IMG/VR virus record: IMGVR_UViG_3300041964_000008
Coordinates: 1-55,704 of that record
Origin: a virus
Taxonomy: Duplodnaviria > Caudoviricetes
Length of the DNA stretch: 55,704 nucleotides
Strand: one strand, 5' to 3'
Part shown: piece after piece, positions 1-55,704 of the stretch
Layout of the letters: each line of letters begins with the position of its first letter
Numbering within the stretch: position 1 is the first letter of the stretch
The notes under the pieces: generated by a model
What the model saw: the letters and a program-made list of their open reading frames with translations, nothing else
The model's database searches: none
What the model was told of the DNA's origin: nothing
Made by a program: the position numbers and the translations under genes

Positions 1-271
1 GCTTAGCTGTCGTTGGATCGCGAACATCACCCTCGATGATTCGATCGGCCACAAGCACCAGCTTTGATGGGACTGGAGAGCCCGGCGTTATCAAGGCAAT
101 GATCGGCTTCTCCATCATGATGGCCATACCAAGCTCGACGGCGAACTTCACGTCGGTTGGTCCCTTAGGTATCATCGCGAGAACAGCACCAGATTGTTGC
201 ATCCCCGGTACCATCTTCTCTTCTACCTCACGTACCCACTCTTGGACTTCGGAGTCTTCCCAATTGGTCAT
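1..271 (-). CDS. Hypothetical protein, truncated by window edge (MTNWEDSEVQEW...)
   Basis: ATG at 271 preceded by GAAAGGA RBS; frame open to the edge. Confidence 0.7.
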   Translation of the reverse strand, partial: MTNWEDSEVQEWVREVEEKMVPGMQQSGAVLAMIPKGPTDVKFAVELGMAIMMEKPIIALITPGSPVPSKLVLVADRIIEGDVRDPTTAK

Positions 272-299
272 GTTAATCCTTTCGATAGGCGAAAAACGA

Positions 300-317
300 G
301 AGCCCTTGTAGGGGCTC
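300..317 (-). terminator. Cassette hairpin GAGCCCCTACAAGGGCTC with downstream T tract
   Basis: Inverted repeat with the recurring TACAA loop, followed by TCGTTTTT on the minus strand. Confidence 0.7.
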
Positions 318-328
318 CCGCTGAGGTA

Positions 329-601
329 CTACTTCACAACGGTAGGGGACTTCCTGGTGGTCTTGGTCTCTGCTGCCAGTCGGAGCTTCCGCTCGGTTTG
401 CTTCTCGTCGAGCCAGTCGTTGGCCTTCGCCCACTGCCACGACATCGCGCTTCCGGCTGCGGTAGCCGCTGCGAAGAACAGTAGGAACTGCACAGTGGTA
501 CCGACCTTGGAGGCGGTTGTGGTGGGGGGTGAGGTGTAGGCCGCGGTCTCGAGCTCGTAGAAGTCTTCCTTGGGGATGATGACTGAGTTGCTGAGGTCCA
601 T
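329..601 (-). CDS. Small membrane protein (cassette gene)
   Basis: AAGGAG RBS before ATG 601; hydrophobic segment FLLFFAAATAAG; lies between motif and hairpin. Confidence 0.75.
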   Translation of the reverse strand: MDLSNSVIIPKEDFYELETAAYTSPPTTTASKVGTTVQFLLFFAAATAAGSAMSWQWAKANDWLDEKQTERKLRLAAETKTTRKSPTVVK

Positions 602-634
602 TAGGATCTCCTTGCTAGATGTGGATGTTTCTCT

Positions 635-688
635 CATTATGGGGCATGTATAAGGTGCGAAAGCTGTAAGCCCTTGTAGGGGGCTTAC
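635..688 (-). promoter_or_regulatory. Hairpin plus 26-bp conserved motif (TCGCA-N6-ACA-N5-CATAATG)
   Basis: Copy of the 22-fold repeated motif (635-660) with upstream hairpin (668-686). Confidence 0.8.
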
Positions 689-698
689 AACCGTGACG

Positions 699-950
699 CT
701 AGAGTTTGGTGACGACGATACCGTCCTCGTATGTCGCATCGGGGGCCAGGTTCTTTCCGATCGCGTTCAGGTAGTTCAGCTCGAACTGTCCCAGTCGTGT
801 GTTCTCGTTGTAGAACTCTCGCACGATCTCTTCGGTAGAGACTCGGTGCGAAAAGTGCTGTTCACGATTACGACGAATGAGAGGCTCGAGGCGTTCCATC
901 TGCTCGATCATGATCTCGATGGCCCGCATTTGCGGTTGTGAGAGTGGCAT
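699..950 (-). CDS. Hypothetical protein (MPLSQPQMR...)
   Basis: GAAAGG RBS; cassette position. Confidence 0.75.
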   Translation of the reverse strand: MPLSQPQMRAIEIMIEQMERLEPLIRRNREQHFSHRVSTEEIVREFYNENTRLGQFELNYLNAIGKNLAPDATYEDGIVVTKL

Positions 951-973
951 GGGGTTTACCTTTCTATAGATGT

Positions 974-1024
974 CATTATAGGGCGTGTTCTTTGTGCGAA
1001 ACTGAAAGCCCTTGTGGGGGCTTC
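974..1024 (-). promoter_or_regulatory. Hairpin plus 26-bp motif (TCGCA-N6-ACA-N5-TATAATG)
   Basis: Repeat copy. Confidence 0.8.
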
Positions 1025-1035
1025 CAGTAGAAGGG

Positions 1036-1308
1036 TTACTTCTTGACAATCTCGCAGAACTTGTTCTTCTTGGGAGGAGTGACGAACTCGTAGTCACGGT
1101 TGAACATGTTGTCCGGGCACCAGCAGTTGCCAAGCCCAACGACTGTCGGGGCGTTCTTTCCTCCACCGACGTAGATGGCTTCCGGCTGATTGATGATCAG
1201 CCAGTCGCCGTACGTCTGTGAAGGACCGATCGTCGCGAAGCCACCGGGAAGGCAGGCTACTGCGATCGGATAGGTTTCGGGGGTGATTTGGAGGGCCATC
1301 ATCTTCAT
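1036..1308 (-). CDS. Hypothetical protein
   Basis: ORF fills the space between motif and hairpin. Confidence 0.7.
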   Translation of the reverse strand: MKMMALQITPETYPIAVACLPGGFATIGPSQTYGDWLIINQPEAIYVGGGKNAPTVVGLGNCWCPDNMFNRDYEFVTPPKKNKFCEIVKK

Positions 1309-1338
1309 GAGGGTTTCCGTTCGGGTTGAGGGTTATGT

Positions 1339-1387
1339 CATTAGAGGCCCTGTTTTCCTTGCGAAACCGAAAGCCCTTGTGGGGCTC
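1339..1387 (-). promoter_or_regulatory. Hairpin plus 26-bp motif (TCGCA-N6-ACA-N5-TCTAATG)
   Basis: Repeat copy. Confidence 0.8.
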
Positions 1388-1399
1388 ACGGCTGTGAAA

Positions 1400-1648
1400 C
1401 TACTTCTGATGTTTGGCAACTGCTTCTTCAACGAGATCCTTGATCGTCGCGTTCTCTTCCACAAGCTTATTGATGGCTTGCTTCTGAATGATGACCATCG
1501 ACATGATCGATTCCAAGGTCGTGGTAGAGATTGTGGCTTCTCCACCGTATGACTTGGCAATCGTTCCGGCGAGGCCTTCAACCAGCAAGTCAGCACCATG
1601 GCTGAGTTTGTGGATAACTGCGAGGAATTCGGTGTCGTCTCTTGACAT
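1400..1648 (-). CDS. Hypothetical protein, coiled-coil C-terminus
   Basis: GAAAGGA RBS; cassette position. Confidence 0.75.
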   Translation of the reverse strand: MSRDDTEFLAVIHKLSHGADLLVEGLAGTIAKSYGGEATISTTTLESIMSMVIIQKQAINKLVEENATIKDLVEEAVAKHQK

Positions 1649-1670
1649 GATTGTCCTTTCAGATAGGTTT

Positions 1671-1696
1671 CATTAGAGCGCATGTTACCTACGCGA
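1671..1696 (-). promoter_or_regulatory. 26-bp motif (TCGCG-N6-ACA-N5-TCTAATG)
   Basis: Repeat copy without a hairpin. Confidence 0.75.
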
Positions 1697-1933
1697 CTCA
1701 GGAACTTCTCTCAGCATCTGAAAGATGACGTTCTTGATAGTGGACATACCATTAACCAGACGAACTTTTTCAAGCTCCATCTCAAGCTTGTCCACTTCGT
1801 CTTGACTCAACTCGAAGTGAAATTGATAGTTAGGCTTTGGCTGAACTCGCCTAATGGGCTCAAACATTCTCATGGGGTCTCCTAATAGGTGTTGTTGATC
1901 CCTCAAGACGAGGGGCAGAGCCGGGAGAGTCAC
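1685..1933 (-). CDS. Hypothetical protein (start uncertain)
   Basis: ORF track; co-oriented with neighbours. Confidence 0.55.
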   Translation of the reverse strand: MTLPALPLVLRDQQHLLGDPMRMFEPIRRVQPKPNYQFHFELSQDEVDKLEMELEKVRLVNGMSTIKNVIFQMLREVPESRR

Positions 1934-1962
1934 TTCTTAACCCTGCCCCCCGCGTTCAGGGA

Positions 1963-2121
1963 TCAGCCGGTCTTAGAGAACGGCTTCGCCATCTTGTCGG
2001 TAGCTGACTCGAACGGAATCTCAGATGCCGCACGCTTCGAGATGATGAAGCGAACGACAGTTCCGATCATCAGCAGTACTGCGATGCGGACTGCGACGTC
2101 CTTCCAGGTGAGTTCCTTCAT
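1963..2121 (-). CDS. 52-aa membrane peptide (MKELTWKDVAVRIAVLL...)
   Basis: Read manually; start overlaps the upstream stop (ATGA); hydrophobic helix. Confidence 0.65.
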   Translation of the reverse strand: MKELTWKDVAVRIAVLLMIGTVVRFIISKRAASEIPFESATDKMAKPFSKTG

Positions 2122-2327
2122 GAAGTGGAAGGCCTTTCGTCCGTGACCGTCTCGGTCCGCTCGACTGTGGTGGTCTCCATGTCCTCCCGAGAGGTCAGAC
2201 CTTCGGCCGGCTCGGGCTGGGACGAGGTCTCAGTTGCCCGGTCCATGCGCTTGGGGTCCGCAGGGTCCTGGATGTCACCGTGCTTGATGCGCTTGCCTTC
2301 GTACTCGTCTTCCCGGATGGTTTCCAA
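2118..2327 (-). CDS. Hypothetical acidic protein
   Basis: AAAGGAG RBS; ORF track. Confidence 0.55.
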   Translation of the reverse strand: METIREDEYEGKRIKHGDIQDPADPKRMDRATETSSQPEPAEGLTSREDMETTTVERTETVTDERPSTS

Positions 2328-2411
2328 GGTGATCTCCTTTGGGGTTGGGTATCCTGACTGGATACCTCACTGCAAGAGGCAGACCAACACGCTGTCTCTT
2401 ACAGACAAATA

Positions 2412-2606
2412 TCAGTCATGGTACATAATTCGAGCTTCTCCCCCCTTTCCGTGAACTGCCTCTACCTCCATCATGTTCGGACAAATAACAGTGGAGTTGT
2501 ATTCACTCGAGTCCCAGTGGATAACAGCCGTTCCATCTGTGAACTCGACGCCCTCGGCGACAATCTCGTCTGTGAGATTCTGAAGCACGAAACGTCGCAT
2601 AGTCAT
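2412..2606 (-). CDS. Hypothetical protein (AEGVEFTDG motif)
   Basis: Translationally coupled ORF. Confidence 0.7.
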   Translation of the reverse strand: MTMRRFVLQNLTDEIVAEGVEFTDGTAVIHWDSSEYNSTVICPNMMEVEAVHGKGGEARIMYHD

Positions 2607-2911
2607 CAGTCTGTCGCTCTTCGGTTGAACTCGACCTTGGTCTTGACGGGGACCATCTCGAAGCTCTTCTGGAACGACGTGTCAGGATATACCTTGAATC
2701 CTGTGCCGGCGTACAAGATCCAGTCGTTGTGAAAAGCCTTGGTCTGTCTCTCGTTCATGGGGTTGTGCACATCTACCTTGATGTACGAAGCGTGTCCGTC
2801 GTTCTCGACGACCCCACTACACCATTCTGCAACCTCGTCCATGTTCGAGTCTTGCACCTGAATGGCGTCAACGGGAAAGGACTTACGCACATACTTGGTT
2901 GTCTCAATCAT
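2606..2911 (-). CDS. Hypothetical protein, V-[DE]-A-[VI]-Q family, paralog 1
   Basis: YVRKSFPVDAIQ...DWI...F motif shared with 3328-3639 and 5427-5696. Confidence 0.75.
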   Translation of the reverse strand: MIETTKYVRKSFPVDAIQVQDSNMDEVAEWCSGVVENDGHASYIKVDVHNPMNERQTKAFHNDWILYAGTGFKVYPDTSFQKSFEMVPVKTKVEFNRRATD

Positions 2912-3097
2912 GATCCTTCTCTCTTTGAAGATGGGTATAGCTCTAGCACAAGCTCGTTCAGACGCCTCATCGCATCGGTGTATTCAAGAGTCAGAAATTC
3001 CTCCCCGCGGAAAAATATGGCTAGATCTTGAGGAAGCACTGCAACATGGTGCTGTACTTTATCTTCAGTCTCGAATACTAGCTGGAAGAATATCGTC

Positions 3098-3328
3098 TCA
3101 CTCGGATGGGTGTGAATCGCCACCTCGATTACTCGGTTGGTGTCCATAAGACATTCCTTCAATCTCCGATGTGGGCATATGTATAGGGGTGGGTGGGCGG
3201 ACTCGCGTCTGTTCGCGTTGTTTATCCATCTCGAGTTGGTTGCTTCTCTCGAGAGCTTTGGTAAGCTTCTCAATAGCCTTCATGGCATCTCGATCAAGTT
3301 TCATGACCACGACATTACTAGTAGCCAT
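3098..3328 (-). CDS. Hypothetical protein
   Basis: In-frame ATG after AGGAG RBS, coupled to the upstream stop. Confidence 0.55.
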   Translation of the reverse strand: MATSNVVVMKLDRDAMKAIEKLTKALERSNQLEMDKQREQTRVRPPTPIHMPTSEIEGMSYGHQPSNRGGDSHPSE

Positions 3329-3639
3329 CATTCTCCTAGGGGTTCGAAGGTAGCTGCAAACACCTCCTGACACCGAGGGAAGAACTCACCCTTAGTGCCC
3401 TTAATGATCCAATCACCTTGCTTAACGCCATACCAGGTGTCATGGAACTTGTCCCAGACCTCAGCGATAACCTCGGGATCCTCATGATCCATTCGAGTGT
3501 GTACCGGATTGAAGATATACATCGAGACATGTTGCCCATCTCGAGTCACATACTTCCCACAGAACTCTTGCAGTTCTGCGAAATTGTTACCGTCGAATTG
3601 GACGGCTTCAACTTCTAGAGGTCTGTATTTGAATTTCAC
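3328..3639 (-). CDS. Hypothetical protein, V-E-A-V-Q family, paralog 2
   Basis: VEAVQFDG...GDWIIKG.KGEFFP...F..TFE. Confidence 0.8.
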   Translation of the reverse strand: MKFKYRPLEVEAVQFDGNNFAELQEFCGKYVTRDGQHVSMYIFNPVHTRMDHEDPEVIAEVWDKFHDTWYGVKQGDWIIKGTKGEFFPRCQEVFAATFEPLGE

Positions 3640-4154
3640 TCATTCTCCTCATTCTCGAAACTCGGAGTGCGGGTGTCGATCTCGGGTGTTTGGTTCTGGT
3701 CTTGAAGCAAGGACGCATACATCAACTCGAGTTCGTCCTCGTTCAACGTGACGAATATGGACTTGAGGAAGCCCGAGTATCCACCGCCGGCCATGTCGCT
3801 CCACCAGCCGTTGATCATCACGTCGACCTGCTTGATGTCCGCGGCATCTAACAAGGCAATCTCGTCCATACCAAGTTCAGTATGGCTCTTAGAGGTTATT
3901 ACCACACAGCGCGGTGGTCGCCCCTTCTTGTAGTTCAGATTGACTTTGAGATGGTAGTCGCCTTCCTCGTCGTCCTCACGAGGCTTGAGTTGCTTGACGC
4001 GCCATCCCTCATCGATAAGCTTTTTCGCCAGACCGGGTTCGAGAACTACCGAGAAGTTCCGATCTCCTTCGGAGTTGTACTCTCGCTCACGTCCAGCGAA
4101 GTTTCGAAATATGATCCTTGCATCTTGAATCATAAGGCTCTTACTGTCCGGCAT
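3636..4154 (-). CDS. Putative single-stranded DNA-binding protein
   Basis: Beta-rich body (IIFRNFAG, RNFSVVL), acidic C-terminal tail, downstream of the replicase. Confidence 0.6.
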   Translation of the reverse strand: MPDSKSLMIQDARIIFRNFAGREREYNSEGDRNFSVVLEPGLAKKLIDEGWRVKQLKPREDDEEGDYHLKVNLNYKKGRPPRCVVITSKSHTELGMDEIALLDAADIKQVDVMINGWWSDMAGGGYSGFLKSIFVTLNEDELELMYASLLQDQNQTPEIDTRTPSFENEENE

Positions 4155-4305
4155 CTTCATCATCCTCAATAGCTTTGTCATAGTAGACGCTGTAGGGTTC
4201 AAGAACCCCTACAACCTGTCGAACGGCTTTCACAATCTCGTCAGCCTTAGACTGCTCGATACTGTGCCAGCTGATACTCAGATATACCTTCTCGTCTTCG
4301 TCCAT
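4141..4305 (-). CDS. Hypothetical protein
   Basis: Coupled small ORF. Confidence 0.55.
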   Translation of the reverse strand: MDEDEKVYLSISWHSIEQSKADEIVKAVRQVVGVLEPYSVYYDKAIEDDEDAGQ

Positions 4306-5236
4306 CACACACCTACAAGAGCACGCCACGCAGCTCTCTCGGACTCGAGATTCAGCATCTCCTCAGGACCGATGATGCCTGGAAAATCGAACCAGTTGAT
4401 GGCGATGGGCGGAGGTACACCTTGATCCGGTACACCAAGACTAAGCTTGGCTACTTCGCTCTTGAACCAAGCGATTCGACGAGAGCCGTTCGTGTCCCCC
4501 TCAACCGACGGCATACAGAACTCGGGAATGATCCATCCCGAATATATCCCGCCTTGTACATCTGAATGAACTTCTCACTCATCTGACGAGCAGCGTAGGG
4601 ATAGAAGTCATACTTGGCCGGCAGTCCATCCATGTCGATACCCAGCAGGTCCGCGTTGCAGTGGAAGTTCGACGGATTGATCCCCGCAGTCGAGTCCACA
4701 GACCATCCAGACAATGTGTTACACGTCTTAACCTTAGCAATATGCCCGGCATTGCGAAGCCTCACCACAGCTGCGTGAAAGGCGTTCTTGTAAGCAAGCA
4801 TGGCAGGCAGAGATGCACCTTTGCGGTACTTGACATCGGCTTCGTGAATAACCTCCACGGTGTCATTGTCAAGCAGGTTCTTACAAGCCGTAGCAACCTT
4901 CGCATCGGTGATTGTGGAAGTAGGCTTCCATGAGTAATGAATGTGGGATGCGGTCTCTGGACGAATGACGGCAATGGCGAAGTCGCCTGGGATGAACGCA
5001 CGAATGCTGGCCTTCGCACCATACCGAGCAAGAACTCCGGTGACGCCACCCGTAGGCGTCGGACAAGCTCCGATGAAGGTCTTGCGTACCGCCGGCGGTG
5101 GCTGCAGCTTGTCGACGAGTATCTGAAGCCGAGCAACTTCGTTTATCAGAGGTGAGGTTGCTTCGGTTACTCGCTCCTTCGTGTACTGCTCTACCATATG
5201 TCCTACATTGGTAAGCAAGCTGCTCAGATCCGTCAT
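4305..5236 (-). CDS. Putative clan GH-A-like glycoside hydrolase with N-terminal coiled coil (frameshifted near 4540)
   Basis: Joining ORFs 4451-5236 and 4305-4514 gives VIHEAD, DLLGID, WIIPEF and AINWFD in TIM-barrel GH order. Confidence 0.5.
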
Positions 5237-5430
5237 TTACCGATCTCCTCAATTTTGTGTGGGGGTACAAGTTTTTGACAATTGGGACAGAAGTCTGTCT
5301 CATCGACGGGATCATACTTCCAACCCAAGGTCGTCATCCAAGCTCGAGCAGCCATTCGATCGGGCGTGTGCACGTGGTCAAATATGAAGCATCCATCACA
5401 CTCCATCTTGACCACCACAACGGCCGTCAT
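5233..5430 (-). CDS. Small CxxC...CxxC zinc-binding protein
   Basis: CDGC...GW...CPNC. Confidence 0.7.
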   Translation of the reverse strand: MTAVVVVKMECDGCFIFDHVHTPDRMAARAWMTTLGWKYDPVDETDFCPNCQKLVPPHKIEEIGK

Positions 5431-5696
5431 CTGATGCTCTCGTACTGCATGTCGAAGGCCACGGCTCCCGTCACATAGAAATTGCCGTTCACCTTTACGA
5501 CGTACATGCCTTGACTGCAGCGCTTTTTCCCCTCGGGGGTTTTTACGTTCAGCCCCTCGAATATGGTGTCGTGAAGCATGTCCCGTTCTTCTACGACCTG
5601 GCTCTGAGTCCAGTTGGCTACGGCATCGACGTTATCCTGTGTGAGCTGCACAGCCTCAACGAATATGCCATTGCTCTTGTTCATGTATCTCTGCAT
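5427..5696 (-). CDS. Hypothetical protein, V-E-A-V-Q family, paralog 3
   Basis: VEAVQLT...G.YVVK...F...F...YE. Confidence 0.75.
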   Translation of the reverse strand: MQRYMNKSNGIFVEAVQLTQDNVDAVANWTQSQVVEERDMLHDTIFEGLNVKTPEGKKRCSQGMYVVKVNGNFYVTGAVAFDMQYESIR

Positions 5697-5862
5697 GACT
5701 ACCCTTCCGCTACTCGGATAAGCGCCAGCCTTGCCGGACCGTCCACGTAACGACCACAGTCGTCACAGAACAGATACCACATGGGATGGGTAACCGCTCG
5801 CAGAGCCATGTGGGGGCAGCGTCTGCGAGCAGTTATGCCAAACCAACCACGATACGTGTATG

Positions 5863-6138
5863 TCAAGCGTTCCTCCGCTTCTGAATGTAGACCATGGCCT
5901 GATCAGGATTGTTGCAAAGCATGATCGTGTTCTCATCCAGTGCAATGCAAATTTGACCTGATCGAGCTATCTTCCGAGCAAACGTCAAGAGCTCAGCATT
6001 GGGAATGACAACCGTGACCTTTGAGTTCTTGGAAGGTGTCGCCTTCTTACGAGGCTTCTTGGCGACCTTCTTGGCAACCTTCTTGACAGTCTTCTCATCA
6101 AGGCTGCCGGTCTTTTGTACAGCGGTGTCTCTGAGCAT
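5863..6138 (-). CDS. Lysine-rich basic protein
   Basis: GAGGAG RBS; KKVAKKVAKKPRKK tract. Confidence 0.7.
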   Translation of the reverse strand: MLRDTAVQKTGSLDEKTVKKVAKKVAKKPRKKATPSKNSKVTVVIPNAELLTFARKIARSGQICIALDENTIMLCNNPDQAMVYIQKRRNA

Positions 6139-6167
6139 GGATACTCCTCAATAGGTATGCGAAAAGC

Positions 6168-6214
6168 AAGAGCCCGTGTAGGCTCTTCTATTATAGGGCT
6201 TGTTATTTCTACGA
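6168..6214 (-). promoter_or_regulatory. 26-bp motif (6189-6214) directly followed by a hairpin (6168-6187)
   Basis: TCGTA-N6-ACA-N5-TATAATA, then AAGAGCC-TACAC-GGGCTCTT-GCTTTT. Confidence 0.7.
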
Positions 6215-9200
6215 TATGAACCACTCGAAATCGCCGAACTTCTGGATGGTCTTGACGGCCTCATCAGCAAGTCTTTCGAAGTACGACATGTTGATGTTGC
6301 CGACTGCTTTCTCACCCAGCTTTTCGACTACGTCGGCCTCGAGCCACAAATATCCCTTAGTGCCGCTAACAGCGTAGTGCTTGTCATCCACGATGCGATA
6401 GAGTGAGGCACCGTTGGCGCCTTCTCTCACAGGGACAAATCTCCCTGTGCGACCGATGAACTTCAAGCTCTTCTTCTCAGGGACTACGGGCTTGTCATGC
6501 TCGAAGTCAAGATATAGAGCGCCCTTCTGTACTTGCTTCGTCTCACAGAAGTCATCGAATACGACTGGCTCATTGCTGAACAGCTTCTTGTACACAAATG
6601 GGTGCTGGAACTGCGCACCCACTGCTTCCCATTTGCCGTCAGACTTCTTCGCAATATAGACCGCGTCATTCACAAGGCAGAACTTGTCGTAGGTAGCCTC
6701 ATGCTCGAAGTCGTACCCATACTTCTCACCAAAGCGAACCACGAACTCACAGATCTCAGGTGTGGCGTTCGGGATCTTGATGGAGTCTGTCTTGATATGA
6801 GCGACGGTGAAGCCCTCAGCCTGCACAGCGTGCTTGAGATCGATCATGAACAGAGCACCGCGCTTAGCAACGATGTTGTCCTGGTTACGTCGATCTCGGA
6901 AAGGCGTGTCGAACTTCGCACTTGTTAATCCATAAACCGTGTTGATCACAATCTTTAGAGCATACGCAAGAGCCTCGGCATGCGCGGGATCCTCAAGATA
7001 TGGAACCAGCTTTCCGTTAAGCATCTGTCGCGCATTGTTATAGTCTCGATGCTTGATAGCCATACGAGCATTCTTCAGATCAGAGAACTTCGGCGTGTAC
7101 TCGTTTCCGAACAAATTCAGCTGTTCGATGGATGTAGGATGCATGGACGCGATGTCCAATACCGCCACATTTTCGTACATACCAGGCTCAGAATAGACGT
7201 ATCCTCCCTCGCCAGGCTCTTCATCGCGATAGTAACTCTTGCCCAATTCGAACCGATAACCAGGAAAGTCCTTAGCCAAGTTCGTGTACTTGAACTGCGA
7301 TTGAGGGTTTCGATCCTTGCCAAATATGATTCGAGCGGTGTGCTTCTGCGTTGTGTCATTGACTGTCAAACCGCTGAGTTCGGCAAGAATCTGACGCGCG
7401 ATGAAGTCCTGCTTCCGTGCATTGAACGTGGCCTCAGTTGTCTCCACGTCATTCACACAGTACTCAACGACCTTGTCCCACTGGTCCTTTGGAACTGGCT
7501 GATCCCAAGGAATATCGAGCTCCACGTGACGAAGCCCTAGCTCGATCTGGAACTTCTTCAGGCTCTGCTTCTTCGAACTGAAGTCGTAGATATCAGTGTA
7601 GGAGATGTTGAACGCCTCACCGAACAGAGCATTGCGATCGTTGTTGATGATCTTCTGGCTCAGCTTGTACAGTTCCTCATTGCTGTAGCCCATGAATCGA
7701 GCGTAGAGGATATGGTTGTCGTACCGGCGATTGTTGAAGCCGATCAGACGGTAGCCTAGAAGAGGCTCCACGTCCTTACCAGGTGGGTTGATCATCTTCT
7801 GGACTTCAGTCGCACCTTCGTACTTCCAGCACACTACGAAGAGGTTAGGATATACCTCCACGTCAAAGAACACCAAGCGCATGTCCTCTGGACCGTTCTT
7901 GTCCGTCACACCTGGGTGGTAGATCGGATCCTTTTCCATGAGGTCGACAATATCCTTGCCCTGGAACTTCATCTGTTGAACGATCTTCAGGCACTGCAGA
8001 GCCTGGTTGGTGCTGTTGTTCGCGAAAGCCATGATCTTCGGCTTCAAATCTGTCAGGTCATACGAGAGACCATCTTCGTATGCCTCGTCCATGATCTTCT
8101 TGATGAAGTCGATCGAGGACTTTGTCCTGGATGTATCTCCTTTCGAAGATTTCGAGCAATCAGGTCACGCATCCCCTTCTCGCTCTGAATGGTCTTTACA
8201 TCCAGCATCTTCTTCTCCTTCAGGGGGAGTCCGGAGGATATGATTCCAATAGGTACGCCGTTACACTTAGTGAGGTCGACGACGTAGAGAGCTATCTCCT
8301 GTGAAGACCTTAACTTCAATTCCTTCAGAGAAGACATTAGAGAGTCGGTCAACATCTCTTCGTAACGGTAATGGAGATGTACTCCGCTCCCGGACTTACT
8401 AAGCTCGGCGTAAGTAGCGGGCCAGACACTTGCGGCTTCGAGATTCCGTTCAAGGGATTTCTCTCCATCCTCGCCTCTCAGATCAAAGTCAATGACAATA
8501 TGATGTCCGGGACCTTGACGAAGTGCAACTCTGACGTGTCGATATCGTCGAGTCTCGTCTCAACCTCGGACCACTTCTTCTTGGGGGTCTCTGCCTTAGT
8601 GGCCCCCTGGGCCGGCATGTTATCAACTCCCAGTCCAGCAAGGACTCCGTCTGATCTAGTACCAACGAGAAGCTAGGAGCGTCTGCAGACGGTTCCTTGA
8701 ACTTGTTGGCGTTGAAGCCCTCGTAATAACTGCGTACAAGCTTCCCGTCACGACGAGCCCGATCCTTAAACGAATCGAAGTAGTTCCGCAGCTCTTCACG
8801 GAACTTGTACTTAGGCATGATCCGCTCGATGCCTGACTCTCCGCAGTACTCCTTGTACAACGCATAGGCCTGCTCCAACGAGGTACCGTCTTGAGCCTTG
8901 AATATGTCGTAGTAGGCCTCGATGAAGTTGAAGAACACGTCCGTCTGAAGCATCATCTCAAGAGGACGATATGCGTTGTAGTAGTTCTTTCCCATGGATC
9001 GATACACCTCAAGGCAGTGATACGCAATAGCCCCTAGTTGAAAGTCGATCTGCGTCATGAGAGTGTTGAAGTGGTTGTTCGGAATATAAACACCTGTCGG
9101 GTGAACATCTATGAGCCGTCGAATGATGCCCGACTTCGAGTCCGAGATCTTGACAGGTTGGTTGGTACCCATGAAGAGAAATGCATTGACCTTGGCCGTG

Positions 9201-9983
9201 TAACTCGACTTGAACTTCTCGTTCATCGTCATGTCTTCATGAGATATGATCGAGTTCAGCCTCGCGTTGTCCTCAATTCGAGACAGGTCACCGTCATGCT
9301 GAATGGCAGCAATCGGATTTCCCTTGAAGACCTCTGTTGCGACTGGCTGTTGCTACTACCAAGAGCCTTTGCTTCAAACGTCGTGGTATAACCGATGAAC
9401 AGCTTCTCGATGATGCGCAGGATGGTGGACTTGCCTGAGGCAGGAGGACCATACAGAACGATGAACTTCTGAATATCCTTGGCATCTCCTGCAACAATGG
9501 CACCAATAGACCATTCGATCTTGGCACGCTCCTCGACGGAGAAGAGCGTGCCGACAAGCTCATCCCAGCACTGTAGTCACCTGGTTCCAACGCGTAGGGA
9601 AGTCGTCGACTGACGTAGTCGTTCTTCTTCACAGGCGTGTTGGCAAAAGTCAGATTCACATCCAGCTGGTGGCTGTTGTCGCCGATCTGACCTATGAACT
9701 TCTGGAACTGCGCCCAACTCTGTGTTTCATACGAGCGCATGTCCTTGACGTGCAACTTCTGACCTGCATAGACCTCTTTCTGAGATTCTTGATGTAGTTC
9801 CTCATCAATCAGTCGGGCAACGTCGTACTCATCATGTGGACCACAGCCCCTTCTTCTCGTCCCAGATGGCATAGAAGTTTCCCCCTCTAACCATGAGATC
9901 AGTCGATCTTCCGACAGTGAAGCCAGGATATAGTTCAATGATTCCGTTCTTCGTCTCCTAGTTCGAATCTGGTAGAAATCCAT
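6209..9983 (-). CDS. Fused SF3 helicase / AEP primase / family B-like DNA polymerase (about 1250 aa, broken by several apparent indel errors)
   Basis: Walker A GPPASGKST (~9424-9450); AEP HIVIDFDL (~8418-8441) and SKSGSGVHLHY (~8368-8400); Exo FDVE, GFNNRRYD, YCVND; Pol DIASMHP, KIVINTVYG, IKTDS. Confidence 0.8.
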
Positions 9984-9999
9984 CCACACTCCCCTGCTT

Positions 10000-10543
10000 C
10001 TAGAGAAGCTCGAGCTGTTCGATCATATAAGCGTTGAGTTGATACCAAAGCTCAACGTTTCTCTGATCATTTGGTGTCCTACTGAGCGGGAATAGTCCAC
10101 CGTGTCCATCGGCCCCATATGTCCGGAATATGATTCGATTCAATGTGTCGTCAACAATCCTCTCGGCAGATAACTCATAGCTGTACACGTGGTCCGTATA
10201 CAGATGCAAGCCAACGTTCTCCATCATGTGCCAGAACCACCATGCAGGTTCCTGGTCATCGAGAAAGGACGCATGTCTTGATAGCGATACCAACATCTCA
10301 AACATCGAACACCCCAGATCTTTCCAATGTGGATCTGGGGATTACCTGTCATCTCCAGGTATTCGCGGCGAAGTTCCCGACGTCTGTTACTCGGTTATCA
10401 TCATTCGGGATGAACCAGACGAACTCTTTCTTGTACAGTTGCCTGGCAAGACACCAGTGTGTCCTTTTGGGATTCTTCAACCTGAGTGAGGTGATTTGGC
10501 TGTAAAGCCATATCAAATATCCCTCATCCAGTGACTGATCCAT
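10000..10543 (-). CDS. Hypothetical protein (frameshifted; ORFs 10349-10543 and 10000-10305)
   Basis: Adjacent ORF halves with no separate RBS. Confidence 0.55.
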
Positions 10544-10546
10544 AAG

Positions 10547-11609
10547 TCATCGACGTCCCCCTTTTTGTTCGCCGGCGACGCTCGCCACGCTGTGGTGCAT
10601 TGAACGGAGGAGTGTTTGCGACAATCTGCTCGACCCGATGCTGAGGCATTGTGGACATCGCGGAATGCTTGATGACCGCCTGCTCAGCCTCATCGTCAAA
10701 GCCGAGGATATCGTGGGAATACTTGCTGTGGTGCGAGAGATTTCGAAGTCCATCTCAAGCTTGTCATTGCGGACGTACACCATGTTGGGGTCCGTCGTAC
10801 CCTCACCGAATCGAGCTAGGTGCTGTTGTCCAACGATTCCCTCGACATTAGGAATGACCTCGTCGCGCTCATCCATGAGGACGTTGTCGCCCATGAAATA
10901 TGTCAGAGCAGACTGCTCGTAGTCCCTTGTCGTTCGGACCCTCGTTGAACTCTTCCTCCGTGATGATGTATGGAGCGTCCGGAGTACGAAGAGGAATCTC
11001 CTTCTGGTAGTCAAACCCGCTGGAGTTCGTCTCATCATCGACAGATATGATCGTCTGCTCAGTGACGACCTTGCCCTGCTTCGTCTTCTTCTTCGTCACG
11101 GTCTTCTGCTCCAAGACCTCAGCCTCTGGCACATCCAGCCCTGGTACTCGGTCAAGGCGGACCTTGCCTCCGAGCCGTGAATACGGTCCACGACATCCCC
11201 GGAGAGGCGTTCTCCGAGTCTGACTTGTAAAGCTTGCCGTAGAACTGCTTGGCCTACTCGAGCTCGTCCGCGAGCATCTGCTCGTACTTCGTGCCGAGAC
11301 GCTTGCGAGCGACGTAGAAGCCCACGCCGGCACCGATAGCGAACGATGCCGCGCTGATCGCAACGACGGCCCAGGGCCACGCTTGACCCAGGTGCGGAAC
11401 TTGTTGTTACCAACGGTCAGGTTATCCAGGTGCTTCTCGGTGACGTCTAGCGCCTTTTCGAGAGTGTCCGAGGTCTCCTCGAGAATATCTGCGGGTCTTA
11501 CCCGCGGCTTTGATGGCAAGCGCTTCGGCTCTCTCGTTCAGGTCCTTCAGGTTCGACTCAACCTTTACCTTCGGGTGGTCTTCGTTTCACATTGGTCGTT
11601 GTCGCCATG
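10547..11609 (-). CDS. Hypothetical protein(s), multiply frameshifted
   Basis: Plausible protein segments (PYIITEEEF, LTYFMGDNVL...VYVRNDKL) in shifting frames. Confidence 0.5.
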
Positions 11610-11624
11610 ATAGGTATCCTTCTC

Positions 11625-12539
11625 CTAGATCTTGTTCCAGATGGGTCCATCGACATTGAAGTCGAGGAAGATTTCGCCTTCAGGTCCCACGACCATCTCG
11701 TGGAACTGGTTCAACTCGTGATTGCGGAACACCTGGAAGTCGACGAAGCCGTCTCCAGTGTGACGCTCAGGGTTACGCGGATCAAATATCCAACCCGTCA
11801 CTGCTCCGGCCTTCGTGTCGGGCATACCGAGCTCACGGTATACCTCGTTCAGGAACAGGTGTCCCTTAGCACGAAGCTTGTCGTTGCAGTAAAGCTGAAC
11901 CGTCCTCAGGAACATCACGTTGTACGAGGACTGCTGCTGCCAGTTGGCATTCGAACGATCAAATATCACAGCGTACGGCTTCCGATTGCCGTCACCTGCG
12001 ACCTTCACGTTCTTCGTCACAGGACCTTCGTCAGTGTCCTCGACGATGGTCTTGTCGGTAGCACCGAATCGGTACTCCCGGTCCTTGTCAGCGCCGACGT
12101 CAGCGATGACACGAGCCCGGTAGTCGTTGAAAGCCTCCGTGGTGAGAGTAAGCGCTGCCGTCAGGCCGGCGTTCCTCTTCATAAGGATGCTGTGTGAACC
12201 AGCGAACATGCCCAAGGACAACAGTCCAAGGCCGATCGCCGGAGCATAGAGACGCGCCATCTGAGCGGTCGCCTCCATGTAGATGAACAGCATGTCCTTG
12301 TTGTACGCGGAAGTCGAGTAGACCTCCGTTGAGTGCCTCAGACGTCCAGCCTTGTGCTCCTTGATCTTATTCTCGATCAAAGTCAGCTCCGACTCAACGC
12401 GAAGCGTCGCCCGACAAGCCATGACCGTCGAGCCGATGGCGAGTGCTACGCCACCGGCGAATAGCAGAGTGGGGGAATTCTTCTGTGCGAGAATGACTGG
12501 TCTAGCCAGCATTCGTGTCAAGCCTTCGGGCAACTTCAT
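11625..12539 (-). CDS. DUF6353-like phage protein with N-terminal hydrophobic segment
   Basis: KNSPTLLFAGG...LFLNEVY..LG...GW pattern; resembles 16827-17617. Confidence 0.65.
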   Translation of the reverse strand: MKLPEGLTRMLARPVILAQKNSPTLLFAGGVALAIGSTVMACRATLRVESELTLIENKIKEHKAGRLRHSTEVYSTSAYNKDMLFIYMEATAQMARLYAPAIGLGLLSLGMFAGSHSILMKRNAGLTAALTLTTEAFNDYRARVIADVGADKDREYRFGATDKTIVEDTDEGPVTKNVKVAGDGNRKPYAVIFDRSNANWQQQSSYNVMFLRTVQLYCNDKLRAKGHLFLNEVYRELGMPDTKAGAVTGWIFDPRNPERHTGDGFVDFQVFRNHELNQFHEMVVGPEGEIFLDFNVDGPIWNKI

Positions 12540-12704
12540 CTCTGTCTCCTAGACATACGTTTTGGGATTGGAGCCGTTGTAAAACGGCGATAACTTGTGT
12601 CTTTGGCATGTTGTCGACCTTGGCGTACCACTGGTCGTCAGCAAAAGCCGTTTTCAATAGTCGCCTCTCCTCTGAAGCTCCTACACGGGTCATGGGTCCT
12701 CTGT

Positions 12705-13367
12705 CTAGTCGTTGATTGGTTCGGGTCGGGGGAGATTGAGCAAATATCCGCCTTCACGAGTTCTTTCAACGCTAGCGCTGCGTAGATCTGTCCAGCCCCA
12801 CCTTTGATCGGTGTATTGGGCACCTACGCCGAGAAATTCATAGAGATCCGCGACTGTGACAATATCGAATTTGACGAGGATTGCGCTGAGGTTATCAAGG
12901 ACATGTTGAGCCTCAGCACGAGATTCCAGGATGATGTCCCTGAAATCGAATGTTGCACGTGAACGATCCGTCGGCTGCTTGTTCGGGATCCTCGGATCAG
13001 ACAAGGGTGAATATGATCCGATAGGAGCCTTACCGATGTTGTGGTACTGCATGCTTCCGAGAGGCTGACCTCCATACATCCGAGGAGCACCTGGATGTCC
13101 GTAGAGTCGTTGGCTCACAGCAGCATTGACCGACTCAAGGATGAGATGCTTTCCCGAAGGCACAAGAATATCCGTCCAGACCGTCATGAAGACGCTCCTA
13201 CTGTCTGGCCCCTTGATGAATATGCTCTTGAAGCGGTCCCATCGTGATCTATCACGCTGGATTACCTTGCCAACGACGATCTTCGAGATGTTCTTCTCTT
13301 CCACCTTCGGGATCGAAGACTTTTGTCGTTGGGTATGACTCTGACTAGGAAATTCACTTTCCGTCAT
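12705..13367 (-). CDS. Hypothetical protein
   Basis: 220-aa ORF; VADLYE..G...WGW motif. Confidence 0.75.
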   Translation of the reverse strand: MTESEFPSQSHTQRQKSSIPKVEEKNISKIVVGKVIQRDRSRWDRFKSIFIKGPDSRSVFMTVWTDILVPSGKHLILESVNAAVSQRLYGHPGAPRMYGGQPLGSMQYHNIGKAPIGSYSPLSDPRIPNKQPTDRSRATFDFRDIILESRAEAQHVLDNLSAILVKFDIVTVADLYEFLGVGAQYTDQRWGWTDLRSASVERTREGGYLLNLPRPEPIND

Positions 13368-13393
13368 GCGGTCTCATTCCTGAGCATAAAACG

Positions 13394-13413
13394 AGAGCCC
13401 TTGTAAGGGGCTC
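13394..13413 (-). terminator. Cassette hairpin
   Basis: GAGCCCC-TTACA-AGGGCTC followed by TCGTTTT. Confidence 0.7.
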
Positions 13414-13426
13414 CCGTTGGTGAATG

Positions 13427-13588
13427 TTACTCCTTTACGGGGGGAGGAGGGGGAGGTGTCGGCGGGTTGTAGTGCTTGTCGATGGCAGCATTAGCTTCCT
13501 TCTCCGTCTTGACCAGGGATCCGATCAGGACTGAGGTTAGGACGCCAAGGCCGGCCCGAACGGCAAGCTTGACAACAGTGGGGTTCAT
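13427..13588 (-). CDS. 53-aa membrane peptide with Pro-rich tail (MNPTVVKLAVR...)
   Basis: Read manually; GAAAGGA RBS; lies between motif and hairpin. Confidence 0.7.
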   Translation of the reverse strand: MNPTVVKLAVRAGLGVLTSVLIGSLVKTEKEANAAIDKHYNPPTPPPPPPVKE

Positions 13589-13615
13589 CTCGTTCCTTTC
13601 CAATAGGTGTACGTT

Positions 13616-13641
13616 CGTTAGAGGGACGGTTTTTTCTGCGA
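13616..13641 (-). promoter_or_regulatory. 26-bp motif (TCGCA-N6-ACC-N5-TCTAACG)
   Basis: Repeat copy. Confidence 0.7.
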
Positions 13642-13642
13642 G

Positions 13643-14098
13643 TTATCCTCGCCCCATGATGCGACGAGCCTTGCGCTTTGCTCGCTCGTTACGCCACCAG
13701 TCCTTCAGCCTCTCGATACGCGGCTTGAGCCACTTACCGATCTCCTTGTCGAGTCCTGTCTGGTGGAGTAGCGACCAGGTCGTCACTACAAGACCGATCG
13801 ATGTGCTCAGGCTTCGCTTGTTGCCCAGGATCAGACCTCGAAGGTTGCGGCTCATGAACTGTGTGCGATCCAGACGCTGACGCTCCTTAGCCGCCTTGAT
13901 GGCATGCTTGGCCATGTCCTGACGGTCGTAGGCAGCCTTCAGCGCCTGCTCGTAGCCAGGAACGCTCTTGATCTTGTGGTTGATTTCCGCCTGCAGAAGC
14001 TTGCGCCTCGTTCCGGCACCCTCGCCGAAGAACATCTCAGCGTAGGCCCATTTCGAGGCGTCCTTCTCGGCGATGCTTTTGATGTTGGTACCGAACAT
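13643..14098 (-). CDS. Hypothetical protein (MFGTNIKS...)
   Basis: AAGGAG RBS before the internal ATG. Confidence 0.75.
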   Translation of the reverse strand: MFGTNIKSIAEKDASKWAYAEMFFGEGAGTRRKLLQAEINHKIKSVPGYEQALKAAYDRQDMAKHAIKAAKERQRLDRTQFMSRNLRGLILGNKRSLSTSIGLVVTTWSLLHQTGLDKEIGKWLKPRIERLKDWWRNERAKRKARRIMGRG

Positions 14099-14124
14099 GG
14101 GGGTCTCCTTTATAGGTGTGATGA

Positions 14125-14457
14125 TCAACGATCTTCGATATCGGTCATGATGTAATGGAACTTCGCAGCCACTTCCGTATCGGGGCAGTCGTATCGCTCC
14201 TTGGCGAGCCAAGAACACAAGCGTTCGGCGTGTTCTCTTCCTTCTGCAGTCGACAGGTTTACCTTGAACGTGACTGTGTACTCCTCGTTTTGATTAAGCA
14301 AATGCCGAACCGAGGATTCGTTAAGACTCATCCTTTCAGCAATTTCGGCAATGGAATAACCCGTATCTTTCAGGCTCCATGCTTCCTTGATGTCTTGTGT
14401 TCTTGCTTCCTGGGACTTCTTGAAGCGTTCAACGCGGTCGCTCATAATATGATCCAA
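14125..14457 (-). CDS. HTH protein resembling an HTH of the phage RNAP
   Basis: LKDTGYSIAEIAERMSLNESSVRHLL versus RNAP LKDKGLSNIAIGEKMGINESSVRSLL. Confidence 0.8.
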   Translation of the reverse strand: MDHIMSDRVERFKKSQEARTQDIKEAWSLKDTGYSIAEIAERMSLNESSVRHLLNQNEEYTVTFKVNLSTAEGREHAERLCSWLAKERYDCPDTEVAAKFHYIMTDIEDR

Positions 14458-14583
14458 TCTGATAGGTATGCTGGGGTGGGCAACCTTTTCTCCCGGGGGT
14501 GGAACGGCGGTCGTTTAAAATCAAGCATCCGTTTACGGGTTGAGACCCCACCAAGAGGACCCTTGCTTGACTCCCATGTTGCA

Positions 14584-14739
14584 TTACATCAATCCCAGTG
14601 CTTGCAGGACTGTGCGGGTCTCTTCGGCGCTCGCACCAGTTTTAGCGCCGATTTCTACAACGGTGAGACATGCATTCTTTTGAGCATCCGCACTGATGTG
14701 CGGAATTGGTATCTCACCGTACTTGTCCATTTGGGGCAT
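14584..14739 (-). CDS. 51-aa hypothetical protein (MPQMDKYGE...)
   Basis: Read manually; AAGGAG RBS. Confidence 0.6.
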   Translation of the reverse strand: MPQMDKYGEIPIPHISADAQKNACLTVVEIGAKTGASAEETRTVLQALGLM

Positions 14740-14742
14740 ATA

Positions 14743-15213
14743 TCACTCCTTGCCGAGGTTGTTCTCCTTGACGATGTCATCGAACTGCTGGGTCACCGCG
14801 GAGCGCTTCCATGCGCTCTTGACTTCGTCCATGAAGTTCCGAACGCTCTCACGAGCCTTCTGGAAGTTGGACTTGGCCGCGATGGCCCGGGGGTGGTTCG
14901 GGTTCTCCTTGACGAACCGGTACGTCTGGTAGTACGGACGAGCCTTCTGAGCAAGCCAGTACGTGAGACCGACGGCGAGAAGGGTCTTCTTGAAGCCCCA
15001 GCCACCACGCTTGGCCGAGGCGTTCGCCAGCTGAACCGGCTGAGCCTTGACCTCCTTGATCGCTTCCTTGGCGGCGTCCTGGATGAACGTGCCGACACCG
15101 ATCTTGTACGGGAACCCGATGTCCTGGGCGTACCAGAGCCGGCTCTCGAGCGCGTCTGCTGCGTTGCCGAGAGTCTCTGCCTCGACGGGAACCTTGAAAT
15201 CGAACGTCTTCAT
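14743..15213 (-). CDS. Hypothetical protein
   Basis: 156-aa ORF with RBS. Confidence 0.75.
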   Translation of the reverse strand: MKTFDFKVPVEAETLGNAADALESRLWYAQDIGFPYKIGVGTFIQDAAKEAIKEVKAQPVQLANASAKRGGWGFKKTLLAVGLTYWLAQKARPYYQTYRFVKENPNHPRAIAAKSNFQKARESVRNFMDEVKSAWKRSAVTQQFDDIVKENNLGKE

Positions 15214-15238
15214 GAGATGTCTGCTTCCTATAGGGTGT

Positions 15239-15520
15239 TCAGATTTGCTGCAGGGTACGCATCATGCTGATGCGTAGTTGATCTCTGGTCATGGCATCGA
15301 GATCGATACCAACCAAGGCATCGAATTCCTCTTGTGTCATGCCCAGAAGTTCTTCTTCGGTGTACTCCTCGAACAGCTTAGGAACAGCTGCCGTCACAAC
15401 GGGGTCTCCAAGGACGTACTCGAATCCGTAGTCCTCATCACCACCAAGACGCTCGATTGCGACCTGGTTGGCATTCTCCTCAGTGTCTGTTGCACATGTG
15501 ACGCTGATCAGAAATATCAT
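15239..15520 (-). CDS. Hypothetical acidic protein
   Basis: C-terminus resembles the C-terminus of 15517-16149 (Y..EELL.../YSRAELL...). Confidence 0.7.
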   Translation of the reverse strand: MIFLISVTCATDTEENANQVAIERLGGDEDYGFEYVLGDPVVTAAVPKLFEEYTEEELLGMTQEEFDALVGIDLDAMTRDQLRISMMRTLQQI

Positions 15521-16149
15521 GCCTGACTCTTCCTTTGCATAGCGATGACGAGGAGCTCACGATCCATCTTGGATGGATCCTTGCCGGCGAGGTGATCGAA
15601 CTGGTCCTGAGGAAGAGCCAGAAGCTCTGCCCTAGAATATGATTCGATGTCCCTCTCGAGAAGTGGTCCACCACCGATCTCTTCAGTCGATGACTCAAGA
15701 ACTGGTGCTGTGGTGGGGAGCTCGACGGTCTCAGTTGTCTTCTGCTTTGCTACCTCCTGTTCAACCAGCTTCATAAGCTTTGGCGGGAAGAGACCTTGAA
15801 TGAACTCTTGCGCAATCTCAGCACCACCCTCACCCATGAACTGGAATATAAGCTCACCCAAGGCCGGGTGCTCTTCGAATGTCTCACGCAGAGGACGCCC
15901 GTTCGCGTCCTTCTTTGTGAAGCCCCCCTCATCCGTACGCTTGCCATAGCTCGCAAGGATGATGTCCTTGAAGAGGTAGTAAGCGTCGTTTCCAGACGTG
16001 GTCTTCGTCAGCTTCTCGAGATATGCCGACAGTCCGCCTTCGTACTTCAGCTCCATCTCAGCAATCTCAAGCTTGTAGAGGTTGAAATAGAAGTCGTCAG
16101 TCCTCGAGTTACCATCGACGTCGTCATACGTGATTGTTTTCTTGATCAT
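15517..16149 (-). CDS. Hypothetical protein (MIKKTITYDD...FYFNL)
   Basis: GAGGAG RBS; long ORF. Confidence 0.75.
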   Translation of the reverse strand: MIKKTITYDDVDGNSRTDDFYFNLYKLEIAEMELKYEGGLSAYLEKLTKTTSGNDAYYLFKDIILASYGKRTDEGGFTKKDANGRPLRETFEEHPALGELIFQFMGEGGAEIAQEFIQGLFPPKLMKLVEQEVAKQKTTETVELPTTAPVLESSTEEIGGGPLLERDIESYSRAELLALPQDQFDHLAGKDPSKMDRELLVIAMQRKSQA

Positions 16150-16360
16150 TGAGGTGTATCTCCTCGTCAAAGAGAGTGGGGTTATCGGCTTTGAGCTCGA
16201 GCATAACTTGAGATACTTGACCATAGGCTAGCGAAAAGCGAATAAAGGCCATGCTCATAGAGTTATACGCGTCCGATAATCCGTTGACTGCTTTGATCAA
16301 GTCAACGTCTGTCACTTTCTTTCCTGAGGAACTGTCCATGCGCCTCACCTTCAAAACGAA

Positions 16361-16394
16361 AAGAGTGAGGCCTAGTTTCCTAGGCCCCTCTCTT
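16361..16394 (-). terminator. Hairpin terminator
   Basis: AGAG..GGCCTAG-GAAA-CTAGGCC..CTCTTTT. Confidence 0.75.
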
Positions 16395-16408
16395 GTGAAA
16401 CGGGTCGA

Positions 16409-16636
16409 TCAGGGGGTGGTGGTGTTCGGGGTCTCCGGGTGGAGGTCCGTGACGACGGCCTGAACCTTCTTCTCACGCTTGAGCTTGGAGAGTCCAGCGT
16501 TGATCGCGAGGACGCCCACGCCGGCCAGTGTGGCGACGGTGGCGAACTTCGCGGTCAGCGACTTGGACTCCGGGCTCATCGTGGGGATGGCTTCGGTGAC
16601 GTCGGTGACGGTGGTGTTCTCGGGGGTCTCGGACAT
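16409..16636 (-). CDS. Small membrane protein (cassette gene)
   Basis: AGGAG RBS; hydrophobic FATVATLAGVGVLAI. Confidence 0.7.
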   Translation of the reverse strand: MSETPENTTVTDVTEAIPTMSPESKSLTAKFATVATLAGVGVLAINAGLSKLKREKKVQAVVTDLHPETPNTTTP

Positions 16637-16662
16637 TTCTACTCCTAGATTGTCGGTCATTT

Positions 16663-16688
16663 CATTAGAGGCCCTGTTTTCTTTGCGA
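16663..16688 (-). promoter_or_regulatory. 26-bp motif
   Basis: TCGCA-AAGAAA-ACA-GGGCC-TCTAATG. Confidence 0.8.
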
Positions 16689-16826
16689 CCTCACCCATAC
16701 CCCCAATCCTTACGATCGTCTACCACACGCATGAAAACCCGTGCTCGGTTCGAGTCCTTGTGACAGTGAGGAGGATATGCTTTCATTCGCAATCCCTCTC
16801 CCTCACACGGGTCGCAGCAACCCCAA

Positions 16827-17617
16827 TCACTGCATGTGGCTGTAGTTCCTGAGAGGGGCTGCATCGAAATCAAGCGAGATACACGGCCGTCCGTCATCGG
16901 CCAGAACTGGCGTCGGATCGATCTCGAACTCGTCACCCATGGCCGTCCAACCGACGTGATCGGACAACTTGGTGGCTGAAATACCGATCAGCTCGTAGAA
17001 GTCGGTCAACGACGCCTCATCGTTCTTCAAACGCTTGGCGTTGACCTTGTTCTGAGCATCCAGAATCGTGTGCATGTCACTGTAGAAATATCGCTCGGAC
17101 ATGGGGTCGAAGCACAGCACATCTCCTCCTCCCGTGATGATGATCTGTGCCTTGTTCGGAGGATGCCGATCGAACTTCTCCTTCGCCACCTCTGCACGCA
17201 CCTTCGACTCCTTGGTCAGGCCAAAGTGCTCTTTCACCTTGTCCTTGTACTCGGAGTGAGCACGCTGAGAGAGCGCAAAGGCGGTTGCCATAGCTGCTAC
17301 ACGCTGCGTGTTGATGCGATTCGCCATGACGATCGAGGCGATTGTTAGCGCTCCTGCTCCAATGGGCGGAATATAGAGCGTCCACAGAAGTCGTGTCTTG
17401 TCCATCCAGTCGACAGGCTTCGCGGTCCTCTTCGATGCCGTAGCATCTTTGGTTCGAGCGATGCGCTCCATCTGGAGGATGCCGGCGGACTTGTATGCAG
17501 CCCGTCCGGTCAAATATGCGGTTGCGACCGTGCCGAGTACTCCGATACCCGTCAGATGGTCGGTGAGTTGTCGGTGATGAGCTTGCCTGCTTTGTAGCTG
17601 AACTTGGAAAAGTCCAT
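16827..17617 (-). CDS. DUF6353-like protein, second paralog (5' frameshift near 17555)
   Basis: NSPT..TGIG start; SLTDFYELIG...GW...DGRPC end. Confidence 0.6.
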
Positions 17618-18016
17618 GGGGGTCTCCTTGTATAGGGGTCAGCTGCTCTTGCGGGTGAGTGTTCGGATCGTTCGAATGGCTTCCGCAAGAAGAATCAGCT
17701 TCATGCGATCGCGCCGGGACAGAATGAAGGTCATGGCGAACTTCATGCAGATCACTGCCCGATCGTACGTCGTTCGAGCGAAGTACAGACGCACGCCAAG
17801 CCAGAGAAGGCGTAAGCGTACGAGGAATATCATCGGCGCCTCATTCGCGGACGAAGATCCAGATGAGCCAGAGCCCACCCGTGAGCAACGTCATGATGAC
17901 GTCGCCCAAGAAGGCAAGGCATCCGTACTGCTCGAACGTTGGTCTGACCGGACTCGACGTGGCATAGCTCGTCATATCTCATGCGGATCCTTCCAATAGG
18001 GGGGGGTCGAAAAGTG

Positions 18017-18100
18017 TGAGAAGATGTATACGATGGATGGTCGTATCACTTCAAGTTCAGCGGCCGGGTTAGGGCTCGATGACTCATAAGTGTCTTCTCA
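18017..18100 (-). ncRNA. Candidate structured small RNA A
   Basis: Follows motif 18099-18124; terminal stem TGAGAAGA/TCTTCTCA; internal CACTT/AAGTG and ATACGA/TCGTAT stems; downstream T tract; no RBS or ORF. Confidence 0.65.
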
Positions 18101-18134
18101 TTAGGGGGCTTGTTTTTTTCGCGAGTCAAAAATT

Positions 18135-18260
18135 TGAGGAGAGGTATACGGCCCAACGAAAGCTGTATCGTTAACTAGCTGCTTGGTACTTGCTAGCACT
18201 CCGGGTAGGATTCTAACCTACACATTCGTGTCTCGGAAACTCTTTCGAGTTCTCTTCTCA
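18135..18260 (-). ncRNA. Candidate structured small RNA B (four internal hairpins, one T-arm-like)
   Basis: Follows motif 18259-18284; terminal stem TGAGAAGAG/CTCTCCTCA; GTAGG-TTAGAAT-CCTAC; T5 tract after the stem. Confidence 0.7.
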
Positions 18261-18291
18261 TTAGAGGCCCTGTTTTCTCTGCGAAACATGT

Positions 18292-18366
18292 AGACCATGT
18301 ATTCAATGACAGGCTTTAACTGGAATGATCTCTGCAGCGAAGTAATTGCTGAATTGCATGGTCTCA
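18292..18366 (-). ncRNA. Candidate structured small RNA C
   Basis: Follows motif 18365-18390; terminal stem AGACCATG..ATTCA/TGAAT.CATGGTCT. Confidence 0.55.
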
Positions 18367-18391
18367 TTAGAGGCCCTGTTTTCCTTGCGAA

Positions 18392-18423
18392 GAATAAGAG
18401 CCCGTGTTGGGGGACTCTTATTC
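18392..18423 (-). terminator. Cassette hairpin
   Basis: GAATAAGAG/CTCTTATTC inverted repeat. Confidence 0.7.
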
Positions 18424-18429
18424 GTGAAG

Positions 18430-18576
18430 CTACTTCTTGAGGGAGCGGACGGTCTTCTTTGTCGCTCCACCAAGCACTCGAACCACGAGCAGGATGAGTA
18501 GCACTGGGATGAGCAGTGCGATCATCATGATCGAGATATCGAAGGCGTTGGCGGAGATCGTATTCCAGATTTCCAT
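18430..18576 (-). CDS. 48-aa membrane peptide (MEIWNTISANAF...)
   Basis: GAAAGGA RBS; motif at 18603-18628; long hydrophobic helix. Confidence 0.75.
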   Translation of the reverse strand: MEIWNTISANAFDISIMMIALLIPVLLILLVVRVLGGATKKTVRSLKK

Positions 18577-18666
18577 GGGTGTCCTTTCAGATTGTATGTC
18601 TTCATTATAGGGCTGGTAAATATCGCGAGGAAAACCTAAAGCCCATGTAGGGCTCTAGGCTAGAAC

Positions 18667-18816
18667 CTAGTGCTTCTTGCCGAGGTCTTTGTCCATCTCG
18701 TTCAGGTGCTTTCCGGCTTCCTTCATGAAGTCCAACCAGCCGTAAATCGCCATAGCGATTCCGACGTAGGTTAGACCGTTCCGGATCTTGCGGAAAGTGA
18801 ATCGAAGTGTCTTCAT
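18667..18816 (-). CDS. 49-aa membrane peptide (MKTLRFTFRK...)
   Basis: GAAAGG RBS; motif at 18841-18866; hairpin at 18634-18659. Confidence 0.75.
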   Translation of the reverse strand: MKTLRFTFRKIRNGLTYVGIAMAIYGWLDFMKEAGKHLNEMDKDLGKKH

Positions 18817-18900
18817 TCTCGTGCCTTTCTAGTAGGGTTCTATTATAAGCCATGTAGAATATGCGAAAACCCAGACCCCGTGTAGGGGCCTAGGCTCAGA

Positions 18901-19068
18901 TCAGAGCTCGATGACGGAACTGCGGTTGCGTGTCCGAACGAACCACACACAGCCGAGGCCCAGAGTCAACACGATGACGAGCACGAGTATGGATGTGCGT
19001 CGGCGTTGGAAGAGTCTGGGTCGGATGACGGTGTGGTGGCGGTCGAATCCATAATTGGAATTCAACAT
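18901..19068 (-). CDS. 55-aa membrane peptide (MLNSNYGFDR...)
   Basis: GAAAGGA RBS; motif at 19098-19123; hairpin at 18870-18894. Confidence 0.7.
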   Translation of the reverse strand: MLNSNYGFDRHHTVIRPRLFQRRRTSILVLVIVLTLGLGCVWFVRTRNRSSVIEL

Positions 19069-19209
19069 GAGTGTCCTTTCAATGGAGGATTGATCTTCAT
19101 TAGACGACTTGTATAAATTGCGAAGTGATTTTTCCGAACTTCCCCCCGGGGAATTTTTGATATCAAATTATGAAATTTTTAGACAAAATGTACGCTTTGC
19201 GAAACCTAA

Positions 19210-19248
19210 GAGGGCATGTAAGGGGTGTTGGTATCCTTACATGCCCTC
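19210..19248 (-). terminator. Long hairpin at the end of the structural/lysis block
   Basis: 14-bp perfect inverted repeat GAGGGCATGTAAGG/CCTTACATGCCCTC. Confidence 0.75.
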
Positions 19249-19277
19249 CAGGGCGAGCGGTTCCTTTCGGATCGGTG

Positions 19278-19571
19278 TTATCGAAGTGCGGACTTGATGA
19301 AGGTCAACGCTTTCGAGGTCACAATATGTGTACGCTCGTAGGCAACGACCATGAGGATTCCAAAGAGGTTCCCCACCACAACCAGCAACGTGTCAGGCGA
19401 CACTCCGGGCTTCTTTTCAGAAGCCTTCAGAGTGTGCAGCTTGGCAAGTTGCGTGACTATGATGGCGTATTCTTTGTCGTCCGCATGATAGTTGTCCAGA
19501 TCTGCGTACAACGACGTGATGGCCTTGTCTAGCGCTGATGCTTCAGGCGGGGTCTTCTTCCAGAATAGCAT
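19278..19571 (-). CDS. Membrane protein
   Basis: AAGGAG RBS; motif at 19596-19621; C-terminal hydrophobic helix. Confidence 0.75.
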   Translation of the reverse strand: MLFWKKTPPEASALDKAITSLYADLDNYHADDKEYAIIVTQLAKLHTLKASEKKPGVSPDTLLVVVGNLFGILMVVAYERTHIVTSKALTFIKSALR

Positions 19572-19635
19572 CGGTCTCCTTATAGGGGGTACGTTCGTTA
19601 TAGCACTTGTTTACGATGCGAACCCCTAAGGAGAA

Positions 19636-19737
19636 CTACCTGCCATTGTTAGCGCCGAGCAGGTTGACCACAAACCAGAGCAGGAAGCAGATAACGAGAA
19701 TCGCTACCACCAGCCCGATGAGTCGTTCAGTACTCAT
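19636..19737 (-). CDS. 33-aa membrane peptide after the holin
   Basis: AAAGGAG RBS; MSTERLIGLVVAILVICFLLWFVV. Confidence 0.65.
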   Translation of the reverse strand: MSTERLIGLVVAILVICFLLWFVVNLLGANNGR

Positions 19738-19750
19738 GCCGCACTCCTTT

Positions 19751-20086
19751 CTAGCTACTCGGATTGACCTTGAAGGTGACTTCCTTCTTAGTCTCAAGTT
19801 CCTCTGGATCTACGTTGAGACTCAGAGAATATACTTTTCGATCCTCGAGCTCTTCCATGTCAATAGAGCCATCGTATTTCGCTTCACTATGGCTGTACTT
19901 TGCCGCTGAGAGACCCAGGAGGACCCCTAGGAAGGCGTCAACAGCCATGATGGTGCCTACTACCTGAAAAGCATTTGGAAGGCTCCAGAGGTCCGCTAGC
20001 GCAAAATATAAAGTGCCCAACGCGGGCAGAAGAATCTGCGTAATGAACTTCGCCCAGTCATATGCTCGATTACTCAAATATGGCAT
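19751..20086 (-). CDS. Holin (Dp-1 family-like)
   Basis: LSNRAYDWAKFITQILLPALGTLYFAL..W.LP...VVGTI.AVDAFLG pattern; two TM helices. Confidence 0.8.
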   Translation of the reverse strand: MPYLSNRAYDWAKFITQILLPALGTLYFALADLWSLPNAFQVVGTIMAVDAFLGVLLGLSAAKYSHSEAKYDGSIDMEELEDRKVYSLSLNVDPEELETKKEVTFKVNPSS

Positions 20087-20899
20087 GTCACTGTTCCTAC
20101 AAAGGTGTTGGCCATGAGAATGACTGCTGATTGCAGCAGGATCCCACTGCTGCATGCCGCCCTCATCACGTAAAGAGAAGCAACATTCCTGCGTCCGCGA
20201 CCTGCAAGATTGTCATATCTCCTAGATCGGCGTCTGTAGCTGAGCGACATATCTTAGTGTCTAAGACCTGAGCTGCAGAAAGCTAGTGTACGCATCGCTC
20301 GTTGCGAACCATATCGTCATGACTTTTCTCAGCTCGCATCGCGCGGAGCATTACCGAGAATCTACGATCAAGATGTTAATCAAGTATAATTGCGTCTTCT
20401 CCGCTTGAAATACTTCTCTGAATCGTGATGAGCCAGTATGCTGTTCGCTCGTGCTCTTGATTTAGTCATCCAACGACGCTTCGTACTCATTAGCCTGAAT
20501 GGCAAGCTCTTTATCAGCAGCTCGCCAATTGTGACCTGTTTGCCTCAACGAGTAACTGAGCAGCAACACGTCGATCTTCAAGGCGTTTGTCAAGTTCGAT
20601 ACTCGAAGAGTGATCACCGGTTACGCTCATTTCGCTGTGTAGTGAGACTATAGCGCTGTCAAACGTTCTTGAACGAAGCTCTACTGATCAGCATTTCGAT
20701 GTCTCTTGAAGAGCTTCTAGAGTTCAGAAGATCTGCTCACAGACAGTACTCTCTAGACATCAGTAACTCGGCTCTGGAACACGTTCTCGAGATCATCTAC
20801 CTCTCTCATTACCGATCACTCTGATAATGACTCTGCGGTCTGCGTCTTTCGTCATTCCGTACGACCTCCTAGAGCAGTGCCTCCAACTCATTTGGAGTT

Positions 20900-22075
20900 A
20901 TCAGCGTAGGATAGTTTCGCTCGCCGTTCTGATCTTGCGTTCGAACGAACTCGCTAACTATCATGGTTTGTGACACCCCGTACTGAGCCATAAGAGTCAC
21001 TTTATCGCCTAGGTTGTAGTGCACTCCTCGCGATAACCCGATCGAGGAGCTACTTCTGCGTCAAAGAAAAATGTCTCGTTCTTCTTGGCCAAGGCAGCAA
21101 GACCAATAGCTTTGCTTGCCGTCTCATTTGCGCTGGAGGACGAGGTATCATTTGAGGATTCGGAGGAGCTTCGTAATTGGGATCATAACCGGTTCATCTG
21201 ATTGGGAGGATTAGGAGGATTAGGATCATAATTTGGATTCTTTATCTCGTCCTTGATGCTTGCGCTGACATAGAGAATACGACGATTCTCGCCACTTACA
21301 TCGGAGAAACCCCCGGAGCAAAAACCCTCTGCTGCCAAGTGTCACTAACCACGTAAGCGACATTTCGGTAATCCTTGATAGACCACAGATACTTCGGATC
21401 TACGACATGCTCAGCGCTGAGGCTGAACACGAGAGGCTCCCGATCGTTCTGTCCTACCGTTCGATTGACGCCACGGTAAATATAGATCTTAAGGACACAT
21501 CGTTGTCAAGCTGACAGCGAATGCCGGCAGTTCTCCATGTCAAGCAAACGCAGAATCTCAGGATATAGCTCGCCTGGCTCATGTGCGTAGCTCATCTGCT
21601 CACCTGGATGCTCATTAGCACCAATCAGGTTAGCCACTGCTACGTTAGGCACCCTCTGTGTAGGAGATTCCTCTGACACAGTCAGATGAGACATGATCAA
21701 CGCTCGAGCGGCAGTCGTCGGCCAAATATCATCGTGCTCGTAGATCCACATGTTGTTCTTAGCGCCATCATTGGCATAAGGAATTACGGTTGTTCGACTC
21801 TCGAGAATGGTCTCGAATGTACGACCCGTGATGGTGATCTCATCTCCACCTTCAATCGGATCAATCGAGTGAGTCTCGACAGTCATGACTTCCTGGCTGT
21901 CTCGAAGACTTACCTTGGACTTTCGGGGTAGTGCATCACGCATTTGATTGACCTTTCGGCTCTTCAGCGTGAAGTCACCAGCACCCAAATATCGCTCAGT
22001 CCAGATCAGCGAGCTGTAGCCTTCGACCAGATCTGAATGTTCCCATGTGTTCTGGTTGAGTGAGACAAGTTCCAT
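20900..22075 (-). CDS. Minor tail / baseplate hub (Gp37-like) protein, frameshifted; 3' end approximate
   Basis: YSSLIWTERY..AGDF and ITGR..E.IL..R at the start, YNLGDKV near the end; follows Dit. Confidence 0.65.
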
Positions 22076-22874
22076 CAGATCCCCCAATACAACGGGGTGT
22101 AGACAAACCGATCCAATTCGTAGCAGCTGGCTCAACCCAAAAATGATTCTCACCAGGATGCAGATCGAACCAAACGGAGTCCGAGGTTAGAGCGCGAATG
22201 ATGTTGATGTTGTTGTTACCGCGCTCTACATAGACGTACCTTCCACCAGCTGTGGTGCGGATCTTCACTCGATCGTTGTCCTGGAAATTGAAGTTCAGAC
22301 GAAGTCTTGCTCCGGCGTTTCCGGGACTAGATGACAAGAGGAAGTAATCACGATTTGCCGTGAACTTCATCTCCATAAAGAACCCAGTGCTTACCGTACC
22401 GATGTTATCGATCGTGAAATCAGCATGCTTGCCTGGTTCCTTCGAGATCGACTGAGGATGCTCCAAATATGGGCTCAGACAAGCAACGACAACCTGCACC
22501 TCAGGCGTCTTTGTGAAAGGAACAATCTCGATCTTCTTCACAAAGCCTTTGGTGAACGCCTTCTCGATCGGACCATTCATCAGCCGAACAAATATGGCGT
22601 CACCAGAACGAGGAGAGAGCAAGCCGTAAAGCCGATCTCTCATCGATCCAGCAGATTGTCCAGAGGCGAAGCTCGGGTTAAGACCAACCCGCAGGATGAT
22701 CTCCCGATTCTGCGGCGTTCGCTGCAGATATACTCCGTCTTCAATCATCACATCAATCTCGGGAGGACCGAGTCCGTCTGCGGCCTTGAGGATGAAGTTG
22801 GACGTCGGACGAAGACCAAAGAAGGGTAGGTCGATGTTTGACCGACCATCAAGGCGTACCTTAGTGAATATCAT
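21996..22874 (-). CDS. Distal tail (Dit)-like protein
   Basis: Directly after the tape measure; ends W..LHPGEN.F; true stop probably near 22076. Confidence 0.7.
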   Translation of the reverse strand: MIFTKVRLDGRSNIDLPFFGLRPTSNFILKAADGLGPPEIDVMIEDGVYLQRTPQNREIILRVGLNPSFASGQSAGSMRDRLYGLLSPRSGDAIFVRLMNGPIEKAFTKGFVKKIEIVPFTKTPEVQVVVACLSPYLEHPQSISKEPGKHADFTIDNIGTVSTGFFMEMKFTANRDYFLLSSSPGNAGARLRLNFNFQDNDRVKIRTTAGGRYVYVERGNNNINIIRALTSDSVWFDLHPGENHFWVEPAATNWIGLSTPRCIGGSDGTCLTQPEHMGTFRSGRRLQLADLD

Positions 22875-25800
22875 CTAACTCCCAACGCCTCCTTTGCCAA
22901 TGACAACTGGTTCTTCGTCTGACGATAGATCTCTACTGCTGAAAGAGCCTTCGGTGAGTGGTTGTGCTGCTCGAACTTGAACTCACGATGCTCAGTCTTC
23001 GGCGTTTCCTCTTGACGATCGTTTTCTCGATTAGCAAGATCTGCCGACGAGATAGCCCGAGCTCTGCTAGCAGATACCTCGGCCTTGATCGGACGAATAT
23101 GCGCCATGAGATCGTCGACAGTACGAGCATCTCTCTGGAACTTTGTGAGATCCAGAACTGGAGTGATTCTAGGATTTGCATCCAATCCAGCTAGCTCGTC
23201 CATGCCGCGAAGGCCCTTCTTCAGACCACCAACGACACCAATGCCCATCTTCTCAGTCTCTTGAGCACTAAGATTTCCCTTTGCGTTGATACCATCCGCC
23301 ATACCGATTGCGACCATTTCACCAAGCCAGTGCATCTTCTTAGACGGTGATCCAATTATCAAGAAATCCACAATCTCATCCCAAGCTTCGCTGACGATGT
23401 TCATAAGTGCGTTGACAATCCAATCGCTCATGGCGTCAAGGCCGTTTACAACGCCCTCGATAATGGCGGTTGCGACATTCCAACCAGCATCTCGAATCTC
23501 TTCCTCGTTCTCACGAATGGCAGTTGCAAGCCCATTCAAGAAGTTGATCAGAAGATTGAAACCAGCATCGATGATGCTCTGCATGTTCTCGCCGATGCCC
23601 TTGATGATGTTTGTGACAATCGCAATACCAGCCTTTAGAATCGGCTCAAGATTGTCGCGAATACCACTAAGCAACGCCATTAGAAGCTTGAAACCTGCCG
23701 TGATAATACGCGGAAGGTTATCAGCGAGCTTTAGAAGGAATGTCTCAATAATATCTGCTACCGCTGGCACAATTCGATTGAGGCCTTTCCAAATACCTGT
23801 AAGGAAGCTAACCAGCAGTGTGACGCCAGCACTAACAATCTTAGGAATCCAAGTGGTTAGAGCCTTGAAGAACGTGACGATGATTCGTCCAACGGTTGGA
23901 ATAACCGATGGAAGATTATCCTTTATTCCACCAAGAACCGACTTGATAATAACCCAGCCAGTCTTAACTAGCTCAGGATATGCGTCACGAATGATCTGGA
24001 AAATTCCTAGAAGCAACGCGGTTATAGCAGCAGCTACGGCAGGTACACTCTTCGTGATCTCTTCTGCTAGAGCTCTAAGAGTTGCACCAAGACCTTCAAT
24101 CAGCTTAGGTGCTGCATCCTTCAGTACAAGACCAAACGCAACCATACCCAAGCCGATTTGCTGAGCGATAAGCGGGAACATTTGGATAAATCCAATTACG
24201 ATCGCGGTCAGAACAGCAAACCCAGCAAGACCAGAGGCTGCCAGAGCTGCCAAGCCAGCCGCGAATAGGAGAAGACCTGCTCCAACGGCCACAACAGCAA
24301 GACCCATGAACAGGAATGCCTTGGATAGAATAAACAGAGCTGGCGCAATAGGAGCCAAAAGAGCCATTGTGCCACCAATGATTGCAAATATCGCAATCAG
24401 AGCGATAAGCGCAATGGCGATCTTCTTCGGATCCATGTTACCAAGACGTTCCAATGATGGAATAAGAAGTTTGATCGCCGTTGCCATAGCAATCATAGCC
24501 ACAGAGCCTAGGAATACACCCGGATGCGACATTAGAATCATGGCAGCTCCGATAATAAGTAGAGATCCGCCAAGCATCTTCAATGATGTAGATATCTCTG
24601 CAGGAGAGAATCCTGCAAAGCGAGTCATAGCCACCGAAATGAGCATCAACGCATTAGCCAATATGAGCAAAGCCGCTGCAGATGCAATCATGTGTGGAGG
24701 CATAAGATGCATGACAAGGCCAAGCGCAGCCAACATCGCTACAATCTTGAGACCGCCATCCTTCAGCATCTCTACATCATACTTGGCGTATAGTTTGACA
24801 GCTTGAGCAAAGGCTGTAAGCGCTACCGATAGAAGACCGATCGCTATCGAAGCAGCAATCAATGTTGCGCCTCCACCTGATGCACCTAGAATTGCAGTCA
24901 TGGCGGTGATTCCTGTCAGCACAAGACCGACAGCAATAAGACCTTGTTTAAGCTCCTCCGGGTCCAGTCGGCCTATGACGGCAAGAGCTACCGACATAGC
25001 TAACAAGCCTACTCCAAGGCCAATCATTGCCAACGAAAGTGCAGACATCTGAAGTGCACCAGTAAAGGTTGATGTCTTCTCCAGCTTAATAAGCGCCGCA
25101 ACTAGCATAAGCATCAATGCTGCGACAGCTGCGAGACCTCGCTTTAGTCCTTCAGCATCGATTTTAGACAACACATAAAGTGCTGCTGCCAACAATGCAA
25201 TTGCCGCTGCGATCTTAAGAATGATGTTTGATCGAACGTCAGTTTGCATTGTCTTAAGATTGCTAGTGACCTGATCAAGAACACCTGTGAAGCTATCGAA
25301 GGTTCCTGTAATGGTTTTTACCATGGTTGAGAACTTACCAACGAAGCTTCGAAGCATCATGTACAGCGCAATGAAGAATCCAGTGTTGACCAGTGCCAGA
25401 CCTTCGTTAAAGCCTAGATCTCCGAGATAACTAATGAACTTGTCCTTGATAGTACCAAAGATCTCCTTGATACCATCCCAGATACCGCCAATGCTTCCAC
25501 CAAAGCCTGAGAGAGCATCACCAGTTCCAGTCCATGCGGCAGATATACCATCGCCAATAGCCAATGCTATACCACCTAGAAATACACCAATGCCCTTCAA
25601 GAAGTCAGCAAAGCCGGAGACCTCTCGCTTGGCTGTACTGGCTGCTGGGGCCGCGAAAGTCAAAGCATCTCTTACCTTATCGATGCCTTCTGTGGCTGTA
25701 TCAGTTGCTGAACCAATGTCGAACAGATTCTTCAATGCTTCGAAGGTTCCGCCCAACGATCCGCCCATGTTCATCAAATATGCCAACGCATCACGAACAT

Positions 25801-27730
25801 TGTCCTTGACATCCTCAAGAATAGGTCCGAGAATTCCAAACGCCTTAATGAGCTTGCTGCGAACAGTGTCGCTAGCTGACTGAAGAGCCTCTTGCATGTC
25901 ACCAAGAAATGGCATAACCTTCTTGGACAATGAGACGAGAGCAGCGGACGCCGACTTTGCTACAGATGAAAGAAATGTACCCAAGGATCCTAGTAGCTTG
26001 TAGATCAACTTAATGATCGGTGAGATTATCTTGTGTCTCGTCTCACCAAGCTTTTGGAAGAATGCTCCGACCTTATCACCTTCACGCATCCACGTGACGA
26101 ATTGAGTAACCATGTCGGCAATACTGCGAATGAAGGAAAGAACACCCTTTTTACCACCAGTGAACAACTGAATAAAGTCAACTACAAAGTAGCCAACTAA
26201 AGCCTTAATAACGTCTATGCCCAAACCGAGCACGCTAAATAGAGCCGTGAAGACACTTCTAATGGTCTTCATTACCGGCTTGTTTGCAATCAAGCCTTCT
26301 GTAAAGTCTCGGAACATCTTCGTAAGGGAGAATAGATCCTTACCCGTCTTTGCGGGAAAGACTTCTCGAAATGCTCGACGAATTGGTCCGAGAATACGCA
26401 TGAGAGCCTTCCATGCGTTCGCTACTCCCTCGATCATGACCTTTCGGCCGCCGAGCTTGTTCCAATCCTCAAGAACCTTGTTACGAGCTTCTGCAGAGCG
26501 ACCAAGAATTCCACCAAGAATATCATTCACATTAGTGAACATCTCCTTGGCCTCTTCAAAGTCACCCAGAATGAGGGACCAAGACTTGGACCAACCAGAG
26601 CCGACCGTCTCCTTCAACGTGTCCAGCAATGCGGTAGCAGTCTTGACCTTTGTGGCAGCCTCTGTGGCTGTCACACCCATCTCGAGAATGCCCTTGATGT
26701 CCTCGTCTGTGTAGCCCTGCTCCTTGAGCTGAGCCGCAGTCATGTCACCCGTGAACTTGCTCAAGGTGCCAGTCAGAACATCAGATGTGATCCAGCCTTG
26801 CTCCAGGCTGGCTCGGAAGCTACCGGCCTTCTTGACCATAGCGTCGACATTAACACCCTGAATACGAGCGGTGTCCATCAATGCCTGCTGGAAGACCTCG
26901 CCACCCATACCAGCGTTCACGACCGAGTTCCAGTCCATCAGGGTGACCTTGCCGGCAGCAAGACCCTGCGAAAGCTGATACATAGCTGTGGATGCCTGCT
27001 GAGAGTTCGAGCCAGATACAGCCGCCAGGTTAGCGATACCCTTAATAGCCTCTGTCGAGGTATCCAGGTCAACACCAGCCGCGGTGAACGTACCGATGTT
27101 CTTTGCCATCTCCGCAAAGTTGTAGATGGTCTTGTCAGAATATGTGTTCAGTTCTTCCAAGGCACCTTCAACGTCATGAAGGGTTGTACCATCCATCGAC
27201 GTGTTCGCCATAATCGTCTGAATCGAGTTCAGGTTCGTCTCATACTCACTAAGACCAGCCGTGATGGGATCGATAGTAAGACTCTTGGCGATGTCGGTAC
27301 CAGCGCTAATAGCTGAGGAGACCACAGTAGACAGCGCTGTGACTCCGATTGTTGCCATAGCCATGAACTTGGTCGAGACACCGGATATGGTACCACCGAT
27401 GCCGCTTACGCCTACTGTTGTATTACTAGCGGCTGTTCCCAGATCAGCTGCCCCTGTAGTGGCTCTGCTGAAAGGGTTCAGCCGCGAAAAGATGGTGGTT
27501 GCAGCCGTTAAATTGCCCAGCCCCACCTTAGCAGCCTTGAATGGGTCACCGGTAACCTTACTCAAAGCTGTTGATATACCACCAAGACCGCTAGTCGCCT
27601 TTGATGCAGCAGCTCCAAGGTCAAGGCTTGCCTTCAACTTACCGAGCGTGGATATAGTCGTAGCGATTCCCCGCTCAAACGCGACGTTGTCAAACTTCAT
27701 CGTCACGATTCTGCTGTCAACTGAGCTCAT
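22871..27730 (-). CDS. Tape measure protein
   Basis: About 1620 aa, Ala/Gly/Leu-rich helical repeats; tape-measure domain (YQLSQGLAAGKV...WNS); C-terminal SPSK. Confidence 0.93.
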   Translation of the reverse strand: MSSVDSRIVTMKFDNVAFERGIATTISTLGKLKASLDLGAAASKATSGLGGISTALSKVTGDPFKAAKVGLGNLTAATTIFSRLNPFSRATTGAADLGTAASNTTVGVSGIGGTISGVSTKFMAMATIGVTALSTVVSSAISAGTDIAKSLTIDPITAGLSEYETNLNSIQTIMANTSMDGTTLHDVEGALEELNTYSDKTIYNFAEMAKNIGTFTAAGVDLDTSTEAIKGIANLAAVSGSNSQQASTAMYQLSQGLAAGKVTLMDWNSVVNAGMGGEVFQQALMDTARIQGVNVDAMVKKAGSFRASLEQGWITSDVLTGTLSKFTGDMTAAQLKEQGYTDEDIKGILEMGVTATEAATKVKTATALLDTLKETVGSGWSKSWSLILGDFEEAKEMFTNVNDILGGILGRSAEARNKVLEDWNKLGGRKVMIEGVANAWKALMRILGPIRRAFREVFPAKTGKDLFSLTKMFRDFTEGLIANKPVMKTIRSVFTALFSVLGLGIDVIKALVGYFVVDFIQLFTGGKKGVLSFIRSIADMVTQFVTWMREGDKVGAFFQKLGETRHKIISPIIKLIYKLLGSLGTFLSSVAKSASAALVSLSKKVMPFLGDMQEALQSASDTVRSKLIKAFGILGPILEDVKDNVRDALAYLMNMGGSLGGTFEALKNLFDIGSATDTATEGIDKVRDALTFAAPAASTAKREVSGFADFLKGIGVFLGGIALAIGDGISAAWTGTGDALSGFGGSIGGIWDGIKEIFGTIKDKFISYLGDLGFNEGLALVNTGFFIALYMMLRSFVGKFSTMVKTITGTFDSFTGVLDQVTSNLKTMQTDVRSNIILKIAAAIALLAAALYVLSKIDAEGLKRGLAAVAALMLMLVAALIKLEKTSTFTGALQMSALSLAMIGLGVGLLAMSVALAVIGRLDPEELKQGLIAVGLVLTGITAMTAILGASGGGATLIAASIAIGLLSVALTAFAQAVKLYAKYDVEMLKDGGLKIVAMLAALGLVMHLMPPHMIASAAALLILANALMLISVAMTRFAGFSPAEISTSLKMLGGSLLIIGAAMILMSHPGVFLGSVAMIAMATAIKLLIPSLERLGNMDPKKIAIALIALIAIFAIIGGTMALLAPIAPALFILSKAFLFMGLAVVAVGAGLLLFAAGLAALAASGLAGFAVLTAIVIGFIQMFPLIAQQIGLGMVAFGLVLKDAAPKLIEGLGATLRALAEEITKSVPAVAAAITALLLGIFQIIRDAYPELVKTGWVIIKSVLGGIKDNLPSVIPTVGRIIVTFFKALTTWIPKIVSAGVTLLVSFLTGIWKGLNRIVPAVADIIETFLLKLADNLPRIITAGFKLLMALLSGIRDNLEPILKAGIAIVTNIIKGIGENMQSIIDAGFNLLINFLNGLATAIRENEEEIRDAGWNVATAIIEGVVNGLDAMSDWIVNALMNIVSEAWDEIVDFLIIGSPSKKMHWLGEMVAIGMADGINAKGNLSAQETEKMGIGVVGGLKKGLRGMDELAGLDANPRITPVLDLTKFQRDARTVDDLMAHIRPIKAEVSASRARAISSADLANRENDRQEETPKTEHREFKFEQHNHSPKALSAVEIYRQTKNQLSLAKEALGVR

Positions 27731-28101
27731 CCGGTCACCAACTTCCAAACCTCGTTAGCAATACGGTCAAATATGGGTCGAAGTGCAGGGTTGATGTAGT
27801 CACTCCCTTGAACAAACCCGCCGGTACCAGTGCCGTGGCCGTATTGCAAAAGGATTGCAACAGGTCGTCCATTGACGACGTTCGTGTTACTCCAGATGAG
27901 AGAATATGAACTCTTGTCTCGAATGATCTCGTAGGTCCAGGAGTTTGCGGTCTCTCCAGTATCAGTCGGAGTCGCAGAAGCTAACGCGTTAACTCCTTCC
28001 TGACCATAGCGAGAAAGAGCCGAGAACTTGTCGCCACTGGCACGCTTCAGAAAGTCTTCTGTCTTCTTGAAATCTCCACCTAAACTTGCTCCAAAGCTCA
28101 C
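27727..28101 (-). CDS. Neck / tail completion protein (HK97 gp10-like)
   Basis: TPTDTG..A.SW...QYGHGT...YINPA. Confidence 0.65.
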   Translation of the reverse strand: MSFGASLGGDFKKTEDFLKRASGDKFSALSRYGQEGVNALASATPTDTGETANSWTYEIIRDKSSYSLIWSNTNVVNGRPVAILLQYGHGTGTGGFVQGSDYINPALRPIFDRIANEVWKLVTG

Positions 28102-28180
28102 GGCTCCTCCTCTCTTAGGTTATTCGTTAACGGGCGGATCCCAACCAGCCGGAACACACAATATGACGCTGATTACAGGA

Positions 28181-30113
28181 TCACTGGTGGTACGTCCTGC
28201 AGTTCGCATGCTCATCCAACCAGCATCTAGAACCAATGACGTTATAGTCTGAACTGTAGGATGAAGCAGAGCCCGCAACATGCTTTACCACACCAAAAGG
28301 CCTCCAAATGAAATCACGAGAGCCGTCTTGATATGAACAGCGAGCAATGACTGGACTAGTGCTATCCCAACGAGCAACATCAGTAAGAGAAGCCCAACCT
28401 GACTTGGCTGGATTGTAGAGATCAGTTGGTGTGATGATCTGCTTTCTTACGATCGTGTTGTTTTCGAAGTGGAATCGCCCAAGGAAAGATCTCATGTTTC
28501 CATCTGATGCGGTGAGATAGAATATGTCTGGACGATCATCGTTCTTCATAGCGAACTGTCCTTGAACAACTTCCGAATAGTATGGATCAAATGGCGCCGA
28601 TTTCGTTGGGAACGGTACCAAGCTCAATGGAGTATTTGGAGTGTTGGTGTTAATCAGGAAAGTCTGATTAATATGATCCGGCATTTGGCCTCGAAGTCCT
28701 CTAAGGAAGAATCCAGACGGCAGCTTCACATCGTAACCAACATGTCCACTATCAGAAATTACTGCACCACTTCCGACAGCTTGCCATACAGAAAACACTC
28801 CGTTAAGAATGTTGACTGAATACCAAACAGAGTTCCAAGGATCACTCCATTTCTTAGTCAGTACCACAAGCTTGTTAGCTTCTCGGTTGAAATATGTACC
28901 CACAACTTCCGTGAGACTAGTGGGATTCACAACCAAAGGAGAAGCAATCGAAGACACCTTTGTGAGAGACAAATCTGATAGATTGTAACTTAGAACACTA
29001 AACATCTCTGTTTCTGGCCAGTTCTCAACCAGAATACGATTGCCGTTCATGAGATGAATCTCATTAGGCCTTGGATATACATCTGGTACGGAGTACAAAG
29101 GTCCAGCCGTGATAGTTCTATTTGGATTTAGGCGCATAAGTTGAAGACTGTCCCAGTTCTCATTAACCATGAGCCAGACTTTCTTCCCCGGAATTCTAAA
29201 CAAGGCTCGATCGCATTTCAAACCTGGAACTGGAATAATCGTTCTAAAGAATCCGTTCTCGATCTCGTCACCATCCGGCGGCGGGGGCGGCGGAGGCGGC
29301 GGAGGCGGAGGAGGCGGTGGAGGCGGAGGAGGAGGATCGAAGTCGAAGTCATAACGCCTAGGAGGATTATCTCCGTTTAGAATCTTGACCACATCCAGCA
29401 GTGGTGGCTGATGCGGTGGCTGATCCGGAGTACCTCGAAGACGACGTTCCAAGTTATCAAGAACTGAAGGCTCAACATCGGGAGATTCGATCATAATATA
29501 AGCCGTTGGAGCCCATCCGTCGACCGGTTTATTACCATTCGGTCCTGTCGGCCACCCATGCATACCAACTCCGGAAGGCCACTGCCATTCATCCCCACCA
29601 CCATGGTTGATTAGATCTGATCCAGGGAATACCAGGTACAGAGTGAATCGTCCAAGAGAAAATAGTCGGGTTTTGCTGCTCACTAAGCGTAGAAAACGCT
29701 TTGGAAGAGGGCGCTGCCGTGCAGTTATAGATCAAGTGCAGTCTATAACCACGGTATCGAGTGCCCTTTTCATCATTACCAAGCTGAGTACGATATGCTA
29801 AACCGAACGTCGCTCGATTCTGAAATGGCGCATAGATCCCGTTAGCTAAACTCTTGAATCCTTCTGCTGCTGAGAAGACCTCAGGATACGTGAAGGCAGT
29901 TAGCGTCGCTTGAAAGTCCTGAGTGGCGATGTGATCGAAATACTTGATTCCATCGAAGTAATACGCCTCATGTTCACCACCCGAAACGTCTTGCGTGACG
30001 GAGATTAGACCATTCCAAGGCACACCCATAGAGCCGTTAGGATAGAGGATCCCGTGATCTACCCCAGCTTCGAAGAATCTACGACCATCCTTGTCCCACT
30101 CGATCCTCGTCAT
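28181..30113 (-). CDS. Second major-tail-like protein with poly-Pro linker and large C-terminal domain (frameshift near 29630)
   Basis: N-terminus parallels 30707-31399 (W...R.[FY]E.GVDHG.LY, PWNGL, LHLIY..AAPS); second ORF continues with P19 run. Confidence 0.6.
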
Positions 30114-30131
30114 TACAGGTATCCTCCCTTC

Positions 30132-30674
30132 TCAGCCTGAGGTGCCCAGTTGGGCCTTACGTTGTTCATTAAGTTCGCGGTTGCGTGCTGCAACTTCGTT
30201 ACGACCCATCTTCTTTGGCTTAGCGTTCTTGGCATTACATACTTTGATCAAAGTGAACAAACGATTGAGATGCCAGTTCTCACAAGCCATTGGTATGGTA
30301 AACGCTATCATCCAGTAGTAGATCAACTCAGATGTGATGACTTCGCGACTTCGTGGTGAGTTTGGATTGTCACTAAACCACGTGGCGGTCATCTTAGCGT
30401 CGATGTAACTGTTAATCTCCTCAAGATTAGCTTGAGTAAGATTCTCAAAAGCCTCCGGAGCAATATTGGGGTTAACGCACATGGCTTTTACATAGCCAAG
30501 GGTCTCTTCCTCAGTCTTAGGTTCTTTACCGAGGAACGGTTTTTCGTACTTTGACTCCCATTTTGAAAGGGTGACCAGAGAGTGCTCCAGCTCCAGAATG
30601 TGGCTCTCCGAAGTGATAAACACTTGCTTCTCTTCGTCGAAAAGTTCGACACCTAGAACTGTAATGGTGAGCAC
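30132..30674 (-). CDS. Tail assembly chaperone-like protein
   Basis: Directly follows the major tail gene. Confidence 0.55.
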
Positions 30675-30706
30675 TCTCCGGTCTCCTTTCTAGTTGATCA
30701 GTTGAA

Positions 30707-31399
30707 CTATGCGCCTGGCGGGTCGGTGTTGGCCGTTGCAGCGAAGAGACTGACGACCTCGTCGGGGAACGGCAGGCGTGCCGTGTTGGCAGCTCCAGCA
30801 CCAGGAGATCCATAGAGAATCGCCTCGAGTGCAGCCAGGTCGGCACCATCCACCTTGGTGGAGTCGACGGTAAGCTGGGCCGTGGGCTTGTGCTCGTCGA
30901 CGGACACCGCGGTAGTAGTCAGCTCCCAGCTGAAAGTGATCGCCTCGGGAGAGTCGTTCACCGTGCCGAAGGCCTTCTCCGACGGAGCAGCCTGCGCGCC
31001 GTAGATCAGGTGGAGCTTGTAGCCGAAGTCGGTACCCTCGAGGTCGTTGCCGACCAGCGTCCGGTAGCAAAGACCGAAAGGCACTCGACCCTGCTGACCG
31101 ATGGCCACACCCTCGGCGAGGAAGGCCGTTCCGTCGCAACGGGCGAACTCCTCGGGGTAGGTGAACGCCTCGATGGTGGCACCGAACTCCTCAGCGGAGA
31201 CCAGGTTCAGGTACTTGATGTTGTCGGCATACTGCGCCGAGCTCTCAGCACCAGAAGGTGACTCGGTAACGGTCGTCAGACCATTCCACGGGACACCATT
31301 GCGGTATTCACCCGCGTTGTTCGGGAGGTAGAGGACACCATGGTCTACACCAGTCTCGTAGAGACGTGTGCCGGCCTGGTCCCAGGTAAGCTTAGGCAT
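30707..31399 (-). CDS. Major tail protein
   Basis: YADNIKY, EAFTYPEEF, YKLHLIYG motifs; strongly biased codon usage; position in tail block. Confidence 0.85.
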   Translation of the reverse strand: MPKLTWDQAGTRLYETGVDHGVLYLPNNAGEYRNGVPWNGLTTVTESPSGAESSAQYADNIKYLNLVSAEEFGATIEAFTYPEEFARCDGTAFLAEGVAIGQQGRVPFGLCYRTLVGNDLEGTDFGYKLHLIYGAQAAPSEKAFGTVNDSPEAITFSWELTTTAVSVDEHKPTAQLTVDSTKVDGADLAALEAILYGSPGAGAANTARLPFPDEVVSLFAATANTDPPGA

Positions 31400-31410
31400 T
31401 GTGTTCCTTC

Positions 31411-31629
31411 CTAGAAGTACAGGTTAAAGACGTCGTGGTTCAGGTTGTCCGCCGTAAAGTGTCTATCGAAAGAACACATAGGCAGGCCGGCAATCTTGCC
31501 CGGAATTAGGCTATCTGGATCTAGGTCGATGACCGTTATCTGAAATTTCTTAGTTGTTCTATAAGGTGCATTATCAGCGAACAGCGTTTCAACGTCATCC
31601 CTTGTGTAGATGATGCAGGGATACTGCAT
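31411..31629 (-). CDS. Tail terminator-like protein (5' part disrupted)
   Basis: Upstream NVYYQPP, then YPCIIY...ADN..Y; precedes the major tail gene. Confidence 0.6.
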   Translation of the reverse strand: MQYPCIIYTRDDVETLFADNAPYRTTKKFQITVIDLDPDSLIPGKIAGLPMCSFDRHFTADNLNHDVFNLYF

Positions 31630-31700
31630 GCCGAGGTTGGGAGGTGGTTGATAGTAGACGTTATCCTGAACCGAGAAGCTTCTCTAGTAATATACCTAGC

Positions 31701-32036
31701 TCAAGCCTTCTTTTCAGCGCGTGGTCCATTATAAACACCTCCCAACCTCAGCAGCAGGCGGGGACTTTGCACTTCGACGTCTGAAACCGTCCACAAAGCC
31801 CCCGCCCACTCGATGTAGCGGATGGCAAAGAAATGTAGGTTCGCATAAGCGTCAGCAATTATGCTGATCGAGTTACCGACGGACAGATCGTTATTGAGCT
31901 TTTCACCCTCATCCAATCGACGAGTATTTCGAATGACATCTCCGGTGTATATCTTTTCGGTAATGACATCCTGCCATACTTGAGGAGCGGTTTCCACGTT
32001 CTGTCCATACCCGATAGCGCCGTGGAACTTTGCCAT
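31701..32036 (-). CDS. Head-tail joining (stopper-like) protein
   Basis: Follows the capsid gene; W.V..V...PRL.L..GG.YNG. Confidence 0.6.
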   Translation of the reverse strand: MAKFHGAIGYGQNVETAPQVWQDVITEKIYTGDVIRNTRRLDEGEKLNNDLSVGNSISIIADAYANLHFFAIRYIEWAGALWTVSDVEVQSPRLLLRLGGVYNGPRAEKKA

Positions 32037-32051
32037 CGTAGAACCTTTCTA

Positions 32052-34086
32052 CTACTCGGTGTAGGCGAAGGTCCAGTCCGCGTCGGTGTTGTGCGGGAAG
32101 TTGTAACCCGCAGCCGGCCGAGCCTCGACGTCCGTGGTCTGGTTGATGGTGAACGACTGACCGGACATCTCAGACGGGCTCTGCTCCGTGTAGTACTCGA
32201 CACCAGTCACCGTCGGGAACGTCAGCGTGTTACTGGCTGAGTCAAACGTGGGCGTCACAGGAGTAGCAGTAGTACCCGAGGTACGCTTCACGCAGACAGC
32301 GGACTTCGGCTTGGTCAGAGCACCCGACATACGGGTCTCCATCAGGTACTTGTACTGGTTGTAGTCGATGTCGAAGTCGTCGAACATCGCCAGAGCGCCA
32401 CCGCGGTCAGCGCCGACGGTGTAGTCCGCCATGTTGACGATGACGCCCAGCAGATCGGGCGTGTCCTTCCATGATCTCGACGACGACGATGCTGCCGACG
32501 CGAAGTGCCGCGGCAAGCTCGACCTCGGTGTTGTACAGACGCCGGCCCATCTTGTCCTTCAGCAGGATCATGTCCGTGAGGACGTCATCCGTGGTGTAGA
32601 ACTTGGGAACACCGGTGCCCTTGTAGTGCTTGCGCGCGCGAAGAACTGACTCGATGATCCCATCGGGCGTGATGCCGGTGGGAACCGTGACGGGGTGGGT
32701 GTACATCTCGTGGTCCCAAGCGATGGGGCGGATCTTGTCCTCATCGATCTTGTCCTCGTCGTCAGGCTCGCGGCCATCGCCAACGAGCACTGCCCGCGCG
32801 ATTTCCTCTTCGAGCATGAAGCGCATCTCCCACTTCAGCCACGCGACGACGTCCAGGTCGGTGATGTCGACGATGTCGTCCCGGTCCAGCTTCTGCTTCT
32901 TGTAGATGGTGGTCGGAGTCGTCACCCGCTTCAGGAGCTTGATGATCTCGTCCTTCTTCAGGTTACCCTTGACGTAACCCTTTGCACGGGCCTCGTCAGC
33001 GGTCAGGTCGGCCGCGAGCGACTTGATGCGCGAGAACGGCGAGTGCTTCGCACCGTCCAGGATGGCCTTGACCCACTCGGTACGACGAGCGATCAGGTCG
33101 GGCTGGCTGGTAACGGACTTGGCGTCCGGGAACAGCATGTCGATGTCCTCGATGCCATACTCCGCCGCGTGCTGCAGGAGCGACTCCTTGAAGGAACCGA
33201 TCTTCTGAGCATCGGCGACGACGGCCTGCATCTGGTCATGGGAGAGCGTCGGGCCGGCGTCAGCCTTGGCGCCGTTCTGCTCGAAGACGTTACGTGACAT
33301 GTCGGTAGAACCTTCCTGGTGGTTGAGGTCGCCCTCATCGTTAGTTTCGTTAGCGGACTCGTCCGGAGACTCATCGTTGGACGCATCTTCGGACGTCTGG
33401 TCTTCGTGCTTGACCTCGTCCTTTTCCTCGACATTAGTTGTGTCTTCGTGCTTAACATCTTCGGCAGCGACCTCAAGTGCGGCGCCGATCATAAAGTGAA
33501 CAACCTCCTTCTGCTCTGGAGTGAAGGAGTCGTAGACGTCTTGGACAGTCTTGTCCTCGGCGACCGCATGCTCGACGGTCTCCTCATCAGGAGCTTCCGT
33601 CTCATCTTCAGAGAATGCTGAGTGCTCCAGCTCCAGAGCAAGACCTGTGGTGATGATGGCTTCATCCTCTAGGTCGTCGACAGAACCATCCGAGTGACGG
33701 ATAGCTACGAAGTCAATCTTTGCCTCGGGATTTGCGCCGGCGAGAACCAGGCTGACCTCACGAATAGCTCCGTGAAAGACCTGCTTAGCTCGCTCGATAA
33801 GCTGGTTGGCATAGATCGACAGCATTGTGATGTCGCCATGCTCAACCAGGAGCTTGCTGTCCTGACCCTGAACCGTGTCGTTGAAGTATCCGTAGGTGTA
33901 AACACCATCGGGACGAGCTTCGAGAACGGCGTGGCCAAGAACATTCTTGGGATCGGTGTGGCCATGCTGCCAGACAAGCGGCACCGTCATCTTGTCCTGA
34001 TGCTTGAAGGCATCGGGCATGATGGTCCGACCGTCGGTGCACTTGAGACCAGCCTTGGTGGCGTACCCACTGAAATCGGGTTCCAT
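32052..34086 (-). CDS. Prohead protease-scaffold-major capsid fusion (HK97 fold), frameshift near 32460
   Basis: FSGYA, PLVWQH, EVSLV..GANP.A protease motifs; acidic linker; capsid segment continuing into KYLMETRMSGAL. Confidence 0.88.
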
Positions 34087-34112
34087 TTTGACTGTTTCCC
34101 TTCTTTTTAGTG

Positions 34113-34757
34113 TCAACGGCCTGCTGGCGCCGACTTGGACTTCTTACTAGCTGTCTTTCGAGCATCTTCAAGAGCTTCTTGAATCTTCTCTCGAACATCA
34201 GCAATCTGCTTCTGAAGAGCGACAAGTTCCTTGGCAGGGGGCTTGTCTTTGTTCTTCTTTCGGTACTCTTCAGCTCGCTTAGCAGCTTCCTTCTTCTGCT
34301 TAGGAGACAACTTGTCGTTCTTAGCGTCCGCTTTGTCCTTCTTGTTAGCGGCTTCTTCCTTTGGGTCGATGCCACTTCGAAGCTTTGCGGCTTCAACTAG
34401 ACCGGCAAGGTGTTCCTTTAGCTTGTCAAGGCGTCCCTCTAGGGCTGCTACCTGGGCCTTAATGGCCTCGCTGCCTGCCGAAGATGCTCCTGAGGACCCT
34501 TTTGGTCCACCACCAGCTTGTCCGCCTCCACCGCCTGATCCGGAGGGGCTATCGCCTCCGCCGGATCGTCTACCCTTTAGCCGACGAGTCCTCAAGTAAT
34601 ACTCTCGGGCCTTTGCCGGATCGTAGTCTGCACCGTGAAGGAGCGGCGAGTCGTCGGGGGCGGTTAACTCTCGATAGAACCGACGAGCGTCTTCTAAATC
34701 ATAGAGTTGTCCATGTAGAAGAGCTGAATCATCAGGCACTGACGTCTTCATCTGCAT
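34113..34757 (-). CDS. Head-region protein with LLH motifs, Gly-rich linker and Lys-rich coiled coil
   Basis: Between portal and capsid; LLHG occurs twice; YDPAKAREYY. Confidence 0.7.
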   Translation of the reverse strand: MQMKTSVPDDSALLHGQLYDLEDARRFYRELTAPDDSPLLHGADYDPAKAREYYLRTRRLKGRRSGGGDSPSGSGGGGGQAGGGPKGSSGASSAGSEAIKAQVAALEGRLDKLKEHLAGLVEAAKLRSGIDPKEEAANKKDKADAKNDKLSPKQKKEAAKRAEEYRKKNKDKPPAKELVALQKQIADVREKIQEALEDARKTASKKSKSAPAGR

Positions 34758-36048
34758 CTTCTTCCACCCCCAGGTCCTTAAAGACACTGTCGAGGGTTTC
34801 GTTTATGCCGGCGAAAGCGTCATCAGTAGCGCCCGTGTCTTCAACAACAGGAGCAGCTTCAGTAAGTGCCTGAGGCATGTTGCTGTTGACCAGTTGATCC
34901 GCCTTCGGATCGGCTGAAGGCTTCATGCCAATGAATCCTCTGAACTCATTGGAACTGACGATCTCGTTTCGAGTGAACTTGTCCGCGAGCTCTGCCAACT
35001 CACTCATAGGAACGAGCTTGAAGGGATCACGGAAGTATTCAATAGATTGTCCTTGTGTGCGACCCGTCTTTGTAAGGAATCGCCGCTTCATTGCTTCCGC
35101 AATCGCACCTAGAACAGGTTCGATCGTGCGGTTAATATAGTTAAGCATGGCCTTCTCATCAGCTGTGCCATTCATGACTTCAGCAGTGATGCCCAGTTGG
35201 CCATATAGCATCTGGGTAAGATAGTCGACCTGCTTGAGCAGATTGTTCTCAGCAGGACGGTTCAGCTGAGTGATCTTCTCGGTTCCATCTGTGTAGGCAA
35301 TGCCGTACTGGCTTCCCTTGAGTTGGAACTCGATGTCCTTCCTACGCTTCTCAGCCTGCTGAGCACGAGCTTCAGACTTGATGACGTATGGAAGCTGAAT
35401 GATCATGTCGAGCTTGCCTGAACTGGAGGCTTCATCGACAGAGTCCAAGAGGTTAAGCTTGCGAATTAGTCGCTGTAGCGTCGAGTTCGGTTCGTTCATC
35501 ACCGAATATAGCGGGTTCTCGATGATTGCTACTTGCTTCTTCTCAAGCAGAACGTCCTCACGACGACCCGTTTGATCGTTGTAGATGCTGACTCGCACGT
35601 GCGCGGGGAACCATTGCACAATGTCACCGACACGCATCGTCAGAATATCGTAGCCTCCTGTGACTTGCGGATCGAGATCCGTGTCCACAGGAACCAAGGC
35701 GATAACACCCTTATCGAAAAGAGTCATAGCTGCATCTTGACGAAATGCTCGAGCTGCTTGGTCGATGTTGGCTTCGATAGTTAGACAGTTCTGAAGGCCA
35801 CTATCGATGTCCTCCTTGTATCGACCTTCATCATCTAGGCGAACATGTCGAATGTCGACCGCAGCAACATCCACACTGAGTCTTGTGTAGATCGAGGATA
35901 TGATGGAACGTTCGTTTGATAGATGAAGTCGAACACGATCAGGTCGTCCGGCGTAAGCATGCCCGAAGTCCGGAACATAATGCATTCGTTCAACAGGTGT
36001 ATCTAGAAACGCGTTCCAACCGTGCTTCAGTCGACCGAGAACACCCAT
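34732..36048 (-). CDS. Portal protein
   Basis: 438 aa, between TerL and the protease-capsid; NE.R near the C-terminus. Confidence 0.88.
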   Translation of the reverse strand: MGVLGRLKHGWNAFLDTPVERMHYVPDFGHAYAGRPDRVRLHLSNERSIISSIYTRLSVDVAAVDIRHVRLDDEGRYKEDIDSGLQNCLTIEANIDQAARAFRQDAAMTLFDKGVIALVPVDTDLDPQVTGGYDILTMRVGDIVQWFPAHVRVSIYNDQTGRREDVLLEKKQVAIIENPLYSVMNEPNSTLQRLIRKLNLLDSVDEASSSGKLDMIIQLPYVIKSEARAQQAEKRRKDIEFQLKGSQYGIAYTDGTEKITQLNRPAENNLLKQVDYLTQMLYGQLGITAEVMNGTADEKAMLNYINRTIEPVLGAIAEAMKRRFLTKTGRTQGQSIEYFRDPFKLVPMSELAELADKFTRNEIVSSNEFRGFIGMKPSADPKADQLVNSNMPQALTEAAPVVEDTGATDDAFAGINETLDSVFKDLGVEEDADEDVSA

Positions 36049-36080
36049 AAGTCACCTCCTTCGCTGTTGAATATGAGTGA

Positions 36081-36476
36081 TCAGTCTCGAGGATCGGTGA
36101 TCGTTCCCGAGAGAGGACTGTTTGGGCTGGTGTTGATCAACCGTGCGTCCCCGGTTCGATCCGTAGTTGTCATTGGAAATGCTCGAGTGAGTCCGCTGAC
36201 TACCATTCCGCCAACAGGTCCCGCTAGCATGGAAGCTGCGATGGTTGCACCGACGCCAACAAAAGCCGCGGCTGCTACCTTTTGATTCCTCGTGAAGCTC
36301 CGAGGCGTTGAAGTCTTCTTCTTCTTAGCACTAGACGACGAAGTTGAAGTCTTGTTGGTGACGCCCCACTTCATACCCTTTTTTCCAAAGTGTTCCAGTA
36401 CTTCTCCGGGAGAAGATGGCTTATCGAAAGTAGTCATGTAAGAAGCCTCCTTTCCTGATTGAATATAAGTCATCAC
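36081..36476 (-). CDS. LEH-FGKKGMKWG protein
   Basis: Motif shared with 36473-36835 and 38592-39200; start may be the second Met. Confidence 0.75.
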   Translation of the reverse strand: MMTYIQSGKEASYMTTFDKPSSPGEVLEHFGKKGMKWGVTNKTSTSSSSAKKKKTSTPRSFTRNQKVAAAAFVGVGATIAASMLAGPVGGMVVSGLTRAFPMTTTDRTGDARLINTSPNSPLSGTITDPRD

Positions 36477-36835
36477 TTGCTCCGATAGCTGGTTAGTCTA
36501 GCGTTATCAGCTGCCAATTCACTAGTAATAGCAGCTGCCTCACTACTGATTCTATCCAGCCTAGCTTCATTCTCACGAAACGTTGTGGTAACCGGAAGCG
36601 AGTTAACTGCTTTTGTGATTCCGGATACCAACATGTCACCTAGTGGACCCGCCACCATAGCTGCTGCGACGGTGGCTCCTATACCAACAGCCGCTGCGAC
36701 CTTTTGATTCTTCGTGAAACGAGCGGGTGTTGCTTTCGTCTTTGCTGATGAACCGGAAGATGAAGTATCGTTTCGAACACCCCACTTCATGCCTTTTGTA
36801 CCGAAGTGTGAAAGAACCTCTTCGGAAGTGCTCAT
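36473..36835 (-). CDS. LSH-FGTKGMKWG protein (tandem paralog)
   Basis: FTKNQKVAAAVGIGATVAAAMVAGPLG resembles the neighbouring gene. Confidence 0.75.
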   Translation of the reverse strand: MSTSEEVLSHFGTKGMKWGVRNDTSSSGSSAKTKATPARFTKNQKVAAAVGIGATVAAAMVAGPLGDMLVSGITKAVNSLPVTTTFRENEARLDRISSEAAAITSELAADNARLTSYRSK

Positions 36836-38577
36836 TCGAACAACTCCTTGTTTGCCTTGTAAGCAATATAAGCATCCATTAGAGCGGCGACGTTGTCGAT
36901 CTTCTCGTCTTGTCGCTTCTTTAGGAGCTTACGGTTGCCGTTGGTGTCTTCGAGAGTGATCGCATTACCCATTGTGAAGGACATTAGATCCTGATCGAAA
37001 ATAAGCATTCTCTGCTCACTCAAGATCTTAAGCTCTCCAAGAGGAACTGATTCGGTTCGAGCACCTTGAATGACCTTCTCGATTCCAAAGGGACCATTCT
37101 CGGCTTCCCAACGAGCAACGAACTCTTTCGCGTTGTAAGGGTCGAAACCGAACGCTCGGACGTCGTACTCCTCGGCAATGATGTGTTGATCTAGATCTTC
37201 ATAGACCTGCATCATGTCGAGAACTGTTCCGGTTAGCACATGCAAGCTTCCTTCTCGAACAAAGGTGTCATACTTGTGCCGCATAGCTCCAGGAAGCTTC
37301 ATAAGCGTAAGCTCGGTTATGTAACTTCGAGTCTTTACACCAAATCGTCCATTTCGAAGCGGGAACAAGAATGTGAATGCGCAGAAGTCATCACCTTGTG
37401 AGAGGTCTGCTCCAAGAGCACATGGCATCTGCCAGAACTTCTGAGGTCGATGTGGAATGGTCTCCTCATAGGTGAAGAAGTACGTGTAACCCTCCATCGG
37501 AATGCCAAATCTCTTAGCAAGAATGTCATTCCGTGAAGCAGGCGCTTTCTCTGCTCTTTCAACGTCCAAATGATAAGTCTGATACGAAACAGTGCGGCCG
37601 AGATTGGGATTTGCTTTAATCCATGTCGACGGATCAGCCACTTCCTCAACTTCATCCAGCTTATAGTGCCAGATCGAGATGTGAGGTGCTGTATACTCGC
37701 CTTTAAGTATTGTAGCTAGTTCCATTTTGATGGTATCGCCACTACCGTTTCGAACCGTTCCTTCAGAGCTAATTGCGACGATCAGATAGTCGTCTAGCTT
37801 CGAAGCTCCTTGCTCAATTGCACCGACAACATCCTCTCGAATGTCGCCGGACAACCATTCATCAATAGTTGACACTTTAGGGCGAAGGCCCTGTAGTTTA
37901 TTAATAGCCATAGGTCGCACTTCGAGCAACGAACCAGTAAGAAAGTTCTCGATGCCCTTCTTTGTTGAGGCAAGCTTCTGCCTCATGAACCGATTGCCGG
38001 TTGTGTTCTGCATGGATCCCTCGGTTAAGAATGCAAAGAGGGGGCCACGGGCTCTTGTGATCGCTGTCCTAAAGGGGGACATGACCTCATCGGCCTGCTT
38101 CATGGTTGGTGCGGTTGTGATCTGGTGCGTGGTCGAGGTGTCGACGTTCAGAAAGTAGCTCTGAATGCATTCGGCATACATCGACTTAGCTGCCCCTCGG
38201 GCGACGATCAAGTATTGCTTGGTCGTTAGCCTCTTCTTGATCTTTCGGGTGACGTATCGACCACCGTGACCATCTGGGAAGGGCTCATACACACTTCGTT
38301 CAACGAAGTAGTACCATCCAAAGATCTGTTCAGCCCAGAGTTTGAATGTTGGAAGCAGATGAAGATCACCGCCGTCCGTGAGAGTTAATTCTCTCTCGCA
38401 ATAGAGAATGAAGCCCTCTACCTTGAGATCATCGTAGTAGACGTTCGGGTTGGTAATGAGTGAATCGATGCGATTCATCTCCAACGCAACTTCCCGACAT
38501 ACAGGAATGTCACCCCGAAGCACCGCCTCGCGAAACTGACCATAGTAGATCGGAATCGCTTTGTTCGATAGACTCAT
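36832..38577 (-). CDS. terL: Terminase large subunit
   Basis: VARGAAKS Walker A, TIDE Walker B, GADLS nuclease motif, KIDN.AA. Confidence 0.93.
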   Translation of the reverse strand: MSLSNKAIPIYYGQFREAVLRGDIPVCREVALEMNRIDSLITNPNVYYDDLKVEGFILYCERELTLTDGGDLHLLPTFKLWAEQIFGWYYFVERSVYEPFPDGHGGRYVTRKIKKRLTTKQYLIVARGAAKSMYAECIQSYFLNVDTSTTHQITTAPTMKQADEVMSPFRTAITRARGPLFAFLTEGSMQNTTGNRFMRQKLASTKKGIENFLTGSLLEVRPMAINKLQGLRPKVSTIDEWLSGDIREDVVGAIEQGASKLDDYLIVAISSEGTVRNGSGDTIKMELATILKGEYTAPHISIWHYKLDEVEEVADPSTWIKANPNLGRTVSYQTYHLDVERAEKAPASRNDILAKRFGIPMEGYTYFFTYEETIPHRPQKFWQMPCALGADLSQGDDFCAFTFLFPLRNGRFGVKTRSYITELTLMKLPGAMRHKYDTFVREGSLHVLTGTVLDMMQVYEDLDQHIIAEEYDVRAFGFDPYNAKEFVARWEAENGPFGIEKVIQGARTESVPLGELKILSEQRMLIFDQDLMSFTMGNAITLEDTNGNRKLLKKRQDEKIDNVAALMDAYIAYKANKELFE

Positions 38578-38591
38578 ACCAACCCTCCTAT

Positions 38592-39200
38592 CTATTTGCC
38601 TTCAGGTTTCTTCTCGTCGTCCTTCTTGCCAGGTGTGATACGCTCTCCGACTTTCATCAGATGCTTATCTCCACTAGCTTTGAGCAATTGCTCTACTCTT
38701 AGAGCCGCAGAACCCTTTGACACTCTCTTGACTTCAGCTTGTCCGATCTCAGACAAGAGATCGAAGGCAAACTTCTTTGCCTTTTCTTTCTTAGATAGGA
38801 TCTTCGGAGGAGCTGACTTTGCTATAGCGTCAGAATACTTCCGCTCCATGTCCATTCGATCAACCAGAGCTTTCATATCAGCATTAGACAATGAAGAAGC
38901 CGGCTTCGCGCGCAAGGCAGCAGCTGTCTTGAAGTCCGTGGACGGACTGTCACTGTCGTCCATGTGCTTCTTCGCTGATGCAAGCTGCGCTCGAACATGA
39001 GCTTCTTCACTCTTGCTGCCGCGAAACACTCCGGTTTCAGTGTTAACCTGAAGCTTCGACGGGTCGTACTTGACTTGGTACTTCTCGCCGGTCTTAGGAT
39101 TGACCACCGAAAACGAACTCGTACGGTTACGATCCTTACGAATACCCCACTTCATACCCTTGACTCCGGCATGCTCAAGTAGAGCTTCAACTGCGTCCAT
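38592..39200 (-). CDS. LEH-AGVKGMKWG protein
   Basis: N-terminal motif; LSN.D......R...E..Y segment. Confidence 0.8.
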   Translation of the reverse strand: MDAVEALLEHAGVKGMKWGIRKDRNRTSSFSVVNPKTGEKYQVKYDPSKLQVNTETGVFRGSKSEEAHVRAQLASAKKHMDDSDSPSTDFKTAAALRAKPASSLSNADMKALVDRMDMERKYSDAIAKSAPPKILSKKEKAKKFAFDLLSEIGQAEVKRVSKGSAALRVEQLLKASGDKHLMKVGERITPGKKDDEKKPEGK

Positions 39201-39222
39201 GTGTCCTCCTTTCAGTACCTAG

Positions 39223-40288
39223 TTAAGCTGCTGGAAAATCAAATACCTTAGCCCAACCGGTTGTGGACTTGGCGGCTTGAATGCTTAAACTGTACCCTTC
39301 AAGCAAAGTACTGAAAGTAAACCCATAATACAGTTGACCTGGAGTTGCGCCAACTCCACCAGTCGAACGTCCAGTTACTAATCCTTGAGTATGGATAGCA
39401 ACTATCCACAAAGTTTGTCCTGCGGTTACTATAAGCGGTGTATTCAGCAAAGCTTGTTGCCAACCAACACCATCAGCTGCTAGATCAGCATAAGCTAACC
39501 AGTTAGGAGCTGGAGCATTAATATGTGTTGGCTTTTGCAAGGTGAAACCATAACGACCAGCATACCCGGTAAACCCTTGAAAATGAGCTCGAATGTGCGT
39601 GTATGTATCTGCCTCTTGAACCGTATACTGTTGAGCAACGTACTGGTTAATGTGAGATGTTGAGTTATTACTTGGTCCACCCATGTAGGCAAAGGCTAGA
39701 GATCCCGGTACAACGCCAGCTACAGGAGCAGGAGACAATGCTTCCCACAAAGCTCCAGCATGAACCACGGTTGATCCAGCCGGATAAGACTGAGTAGATA
39801 CCCATGCGCCTTTATAGTTGGTTGAACCAAGACCGCCTGATCCAGCGGGACCTGCAGGACCAGTGGCTCCAACAGGACCGATAGAACCGGCAGGACCGGC
39901 TGATCCTTGTGCGCCCGCGGGACCTGCAGGACCTATAGAACCGGCTGGACCAGGAACAGTTGAGTCAGCTCCTGTTGGTCCAGGTGGTCCATCTGCTCCA
40001 GGAGGACCTTCTGGACCTTCCGCACCATCGACTCCATCAGTTCCAGGCAGGACCTATCGGACCTTGCGGTCCTGGCATTCCTTGAGCTCCGGTTGCTCCC
40101 GGATCTCCTTGAGCGCCTTTACCCTTAGGACCTACAGGACCTTGAGGACCAGGAGGTCCTGCAGGACCAACAACTCCATCTGCACCTGGGGTACCAGGAG
40201 ATCCATCATCTCCAGGCTCTCCCTTCTCGCCAGACTCTCCCTTCTCTCCCTCTGGGCCACGAATATTGGCGATGTATTGTTTCGTCAC
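39223..40288 (-). CDS. Collagen-like fibre protein with C-terminal beta domain (frameshift near 40050)
   Basis: G-X-Y repeats, then YKGAW and the globular ORF 39223-39768. Confidence 0.65.
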
Positions 40289-40743
40289 AGCTTCCTCCAA
40301 ACGTGGCCGCTAACAGGATCGAAACCAACGTCTCCGGGTCGAGCGTCGGCAGGAAATGAATCGCGATCGTTGATCTCCCACCAAAAGGACTCAGTACCAG
40401 CTCCGACGAAGCGATCGTTCTCTACAGTCAATCGCCATTCAAGCTCCTTGACTTGCTCAGTCAAAGCCGTGATGAGATATGATGTAGTCGGAGGATCGAA
40501 GAGAAGCCGCACTCGAAGATAGACATACGTCTTCACAGCGTTGTATCGAGGATCTGTTCCCAGAAAGTCGACCCACTTGGCTTCAGCATCCTCAATCATG
40601 AATCCTTCAGCAGGACCGATACCAAGCTGGTGCAAAGTGAAGAACACCGAGTTGATATGAGTCATGATATCGAGATCAAAAGCCGTATAGCCGGCATCGA
40701 TTCCGAGGATCTTCTTTGTACTCTCAAGAATGCTGTCGGTCAT
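40285..40743 (-). CDS. Head-tail adaptor-like protein
   Basis: SIL.S.KK.LG...VKTYVYL.VRL.FDPP...ELEWRL. Confidence 0.65.
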
Positions 40744-40781
40744 AGTGGATCACCTTCTTTCCTAGTTGAATAAAGAGTTAA

Positions 40782-43162
<2,381 letters not shown>

Positions 43163-43166
<4 letters not shown>

Positions 43167-43522
43167 GTCAATCCTCCTGAGGTGATCACCGGATGAAGAG
43201 TCAGATAACCATGAAGAACTTGTATGGCCTTGGCATCGGTATTACCTGGATCTGAAATGATCAAGTCGTAGTAGCCGATCTTAAGCAGACGAGTCTGAGC
43301 TCCTGTCAAGTACCAAGATATGATGATGTCATCATTATCGAAGGACGTAACAAGGTGAGGAGTGAAGTCATACTTAAGCCGGCTACCAGAGTCCTCCGAT
43401 ACACGGATGTGCATTCGGGCCTCAAAGTCCTCTAGCTCTGCCCAGATATGCTTACCGTTGACGATGCGGACGCGCCTACTGAACGGCAGTCCAGCTTTCA
43501 CGTCAAGTTGTACGGAGGACAT
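43163..43522 (-). CDS. Hypothetical virion-associated protein
   Basis: YYDL...VL.G C-terminus; precedes the fibre gene. Confidence 0.65.
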
Positions 43523-43534
43523 GGTACCTCTCTC

Positions 43535-44161
43535 TCAGGACTTTCGTTCGATGACCCTTCGAACTACACGCAGTCGACGCATGTAGGTCTCGGCCAGATT
43601 GTCACGGTGATTCTGCCGGGCCTTCCTTACCATTCTCTCGAGCTTCTCTTCCCACGATCGAAGCTGATGCATAGTGGCGTCTTCCGCGCGCGTGCGCGTA
43701 GCCTTGCGTTCCTTCTCTTCTGCAGTCAGAGGAACGGCTCGAGCTCCATCAAGGAAGGGGATGTTCTGCTCGTTGAGCTCGCTGGCCCATCCGAGAATAC
43801 GATGTCCCCACTGTTCCTCATAGAATGAACCAGAGACTCGATCGATACGACCGTCACCATACTTGTCATTGGTGAATGTCAGGTGTATACCGTTCTTAGT
43901 GCGTCCACCCTTGAGGAAGATATGACCGTAGGGATTGGATCCCTGAGAGAAGACTGGTGCTCCGAAGGGAACAGCATCCCACCCCTCGAACGAATGCTTC
44001 TCATCGTTCGCATCCCAAGCGTCATCCGCTGACATGTAGAACGAATTGAGCTCGAGGTGACCGCGAGTGTCCTTCAGGCAGTAGCCTGCTCCGTTGGATG
44101 AGTTGTCTCGAACTCTACGAAGAGCATTGTCCACAGCTTCTCGTGCAGATGAAGCTACCAT
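43535..44161 (-). CDS. CHAP/NlpC-like Cys-His peptidase (endolysin candidate)
   Basis: GYCL...SA.DAW...GAPVF...YGHI...LGW. Confidence 0.7.
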   Translation of the reverse strand: MVASSAREAVDNALRRVRDNSSNGAGYCLKDTRGHLELNSFYMSADDAWDANDEKHSFEGWDAVPFGAPVFSQGSNPYGHIFLKGGRTKNGIHLTFTNDKYGDGRIDRVSGSFYEEQWGHRILGWASELNEQNIPFLDGARAVPLTAEEKERKATRTRAEDATMHQLRSWEEKLERMVRKARQNHRDNLAETYMRRLRVVRRVIERKS

Positions 44162-44304
44162 CAGTTCTCCTCCTCGTCAGACTCGATTTCAAGGTCGTCC
44201 TGACGGTCATCGTCAGTGTCACTGACCTCAGAATCGTCGACAGTCGTGTCGTTGTCGTTGTTAGGGTCGAAGTCTTCCTCGTCCGCTGGGTACTCGTCTG
44301 GCAT
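44161..44304 (-). CDS. Very acidic small protein
   Basis: GAAAGGA RBS; D/E-rich; coupled to the next gene. Confidence 0.6.
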   Translation of the reverse strand: MPDEYPADEEDFDPNNDNDTTVDDSEVSDTDDDRQDDLEIESDEEEN

Positions 44305-44314
44305 GTCAGTCCTT

Positions 44315-44725
44315 TCATCCCCACAGCTTTGTGTCACCCGGACTACGTTCAACGAGAGGCCTTGCAAGTAGTCGCTCGTCTCCATAGTGAATGGCGTTGT
44401 GAGTATTGTGAGTGGTTGTGATCAGAAATTCCGGATCGAGAATGCTTTCTTCTCCATGTGTTATGTCATCCACCGTCATAGGATTCATGTGGTGAATAAC
44501 AATCTTGTTGTAGATCTCGTAACCGTCGATTCCAAGATCACAACCTTGGTCACGAGCAATTACATGGTTTCGAACTTGCTTCCACTGTGCTGAGGAATAG
44601 AACATCTGATTGATGTGTCGATCATAGCCAAAAGTTGAAGCTCCGACCGATCCTCTTAGTGCAAGGTATCGAAATCTCTCTTCAAAAGTCGCTAGACTTC
44701 GAAGTGTGTAGTATGATCGAATCAT
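44315..44725 (-). CDS. HNH endonuclease (packaging-associated)
   Basis: FY.S..W..VR..VI.RD..C, IHHMNP, H.THNAIH. Confidence 0.8.
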   Translation of the reverse strand: MIRSYYTLRSLATFEERFRYLALRGSVGASTFGYDRHINQMFYSSAQWKQVRNHVIARDQGCDLGIDGYEIYNKIVIHHMNPMTVDDITHGEESILDPEFLITTTHNTHNAIHYGDERLLARPLVERSPGDTKLWG

Positions 44726-45063
44726 TCGAGTGGATCTCCAGCCGGTTCATCACCTGAGTAAGAACGCATAGCGTGAAGTGCTGTCTCATAGAGCTCTTCG
44801 ATCTTCTTAGCAGAATCCATACCTTCGATCTTCTTCTCAAGAAGATCAACTTCTCGCATAAGACGTGCTTGCTCAAGCTTCTCTCTTGTCGAACCGAGTT
44901 TCAGATAGTGAGTAACCACTTGACTCGATGCGGTACCTTCACGCATCTGCCTTTCGGCTTCATCGACAGCAAGAGCCACCATTTGATGCTCTCGAGACTC
45001 TGGAGAAGTAGCAGGAGATCGACTTGGCTTCTTTGGTTCTGGCTTTATGCGCTTAGAGACCAT
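44722..45063 (-). CDS. Putative terminase small subunit
   Basis: Helical/coiled-coil protein next to HNH, upstream of TerL; assignment is positional. Confidence 0.45.
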   Translation of the reverse strand: MVSKRIKPEPKKPSRSPATSPESREHQMVALAVDEAERQMREGTASSQVVTHYLKLGSTREKLEQARLMREVDLLEKKIEGMDSAKKIEELYETALHAMRSYSGDEPAGDPLE

Positions 45064-45234
45064 GACGACTCCTTTCTCTAGATGAATCGGAGGAAGATCA
45101 TGGCGAAAAAGATGAAGCATGCTAGAACAGTGCCAACCCAGAATAATACCGTAAACACGGCTACTGCTATAAAGCTAAGCATCACGGATAGGCCTCGAAG
45201 TACGGCCACCAAGTAGGATCCCATGAAACCTTTC

Positions 45235-45768
45235 TTACGTTCGATCTTCTAATAGGATGAGTTGACCGATTTGCAAAGTATAAGGGGAATGCAGATTGTT
45301 GATTCGTGCAAGCTCTTCCCAAGCGATTCCAACCTTGAGTCCGATTCGGCTCAAAGTATCTCCACCGATGACGATGTAGGTACCAACTGGTGGAGGATAG
45401 ATGTCCTGGAGATATGCCTTGTACTTGCCGCTGGTATAGACGCTCCAAGCATCGAAGCCTTGATCACGACGAATGGTAAGTCCAGACTCCATGTTGAAGA
45501 GAGGATCGAGAAGTCGATCTTCGTCTCGGTAATGTCCGGTTCCCTTGTGCGATCGAAGACTTCGAACCTGAAGACCTCCGTATGAGTATCCCCACTTGTC
45601 ATTGGCAAGCTCTTGATCACCAACACTGTCGAAGTCAGAGAAAGGACTTCCATCTTTTGGCTGACCTTCAACCATAGCGATAGCCGAGATGACTCGTGCC
45701 GGCCATGGACGAAAACCAATTCGACGAGCCATTGATCGAACCTGCTCTTGAGTGAAGAGATTAACCAT
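45235..45768 (-). CDS. Lysozyme-like/transglycosylase domain plus LysM
   Basis: AIAMVE..SYGGLQV..LLDP..N..AWSVY; Y.V..GDTLSRI...LA.IN.L......IGQ. Confidence 0.8.
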   Translation of the reverse strand: MVNLFTQEQVRSMARRIGFRPWPARVISAIAMVEGQPKDGSPFSDFDSVGDQELANDKWGYSYGGLQVRSLRSHKGTGHYRDEDRLLDPLFNMESGLTIRRDQGFDAWSVYTSGKYKAYLQDIYPPPVGTYIVIGGDTLSRIGLKVGIAWEELARINNLHSPYTLQIGQLILLEDRT

Positions 45769-46237
45769 GAGCTACCTTTCGGTCGAGCCATCCGGCTTCT
45801 CGAGCCGTGTTGACTAGGATCTCATACAACTGATCGCAAAGTTTGAATCGATCTTTCTGAATGGCCAACGAATGCACGAGATCACCATCGGCGTGACGCT
45901 CGGAGGCAGCTTTCCAATCGGCCAACATCTCCACGAGATCAATCAGAGACATACCTGACACGCCATTGGAGAAGTGTTCAGGGTGATGTCGATTGTTCGC
46001 GTAGTGATGATCAAGCGCGGGCTTCATCTGATCGAGAAAGCCCTTGTACTCATCGGATCCGTATGTGCTATCCTTTAACCTAGCGCTGTAAAGGTCAAAG
46101 GTAGCCAGTTCAGGATCCTCCATCTTCGAGAGGTCGTGTTTCGTGAGTCTCTTCTGAACTTCGATGATGAGTTCGAGCACAAGTTGGTCTACTCGACGTG
46201 AATGTTGAAGCGTTACGAGCGTGGAATCGTGAGCCAT
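45761..46237 (-). CDS. HD-like protein (DUF5662-like)
   Basis: H...HDLSK...HHY..N.HHPEH...EM.ADW. Confidence 0.75.
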   Translation of the reverse strand: MAHDSTLVTLQHSRRVDQLVLELIIEVQKRLTKHDLSKMEDPELATFDLYSARLKDSTYGSDEYKGFLDQMKPALDHHYANNRHHPEHFSNGVSGMSLIDLVEMLADWKAASERHADGDLVHSLAIQKDRFKLCDQLYEILVNTAREAGWLDRKVAHG

Positions 46238-46406
46238 TAGTTCATCCTACTTCTCTTAGACTCTGAAAGACATAGCCAATGGTTTAACCAATCTTTTGCC
46301 TAGTTTAAAAGTGGATTGTTTGTACTAAATCTCCCCCCGGGGCTATTTTTAGAGAGCGGCGATCCAGGGTGGGGGGCGTTTTTTCGAGACCCCCCTCCCC
46401 TGGCTT

Positions 46407-46685
46407 TCAAGACGGAACGTCCTCGATAACGAGTCCTGTCTCGGCCGACACCTTGCGATGAACGCCTGAAGCGTTGAGCCTAACGATGGTGTCGATAGCG
46501 TCCTCTCTGGCAAGAATCTGATCTGCTTCTGACATCTCAGAAGATGTAACGATGACTCTTGCCAGTAGTGCCAGTGAGTGGTACCCGGCGGTTGAATCAA
46601 ATGAATACCATTCTTTGAACTGTGTGATTGGGTTCCATGGATTGTCAACCGTCGTCAGCACGTGTGTCGTCCGTCGATCAGCCAT
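46407..46685 (-). CDS. Hypothetical protein (LTTVDNPWNP), directly after the RNAP gene
   Basis: AAGGAGG RBS; 92-aa ORF. Confidence 0.75.
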   Translation of the reverse strand: MADRRTTHVLTTVDNPWNPITQFKEWYSFDSTAGYHSLALLARVIVTSSEMSEADQILAREDAIDTIVRLNASGVHRKVSAETGLVIEDVPS

Positions 46686-46730
46686 CGTTCACCTCCTTGT
46701 ACTGCTGTGCGTGGTAAGGAAGGGTAGGTG

Positions 46731-49436
46731 TCATCCGCCTAGCTCCTTCTTCAGTGTGGTGAGGGAGACGCCTAGGGCAGCAGCGATCTCGCCTTGGGTG
46801 TAGCCCTGGTCAGCCATCTGTTTCGCTCTGTTGATCTTGGTGGAGGTCATCAGTTTGGTTGAACGGGGGGTTGCAAGAGCCTTCACGATGTCGAGGTCGG
46901 CATTGTCTAGGATTCGTGCTAACTTGGTAGGGCTGATTGCCCCAGCCTGCACGGCTTCCCACTCACGGGGGGTAATTTCGATCTTTTGTTTGCCTGCCCC
47001 CATTCGCATTCGTGCCTCAGTGAGTGCTTGTCCTTCAACCTTCTTGCGTGTAGCAGGGTCCATGTTTGGATTGGAGGCCACTTTAGCAGCGATGGCGGTA
47101 TTTGCAATGACCTGGGCCTGTCTTTCAAGGGGGGCATTGCGTTGCGCAATCTTTAGCTTTGCTGTTAGTGAATCAGCTTCAGCCTTGAATGCCTTGTTAG
47201 CCTGATTGTCATAAGGCTTGTTCTTGATCGAGAGAGTAGACAGACGAGCGTCATTGGCTAAGGCCTTCATTCGATTAGAATGATCGGCATAGATCTTCTC
47301 CATGACTGTAGGGTTAGGCCGTGATGTCAGAGTGTGAGCATCGTTGGTCTCAGCCAACTTAACAGACTGCTCTGTTAGAACCTTACGCAAACCTGTCTTA
47401 GTGAAGTAGTGCTCACCAGTCTCCTTATAGACCTTCTCACCAGTCTTAGGATCTATAGGTCCACCCTCAGAAGCCCTTCGCAGTCTACGCCTAGGTACAT
47501 CCGTTCGAGACGTAGCCCTAGAGATCAGTGTAGAGGATCCACCAGGACGACCACCTGTCTCTTTAGCCTGATACTTACGCTGTAGAGACACGATGTTGTT
47601 GTCTATGAAAGACTGCTTGTAGTTCAACTCATGGTTCACAGCATCGATGACAACCATAGCGTGACGTACAGCAGCAGCGATCTCATCAGGCTTAGCCTTC
47701 TTAAGAGTCATGTCTGTGATGAGGTTAGAGACAGACCCCATCTCAAAGCCCTTCTCACCTTCAGTCATCACCTTCATACCATCAAACTTAGGGTAACTCA
47801 GCTTGGCATCAAAGTCCTTTAGACCCTCTAATCGAGCAGTGGTCTTTATCTTGGGATTAGCGATAGGGTTCGGTATCACAAGGACTGTGTCACCATCAAA
47901 GTCTGCACCAGACAGGTGTCCAGCAACCTTGCTATGGATGCCCACTACATCCTTAGCTAGAGGACCAATGAGCTTTACAGCCTCAGGTTGACGATTGTTG
48001 ACTATCAGTTCAGGGATCTCGAACGTACCACCATGAGGGAAGCGAATCAGAGCGACTCGCTCTCCATGATCGTAGTTGGGCGCATAGATCTCTGTTACCT
48101 TCATGCTGTCGATAGGAAGAAGCACTTGTGTGCTCTGACGTGGCAGCTTGTGTGCCGTTAGCTCTACAGCTAAGGAGTCAGCACTATCAGCATAGCTCTC
48201 AAGAAGCTTCTTCTTGACTGTGGGGTTGGTGAGAGCCTTGATCTCGTCAAGTTCCATCTTTCGCTGTTCATGAGTCATAGACAATTGAGTTTTAGCCAGA
48301 ATAGGACTCTGCTTAGACAGAACTTGTGTAGAGATGACGTTTCTCCACTTGTCCCAGTCACCTTCCTTGTTCACAAGGTTCATTGCAGAGGTAACTTCGA
48401 GAATCGGCCCATCTGGATACTCACGTTTTCCGATTTGCTTGATAGTAGCCCCAAAAGGATTCTCAGGATCATCGGAAATCGGCTTTAGGACAGCTAGCTT
48501 GTCCTTGTACTTAGGATCGCTCTTAAGCTTGGGTGTATGGAATTGAATGTCCGTACCACGAGGAAGATCGTCCTTGTACATGGCCATACCCTTGATGTAG
48601 TGAGTACCATCAACCAAAATTCGAACTTGTGCGTAATTGGCACCTCCCAAAGAGAGGTCATCCTTACCAGGACGCAAATAGACCAATCCATCAAGCTTAG
48701 ATCCACCATCCTCACCGTACACGACCTTGATTCGACTTGAACTTACGGAAAGCGGAGACTTGGTTTGGTAGTACGACCGTCCACCGTCATCAGAGATCGT
48801 CGTGATGTCCTTGATCTGACCGAGATCTTTGACGAGGTCCTTATACGTAGTTCCAGGCTTAGCCAACACCTTAATAGTGGTCTTCTTACGACCACCAGTC
48901 CCGATTGTAGGTGTCTGAACTAGCTCATACGCATAACCTTCGGCTTTTAGGATGCTAACGGCCGTAGCAAGAAACTCCTTGCTCACATAGCGGTGATTCT
49001 CGACACCTCTACCAACATCGATAGCCCCTTTTTCCGCAATCTGGTCACGAAGCATTTGAGCAGTCGCTTTGAGGATGCTGACCTTCTCTAATTCGCCTGG
49101 CTTGAGAAGGCTTCGAACAGAAGACTCGTTAATCCCCATCTTCTCGCCAATAGCGATGTTCGACAGACCTTTATCCTTCAACTTCTGAGCAGTCGCGATG
49201 TCAGCTGCCTTTTTGGCGTTTCGAGCAATGGTCTTCGTGATTCTCAGATCTGTGGTGGACATATCAAGGCCTTTTGCGATTTGAAGATCCGTAAGACCCT
49301 TATCCTTCATCTCCTGGATGTAATCCGTGAACATCTTGCTTCGCTTGGCCTCAGTTCCACCAGAACCCCAAGGATAGCGACCTGACTTTCGAAGAATGCC
49401 GTAGTGTGCCAGATGTGCGCTTTCATCAATGATCAT
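46731..49436 (-). CDS. Putative single-subunit two-barrel RNA polymerase with HTH domains
   Basis: QVR-x7-IKG, LIRFPH and SGADFDGD (47889-47906); two N-terminal and one C-terminal HTH-like segments. Confidence 0.8.
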   Translation of the reverse strand: MIIDESAHLAHYGILRKSGRYPWGSGGTEAKRSKMFTDYIQEMKDKGLTDLQIAKGLDMSTTDLRITKTIARNAKKAADIATAQKLKDKGLSNIAIGEKMGINESSVRSLLKPGELEKVSILKATAQMLRDQIAEKGAIDVGRGVENHRYVSKEFLATAVSILKAEGYAYELVQTPTIGTGGRKKTTIKVLAKPGTTYKDLVKDLGQIKDITTISDDGGRSYYQTKSPLSVSSSRIKVVYGEDGGSKLDGLVYLRPGKDDLSLGGANYAQVRILVDGTHYIKGMAMYKDDLPRGTDIQFHTPKLKSDPKYKDKLAVLKPISDDPENPFGATIKQIGKREYPDGPILEVTSAMNLVNKEGDWDKWRNVISTQVLSKQSPILAKTQLSMTHEQRKMELDEIKALTNPTVKKKLLESYADSADSLAVELTAHKLPRQSTQVLLPIDSMKVTEIYAPNYDHGERVALIRFPHGGTFEIPELIVNNRQPEAVKLIGPLAKDVVGIHSKVAGHLSGADFDGDTVLVIPNPIANPKIKTTARLEGLKDFDAKLSYPKFDGMKVMTEGEKGFEMGSVSNLITDMTLKKAKPDEIAAAVRHAMVVIDAVNHELNYKQSFIDNNIVSLQRKYQAKETGGRPGGSSTLISRATSRTDVPRRRLRRASEGGPIDPKTGEKVYKETGEHYFTKTGLRKVLTEQSVKLAETNDAHTLTSRPNPTVMEKIYADHSNRMKALANDARLSTLSIKNKPYDNQANKAFKAEADSLTAKLKIAQRNAPLERQAQVIANTAIAAKVASNPNMDPATRKKVEGQALTEARMRMGAGKQKIEITPREWEAVQAGAISPTKLARILDNADLDIVKALATPRSTKLMTSTKINRAKQMADQGYTQGEIAAALGVSLTTLKKELGG

Positions 49437-49993
49437 CCTAGGGCCTCCTCTCGAAGAGTCTTGATTCGCTTGTCAAAGGTAACGATTCTGTCCATGATGT
49501 GGAAGATCACGTCGGGGTCCGCCTCAAATAGTTGAATCTCATCGCTCTGGTAGATGCGAAGTTCTGTACGAATCGAGAAAGGACGAAACTTGTACTCGAG
49601 ACAGAACAACGCAGCATAGACCTCTAGCTGTCGAACTGTTGCTGGATGTATTCCCGTTTTCAGATCCGAGATTCGCAATCGATTGCTTCGAAACGAGACA
49701 ACGTCGGCAGTGCCAAACGCGTTTTCCGAATAGAACAAAGGTTGCTCCGGAGTCATCCGGAATCCGATCGAATCGTTGACGTACATGTTCAACGTTTTTG
49801 GTATCCGGGGAAGTTTGACACCAAGACGAATGCACATGTGAGCAAGAACGTGTAACTCAGTACCTCTCTGCGCTGCCTGATTCATGTAGAAGACTCGCTC
49901 GAGTTTGTCTTCATCATAATTCACCCACGACGACTTGCTCGCACTCAAAAAGGCATGTTTGCCTTCAAGCGCGGAATGCTTGTTGAAGCGCAT
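49433..49993 (-). CDS. PD-(D/E)XK / Cas4-like exonuclease
   Basis: RGT.LH, E..L, GTAD, I.DLKTG, QL..YA. Confidence 0.8.
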   Translation of the reverse strand: MRFNKHSALEGKHAFLSASKSSWVNYDEDKLERVFYMNQAAQRGTELHVLAHMCIRLGVKLPRIPKTLNMYVNDSIGFRMTPEQPLFYSENAFGTADVVSFRSNRLRISDLKTGIHPATVRQLEVYAALFCLEYKFRPFSIRTELRIYQSDEIQLFEADPDVIFHIMDRIVTFDKRIKTLREEALG

Positions 49994-50267
49994 CAAGGAC
50001 CTCAGTTTCGTTCTCGGGATAAATGAAAGCACCGAAGGACATTTGGTTTGCCTGTGAAACAAACCACTCTTGGTTGGGCTGTTGCTCAGCGTTGATCTTC
50101 GGTTTGACTTCTAGCATGGCCCATCGATCGTTCCAGAAGATGCTCAGATCCGGAATGCCTTGTTGGTAGTCCGTGTCGTTCTTGAGAATGATGCATCCTG
50201 GAAAGATCTGACGAAGTCGCTTGATAAGACCTTCTTGATAATTCGACTCAAGTTTTGTCTGACGCAT
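49965..50267 (-). CDS. VRR-NUC nuclease / resolvase
   Basis: E...Q, GIPDL, LEVK, PNQ. Confidence 0.8.
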   Translation of the reverse strand: MRQTKLESNYQEGLIKRLRQIFPGCIILKNDTDYQQGIPDLSIFWNDRWAMLEVKPKINAEQQPNQEWFVSQANQMSFGAFIYPENETEVLDALQQAFRA

Positions 50268-50289
50268 CTTCGCCTCCGATCGCAAAAAG

Positions 50290-50345
50290 GGAGAGAACGT
50301 GTTTTTAAAGACGTCCTTCTATTAGGGGGCATGTTTCATCCACGA
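50290..50345 (-). promoter_or_regulatory. 26-bp motif (50320-50345) followed by a leader hairpin, heading the nuclease-RNAP operon
   Basis: TCGTG-N6-ACA-N5-CCTAATA, then GAAGGACGT..ACGTTCTC..CCCTTTTT. Confidence 0.7.
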
Positions 50346-50357
50346 GATATTACCATA

Positions 50358-50852
50358 TCAGTCCGCGTGTTCAAACTTCTGAAACGTGAGCGGGACATAG
50401 GTATCCTCATAACACGACTGCTCAACGTCGAAGTAGTAAACGCCATTCGCCATACAGAGTTCCTTCATGCTGTTATAGACAATACCGGTCTCACGATCTC
50501 GTCTCGGTCGTGTATCGTTGTGGAAATTCTCATAACGAAACTGCTGTTGGTACTTAATGGCGAACCAACGAGGACGCCACATCAGATTGTCAGCTCGACA
50601 GTTCAGCAGATCCGAGTCGAGATGTATGGGTGTGTCGAAATGCTCGTAGGGCTTTGGTATGAACGTACGAGCAACCAGCTGAGCAACAGATCTTGTGTAG
50701 GCGATACGATCTCGAACAAGCGTGATCTTAGCGTGACCCATCTTGTTCATGGACTGATGGACATCTACTCCAGTCTTGAGGTTGGTGAACTTTGCATAGG
50801 TGCTTACGGCATACATCGGGAACTCCTCGAGAACTTCCCATAATTCTTCCAT
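50358..50852 (-). CDS. NUMOD4/HNH-type protein
   Basis: W......P.YAVS, LVA.TFI, HLD.D..N..A.NL.W. Confidence 0.75.
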   Translation of the reverse strand: MEELWEVLEEFPMYAVSTYAKFTNLKTGVDVHQSMNKMGHAKITLVRDRIAYTRSVAQLVARTFIPKPYEHFDTPIHLDSDLLNCRADNLMWRPRWFAIKYQQQFRYENFHNDTRPRRDRETGIVYNSMKELCMANGVYYFDVEQSCYEDTYVPLTFQKFEHAD

Positions 50853-51005
50853 TTGGGTGCCTTTCTTGAGTGTGCCAAAAACGGTGCCAAAAACACGGTT
50901 TATAGCGCTTATATATATCCCATTTTATTACAATAATAATAACTTCACTACATGGGAAGTAAGTAAGCCTTGTATTTGTGGCACAACGGAACAGCTAACT
51001 ATGAC

Positions 51006-52205
51006 TTATATGGACAATTGGGACTCGTTGAAGTTCCGTTTGTTCTTCAAAGCCTTGAGAATTGCCTTGTCAATCATCGCTCCAGAAACCAGAATTGAGT
51101 ACCAAAGATCGTTGAAAGGAGTGTCCAATCTGTCGATTCTCCCTTGAGCTTGGCAAAAAGCCTTGTACGAGTAGGTCAAGGAGTAGAAGCACATAGCGTC
51201 CGTTTCCGTACAATTCCACCCCTCCGAACCAGCTGTGTACTGCACTAAGTAAACCCATCTATCACTCTCCGGGATCGGTTGGTGTCGGTGGCCGTTCCAC
51301 TCCGCCATAGATATTGAAGGGGTCGCTAATGATCTGAGCAGGTCGAGTTCGTAGTCGAACGAATAGAATACAACCAAACGGGGGTGCACCATCAACAAGT
51401 CTTTGACAGCCTCCAGACGGGACGGATGTGAGTTGACGACCTTTCTCATCACTATAAACATCTCCGCAACATCCCGTAAAGGTCTCTCTTCGTACACGTG
51501 CCATCTATCTTTCACCACCCGATCGAATAGAGTCTTGTCATAAGAGACAGGGACATACGAGGTATGCCGAGTTGTGTGTTGCTTATAAGGCATGTGCACA
51601 AGAAGCTTGTTACGGTTCTTGACAAGCTTGTTCGCACCTACGTACCGATCTACTTTCGGATGCTTCGAGTACGTATTATAAATGACGTGCTCCCGCTTAA
51701 ATTGCGTACGATTCTTATAGAAACCATTCGCAACAAAGACGGGTATATAATCCAACCACGTGTCCCCAGGTGTAGCCGTAAGTAATACCCACTCGTTCCT
51801 TTTCGCAATTCGAAGAAAGGACTTGGACCAGGCCCCGGACCCCACCAGTCGCTGTTCATCGAAGATGAAGAATGCCTCTGAAACATTCTCATACTTCTCG
51901 ATGTTGTTCCACGAATCCACCGTAAGGCAGATTCCATCCATAGACCCCTCATGCGTTCGTCCAATCCCGAACTTGATAGCAGCCTCTTGCCAATCGAAAC
52001 TGTCACGCTTCTTAGCTGTCGTGATGATGTAGAGATCCCGAGGCCTTGTACAAGAGCCAGGCTTACCAGGAACGCCGTCGCATACCTTGGAGTAGAAGTA
52101 GGTCAGAGCAGTCAGAGACTTACCCGAACCTACTCCACCCCAAAGTATGCACCCGTTGTGCATCTGCTCGACAGCCTTCAGCTGATGCGGGTACAGCTCA
52201 TCCAC
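51006..52205 (-). CDS. SF2 (SNF2-like) helicase
   Basis: [32 protein letters not shown]. Confidence 0.9.
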
Positions 52206-52335
52206 TAGCGCTTCCGTAGCGCGACGCGTCCTCTTCCTTAGCCAAGTCCTTACGACAGTTGTCAGAGCACCAGTCCTTGCCGATGAACGCCATGACCTTG
52301 ATCTCCTTGCCGCAACTCTTGCAGTGCGTGTTCAT
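52198..52335 (-). CDS. 45-aa zinc-finger peptide (CKSCGK...WCSDNC)
   Basis: Read manually; AAGGAG RBS; stop overlaps the helicase start. Confidence 0.7.
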
Positions 52336-52343
52336 ACTTCTCC

Positions 52344-52679
52344 TTACGAAACCATGTGAGGGCTGTGTCTCTGGTAGCCGCGAGTACAGTTCGGGTGCTG
52401 ATCACGAGGCTCACCCTTGCAAGCATTCGCCGGCAGAAACCCCTCAGGCAAAGCTTCAGCAGACTGCTTCTCGCTCTGCTTGAGAGTGGCCAGAGCACCT
52501 AAGGCCGTCGCCTGAGCAGACAGTAGCTCCAGCATCGGCCAGCTACCATCACGGTTACGTACCTCGAACAGAGGAACGCCCATGCGTGCAGCCTCAGTCA
52601 CAAGGAACTGCATTTGCACATCAAGACGGTCCAGAACATTCTCGAGTTCGATGGTCAGTGTGCGGGTCGTGTACTTCAT
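52344..52679 (-). CDS. Hypothetical protein
   Basis: AAGGAG RBS before MKYTT. Confidence 0.6.
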   Translation of the reverse strand: MKYTTRTLTIELENVLDRLDVQMQFLVTEAARMGVPLFEVRNRDGSWPMLELLSAQATALGALATLKQSEKQSAEALPEGFLPANACKGEPRDQHPNCTRGYQRHSPHMVS

Positions 52680-52681
52680 AG

Positions 52682-52837
52682 CTACTCCTTCAGATAAGTG
52701 AGACATGCTTGACAGGTGATCTCTGCTTCGTTCCATGACGCTTCGAACGTACCGGTCTGACCAACTCCCCAGCAGAGAGGGAAGCCGTCTTGAAAGTGCT
52801 TGACATGTACTACCAGGTTCATCTCCTCTAGGCCCAT
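52682..52837 (-). CDS. Small Cys/His protein
   Basis: GAGGA RBS; H...C...C..C. Confidence 0.6.
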   Translation of the reverse strand: MGLEEMNLVVHVKHFQDGFPLCWGVGQTGTFEASWNEAEITCQACLTYLKE

Positions 52838-52898
52838 GAGGTCCTCTCGTAATAAGTCCGAAAAAACTAGAGGCCTTGTAGGGCTTCTAGTTTCAGAA

Positions 52899-53081
52899 TC
52901 AAACGGTGGGGTAGCCAGGGGGCGGCGGGATGTTCGGTACACGGGTACTGGGATCAGGCGCAGGCATGTTGCGAAGCTTCTTCTTCTCATATCGAGTTGA
53001 TATGATGATGAAGAGGCAGGCTCCAAGTCCGCTACTGATGGCAATGATGCTGTAGTAGTAAACAAACGTGTCGAGTGACAT
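52899..53081 (-). CDS. Membrane peptide with Pro-rich tail
   Basis: AGGAG RBS; cassette. Confidence 0.75.
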   Translation of the reverse strand: MSLDTFVYYYSIIAISSGLGACLFIIISTRYEKKKLRNMPAPDPSTRVPNIPPPPGYPTV

Positions 53082-53166
53082 GGTGTACTCCTGTGTTTGG
53101 GATTCATTATGCACCATGTATACCTCGCGAAAACCGTAAGCCCTTGTAGGCGCTTAGGTTGGTGAA

Positions 53167-53316
53167 TCAGTTCTTGTCGAAGTACTGGGGGTTGTCGAGC
53201 TTCCACTTCACGGCCAGGGTGGTAACCCACAGTGCGATAACGATCATGACGATGATCGCGAACGGCAACATGGTGTTAACAAAGTTGGCCCAGAAGGTAA
53301 AGATGTCTGACAGCAT
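53167..53316 (-). CDS. 49-aa membrane peptide (MLSDIFTFW...)
   Basis: Read manually; AAGGAG RBS; cassette. Confidence 0.75.
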   Translation of the reverse strand: MLSDIFTFWANFVNTMLPFAIIVMIVIALWVTTLAVKWKLDNPQYFDKN

Positions 53317-53398
53317 GGCTGTTCTCCTTAGAATTGGGTTTCATTATGCACCATGTAAATCTCGCGAAAGAGAAAGCCCTTGTGGCCTTCTCTCCCCT

Positions 53399-53548
53399 TC
53401 AGTGGGACGCTTTGTAGCTGTAGTTCAGTTGGAAGCTTCCGCTGTCCGGTGAGTGATTGAAGCAGTAGGGTTCGTCGTCATAAGCGACGTACTCTACGCA
53501 ATCAGGATGCTCACACGGGTGGAAGTCAGGGTTCTGTAACTCTGACAT
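53399..53548 (-). CDS. 49-aa C-x4-C...C-x2-H peptide
   Basis: GAAAGG RBS; cassette. Confidence 0.75.
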   Translation of the reverse strand: MSELQNPDFHPCEHPDCVEYVAYDDEPYCFNHSPDSGSFQLNYSYKASH

Positions 53549-53630
53549 GTCGTGCCTTTCTAATAGGGATTCATTAGAGGACATGTATAACCAGCGAAAC
53601 CGTAAGCCCTTGTAGGGGCTCACGGATGAA

Positions 53631-53816
53631 TCAGTACAGCTGGCCTTTGGCGGCTCGGTGTTTGAGGCTGAGTTCGCGGTTTCTCTGGATCCATTTCGAG
53701 ATCGTCTGTTCGTAGAGGTCGTCGTAGAAGGTGTCCTTCTTATCTGATCTCTTGTAACGTTCGAGCTGTTTCTTCTCCAGATGATTTGCGCGACGAGCAT
53801 ATCCATCGATTGCCAT
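53631..53816 (-). CDS. Basic hypothetical protein
   Basis: GAAAGGA RBS; cassette. Confidence 0.75.
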   Translation of the reverse strand: MAIDGYARRANHLEKKQLERYKRSDKKDTFYDDLYEQTISKWIQRNRELSLKHRAAKGQLY

Positions 53817-53901
53817 CGTGTTCCTTTCTTGTAGTGGATTCATTATAGGGTCTGTTCCTCACGCGAAAACCTATACCCCGTGTAGGGATATAGGGTTGAA
53901 C

Positions 53902-54150
53902 TCAGCGTAGAAGGATGGGCGTGAGCTTGAACTTGCCCTGGGGGATGTCGTAGACGCAGTCGCGTCCGAGCGTCATGACGAGGAAGTCGACCGGCGTCAC
54001 TTCCAGTAGCGTTGCCGACTGTATCGAAGCGTAAAACTTCGAGTACTTTCGGGAAACGATTACGGTGGAAATGACGGCGGCGACTGCAACGGCATGAGGC
54101 GCGTACTTGACGACCTTCTCCTTGACTTCCGAGCGTGTTGGGATGTTCAC
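53902..54150 (-). CDS. Small membrane protein
   Basis: GAAAGGA RBS and GTG start; cassette. Confidence 0.7.
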   Translation of the reverse strand: MNIPTRSEVKEKVVKYAPHAVAVAAVISTVIVSRKYSKFYASIQSATLLEVTPVDFLVMTLGRDCVYDIPQGKFKLTPILLR

Positions 54151-54244
54151 ATTTGTCCTTTCTTGTGGTGGGTTCATTAGAGGACATGTATAACCAGCGG
54201 AAGCTGAAAGCCCTTGTAAGGACTTTCAGATGAATATCAGGGGA

Positions 54245-54421
54245 TCAGCTGCGACAGCCGTAGTTGCTGTTGTGAGCCAACACCCTGACTGAGGAGTTCG
54301 GGTCTGCATAGATCTTGCAACCATACTCACATGAGCTGATTGCGATTTCGTACATGCGTGCACGAACCGTGGGGTCGGGGTGAATGAGCTCGTTGTGGGA
54401 AGTGGTGTACGTGATGTGCAT
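54245..54421 (-). CDS. 58-aa Cys/His peptide (MHITYTTSH...)
   Basis: Read manually; AAGGAG RBS; cassette. Confidence 0.7.
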   Translation of the reverse strand: MHITYTTSHNELIHPDPTVRARMYEIAISSCEYGCKIYADPNSSVRVLAHNSNYGCRS

Positions 54422-54503
54422 ACTTACTCCTTAATGAGGGATTCATTAGAAGCCATGTTCCCTACGCGAAAGCTGAGAGCCTTTGTAGGGCTCTCGCTTG
54501 TGA

Positions 54504-54677
54504 TCAGTACGCACTCCAGTTTGGGGCGTTGACGACGGTGCACGAGGACGTTTCTTCGCAGGACTCCTCGACGACGGCCTCCGCGTTGGCCTCCTGCCCG
54601 TGGTAAAGGGTGGTGGCGAGTGCGGTGACTACGACGAGGAGTACCATGATGAACACGTTCTTGAGTGTGTGGGTCAT
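54504..54677 (-). CDS. Secreted or membrane peptide
   Basis: AAGGAG RBS; N-terminal hydrophobic helix; cassette. Confidence 0.7.
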   Translation of the reverse strand: MTHTLKNVFIMVLLVVVTALATTLYHGQEANAEAVVEESCEETSSCTVVNAPNWSAY

Positions 54678-54929
54678 TACATTACTCCTTGATGGGTGGT
54701 GATACTTGTCATTAGGAGCCATGTAAAACGTGCGAAAACCTAAAGCCCTTGTAGAGCTGTCGGTTGGTGTTGAAGGTTACTGGTCGTTCCAGGCAGGGTC
54801 GAATACGACAACGCAGTCTCCTGTACGGTCGCAGTTCTCCTTCATCTCAGTCGCGTCAGCGTTCCACTCATAGAGAGTGGCACCGGTGACGGTGAGGATG
54901 AAAAGGAGCACAGCAATCGTCAGGTTTCT

Positions 54930-55704
54930 TGAGATGTGGTTAGCATGACATGGCGCCCGTCTGGGGTGCCAAGGGGTAGGTAAAGGACTAGTTTATTGAT
55001 GGTAAATTATGCGGGGCGGACATTGCGAACAAGAACACTAAAAGATGATAGTGGGAGTTGTGGAGAATTAGGAGTGGAAATCAGAGTCGGGCGAGTGATG
55101 TATCTGATATAGGATTTGAGAGCATTGGTGCGGTTACGTGTAGTAATCGGGAACAGCGTCTCTTCGCCGGCAATTTAATATTATGATTGGATGTGTGGGA
55201 AAAGCTTGGAATTGTGTGGAGTTGTGCATGAATTGCATTAAGGTGGGATAGGGGGAGATGGTAAAGGGGTTGCGATGGATTGTCTAGGGAATGTGTTTTG
55301 TAAGTGTATAGTGAAAGTATAATAGGGGTATTGAGGAGAGAGTAAATGAGGGTGGTGGGGGTAGTGGTATGTTTGGGTTATGATTTATGGAGAAATTAGG
55401 GATTTGGAGTTAGGTGTAAATGTGGTTATAAAGTATTGAATGAGTTTTGATTAAGTGAATAAGGGGTTTGTTTGTGTGAGAGTATTGAAAGATATGAAGG
55501 TTATTGAGTGTTGAAGAAGGATTAAATTAAGAGGGATGTTAGAAGAATGGTTGAGGTAGAGTGTATGAATGATGTAGAGTTAGGTAATTTAGAGAATGAT
55601 GGAGTTGATGGGGTAAAAGTAGGGTGGAATGTTTGAGAAAGTGTGTTTTATTAAAGGGTGGGGTAATGTGGTGATGGATATGAGGGGATAGGAAGGGGAG
55701 ATGT
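54930..55704. other. Degraded low-complexity tail (C-depleted, G/A/T-rich), probable sequencing artefact
   Basis: C almost disappears after about 55270; no ORFs; composition unlike the rest of the window. Confidence 0.75.

Follow-up and report, generated by a model that had tools for sequence, protein, structure and literature searches.

Coding-strand copies of a tripartite motif, candidate promoters for a single-chain two-barrel RNA polymerase in a siphovirus

Results

RNA polymerase and genome layout

The window, the whole 55,704-nt stretch of DNA analysed here and identical to the full virus record, belongs to a siphovirus in which copies of a conserved motif stand ahead of non-structural genes. 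The minus strand encodes at 46731-49436 a 901-aa protein which both profile searches and its predicted structure identify as a single-chain two-barrel RNA polymerase (RNAP) of the YonO/QDE-1-like type. The protein matches phrog_4291 over its full length (E=0) and carries a GADFDGD motif at residues 510-516, with DFDGD unchanged in each of 40 aligned homologues, while HTH units are found at both protein ends, around residues 50-110 and 865-899. Structural matches of the AF2 model (pLDDT 75.8) are QDE-1 (E 3.5e-8) and the Thermus phage nvRNAP gp64 and gp62 (7e-6 and 6e-5), followed by RDR2, the crAss-like gp66 and beta'. A T7-type identity was rejected, given the two-barrel fold, the DFDGD motif and the lack of any T7-type RNAP family match in a profile search of the window proteins. 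Searches of PDB sequences with the RNAP gave no match, and Pfam and PDB sequence comparisons revealed no sequence-level match to YonO, which has no assigned Pfam family.

Comparison with relatives places a conserved cos element at 46331-46403 (minus strand), and if the genome ends as cultured relatives physically do, its termini would lie at about 46353|46352. With such ends the record would be circularly permuted, and the motif-free block described below would therefore be the left (late) arm. The TMP in the window matched TMP_3 only, and no virion RNAP was seen in the window when the TMP was checked.

A fixed-spacing motif on one strand

The pattern TCGYN7ACMN5YMTAAYR has 21 exact matches in the window, all on the minus (coding) strand and none on the forward strand, against a chance expectation of 0.02 and a maximum of one in 100 dinucleotide shuffles; read backwards as a control, the pattern gave one forward and no reverse match in the whole record. 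One further copy (54175-54200) has CCGC at its front and otherwise conforms. The spacing is constant, with 11 bp from T1 to A12 and 10 bp from A12 to T22, so both the 22 minus-strand copies of the first-pass annotation and its invariant spacing, with blocks 10-11 bp apart, were reproduced. Positions G16, C18, C19, G26 and A27 are additionally conserved, and where position 26 is an A (copies 6189, 18841 and 50320) a G follows at position 27. Scores of a 36-nt weight matrix made from the 22 window sites are bimodal: the sites themselves reach 25.2-42.7 bits and are cleanly apart from the remaining sequence, where the sole additional weak site, 19177-19202 on the minus strand (15.7 bits), retains TCGC, ACA and TCTAA and ends in AAAAT, not TGA, and everything else on both strands stays below 8 bits. 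With a threshold of 8 bits the scan found no site on either strand of the 19.7-46 kb structural block, which had already been described as free of the motif.

Placement of the copies

In 17 of the 22 copies position 26 lies 23-34 nt from an SD-led start codon, in two the distance is 51-53 nt with a leader hairpin intervening, and three (18365, 18259 and 18099) lead into structured non-coding stretches, which bears out the earlier view that all copies sit at or just upstream of gene or RNA starts. GC hairpins stand ahead of 13 copies. All features in this section are on the minus strand and are given by falling coordinate, each copy with its score, the next ORF and the distance to it from position 26.

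The hairpin 54737-54765 (loop region CTACAAG) ends just ahead of copy 54710-54735 (35.0 bits; ORF 54504-54677, 57 aa, 33 nt), and 54470-54499 (loop CTACAAA) adjoins copy 54444-54469 (38.1 bits; 54245-54421, 58 aa, 23 nt). The CCGC copy (36.7 bits; 53902-54150, 82 aa from a GTG, 25 nt) has hairpin 54204-54229 (TTACAAG) ahead of it, the TATAAT-type copy 53841-53866 (36.5 bits; 53631-53816, 61 aa, 25 nt) has 53870-53894 (loop TACAC), and copy 53572-53597 (40.8 bits; 53399-53548, 49 aa, 24 nt) has 53600-53625 (loop CTACAA). Copy 53342-53367 (36.2 bits; 53167-53316, 49 aa, 26 nt) is adjoined by 53368-53394 (loop ACAAG), and 53132-53160 (CTACAAG) is ahead of copy 53105-53130 (37.0 bits; 52899-53081, 60 aa, 24 nt).

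Copy 50320-50345 (31.9 bits), of the TAATAGAAGG class, is directly followed by a terminator- or attenuator-like leader hairpin with a T-run (50284-50319). This promoter would drive an endonuclease (49965-50267), an exonuclease (49433-50062) and the RNAP, whose gene itself lies downstream of a copy. The syntenic counterpart in relatives lies about 900 nt ahead of the RNAP start, and at these sites the consensus is a leader whose T-run comes about 35-42 nt past the promoter.

The first copy past the structural/lysis block is 19596-19621 (30.0 bits; 19278-19571, 97 aa, 25 nt), followed by 19098-19123 (30.7 bits; 18901-19068, 55 aa, 30 nt), the TAATAG-type copy 18841-18866 (34.9 bits; 18667-18816, 49 aa, 25 nt), adjoined by hairpin 18867-18897 (loop TACAC), and 18603-18628 (31.4 bits; 18430-18576, 48 aa, 27 nt), adjoined by 18629-18667 (loop TACAT). 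The copies preceding non-coding units 1 to 3 are 18365-18390 (42.3 bits; hairpin 18392-18423, loop CCCAACAC, ahead of it), 18259-18284 (42.7 bits) and 18099-18124 (36.9 bits). Further along are 16663-16688 (39.0 bits; 16409-16636, 75 aa, 27 nt), 13616-13641 (27.5 bits; 13427-13588, 53 aa, 28 nt), the TAATAG-type copy 6189-6214 (25.2 bits; 5863-6138, 91 aa, 51 nt), followed by a leader hairpin with a T-run at 6168-6187, and 1671-1696 (34.5 bits; 1400-1648, 82 aa, 23 nt). Hairpin 1365-1393 (loop CACAA) adjoins copy 1339-1364 (41.5 bits; 1036-1308, 90 aa, 31 nt), 1001-1028 (loop CCACAA) is ahead of 974-999 (32.8 bits; 699-950, 83 aa, 24 nt) and 662-692 (loop CCTACAA) ahead of 635-660 (37.2 bits; 329-601, 90 aa, 34 nt). 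The hairpins just 3′ of promoters 6189 and 50320 might just as well terminate transcripts arriving from upstream, in which case RNA starting at about position 32 would escape them.

Non-coding units

Unit 1 (18292-18365), a predicted RNA with neither an Rfam nor a tRNA match, has an outer helix AGACCATG/CATGGTCT from position 27. The outer helix of unit 2 (18127-18259) runs from G26 and closes just 5′ of AAATTTTT, and the core of the unit, GAGACACGAATGTGTAGGTTAGAATCCTACCC, is common to Avazak, Truckee and L105. In unit 3 (18010-18099) the helix GAGAAGA/TCTTCTC, likewise from G26, is followed by ACACTTTT. In MFE folds of the non-coding units that follow a promoter, in the window as well as in Truckee and P092, the outermost helix has its first base at position 26 or 27 and ends just 5′ of a T-run, in agreement with the earlier remark that RNA stems start at the final TG of the motif. 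A helix of this type of at least 7 bp occurs in 15 of 118 distinct sites, starting at position 26 in seven, at 23-25 in four and at 28-31 in four.

Distribution in relatives

Relatives that infect Streptomyces, Arthrobacter, Gordonia and Bifidobacterium carry the motif too, with strand and genome arm unchanged, and a variant form of it occurs in Lactococcus. Iterated matrix scans gave coding-strand-only sites in all six phages: 23 in the window, 7 in Streptomyces RosaAsantewaa, 11 in Arthrobacter Truckee, 15 in Gordonia Avazak (one probably false), 7 in Bifidobacterium BitterVaud1 and 10 in Lactococcus P092, which retains ACAtaCCCTATAATGA and has TTTTAAG in place of the TCGC of the others. Among 80 IMG/VR loci retrieved via the RNAP, matches lie on the RNAP strand in 46 and on the opposite strand in none. 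In the other direction, a scan of viral contigs with TCGCN7ACANGN3TATAATGA returned at least 107 viral stretches and only the RNAP-encoding lineage. The RNAP is present in 35 of the first 50 of these records, the other 15 being fragments 11-69% complete, and in 20 of 20 records at least 90% complete, so the co-occurrence of motif and enzyme that the first-pass annotation had suggested looking for was indeed found. By these scans, the motif appears specific to the polymerase-encoding lineage. Co-occurrence is nevertheless unable to single out the RNAP, because it is a core gene of the lineage, distributed much like the primase/polymerase (250 versus 253 records).

Discussion

A promoter function of the motif copies is supported by their fixed format, their confinement to the coding strand and their regular SD/ATG distance. 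We consider it probable, at roughly 0.6, that the 22 copies and the weak one are the promoters of the right, non-structural arm and are cognate to the 901-aa phage RNAP. The promoter-like format, strand, start-codon distance and lineage specificity of the earlier proposal of a cognate phage promoter all stood, whereas its assignment to the RNAP is not separable by co-occurrence from one to other core genes. We infer that the phage rather than the host RNAP binds the motif, and propose on the same footing where RNA starts, what the HTH units do and how the late genes are reached. The fused HTH modules would make contact with TCGC (-25 to -22) and ACA/G (-14 to -10), two duplex blocks on one helix face. 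The A/T-rich YMTAAT block would serve as the melting region. RNA would start at the purine right after YMTAAT, at G26, or at G27 where position 26 is an A, and transcripts would open with GAGACCC or GAGAAGA, with the start codon 23-34 nt on.

Promoters of the T7/SP6 type are about 30 bp long, lineage-specific and repeated many times along one strand; transcription starts at a G directly behind an A/T-rich stretch, and the first transcribed bases are conserved. The window motif has a similar architecture (about 30 bp, A/T-rich before G, one strand), although it consists of three separated blocks instead of one contiguous 23-bp element, and the two-barrel enzyme is unrelated. The Thermus phage P23-45 nvRNAP gp64, a structural neighbour of the AF2 model (8f72, 8f5m), is likewise a small two-barrel non-virion RNAP, and its dedicated promoter motif is described as derived from 5′-end mapping and co-occurrence with the enzyme (PMC10770324). 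According to the same account its promoters are GC-rich, unlike the window motif, and the first transcripts come from another RNAP, carried in the virion as a fusion with the tape measure; no such enzyme was seen in the window.

YonO of the Bacillus prophage SPbeta resembles the window RNAP as a siphovirus-encoded single polypeptide of about 840-900 aa with a catalytic DxDGD loop and as distant kin of multisubunit RNAPs and RNAi RdRPs; the YonO-like group includes relatives of phage 1706 (Ruprich-Robert & Thuriaux 2010, PMC2919709). Fused N- and C-terminal HTH units, in contrast, have been noted for the clade of the window RNAP only (Koert et al.). As described by Forrest et al. 2017 (PMC5467207), YonO transcribes the late genes of SPbeta as a single operon with one start site, and the promoter sequence is given there as unknown, whereas the window has about 22 putative promoters for the non-structural arm. 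By analogy, this relative, the only one characterised, argues against the cognate reading, since YonO serves late genes and the late block is here without the motif. The same contrast lends weight to the alternative of host sigma-A promoters, in which the phage RNAP would work from a different promoter, perhaps, like YonO, from just one for the late genes.

In that alternative, the main rival though in our view rather unlikely, YMTAAT would be the -10 hexamer, with the start 6-8 nt on. TCGC and ACA would be recognised by some phage factor, which may be the 901-aa protein itself, its HTH domains serving to activate transcription or to appropriate sigma in the manner of MotA at T4 middle promoters. 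Actinobacterial promoters often depend on a -10 element alone. Host sigma-A is still in play because in four of the six phages the 3′ block matches the sigma-A optimum TATAAT perfectly, with TANNNT at positions 20-25 in Truckee (11/11), Avazak (13/15), BitterVaud1 (6/7) and P092 (10/10). The position of the RNAP gene behind a copy points the same way, as does the failure of sigma-70-type pattern searches to find a second promoter class, the matches being at chance level (9 versus 9.8; 17 versus 11.9 ± 3.9). However, just 5 of 23 window sites and 2 of 7 RosaAsantewaa sites have TANNNT; the '-11' position is variable in these two phages, being C in 13 of the 22 window copies and C or T in many copies, and the block reads TTAAAT or TTATAT in 5 of 7 RosaAsantewaa sites. 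The copies have no TTGACA-like hexamer at 16-18 bp and no TGn extension, and both the -35 element and TGn are missing from those of the Lactococcus phage P092 too, where one of them is normally expected. The fixed-spacer upstream blocks, moreover, are identical across phages of four actinobacterial genera.

The start point bears on the same choice. Directly after the hexamer come the invariant G26/A27 (both positions hold a purine in 72 of 72 sites of the six phages), and conservation extends to about position 33, with GAGACCC or GAGAAGA immediately 3′ of the motif. At positions 31-33 the purine content is 36-50%, and C-runs occupy the start positions expected for sigma-A in Avazak and RosaAsantewaa, where only 4 of 14 and 1 of 7 sites have any purine there. 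From these patterns we favour a start at the motif end over a sigma-70-type start 6-8 nt later; this earlier suggestion gains from the purines, the RNA helices from position 26 and the missing -35 element, and is weakened by TATAAT in four of the six phages.

It is quite improbable that the copies are operator-type sites for the HTH domains or another phage regulator, overlapping weak promoters and conserved for repression or timing. Such a role would fit the location of all three blocks on a single helix face and the several HTH units in the most conserved non-structural protein, but not the strict orientation on the coding strand, the fixed 23-34 nt to start codons, the conservation continuing into the transcribed GAGACCC, the placement before tRNA and ncRNA units or the lack of an accompanying separate promoter element. 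The 32-bp intergenic repeat of cluster AU Arthrobacter phages is very probably the same element as the window motif, since the RNAP-bearing relatives include AU phages and Truckee has the motif at 28.9-33.9 kb. The Giantsbane preprint (10.1101/2020.01.10.891226), whose account of the repeat draws no polymerase or transcription link, reads it as a recombination boundary sequence flanking genes rearranged between phages, and window copies likewise flank small, variable genes, but boundary sequences shuffling gene cassettes with no transcription role are scarcely credible, as they leave the single orientation, the fixed SD/ATG distance, the preceding terminator hairpins and the same blocks in phages with RNAPs only 36-54% identical unexplained, and a promoter array may itself give rise to recombination between its repeats.

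If the copies are promoters of the phage RNAP, the 27-kb motif-free late block would be served by another signal, or else polymerases from 50320, the last promoter, would read through the RNAP gene and over the joined cos site to reach it. The RNAP gene lying behind that copy, with no other promoter type found, implies that the host enzyme would read at least some copies or that the RNAP would enter with the DNA. The GC hairpins before 13 copies would terminate the preceding transcript, and most of the small genes would therefore be single promoter-terminator units.

Copies of the motif and their surroundings

The first-pass annotation had described 22 minus-strand copies of a rigidly spaced tripartite motif, with none between 19.7 and 46 kb, and both statements were confirmed. 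Across the entire IMG/VR virus record (55,704 bases, rated 93% complete) TCGYN7ACMN5YMTAAYR is matched exactly 21 times, 21 on the reverse and 0 on the forward strand, against 0.02 expected from dinucleotide shuffles, while copy 54175, which begins CCGC, is the 22nd site. In a 36-nt weight matrix derived from the 22 copies these score 25-43 bits, a weak additional copy at 19177 (minus strand) scores 15.7 bits, and everything else on both strands stays below 8 bits; this clean split makes the copies a discrete set and the 19.7-46 kb block a region without the motif. The matrix adds G16, C18, C19 and A27 to the conserved positions listed originally, and the 3′ ending of the copies is coupled, being either TAAT-GA or TAAT-AG. 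In 17 copies a start codon led by a Shine-Dalgarno sequence (SD) lies 23-34 nt from position 26, the base right after the TAAT block; in two others the start codon is 51-53 nt away, with a hairpin and a T-run between, and three are followed by structured non-coding stretches. That the copies act as promoters is well supported.

Directly 5′ of 13 copies stands a GC hairpin with (C)TACAAG or a near variant in the loop region (for example at 53600-53625 and 662-692). The hairpin top, CCC(N)ACAAGGG, is conserved in sequence and is also found 5′ of three of the 11 promoters in the Arthrobacter phage Truckee and three of the 15 in the Gordonia phage Avazak, and was not seen in RosaAsantewaa, BitterVaud1 or P092, further cultured relatives; this tentatively suggests a stop or processing signal recognised by its sequence rather than a generic terminator.

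The minus-strand stretch 18010-18365 holds three non-coding units in tandem, about 75-135 nt long and each led by a promoter. A tRNA scan gave no genes, and Rfam gave no matches at the gathering threshold over the window or at E<=1 over 17950-18420. The core of the second unit, GAGACACNAATGTGTAGGT..AATCCTACCC, is common to Avazak, Truckee and an IMG/VR locus, L105; the counterparts in P092 are tRNA genes, and their 5′ leader base-pairs with their 3′ trailer. In such units the outermost minimum-energy helix has position 26 as its first base and ends immediately ahead of a T-run, as seen in window units 18259 and 18099 (in 18365 from A27), in three Truckee units and in the P092 tRNA unit. In a systematic count, 15 of 118 distinct sites have a terminal helix of at least 7 bp, starting at position 26 in seven, at 23-25 in four and at 28-31 in four; the starts at 23-25 may be explained by pairing of A23-A24 with the adjacent T-run.

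The window polymerase

The 901-aa RNA polymerase (RNAP) ORF at 46731-49436 (minus strand) aligns with phrog_4291 from end to end (E=0), and a PHROG search revealed additional HTH matches near residues 70-115. The sequence GADFDGD at residues 510-516 holds the catalytic DxDGD loop as DFDGD (512-516), which is unchanged in all 40 sequences of the alignment from which an AlphaFold model was built (pLDDT 75.8, pTM 0.57). The top Foldseek matches of the model, ranging in E from 3.5e-8 to 4e-4, include QDE-1 as the best (3.5e-8), gp64 and gp62, the non-virion RNAPs of P23-45-type Thermus phages (7e-6 and 6e-5), and plant RDR2, with weaker matches to the P23-45 and crAss-like virion RNAPs and bacterial beta′. 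The model contains the double-psi beta-barrel fold, and since whole-chain TM-scores are only about 0.3, the structural match rests on the catalytic core; PDB searches with the protein sequence and a profile gave chance matches only. The match agrees with earlier literature: Ruprich-Robert & Thuriaux (2010) list the phage 1706 protein among the YonO-like families (PMC2919709), and Koert et al. describe the protein of this supercluster as a putative RNAP that bears HTH domains at either end, and as a signature gene of the supercluster (10.1101/842583). By motif and fold the protein is a YonO/QDE-1-like two-barrel RNAP, with putative promoter-specific, DNA-dependent RNA synthesis. A T7-type RNAP was rejected, as Pfam gave HTH families alone, at the C-terminus, and the fold is two-barrel.

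Within residues 1-28 (window 49350-49436), the peptide ..HYG..R.SGRYPWGSGG is nearly invariant among 40 homologues and recognisable in P092, and the model has a pLDDT below 50 over residues 1-20. The peptide could be an interaction or targeting signal and bears on the question of RNAP packaging.

Conservation of the motif among related phages

RNAP homologues of 36-54% identity were found in 250 cultured phage records, with hosts that include Arthrobacter, Gordonia, Streptomyces, Lactococcus, Curtobacterium, Rhodococcus, Microbacterium, Bifidobacterium and Faecalibacterium; a megablast of 6 kb against cultured phages gave no match. An iterated matrix scan of six genomes identified 23 sites in the window, 7 in RosaAsantewaa (Streptomyces), 11 in Truckee, 15 in Avazak, 7 in BitterVaud1 (Bifidobacterium) and 10 in P092 (Lactococcus), with the motif confined to the coding strand and the right arm; one of the Avazak sites, within the portal gene, is probably false. 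The TCGC, ACA and 3′ blocks are retained in the actinophages, and P092 retains ACAtaCCCTATAATGA, with TTTTAAG replacing the TCGC of the other phages. The TCGC loss in Lactococcus phages could not be linked to loss of an HTH unit, P092 having all three units.

Among 80 IMG/VR loci recovered via the RNAP (53-60% identity), 46 show matrix matches on the strand of the RNAP gene at a threshold of 10 bits or more, and none shows one on the other; these matches include a syntenic motif copy about 900 nt 5′ of the RNAP start. Scanning 2.9 million viral contigs with the motif alone yielded at least 107 stretches. Whole records were tested by profile search for the first 50 of 80 listed loci, and the RNAP was present in 35; the 15 motif records without it are fragments of 11-69% completeness. 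The first-pass annotation had named a motif common in RNAP-less relatives as the result that would speak against its reading, and this was not observed, all 20 of the records at least 90% complete among these 50 having the RNAP. No close relatives without RNAP were found in the phage collection, where 253 records carry the primase/polymerase (at least 80% cover) and 250 carry the RNAP, with equal host tallies. Because the RNAP is a core gene and the primase/polymerase is spread alike, the co-occurrence points to the lineage and not to one protein.

The promoter preceding the endonuclease-exonuclease-RNAP genes (50284-50345 with its leader, minus strand), which has syntenic sites in the IMG/VR loci L009-L088, forms its own class with the signature TAATAGAAGG / TATAATAGAAGG. 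In the consensus of 39 syntenic sites a T-run follows about 35-42 nt downstream, just before the SD, and several single leaders fold as a hairpin, so the leader looks like an attenuator controlling RNAP expression. One of the IMG/VR loci, L027, closes 3′ of the RNAP gene with more than 1 kb of near-pure A/T-rich low-complexity sequence (12700-14154), probably an assembly artefact.

Genome organization and the cos element

Every gene in the window is on the minus strand. The motif-free block contains the genes for the tape measure, large terminase and portal, and the motif-bearing parts contain those for the helicase, HNH, endonuclease, exonuclease, single-strand annealing protein and primase/polymerase. 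In the cultured relatives the RNAP gene is the final large gene at the right end, and the physical ends fall inside a conserved element composed of a G-run, TCTCGCAAAA, a C-run, TCTGCATCGCC, an A/T-rich stretch and CCCCGGGGG. The ends of RosaAsantewaa, Truckee, Avazak and even P092 lie immediately 3′ of ...CTGCATCGCC(N4-5), and the left end in these relatives opens with an A/T-rich run followed by CCCCGGGGG. This cos element is present in the window in joined form at 46403-46331 (minus strand), so the record is circularly permuted, with genome ends predicted near 46353|46352. The true left arm would then be 46237 down to about 19700, carrying the late genes and no motif, and the right arm 19621 down to 1 and 55704 down to 46407, carrying the 22 promoters, with the RNAP last.

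A second copy of TCTAAAAAT ... CCCCGGGGGGA, the left cos end sequence, is located at 19130-19202 (minus strand), at the late/early border and adjoining the weak promoter copy; GCCCGGGGGAGATTTT stands at the corresponding position of Truckee, and P092 has repeated TCCCGGA boxes within a 360-bp spacer 5′ of the RNAP operon. The copy at 19130-19202 may be a protein-binding box. The primase/polymerase at 6215-9983 (minus strand) is collinear with a 1275-aa RosaAsantewaa protein and is split over at least five frame segments (-1/-2, -3, -2, -1, -3), reflecting either assembly indel errors or a broken gene.

Host or phage enzyme

The promoters are probably read by the phage RNAP, a reading to which a probability of about 0.6 is given; of the original claim, the promoter part is well supported and the assignment of the enzyme indirectly supported. 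That the host RNAP with a phage factor reads them is considered unlikely. Four of the six phages have precisely TATAAT as their 3′ block, as suits host sigma-A, and TANNNT (A at -11, T at -7) fits 40 of the 43 sites outside the window and RosaAsantewaa; however, it fits just 5 of 23 sites in the former and 2 of 7 in the latter, and ‘-11’ is C in 13 of the 22 window copies. A TTGACA-like -35 hexamer is absent at 16-18 bp, where the positions read (G/T)NTTTC, and the copies in the Lactococcus phage lack a -35 element as well as a TGn extension. Across both motif-bearing parts of the window, and in P092 24300-30300 (22 vs 26.6), sigma-70-type matches occur about as often as chance predicts, and the consensus scan flagged none of the 22 copies through its own 3′ block, the two rows overlapping copy 18603 doing so via another downstream hexamer, TACAAT. 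A sigma-A start, usually a purine 6-8 nt beyond the -10 element, would be expected at positions 31-33, which are 36-50% purine and are a C-run in Avazak and RosaAsantewaa, whereas a purine occupies both position 26 and position 27 at each of the 72 sites (72 of 72). Conservation continues downstream as GAGACCC or GAGAAGA. These purines and the RNA helices lend indirect support to the proposal that initiation occurs at the motif end rather than at a sigma70 start.

The host enzyme is favoured by the copy standing 5′ of the RNAP gene itself with other promoter types not found, and by YonO, the sole studied relative, serving one late operon. For the RNAP gene, canonical sigma-70 scans revealed no promoter of host type, and the syntenic ‘-900’ site has no second upstream -10-like TANNNT consensus, showing a weak A/T-rich tendency only. 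Dual use, with the host RNAP acting first at a few TATAAT copies and the phage enzyme then at all, would reconcile most points. T4 MotA-type middle promoters have an activator box in place of the -35 element and an intact TAnnnT -10; here fixed upstream blocks are present, and most window and RosaAsantewaa copies do not fit the TAnnnT -10 (the search for MotA/AsiA-like genes comprised PHROG scans of 20 ORFs). N4-type hairpin promoters need a hairpin at every site, whereas here hairpins accompany 13 of 22 copies and lie outside the conserved blocks.

Among known systems, the P23-45 study provides a precedent in which 5′ mapping and co-occurrence served to link motifs to two-barrel phage RNAPs (PMC10770324), and the YonO study left the promoter sequence of that enzyme open (PMC5467207). 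In the yonN-yonK gap of SPbeta, where the YonO start site has been reported, a look-alike GGCTTATAATGGG occurs at about 9850-9900 of the SPbeta region L094 (minus strand; 13.5 bits, 3′ half-matrix); this is the best partial match in the yonO-yonK region and equals the chance expectation for 70 kb. A 32-bp intergenic repeat of cluster AU Arthrobacter phages, called a recombination boundary sequence (10.1101/2020.01.10.891226), is very probably the same element. No description of the motif as a promoter was found in the text of the literature searched: the available text on the HTH-bearing clade of actinophages and 1706-like phages only terms the protein a putative polymerase and lacks the word ‘promoter’ (10.1101/842583), and a 2026 Rhodococcus phage paper does not mention the motif.

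Proposed mechanism and implications

If G26 is +1, TCGC would occupy -25 to -22, ACA -14 to -12 and TAAT, the presumed melting stretch, -4 to -1. The blocks are 11 and 10 bp apart and so on a single helix face, an arrangement that suits recognition by the enzyme's individual HTH units. A tentative and rather doubtful model is that the HTH modules act in cis like sigma on a three-block duplex promoter, recognised on one DNA face, with the start one base after TAAT. The hairpins 5′ of 13 copies would terminate the preceding transcript, and the late arm, having no copy, may be reached by transcripts that run on through the RNAP gene and across the joined cos site, or may use an unrecognised signal close to the left end.

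That a phage polymerase has promoters of its own is already known in kind, but if the HTH model above is true, the motif would give the YonO/QDE-1-like single-chain two-barrel RNAPs their first promoter consensus. A 36-bp consensus and a predicted start base in many cultivable phages make several questions directly testable, namely whether a 100-kDa relative of cellular RNAP recognises promoters free of sigma, whether fused HTH domains are the recognisers, and how the phage programme is started; the element could also be a compact orthogonal expression system for Gram-positive hosts. For the phages themselves, the model would mean that a supercluster of at least 250 cultured genomes, infecting Actinobacteria and Firmicutes, runs its non-structural programme without host sigma, that the late genes might follow too by read-through over the joined cos site, and it could help to explain how about 50% GC is kept in hosts of 65-72% GC.

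Follow-up and report, generated by a model that had tools for sequence, protein, structure and literature searches.

What is made from a promoter that leads to no gene? The question is raised by a virus record of 55.7 kb (the window, that is, the whole stretch of DNA analysed here; completeness 93%, genes on the minus strand) in which three consecutive copies of a promoter-like motif head short stretches, here called units C, B and A in the order of the coding strand. The original prediction had read them as a tandem array of small structured RNAs, carried as cassettes in the manner of the peptide genes nearby.

The locus and its promoter-like motif

From 54.7 kb downward the gene order runs from small genes through the gene of a 901-aa HTH protein to helicase, terminase, portal, protease, tape measure and minor tail genes, and then to the holin, a group of small membrane-peptide cassettes, units C, B and A, and the replication genes (Table 1). 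A megablast search against phages gave no match, and a Pfam scan found no RNA-binding or tRNA-related protein among 30 ORFs of the window. The ordinary cassettes end in a local GC-rich hairpin followed by T's that continue into the next motif. Downstream of unit A lies the gene of a 44-aa membrane peptide that has more than 424 relatives in viral contigs and matches phrog_29296, of unknown function. No promoter motif stands between this gene and unit A, and the DUF6353 gene follows in the same promoter-less stretch, the next motif being at 16664.

When the window was scanned for a TCGC core, a spacer of 13-15 nt, a YNTAAT hexamer and then GA, 17 copies of the motif were found on the coding strand and three on the other, against a shuffle mean of 3.8 for the two strands combined. 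An RBS and an ATG lie within about 20-45 nt of 14 of the 17 coding-strand copies; the other three head units C, B and A, where the motif has the form TCGC-N14-YCTAAT followed by GAGA and where, with promoter and ORF classes based on regular expressions, no RBS with an ORF of at least 30 aa follows in any of the three. The 22-nt core of the unit C motif is identical to that of unit B and to the motifs at 16664 and 1340. The genome note on Gordonia phage Vardy describes a motif of 50 bp that includes a TATAAT element and lies among genes of small transmembrane proteins (PMC9671010); the RNAs are not mentioned in the main text of that note or of 10.1101/842583, the supplements of which may hold motif or transcript data.

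Table 1. Features of the window, with positions numbered from its first letter
Feature	Position	Strand	Remarks
901-aa HTH protein, putative YonO/crAss-like two-barrel RNA polymerase	46731..49436	minus	DFDGD at residue 512
Holin	20155-19751	minus	
Ordinary cassettes, three	18430..19127	minus	in each: motif, RBS, ORF of a small membrane peptide, terminator hairpin
ORFs of the ordinary cassettes	19068-18901, 18816-18667, 18576-18430	minus	directly upstream of unit C, each with an RBS
Motif heading unit C	18366..18391	minus	TCGC core, 14-nt spacer, TCTAAT hexamer
Unit C body	18292..18365	minus	no U tract
Unit C clamp	18364-18357 with 18299-18292	minus	8 bp
Motif heading unit B	18260..18285	minus	motif scan
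Unit B RNA, long subtype	18128..18259	minus	model R1 and our own reading of the sequence and of long-subtype relatives
Unit B clamp (P1)	18259-18252 with 18143-18136	minus	8 positions, one A.C mismatch
Unit B extra hairpin	18251-18238	minus	
Unit B P2	18237-18234 with 18203-18200	minus	
Unit B conserved linker	18233-18222	minus	pseudoknot strand 18228-18225
Unit B T-arm-like hairpin	18221-18205	minus	
Unit B P5	18196-18175	minus	
Unit B P6	18168-18146	minus	pseudoknot strand 18160-18157
Unit B U tract	18135-18128	minus	
Motif heading unit A	18100..18125	minus	hexamer CCTAAT
Unit A RNA	18010..18100	minus	clamp, long hairpin, 6-bp hairpin with 7-nt loop, then CAC and TTTT
Unit A clamp	18100-18093 with 18024-18017	minus	8 bp
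44-aa membrane peptide gene	17841..17994	minus	RBS GGAAGGA 17994-17988; ORF 17975-17841
DUF6353 gene, 228 aa	16827..17513	minus	downstream of the 44-aa gene

Closing stems at sites without genes

Each unit occupies 74-132 nt after its motif and its first bases pair with its last, the 5' arm finding its partner 73-124 nt downstream in units A, B and C. The paired ends that had been predicted for these ORF-less stretches were borne out, with arms of eight positions in A, in B (with one mismatch) and in C. A short T tract had also been claimed after each unit: it is present after A, where CAC precedes TTTT (18013-18010), and after B, where AAA precedes TTTTT (18135-18128), and it is missing from C, the only T's there being the TTT that opens the next motif. 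Read as intrinsic terminators, the units thus offer stems of 8 bp with U tracts of four, five and no bases respectively; a simple terminator scanner is blind to stems with loops longer than 8 nt.

We scored a closing stem, or clamp, wherever the start region could form a Watson-Crick stem of 7 bp or more with a segment lying 35-170 nt further on. The strict motif gave 137 distinct promoter sites in the window and the fetched loci, classed by downstream content, a set that is biased toward relatives of unit B because 46 of the loci had been fetched with the unit B pattern. ORF-less sites had a clamp in 43 of 55 cases, compared with 4.2 expected from shuffles, and sites that bear an RBS with an ORF of 30 aa or longer had one in 5 of 82 cases, compared with 2.8; at a threshold of 8 bp, 31 of the 55 ORF-less sites had one, where 1.1 would be expected. 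Clamps are specific to ORF-less sites. In view of the bias, 80 further loci were fetched through the 44-aa peptide gene alone. A recognisable motif lay within 200 nt of the peptide start in 33 distinct loci, the motif pattern having no match within 420 nt in 32 of 76 distinct peptide loci; the leader was plain in six of the 33 and long in 27. Among the long leaders, 18 have a clamp as defined above, where 1.6 would be expected, and the 27 form 23 unrelated sequence clusters before the same peptide gene. From unit to unit the 5' arm varies and the 3' arm tracks it, complementarity being maintained despite the different sequences, and the G.U pairs in the clamps are compatible with the sense strand only.

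Unit B and its RNA family

The first relative of unit B came from a unit on a syntenic contig (L013) that has two sequence blocks in common with it and compensatory changes in the hairpins between them. A pattern made from these blocks matched 9 viral contigs, 37 metagenome stretches and 7 genome-contig stretches; six of the last seven were rejected as chance matches in bacterial coding sequence, and the sole real one is a 69-kb contig (L063) binned in a MAG. A covariance model, R1, was built from six short-subtype members, and a search of the loci already fetched gave 40 matches, 28 of them distinct. Within the window R1 matched unit B only (51.2 bits; E 2e-12 to 3.5e-12), with no match to units A and C at E up to 10. 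The match spans 18242-18128, R1 having no counterpart of the extra 5' hairpin and placing its first helix inside it; helix P1 and the extra hairpin of the window's unit are therefore our own reading.

The predicted fold begins with the closing helix P1 and, in the long subtype alone, to which the window's unit belongs, the extra 5' hairpin. Inside helix P2, which comes next, lie a conserved linker of 12 nt and a hairpin of 5 bp whose loop has 7 nt; P5 and P6 follow, and an ACC(C) junction leads to the 3' strand of P1 and the U tract. Four bases of the linker (CGAA in the window) pair with four bases of the P6 loop (UUCG) in a pseudoknot. Both of these strands are found in the window, where P1 (with its A.C mismatch), P2, P4, P5, P6 and the pseudoknot can all form. 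In 25 of the 46 distinct members the 7-nt loop is T-loop-like, its first base being U and its fifth A. The GATAC...CGTATAC element noticed earlier in A and B is present in both; in B it is helix P6, the stem of which is different in other members of the family.

An alignment of the 28 distinct sequences has standard pairs in 97.1% of 661 cells and double changes at 23 of 25 pairs, and sliding the partners by 1-3 columns leaves 36-45% paired. That alignment is model-fitted and its conserved blocks are invariant by ascertainment, so the test was repeated on the peptide-anchored loci, which had been fetched independently of the RNA. These 80 loci held 20 matches, 18 of them distinct, in which 98.8% of 414 cells are paired (39-45% in slid controls) and 22 of 25 pairs show double changes. 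The apparent invariance of the two blocks in one alignment (A5) is an artefact of the fetch pattern; in the independent set the blocks covary. In the same set the pseudoknot is paired in 60 of 64 cells and shows eight double changes (five of G-C to U-A, two of A-U to C-G and one of A-U to U-A), against 14-61% paired and 0-2 double changes in slid controls. A local hairpin, CAC-GAAU-GUG, was considered and rejected: it is broken in Gordonia phage Secretariat, whereas the pseudoknot covaries. The covariation check proposed with the original prediction therefore came out in favour of unit B on both sets and on the pseudoknot. On this covariation, which supports it strongly, unit B is a genuine structured RNA. 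The large new family to which it belongs comprises 46 distinct sequences and has five helices and a pseudoknot of 4 bp, all of which covary, as counted from model-fitted alignments of related sequences.

The family extends to cultured phages. Among six cultured-phage loci searched with R1, only Secretariat gave a match, of 92.9 bits in the gap between gp37 and gp38; the scores in Schwartz33, Gravy and Rhodococcus phage ReqiPepy6 are 88.6, 85.3 and 72.4 bits. A blastn search with the Secretariat unit matched 42 GenBank records (38 Gordonia and four Rhodococcus). Among the 30 matches listed, the RNA part is covered in 27 and the promoter part alone in three, and none has an annotated feature under the match, two Secretariat rows aside, for which the membrane-protein gene gp37 is named under a second matching piece. 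The earlier statement that the units belong to no recognised family held up in the Infernal search: Rfam 15, at the gathering threshold and at E up to 10, has no family for units A, B and C, across the window, ten B-bearing loci and three cultured-phage loci.

Units A and C

The fold of unit A is suggested by its folding energy and by positional analogy. Its MFE fold has a z of -5.35 with flanks and -4.60 without, and none of 200 shuffles was as stable. No sequence relatives were found in 154 loci, and a scan of viral contigs with a pattern of its hairpins gave no match; the shape of a clamp plus two hairpins, in sequences unrelated to unit A, also stands directly upstream of the 44-aa peptide gene in L001, L002, L078, L093, L103, L108 and other loci. 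In a sample of 20 folded units, preselected for having a clamp, 16 had a z of -2.8 or less, and the homologous units of L078 and L001 show a compensatory change in the second hairpin. Unit A is also the 5' leader of the downstream peptide operon, a position (in the 5' UTR, with no intervening promoter) that B and C do not share in the window.

Unit C is the weakest of the three and is weakly structured: its z lies between -1.41 and -1.45, 21 of 200 shuffles were as stable, and no homologs were found in 154 loci. In a contig from run X1, position 18255 is joined to 18362 at the 22 nt that the B and C motifs have in common, and unit C is missing; some natural genomes are therefore without it. 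The joint also illustrates how cassettes come and go, namely through recombination of the promoter repeats, which supports the likening of the units to cassettes. The prediction of a family of structured small RNAs fared unevenly. The units are cassette-like, promoter-headed and ORF-less, and they are not one family, R1 matching B only and A and C having no relatives in the 154 loci; structure is supported by covariation in B and by the fold z in A, and it is weak in C.

tRNA-like and repeated-hairpin sister units

Some other ORF-less units of this kind resemble tRNAs. One, found in L008, L011 and L012, exceeds the threshold of the Rfam tRNA model (29 bits) with scores of 35.7-39.2; its anticodon loop contains an insert of 17 nt, and it is not called by ARAGORN. 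The unit in the gp39/gp40 gap of Vardy scores 40.7 bits as a tRNA, has an anticodon arm capped by a 4-nt loop and is followed by another promoter. In ReqiPepy6 a unit annotated 'tRNA-OTHER' scores 42.1 bits, has the same type of cap as that of Vardy and is directly followed by a B-family RNA, the two making up a tandem array like that of the window. The clamp of these tRNA-like units lengthens the acceptor helix, which runs into U's. They appear to keep the tRNA elbow, and their form makes charging or decoding implausible. In some other sister modules, a single hairpin is present in two or three copies. As for units A, B and C, a tRNA identity was rejected: ARAGORN called no tRNA in the window, and the Rfam tRNA model had no match there, whether at the gathering threshold or with E relaxed to 10. 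Across 40 loci, too, none of the units was called by ARAGORN, the only call being an ordinary tRNA-Lys in L018, far from any unit.

The putative polymerase and the proposed transcript start

Along its whole length the 901-aa protein matches phrog_4291 (E 0), and full-length relatives of it occur in 250 phage records, with hosts in Arthrobacter, Gordonia, Streptomyces, Curtobacterium, Rhodococcus, Microbacterium, Lactococcus and Faecalibacterium. Proteins of this type have been described as putative YonO/crAss-like polymerases and as a signature of the phage group (10.1101/842583), in a paper whose main text does not contain the word 'promoter'. The 5' strand of the clamp consists of the 6-8 bases right after the hexamer and covaries with the 3' strand, so the RNA should include those bases. 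Sigma-70-type promoters start about 7 nt after the -10 hexamer, and such a start would therefore leave the 5' strand of the clamp out of the transcript. Either the phage polymerase starts right after the hexamer, the option we favour, or the clamp forms only in read-through transcripts. We infer the former from the covariation of the clamp pairs of the first six bases and from G.U pairs that fit the sense strand only.

Discussion

The best joint explanation of these findings, and in our judgement probably the right one, is that units C, B and A are three independent RNA cassettes of a kind common in an actinophage supercluster with a YonO-like putative polymerase. The first bases transcribed from a phage-specific promoter (GAGA...) would pair with a segment 55-130 nt downstream, and the resulting 5'-3' clamp would enclose a structured module, be followed by a U-rich tract and double as the stem of an intrinsic-terminator-like element. 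Transcripts ending at the U tract would give discrete paired-end RNAs of about 74 nt (C), 132 nt (B) and 90 nt (A). Locking the ends in a helix would protect these RNAs from end-dependent decay and, together with the U tract, stop part of transcription. Since no motif lies between unit A and 16664, the 44-aa gene, the next gene and the DUF6353 gene would be transcribed only through A, possibly from the promoters of B and C too; this operon needs read-through of A, and termination would therefore be leaky. The RNAs would then be products and attenuating leaders at once, unit A being both an sRNA gene and a leader.

The most likely trans function of the units would be protein binding, as mimics or decoys. 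The conserved tertiary fold of B, the tRNA shapes without an anticodon, the repeated hairpins and the very high turnover of modules all favour RNAs that would bind proteins as mimics of the tRNA elbow or of hairpins and would not act by antisense pairing; the longest antisense match to the phage's own coding strand is 11 nt, which is at chance level. A hypervariable arsenal of RNA modules (elbow mimics, the pseudoknotted B and multi-hairpin RNAs), clamp-locked, transcribed by the phage polymerase and deployed as decoys for host enzymes, of defence or of housekeeping, that are directed at tRNA or RNA, is a tentative proposal that we rate as rather unlikely.

Several points stand against the explanation by independent RNA cassettes. 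The U tracts of A and B are short or separated from the stem, that of C is lacking, and the need for read-through rules out efficient termination. The folds of A and C, for which no homologs were found, are argued from energy, which in C is not unusual, and a natural variant does without unit C. T-loop-like loops occur in just those 25 of the 46 B members. Were the host sigma-A polymerase to use the TATAAT-like hexamer and to start the customary 7 nt or so beyond it, the 5' strand of the clamp would be missing from transcripts of the unit's own promoter.

A serious rival, which we hold to be somewhat unlikely, gives the units a purely cis-acting role: as leaders of the attenuator or riboswitch-like sensor type they would gate the membrane-peptide operon, the clamp and U tract forming a conditional terminator and the released short RNA being a by-product. 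Unit A, which runs to the 44-aa gene and on to 16664 without a promoter, is placed as such a leader would be, as are the long leaders that outnumber plain ones by 27 to 6 at the peptide-anchored loci. The junctions, pseudoknot and conserved loops of B resemble an aptamer, and in 22 of the 28 distinct B members an RBS and an ORF of at least 17 aa (at least 30 aa in 20 of the 28) follow without a new promoter, an arrangement that fits a pure cis leader equally well and so also counts against the cassettes. Against the cis-acting reading, another promoter follows B and C in the window and the tRNA-like unit of Vardy, and one follows B in 3 of the 28 distinct members, so that B is able to stand alone. 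The genes downstream of B vary among members, the tRNA-like and repeated-hairpin modules are unlike sensors, and 23 unrelated clusters among the 27 long leaders of one peptide gene are hard to reconcile with a single ligand.

The units might otherwise be decayed or empty cassettes, promoter-terminator shells that have lost their peptide ORFs and have no RNA function. Decay would suit unit C, given that its fold is no better than that of shuffled sequences, that it has no U tract and that one natural variant does without it. It would also suit the lack of relatives of A and C. It is improbable all the same, given that B is retained with compensatory changes across phages in which the neighbouring DUF6353 protein is only 26-44% identical, that clamps mark ORF-less sites specifically, and that ordinary cassettes are terminated by local hairpins, not by 5'-3' clamps. 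We regard it as very improbable that the units encode leaderless or tiny peptides, such as an 18-codon or a 49-codon frame in unit C. Leaderless translation is common in Actinobacteria, and the ATG of the 18-codon frame lies 7 nt after the hexamer. The 49-codon frame, however, opens at an ATG inside the hexamer of the unit C motif, the same ATG being present in most copies of the motif, and a start within the promoter hexamer argues against a gene. Neither frame is conserved and neither has an RBS, unit C is dispensable in nature, and the relatives of B have no conserved reading frame, their changes preserving base pairs instead of codons.

On the explanation by independent cassettes, the peptide cassettes of a whole phage supercluster are accompanied by interchangeable RNA cassettes, among them tRNA-shaped RNAs that would be unable to decode. 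The B family is absent from Rfam 15 and unannotated in dozens of cultured phages of teaching collections, and can be tested at once. Clamp covariation, in placing the start right after the hexamer, would also make a YonO-like polymerase and its promoter experimentally approachable. Were the proposal of an arsenal true, the RNA cassettes would be the counterpart of the accessory peptide cassettes, and the same covariation would supply the first definition of a promoter and start site for the YonO-like polymerases of siphoviruses.

Comparison with known systems

Several known classes of RNA differ from the units in plain ways. The phi29-type pRNA has no match here in Rfam, and this phage encodes a standard large terminase. 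In arrays of ToxI-like type III antitoxins the likeness ends at the repetition, for in the units just the promoter parts repeat and the bodies are unrelated; no toxin-like gene was found among the scanned neighbours of the units. Small RNAs of the CsrB/RsmZ type are multivalent protein sponges, and the two or three copies of one hairpin loop in some sister modules recall them, but GGA motifs are absent and the units of the window have no repeated hairpin. Riboswitches and attenuators share with the units a promoter-proximal folded RNA, a U tract and then an RBS and gene, and unit B is multi-helix and pseudoknotted as they can be; unlike them, the units use the very 5' end of the transcript for the terminator stem, occur in tandem and stand alone, and place many unrelated modules before one gene.

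The tRNA genes of phages (RF00005) come closer. Sister units score above the gathering threshold and have D and T arms, that of ReqiPepy6 even being annotated as a tRNA, and the 5-bp hairpin of B carries its T-loop-like 7-nt loop in more than half of the members. The units of the window, however, are called neither by ARAGORN nor by Rfam, and in the sister units a 17-nt insert or a 4-nt loop replaces the anticodon loop of 7 nt, and the acceptor is extended by the clamp and runs into a U tract, with no free CCA end. Bacterial Y RNAs are YrlA-type tRNA mimics bound by Rsr. No Rfam Y RNA matches the units, and Pfam finds no TROVE/Rsr or RtcB gene among the 30 ORFs; yet Y RNAs are of similar size, with their ends paired in a closing stem around an internal tRNA-like module. 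Species 1 and 2 of phage T4 are small stable RNAs in a tRNA cluster and by description are likewise structured phage RNAs of about 100-140 nt beside tRNA-like genes, from which the units described here differ in having a promoter and a clamp terminator of their own and in lying within a hypervariable accessory locus.

Cassette arrays and structured RNAs in relatives

Unit C, one of three neighbouring RNA cassettes that lack an ORF, is a naturally present or absent element: a contig from sequencing run X1 that covers this region skips it (window 18255-18362, 106 bases), and the junction in that contig consists of the identical 22-nt cores of the promoter-like motifs of units B and C, joined. 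A tandem RNA array also occurs in a cultured phage, Rhodococcus phage ReqiPepy6. There, a promoter motif is followed immediately by an RNA annotated as 'tRNA-OTHER', in which a 4-nt loop caps the anticodon arm and the clamp, the stem that closes a unit, lengthens the acceptor; directly after this RNA comes one of the family defined from unit B, with a motif of its own.

The membrane peptide encoded in the window and its relatives are 35-50 aa long with a conserved ...TGGLWLIWIFVRE... segment, and more than 424 relatives were found in viral contigs. The leader of this peptide gene is usually closed by a clamp rather than being a plain 5' UTR. In the repeated-hairpin leader modules, the same hairpin and loop are present two to three times within a single clamp, an arrangement that looks like multivalent protein-binding sites. 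The gp52/gp53 gap of Gordonia phage Vardy holds a long-range inverted repeat of ~25 nt around ~110 nt, without the promoter motif, and may encode a further structured RNA.

Features of the window and of related loci (L-numbers)
Feature	Location	Strand	Remarks
Membrane peptide gene	window 17841-17975	-	relatives L075-L154
DUF6353 protein, 228 aa	window 16827-17513	-	
DUF6353 protein, 304 aa	window 11625-12539	-	
Primase/polymerase homolog, three ORFs	window 6209-9989	-	9989-9294, 9232-8489, 8092-6209
Putative RNA polymerase, 901-aa HTH protein	window 46731-49436	-	DFDGD motif; phrog_4291 full-length match
Repeated-hairpin leader modules	L121 1035-1119; L124 1113-1190; L109; L148; L045 near 1466; L035 near 1560		
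Unannotated 295-nt gap, gp52/gp53	L069 about 12640-12850		Gordonia phage Vardy
'tRNA-OTHER' and B-family RNA	L156 569-816 (ReqiPepy6 record 41206-41453)		tandem array

Protein-coding genes of the window

The two DUF6353 proteins form a paralogous pair within one genome. The three primase/polymerase ORFs align to consecutive segments of one PHROG profile (1-143, 256-464 and 658-1285), and the homolog is annotated in relatives as one gene of ~1300 aa; the three-way split could mean that the gene is interrupted or that an element intervenes, or it could stem from errors in the assembly.

Relatives of the 901-aa HTH protein are held by 250 phage records. In this phage supercluster it is the putative RNA polymerase, of the YonO/crAss-like type, and the repeated motif may be its promoter.

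Follow-up and report, generated by a model that had tools for sequence, protein, structure and literature searches.

RNA B, a conserved structured RNA with a tRNA-type T-arm in phages related to Gordonia cluster DJ

Introduction

To our knowledge, the number of structured RNAs described from phages is small, and that of cases with comparative support comparable to the present one is smaller still. The systems closest to the RNA under study are those that carry elements of tRNA. In tRNA itself, the arms follow the cloverleaf order of acceptor, D, anticodon and T. The T-arm is also found in tmRNA, where it lies within a larger, non-tRNA transcript that has a CCA-bearing acceptor stem and a tag reading frame. 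Plant-virus TLS and mascRNA reuse the geometry of the tRNA core, sometimes with pseudoknots, to engage tRNA-recognising factors; these elements either occupy a 3' terminus or are excised by RNase P/RNase Z, and keep an acceptor-like end. The T-arm consists of a 5-bp, G-C-closed stem and a 7-nt loop with U at position 1, a purine at position 4 and A at position 5 (U54, R57 and A58 of tRNA), and its third position is free for distant pairing, a pattern that belongs to the general T-loop motif (PMC4810234).

A further relative is the Y RNA YrlA, for which Chen et al. (2014, PMC4201824) give the order end-to-end stem, less conserved hairpin, T stem-loop, intervening hairpin and second conserved hairpin. 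According to the same study, YrlA shares its strand with a Ro60 (TROVE) gene located no more than about 4 kb away and has a GNCGAAN0-1G motif near the 5' end; the study also lists YrlA candidates in 22 phages and one Gordonia species among the bacteria with YrlA-like RNAs.

The window, that is, the whole stretch of DNA analysed, is a whole virus record of 55,704 bases, estimated to be 93% complete. All of its long ORFs with matches to phage protein families are encoded by the minus strand, and its large terminase (TerL) is 85% identical to that of the Gordonia cluster DJ phages (Tanisvirus genus). An initial annotation had pointed out a putative RNA, RNA B, in which a tRNA-type T-arm was placed inside a five-way junction and read as either a tRNA-like decoy or a T-loop tertiary module. 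The comparative analysis of this RNA, its relation to the systems above and its possible roles are the subject of this report.

Genomic locus and promoter motif

RNA B is located in a non-coding stretch of ~410 nt (about 17985-18400), with small ORFs on either side (18430-18576 and 17841-17975). Two features define the unit:

18260-18285, minus strand: promoter-like motif directly upstream of RNA B, made up of TTCGCA (18285-18280), a 14-nt spacer and TCTAAT (18265-18260)
18128-18259, minus strand: RNA B in full, its first base following the -10 hexamer directly and its last base closing the T-run

The 12-mer core of the promoter motif has seven matches in the window, against 0.66 expected, and the six on the minus strand share a motif of ~30 nt in which TTCGCA is followed by 14 nt, TCTAAT or a near variant, and GA. 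Four of these six copies (632, 1336, 16660 and 18096) have a coding ORF downstream, at a distance of 25-35 nt for three of them and ~120 nt for the copy at 18096, while non-coding stretches follow the copies at 18256 and 18362; a hairpin is present directly 5' of the motif in three copies (632, 1336 and 18362). Three copies stand in tandem at the RNA B locus, and RNA B is the unit after the middle one; for the neighbouring units, RNA A and RNA C, no homologues were found among 384 loci. The motif is located upstream of the RNA in all homologues. In the genome announcements of the DJ phages Vardy and Conley (PMC9671010, PMC10868162), the same motif is called a sigma-70-type promoter, and a literature search for a prior description returned the motif and found none of RNA B. 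The sequencing runs that hold part of the stretch are three DNA runs from biocrust metagenomes, with no RNA run listed.

Homologues and distribution

Pattern scans of IMG/VR and metagenome contigs, the covariance model R1 and a local nhmmer screen yielded 19 distinct sequences from uncultured soil phages, referred to here as window-type. R1 itself matches positions 18129-18259 of the window at 143 bits, as a single copy. Several further loci are duplicates (L249 and L253 of L013; L254 of L010; L272 of L271; L275 of L273; L274 of L270; L269 of L232), and L348, whose RNA looked the same as that of L370 in the printed stretch, is not part of the alignment. When named phages were searched by BLAST, only Gordonia DJ phages were matched, in an interval annotated as empty. 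A shorter, four-helix version of RNA B is present in 17 GenBank records of Gordonia DJ/Tanisvirus phages; its core is identical across the eight DJ loci read, and it is devoid of P1a and has a P3 with a tetraloop. P2 (GGCG/CGCC) and P4 are kept in it, as are the T-arm and the invariant block.

No true homologue came from bacteria or archaea, whose genomes (one per prokaryote species) were scanned with two patterns, a search that detects only sequences matching the pattern: the strict pattern had 0 matches and the relaxed pattern three, which scored 23.7 bits or nothing with R1 and were taken as chance. Two loose patterns used for collection returned mostly true tRNAs or chance matches; among the ~235 loci that they contributed, the covariance model found one real homologue, and weak matches of at most 24 bits were taken as tRNA-related or chance. 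R1 gave no copy in the whole records of the relatives JoyLin, Zeina and Rainydai, with Tanis as positive control, and RNA B is absent from most relatives, so that it is an accessory element of this phage group. The whole window had 0 matches to Rfam 15 at the gathering threshold, and at E<=10 the surroundings of the locus gave noise only (SmY and RMST_1, both outside RNA B). RNA B thus belongs to a family of structured RNAs of ~125-135 nt that is not yet catalogued and that some, but not all, of the phages related to Gordonia cluster DJ carry.

Fold and covariation

The single sequence folds with z = -1.44, and 19 of 200 shuffles fold equally well; it is thus not beyond chance, and the significance of the fold rests on the homologues. 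These were compared in A6, a MAFFT alignment of the 19 distinct sequences that is not fitted to structure (mean column identity 69%); it does not include DJ sequences, whose P1 and P1a are placed wrongly by the model. The helices of the resulting model are as follows:

18252-18259, minus strand: 5' strand of P1, GAGAAGAG, pairing with 18136-18143 and starting 1 nt after the -10 hexamer
18238-18251, minus strand: P1a, a variable arm, hairpin AACTC-GAAA-GAGTT; 75.8% of cells paired and four of five pairs covarying in the MAFFT alignment
18234-18237, minus strand: 5' strand of P2, TCCG, pairing with CGGA (18200-18203) and enclosing the T-arm; 100% paired, all four pairs covarying
18205-18221, minus strand: T-arm, GTAGG-TTAGAAT-CCTAC; stem paired in 19/19 sequences, 100% of cells, three of five pairs covarying
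18174-18197, minus strand: P3, hairpin GCTAGC/GCTAGT with loop AAGTACCAAGCA; 99.1% paired, four of six pairs covarying
18146-18168, minus strand: P4, hairpin ATACAGC/GCCGTAT with loop TTTCGTTGG (18153-18161); 95% paired, all seven pairs covarying
18136-18143, minus strand: 3' strand of P1, CTCTCCTC, pairing with 18252-18259
18128-18132, minus strand: T-run 3 nt after P1, a putative termination point

On A6, the 40-pair model has 93.5% of its cells paired, against 36-48% when the partners are slid, and 27 of the 40 pairs display compensatory changes on both sides; the observed values were reached by none of 500 shuffles, and an earlier test on nine sequences gave the same picture. P1 is 89% paired, and its outer pairs are compensated in L270 (UAGAGGAG/CUCCUCUA), L252 and L232, as judged by reading the printed sequences. 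P2 occurs as UCCG, UCUG, GCUA, AUCA, ACUG, GCCA and GGUA, and as GGCG in DJ phages, and in the P4 region the loop bases T99-T101 and G103-G107 are invariant in the 19 sequences. Counted on the printed sequences, a run of at least four T within 10 nt after P1 is present in 16 of the 19 window-type sequences; it starts 11 nt after P1 in L267 and is reduced to three T in L271 (CACTTTATTTCTT) and L276 (CTAACTTT), and all eight DJ loci have a T-run. RNA B is a conserved structured RNA rather than a chance fold. Since the compensatory changes keep stems and not codons, the pattern of substitution indicates that it is not coding.

The letters given for the minus strand in the initial annotation read as described there, CTAGC/GCTAG corresponding to P3, ATACAGC/GCCGTAT to P4 and GAGAAGAG/CTCTCCTC to P1, together with the T-arm. 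One further arm that it had claimed, CTCGAAAG/TTTCCGAG, has halves that lie 2 nt apart, which makes a hairpin impossible, and covariation supports P1a and P2 instead. The five-way junction survives in that the main junction still joins five helices (P1, P1a, P2, P3 and P4), but the T-arm is located inside P2.

The T-arm

The three covarying pairs of the T-arm stem are G-C in 17 sequences and C-G in two, U-A in 13 and C-G in six, and A-U in 18 and G-C in one, so that the stem appears as GUAGG/CCUAC, GCAGG/CCUGC, CCAGG/CCUGG or GUGGG/CCCAC. The loop is 7 nt long in 19/19 window-type sequences and in the eight DJ loci read. Its U1 and A5 are invariant and its fourth position is always a purine, while positions 2, 3, 6 and 7 vary, position 2 being U, G or C and position 3 any base. 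The canonical TTCGAAT is the loop of eight of the 19 sequences; TTAGAAT, that of the window, TTCAAAT and TGAAAAC occur twice each, and TTTAAAT, TCCGAAC, TTCAAAC, TTGGACT and TGTAAAC once each, while DJ phages have TGAAAAT.

Several of the search patterns had fixed parts of the T-arm, and the loop rule was therefore rechecked separately: it holds in seven distinct sequences recovered with a pattern confined to P4 and the 3' end. The minimum-energy fold prefers an ACAC/GTGT hairpin that overlaps the T-arm; this rival is broken in 12 of 76 cells, with zero compensation, and was rejected. Three hairpins of the window combine a 5-bp stem with a 7-nt loop of the type T[TG]N[AG]A; 100 mononucleotide shuffles contain 1.58 on average, with a maximum of 5. 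Covariation and loop conservation indicate that the T-arm at 18205-18221 is real. The identification of the stem and loop as a tRNA-type T-arm is thereby borne out, and the conservation of the loop in homologues, on which it had been staked, was found for its length and for positions 1, 4 and 5. At the level of sequence, the loop rule also matches the general T-loop motif (PMC4810234) in all sequences, and a candidate long-range pair of residue 3, chosen post hoc, is a standard pair in 14 of 18.

Tertiary contacts

The comparison also predicts a pseudoknot, in which the P4 loop pairs with bases located 5' of the T-arm and one pair covaries:

18225-18229, minus strand: 5' strand of the pseudoknot, ACGAA, inside the invariant block AGACAC-AAUG located 5' of the T-arm; pairs with UUCGU of the P4 loop
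18156-18160, minus strand: 3' strand of the pseudoknot, UUCGU, bases of the P4 loop

The middle pair is U-A in nine, G-C in eight and another combination in two of the 19 sequences, and U-A in the DJ loci, the base after ACAC varying between G and U and its partner, base four of the P4 loop, between C and A; the other four pairs are invariant. The variable 5' base has changed at least six times on the tree, and its partner never goes the opposite way. A phylogeny-aware sign test returned a median p of 0.25, a value that is to be read in light of the three well-supported independent pairs available, with which the test cannot reach significance. An earlier candidate for the same region, the mini-hairpin ACA-CGAA-UGU, is 93% paired, never covaries and has its outer pair broken in four sequences, and it was replaced by the pseudoknot. 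Covariation fits pairing in cis or in trans alike, so that intra- and intermolecular forms of the pseudoknot are not distinguished by it.

A second candidate contact involves position 3 of the T-loop (A18214) and a base of the P3 loop (U18188). The combination is C-G in 11 sequences, A-U in one (this window), G-C in one, U-G in one and something else in four, which amounts to standard pairs in 14 of 18, against 51% in shuffles; it is of note that this pair was picked post hoc in a scan of 148 columns, the P3-loop base being the best partner of T-loop position 3. The pair is not clear in sequences with a different P3 loop, nor in DJ phages. In the window, the C-to-A change in the T-loop is matched by a G-to-U change in the P3 loop, which would explain why its odd TTAGAAT loop, which departs from TTCRAAT, is tolerated. 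The contact, which would resemble G19-C56 of the tRNA elbow, is thus suggested with less strength than the pseudoknot. The proposal that the T-loop serves as a tertiary module has gained a candidate partner in the P3 loop, although the post hoc choice of the pair keeps this result provisional.

Relation to described tRNA-like RNAs

RNA B shares with the tRNA T-arm the 5-bp, G-C-closed stem, the 7-nt loop, U1 (U54), the purine at position 4 (R57), A5 (A58) and the free third position, but is devoid of the cloverleaf, of an acceptor end and of an anticodon arm. As had been anticipated, ARAGORN detected no gene in the window and nothing at the RNA in 19 homologue loci, and Rfam tRNA models gave no match at E<=10 at the window locus or at E<=1 in 10 homologue loci. 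The likeness to tmRNA is limited to the presence of a T-arm within a larger non-tRNA transcript, RNA B having neither the CCA-bearing acceptor stem nor the tag reading frame; no tmRNA was found by ARAGORN (window and 19 homologue loci) or by the Rfam tmRNA models. At E<=10, Y RNA and YrlA models were likewise without a match. Plant-virus TLS and mascRNA differ in that they keep an acceptor-like end, whereas RNA B is closed by its own termini.

The comparison with YrlA is the closest. The succession of P1, P1a, T-arm (within P2), P3 and P4 in RNA B is the order reported for YrlA in PMC4201824. The order of the arms, described earlier as not that of a tRNA, is thus not an arbitrary one. Both RNAs are non-coding, occur in actinobacterial phages, have paired ends and an internal tRNA-like module, and have no aminoacylatable end as transcribed. 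The YrlA model RF02553, however, has no match in the window (E<=10) or in 10 homologue loci (E<=1); a six-frame search of the 55.7-kb record (E<=1), to which control genomes responded, gave no TROVE/Ro60 protein; and the GNCGAAN0-1G motif, read on A6, is missing, the nearest strings (CACGAAUG and CACUAAUG) being internal and having C where G is required. In phage Bxz1, RF02553 does detect a YrlA-like RNA that precedes the Ro60 gene, with 32.5 bits, which falls short of the gathering score, and R1 gives no match in the Bxz1 record. In the Bxz1 RNA, the T-arm leads straight into an acceptor-like stem that is followed by a classical 4-bp D-arm, whereas in RNA B the T-arm is inside P2 and the P4 stem has 7 bp. 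In addition, the P4 loop of RNA B would form a pseudoknot instead of a D-arm, and the candidate partner of its T-loop is the loop of the intervening hairpin, not a D-loop.

Transcription and neighbouring genes

The seventh base after the -10 hexamer, which is the usual sigma-70 start, is A in all six promoter copies. With such a start, only about 2 bp of P1 would be left in transcripts from the RNA's own promoter. The outer pairs of P1 are nevertheless compensated in L270, L232 and L252. Three explanations may apply: transcription may start unusually close to the -10 hexamer, P1 may form only in transcripts that arrive from upstream, or another polymerase may read the motif. It is of note that the phage encodes a 901-aa protein of PHROG 4291, with a DFDGD loop at residues 512-516 and HTH ends; a preprint proposes this protein as a YonO/RdRP-like RNA polymerase in this phage supercluster (bioRxiv 10.1101/842583).

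Downstream of the RNA, a second promoter copy is present in six of the 19 window-type sequences and in all eight DJ loci, which argues for a separate transcription unit, and the RNA is conserved there, with compensatory changes, although the downstream genes have a promoter of their own. The other 13 window-type sequences have no promoter motif between the RNA and the next ORF, whose start is often 20-60 nt after the T-run, so that the RNA is a 5' leader in these loci; this arrangement favours a role in cis. The next conserved gene encodes a small membrane protein in 14 of 22 loci, and in 18 of 22 a DUF6353 protein is encoded downstream, its ORF starting 0.1-2.2 kb from the AGACAC core. DUF6353 has no known function, and no solved relative was found; it was dropped as a specific partner, two or three matches being present also in relatives that lack the RNA, and no partner protein was found to co-vary with RNA B.

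Proposed mechanism and alternatives

The reading that we tentatively prefer over that of a cis-acting leader, while rating it somewhat short of an even chance, is that RNA B acts in trans as a mimic of the tRNA core, or tRNA shape. In this molecule, P1 joins both ends, and P1a, P2 (carrying the T-arm), P3 and P4 branch off. The T-loop would be a pentaloop closed by U1 and A5; its third position, together with the P3-loop base next to a largely conserved G, may be the analogue of G19-C56 and G18, and the P4 loop with the invariant strand 5' of the T-arm could form a 5-bp version of the contact between D-loop and variable loop. Having neither acceptor end nor anticodon arm, RNA B cannot be charged or decode. 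It would rather offer a surface like that of the tRNA elbow to a shape-recognising tRNA-binding factor of the host or the phage, and might serve as a decoy, a scaffold or a processing signal in the non-structural phase of infection. One could further imagine a lytic actinophage that, with no Ro60 of its own, employs a self-contained tRNA-core mimic, built from the T-loop, an elbow pair like G19-C56 and a pseudoknotted stand-in for the D-loop/variable-loop contact, to capture in trans a host factor that reads tRNA shape, as an 'orphan Y-RNA-like' decoy of independent origin. Candidates for such a host factor would be the Rsr-PNPase machinery, RNase P/RNase Z, T-loop-modifying enzymes and a tRNA-directed defence nuclease; this more specific version appears unlikely as it stands.

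The main competitor, which we consider doubtful and yet serious, is that RNA B is a cis-acting 5' leader (riboswitch, attenuator or insulator) that controls the read-through of P1 and the T-run into the genes for the small membrane protein and DUF6353, the T-loop and the pseudoknot simply building an aptamer-like fold. In a variant of it, P1 would form only in upstream-derived transcripts and stop those, while transcripts from the RNA's own promoter run on. The gene order described above lends itself to such a role, given the 13 loci where the next ORF has no recognisable promoter copy and the conserved downstream genes, as do the T-run after the 3' strand of P1 and the overlap of its 5' strand with the region before the expected sigma-70 start; moreover, by reading, no terminator hairpin separates the upstream sequence from the motif in L250, L252, L232 and L270, and strongly conserved junction and loop bases are typical of aptamers. 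A leader is, however, harder to reconcile with the fresh promoter that follows a still conserved and compensated RNA in the six window-type and eight DJ loci, or with the different downstream gene in DJ phages; no ligand-related gene is located nearby, and there is no family-wide alternative pairing of the terminator/antiterminator kind, an extra hairpin being present only in L273 and L277.

The remaining alternatives are less probable. RNA B could be a divergent Y RNA of the YrlA type, a permuted tRNA mimic working with host Ro60/Rsr, as the order of its elements and the listing of phages and a Gordonia species in PMC4201824 would suggest; this is improbable in view of the missing RF02553 match, TROVE/Ro60 gene and GNCGAAN0-1G motif, of the failure of R1 on the Bxz1 record and of the different Bxz1 layout, with its 4-bp D-arm and no enclosing P2. 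We give still less weight to the possibility that the ACGAA/UUCGU complementarity acts between the loops of separate molecules, generating dimers or rings with a scaffolding role, on the model of the phi29 packaging RNA. The covarying pair is equally compatible with pairing in trans, but the large terminase of the phage is of the standard kind, most relatives do not carry the RNA, and an intramolecular pseudoknot is simpler, both strands lying in one compact junction. A degenerate or fragmentary tRNA gene, or a functionless attP-type remnant of the 3' end of a host tRNA, could account for the canonical TTCGAAT loop of eight homologues, for the 21-26 nt over which the versions of L011 and L013 match genuine phage tRNA genes at 92-100% identity, and for the two true tRNA genes located about 1.2 kb upstream on one homologue contig. 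No integrase of either type was found, ARAGORN and Rfam tRNA searches were negative in all loci tested, and an acceptor end and anticodon arm are missing; above all, every non-tRNA helix covaries, which is not expected of a decaying remnant. With this covariation, and with homologues that, at 69% mean column identity, are not recent copies of one sequence, the idea of a remnant is effectively refuted.

Implications

The comparative data establish RNA B as the representative of a new family of structured phage RNAs whose T-arm is validated and which most likely builds a fold like that of the tRNA core. Strong covariation, a pseudoknot and a bona fide T-arm come together in it, and the family extends to Gordonia phages that are in culture and simple to work with, among them Tanis, Gill, Avazak and Conley, where the interval carries no annotated feature. 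If RNA B is a true mimic of tRNA shape, it would represent a phage-borne case that has arisen separately from YrlA, and would point to a host process that is manipulated by the phage; if it is a leader, it would be a candidate for a new class of regulatory RNA. Either way, the family is ready for inclusion in RNA databases.

The closing helix of RNA B

The 3' strand of P1, the closing helix of the conserved structured RNA B, forms together with its flank a pyrimidine tract that reads ACCUCUCCUC in the window (18136-18144, minus strand) and CACCUCCUCU in the homologous loci L270 and L370. In all three the tract resembles the end of 16S rRNA that carries the anti-Shine-Dalgarno sequence. The opposite, 5' strand of P1 resembles a Shine-Dalgarno sequence, with AGGAG in L270 and L370. 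In principle, base pairing between the 3' strand and the next gene's ribosome-binding site would be possible as well. In L273 (2380-2415, minus strand) and L277 (4860-4900, plus strand), two further homologous loci, the strand reads CUCCUCAC and can alternatively pair across the T-run with a downstream GUGAGGAG; neither the window nor the remaining homologues showed such a hairpin.

Other genes and a YrlA-like RNA

The window encodes two paralogues of an uncharacterised protein family:

16827-17513 and 11625-12539, minus strand: DUF6353 proteins (PF19880, phrog_2152)

A DUF6353 copy lies approximately 0.1-2.2 kb downstream of RNA B in 18 of the 22 homologue loci, measured from the invariant AGACAC core to the ORF start, and related phages that lack RNA B also carry the family, with two or three matches. 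GenBank labels the protein 'membrane protein' or 'hypothetical protein'. The homologue contig L270 has, approximately 1.2 kb upstream of its RNA B copy, a pair of true tRNA genes (4497-4711, plus strand), one for Lys-UUU and one for Glu-UUC.

A YrlA-like RNA of mycobacteriophage Bxz1 was also scored against the Rfam model of this bacterial Y RNA family:

1455-1610 of comparison locus L263 (record 129933-130088): YrlA-like RNA, with the Ro60 gene downstream

It reaches only 32.5 bits, below the gathering score of 69, so that with the curated cutoff the Rfam YrlA model fails to detect at least this one phage member.

Promoter-like motif and candidate polymerase

A motif of approximately 30 nt recurs in the window, and RNA B is flanked by two noncoding units that each follow a copy:

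632-643, 1336-1347, 16660-16671, 18096-18107, 18256-18267 and 18362-18373, minus strand: six promoter-like motif copies
18268-18361, minus strand: RNA A, with a GAGA start directly after the motif
17985-18095, minus strand: RNA C, likewise
46731-49436, minus strand: 901-aa PHROG 4291 protein, full-length match to 'RNA-dependent RNA polymerase'

The motif consists of TTCGCA, 14 nt, T[C/A]TAAT and GA, a spacing below that of a standard -35/-10 pair, and the seventh base past TAAT is A in all six copies. RNA A can close on itself through GAGACCATG/CATGGTCT, and RNA C through GAGAAGA/TCTTCTC followed by ACACTTTT; a search of 384 loci found no homologue of either. The PHROG 4291 protein carries a DFDGD loop at residues 512-516, and helix-turn-helix matches at its N- and C-terminal ends, among them sigma-70 region-4-like matches at 866-899. 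A preprint (bioRxiv 10.1101/842583) proposes it as a YonO-like single-chain RNA polymerase in the phage supercluster to which the window belongs, and this protein may be the reader of the conserved promoter-like motif.
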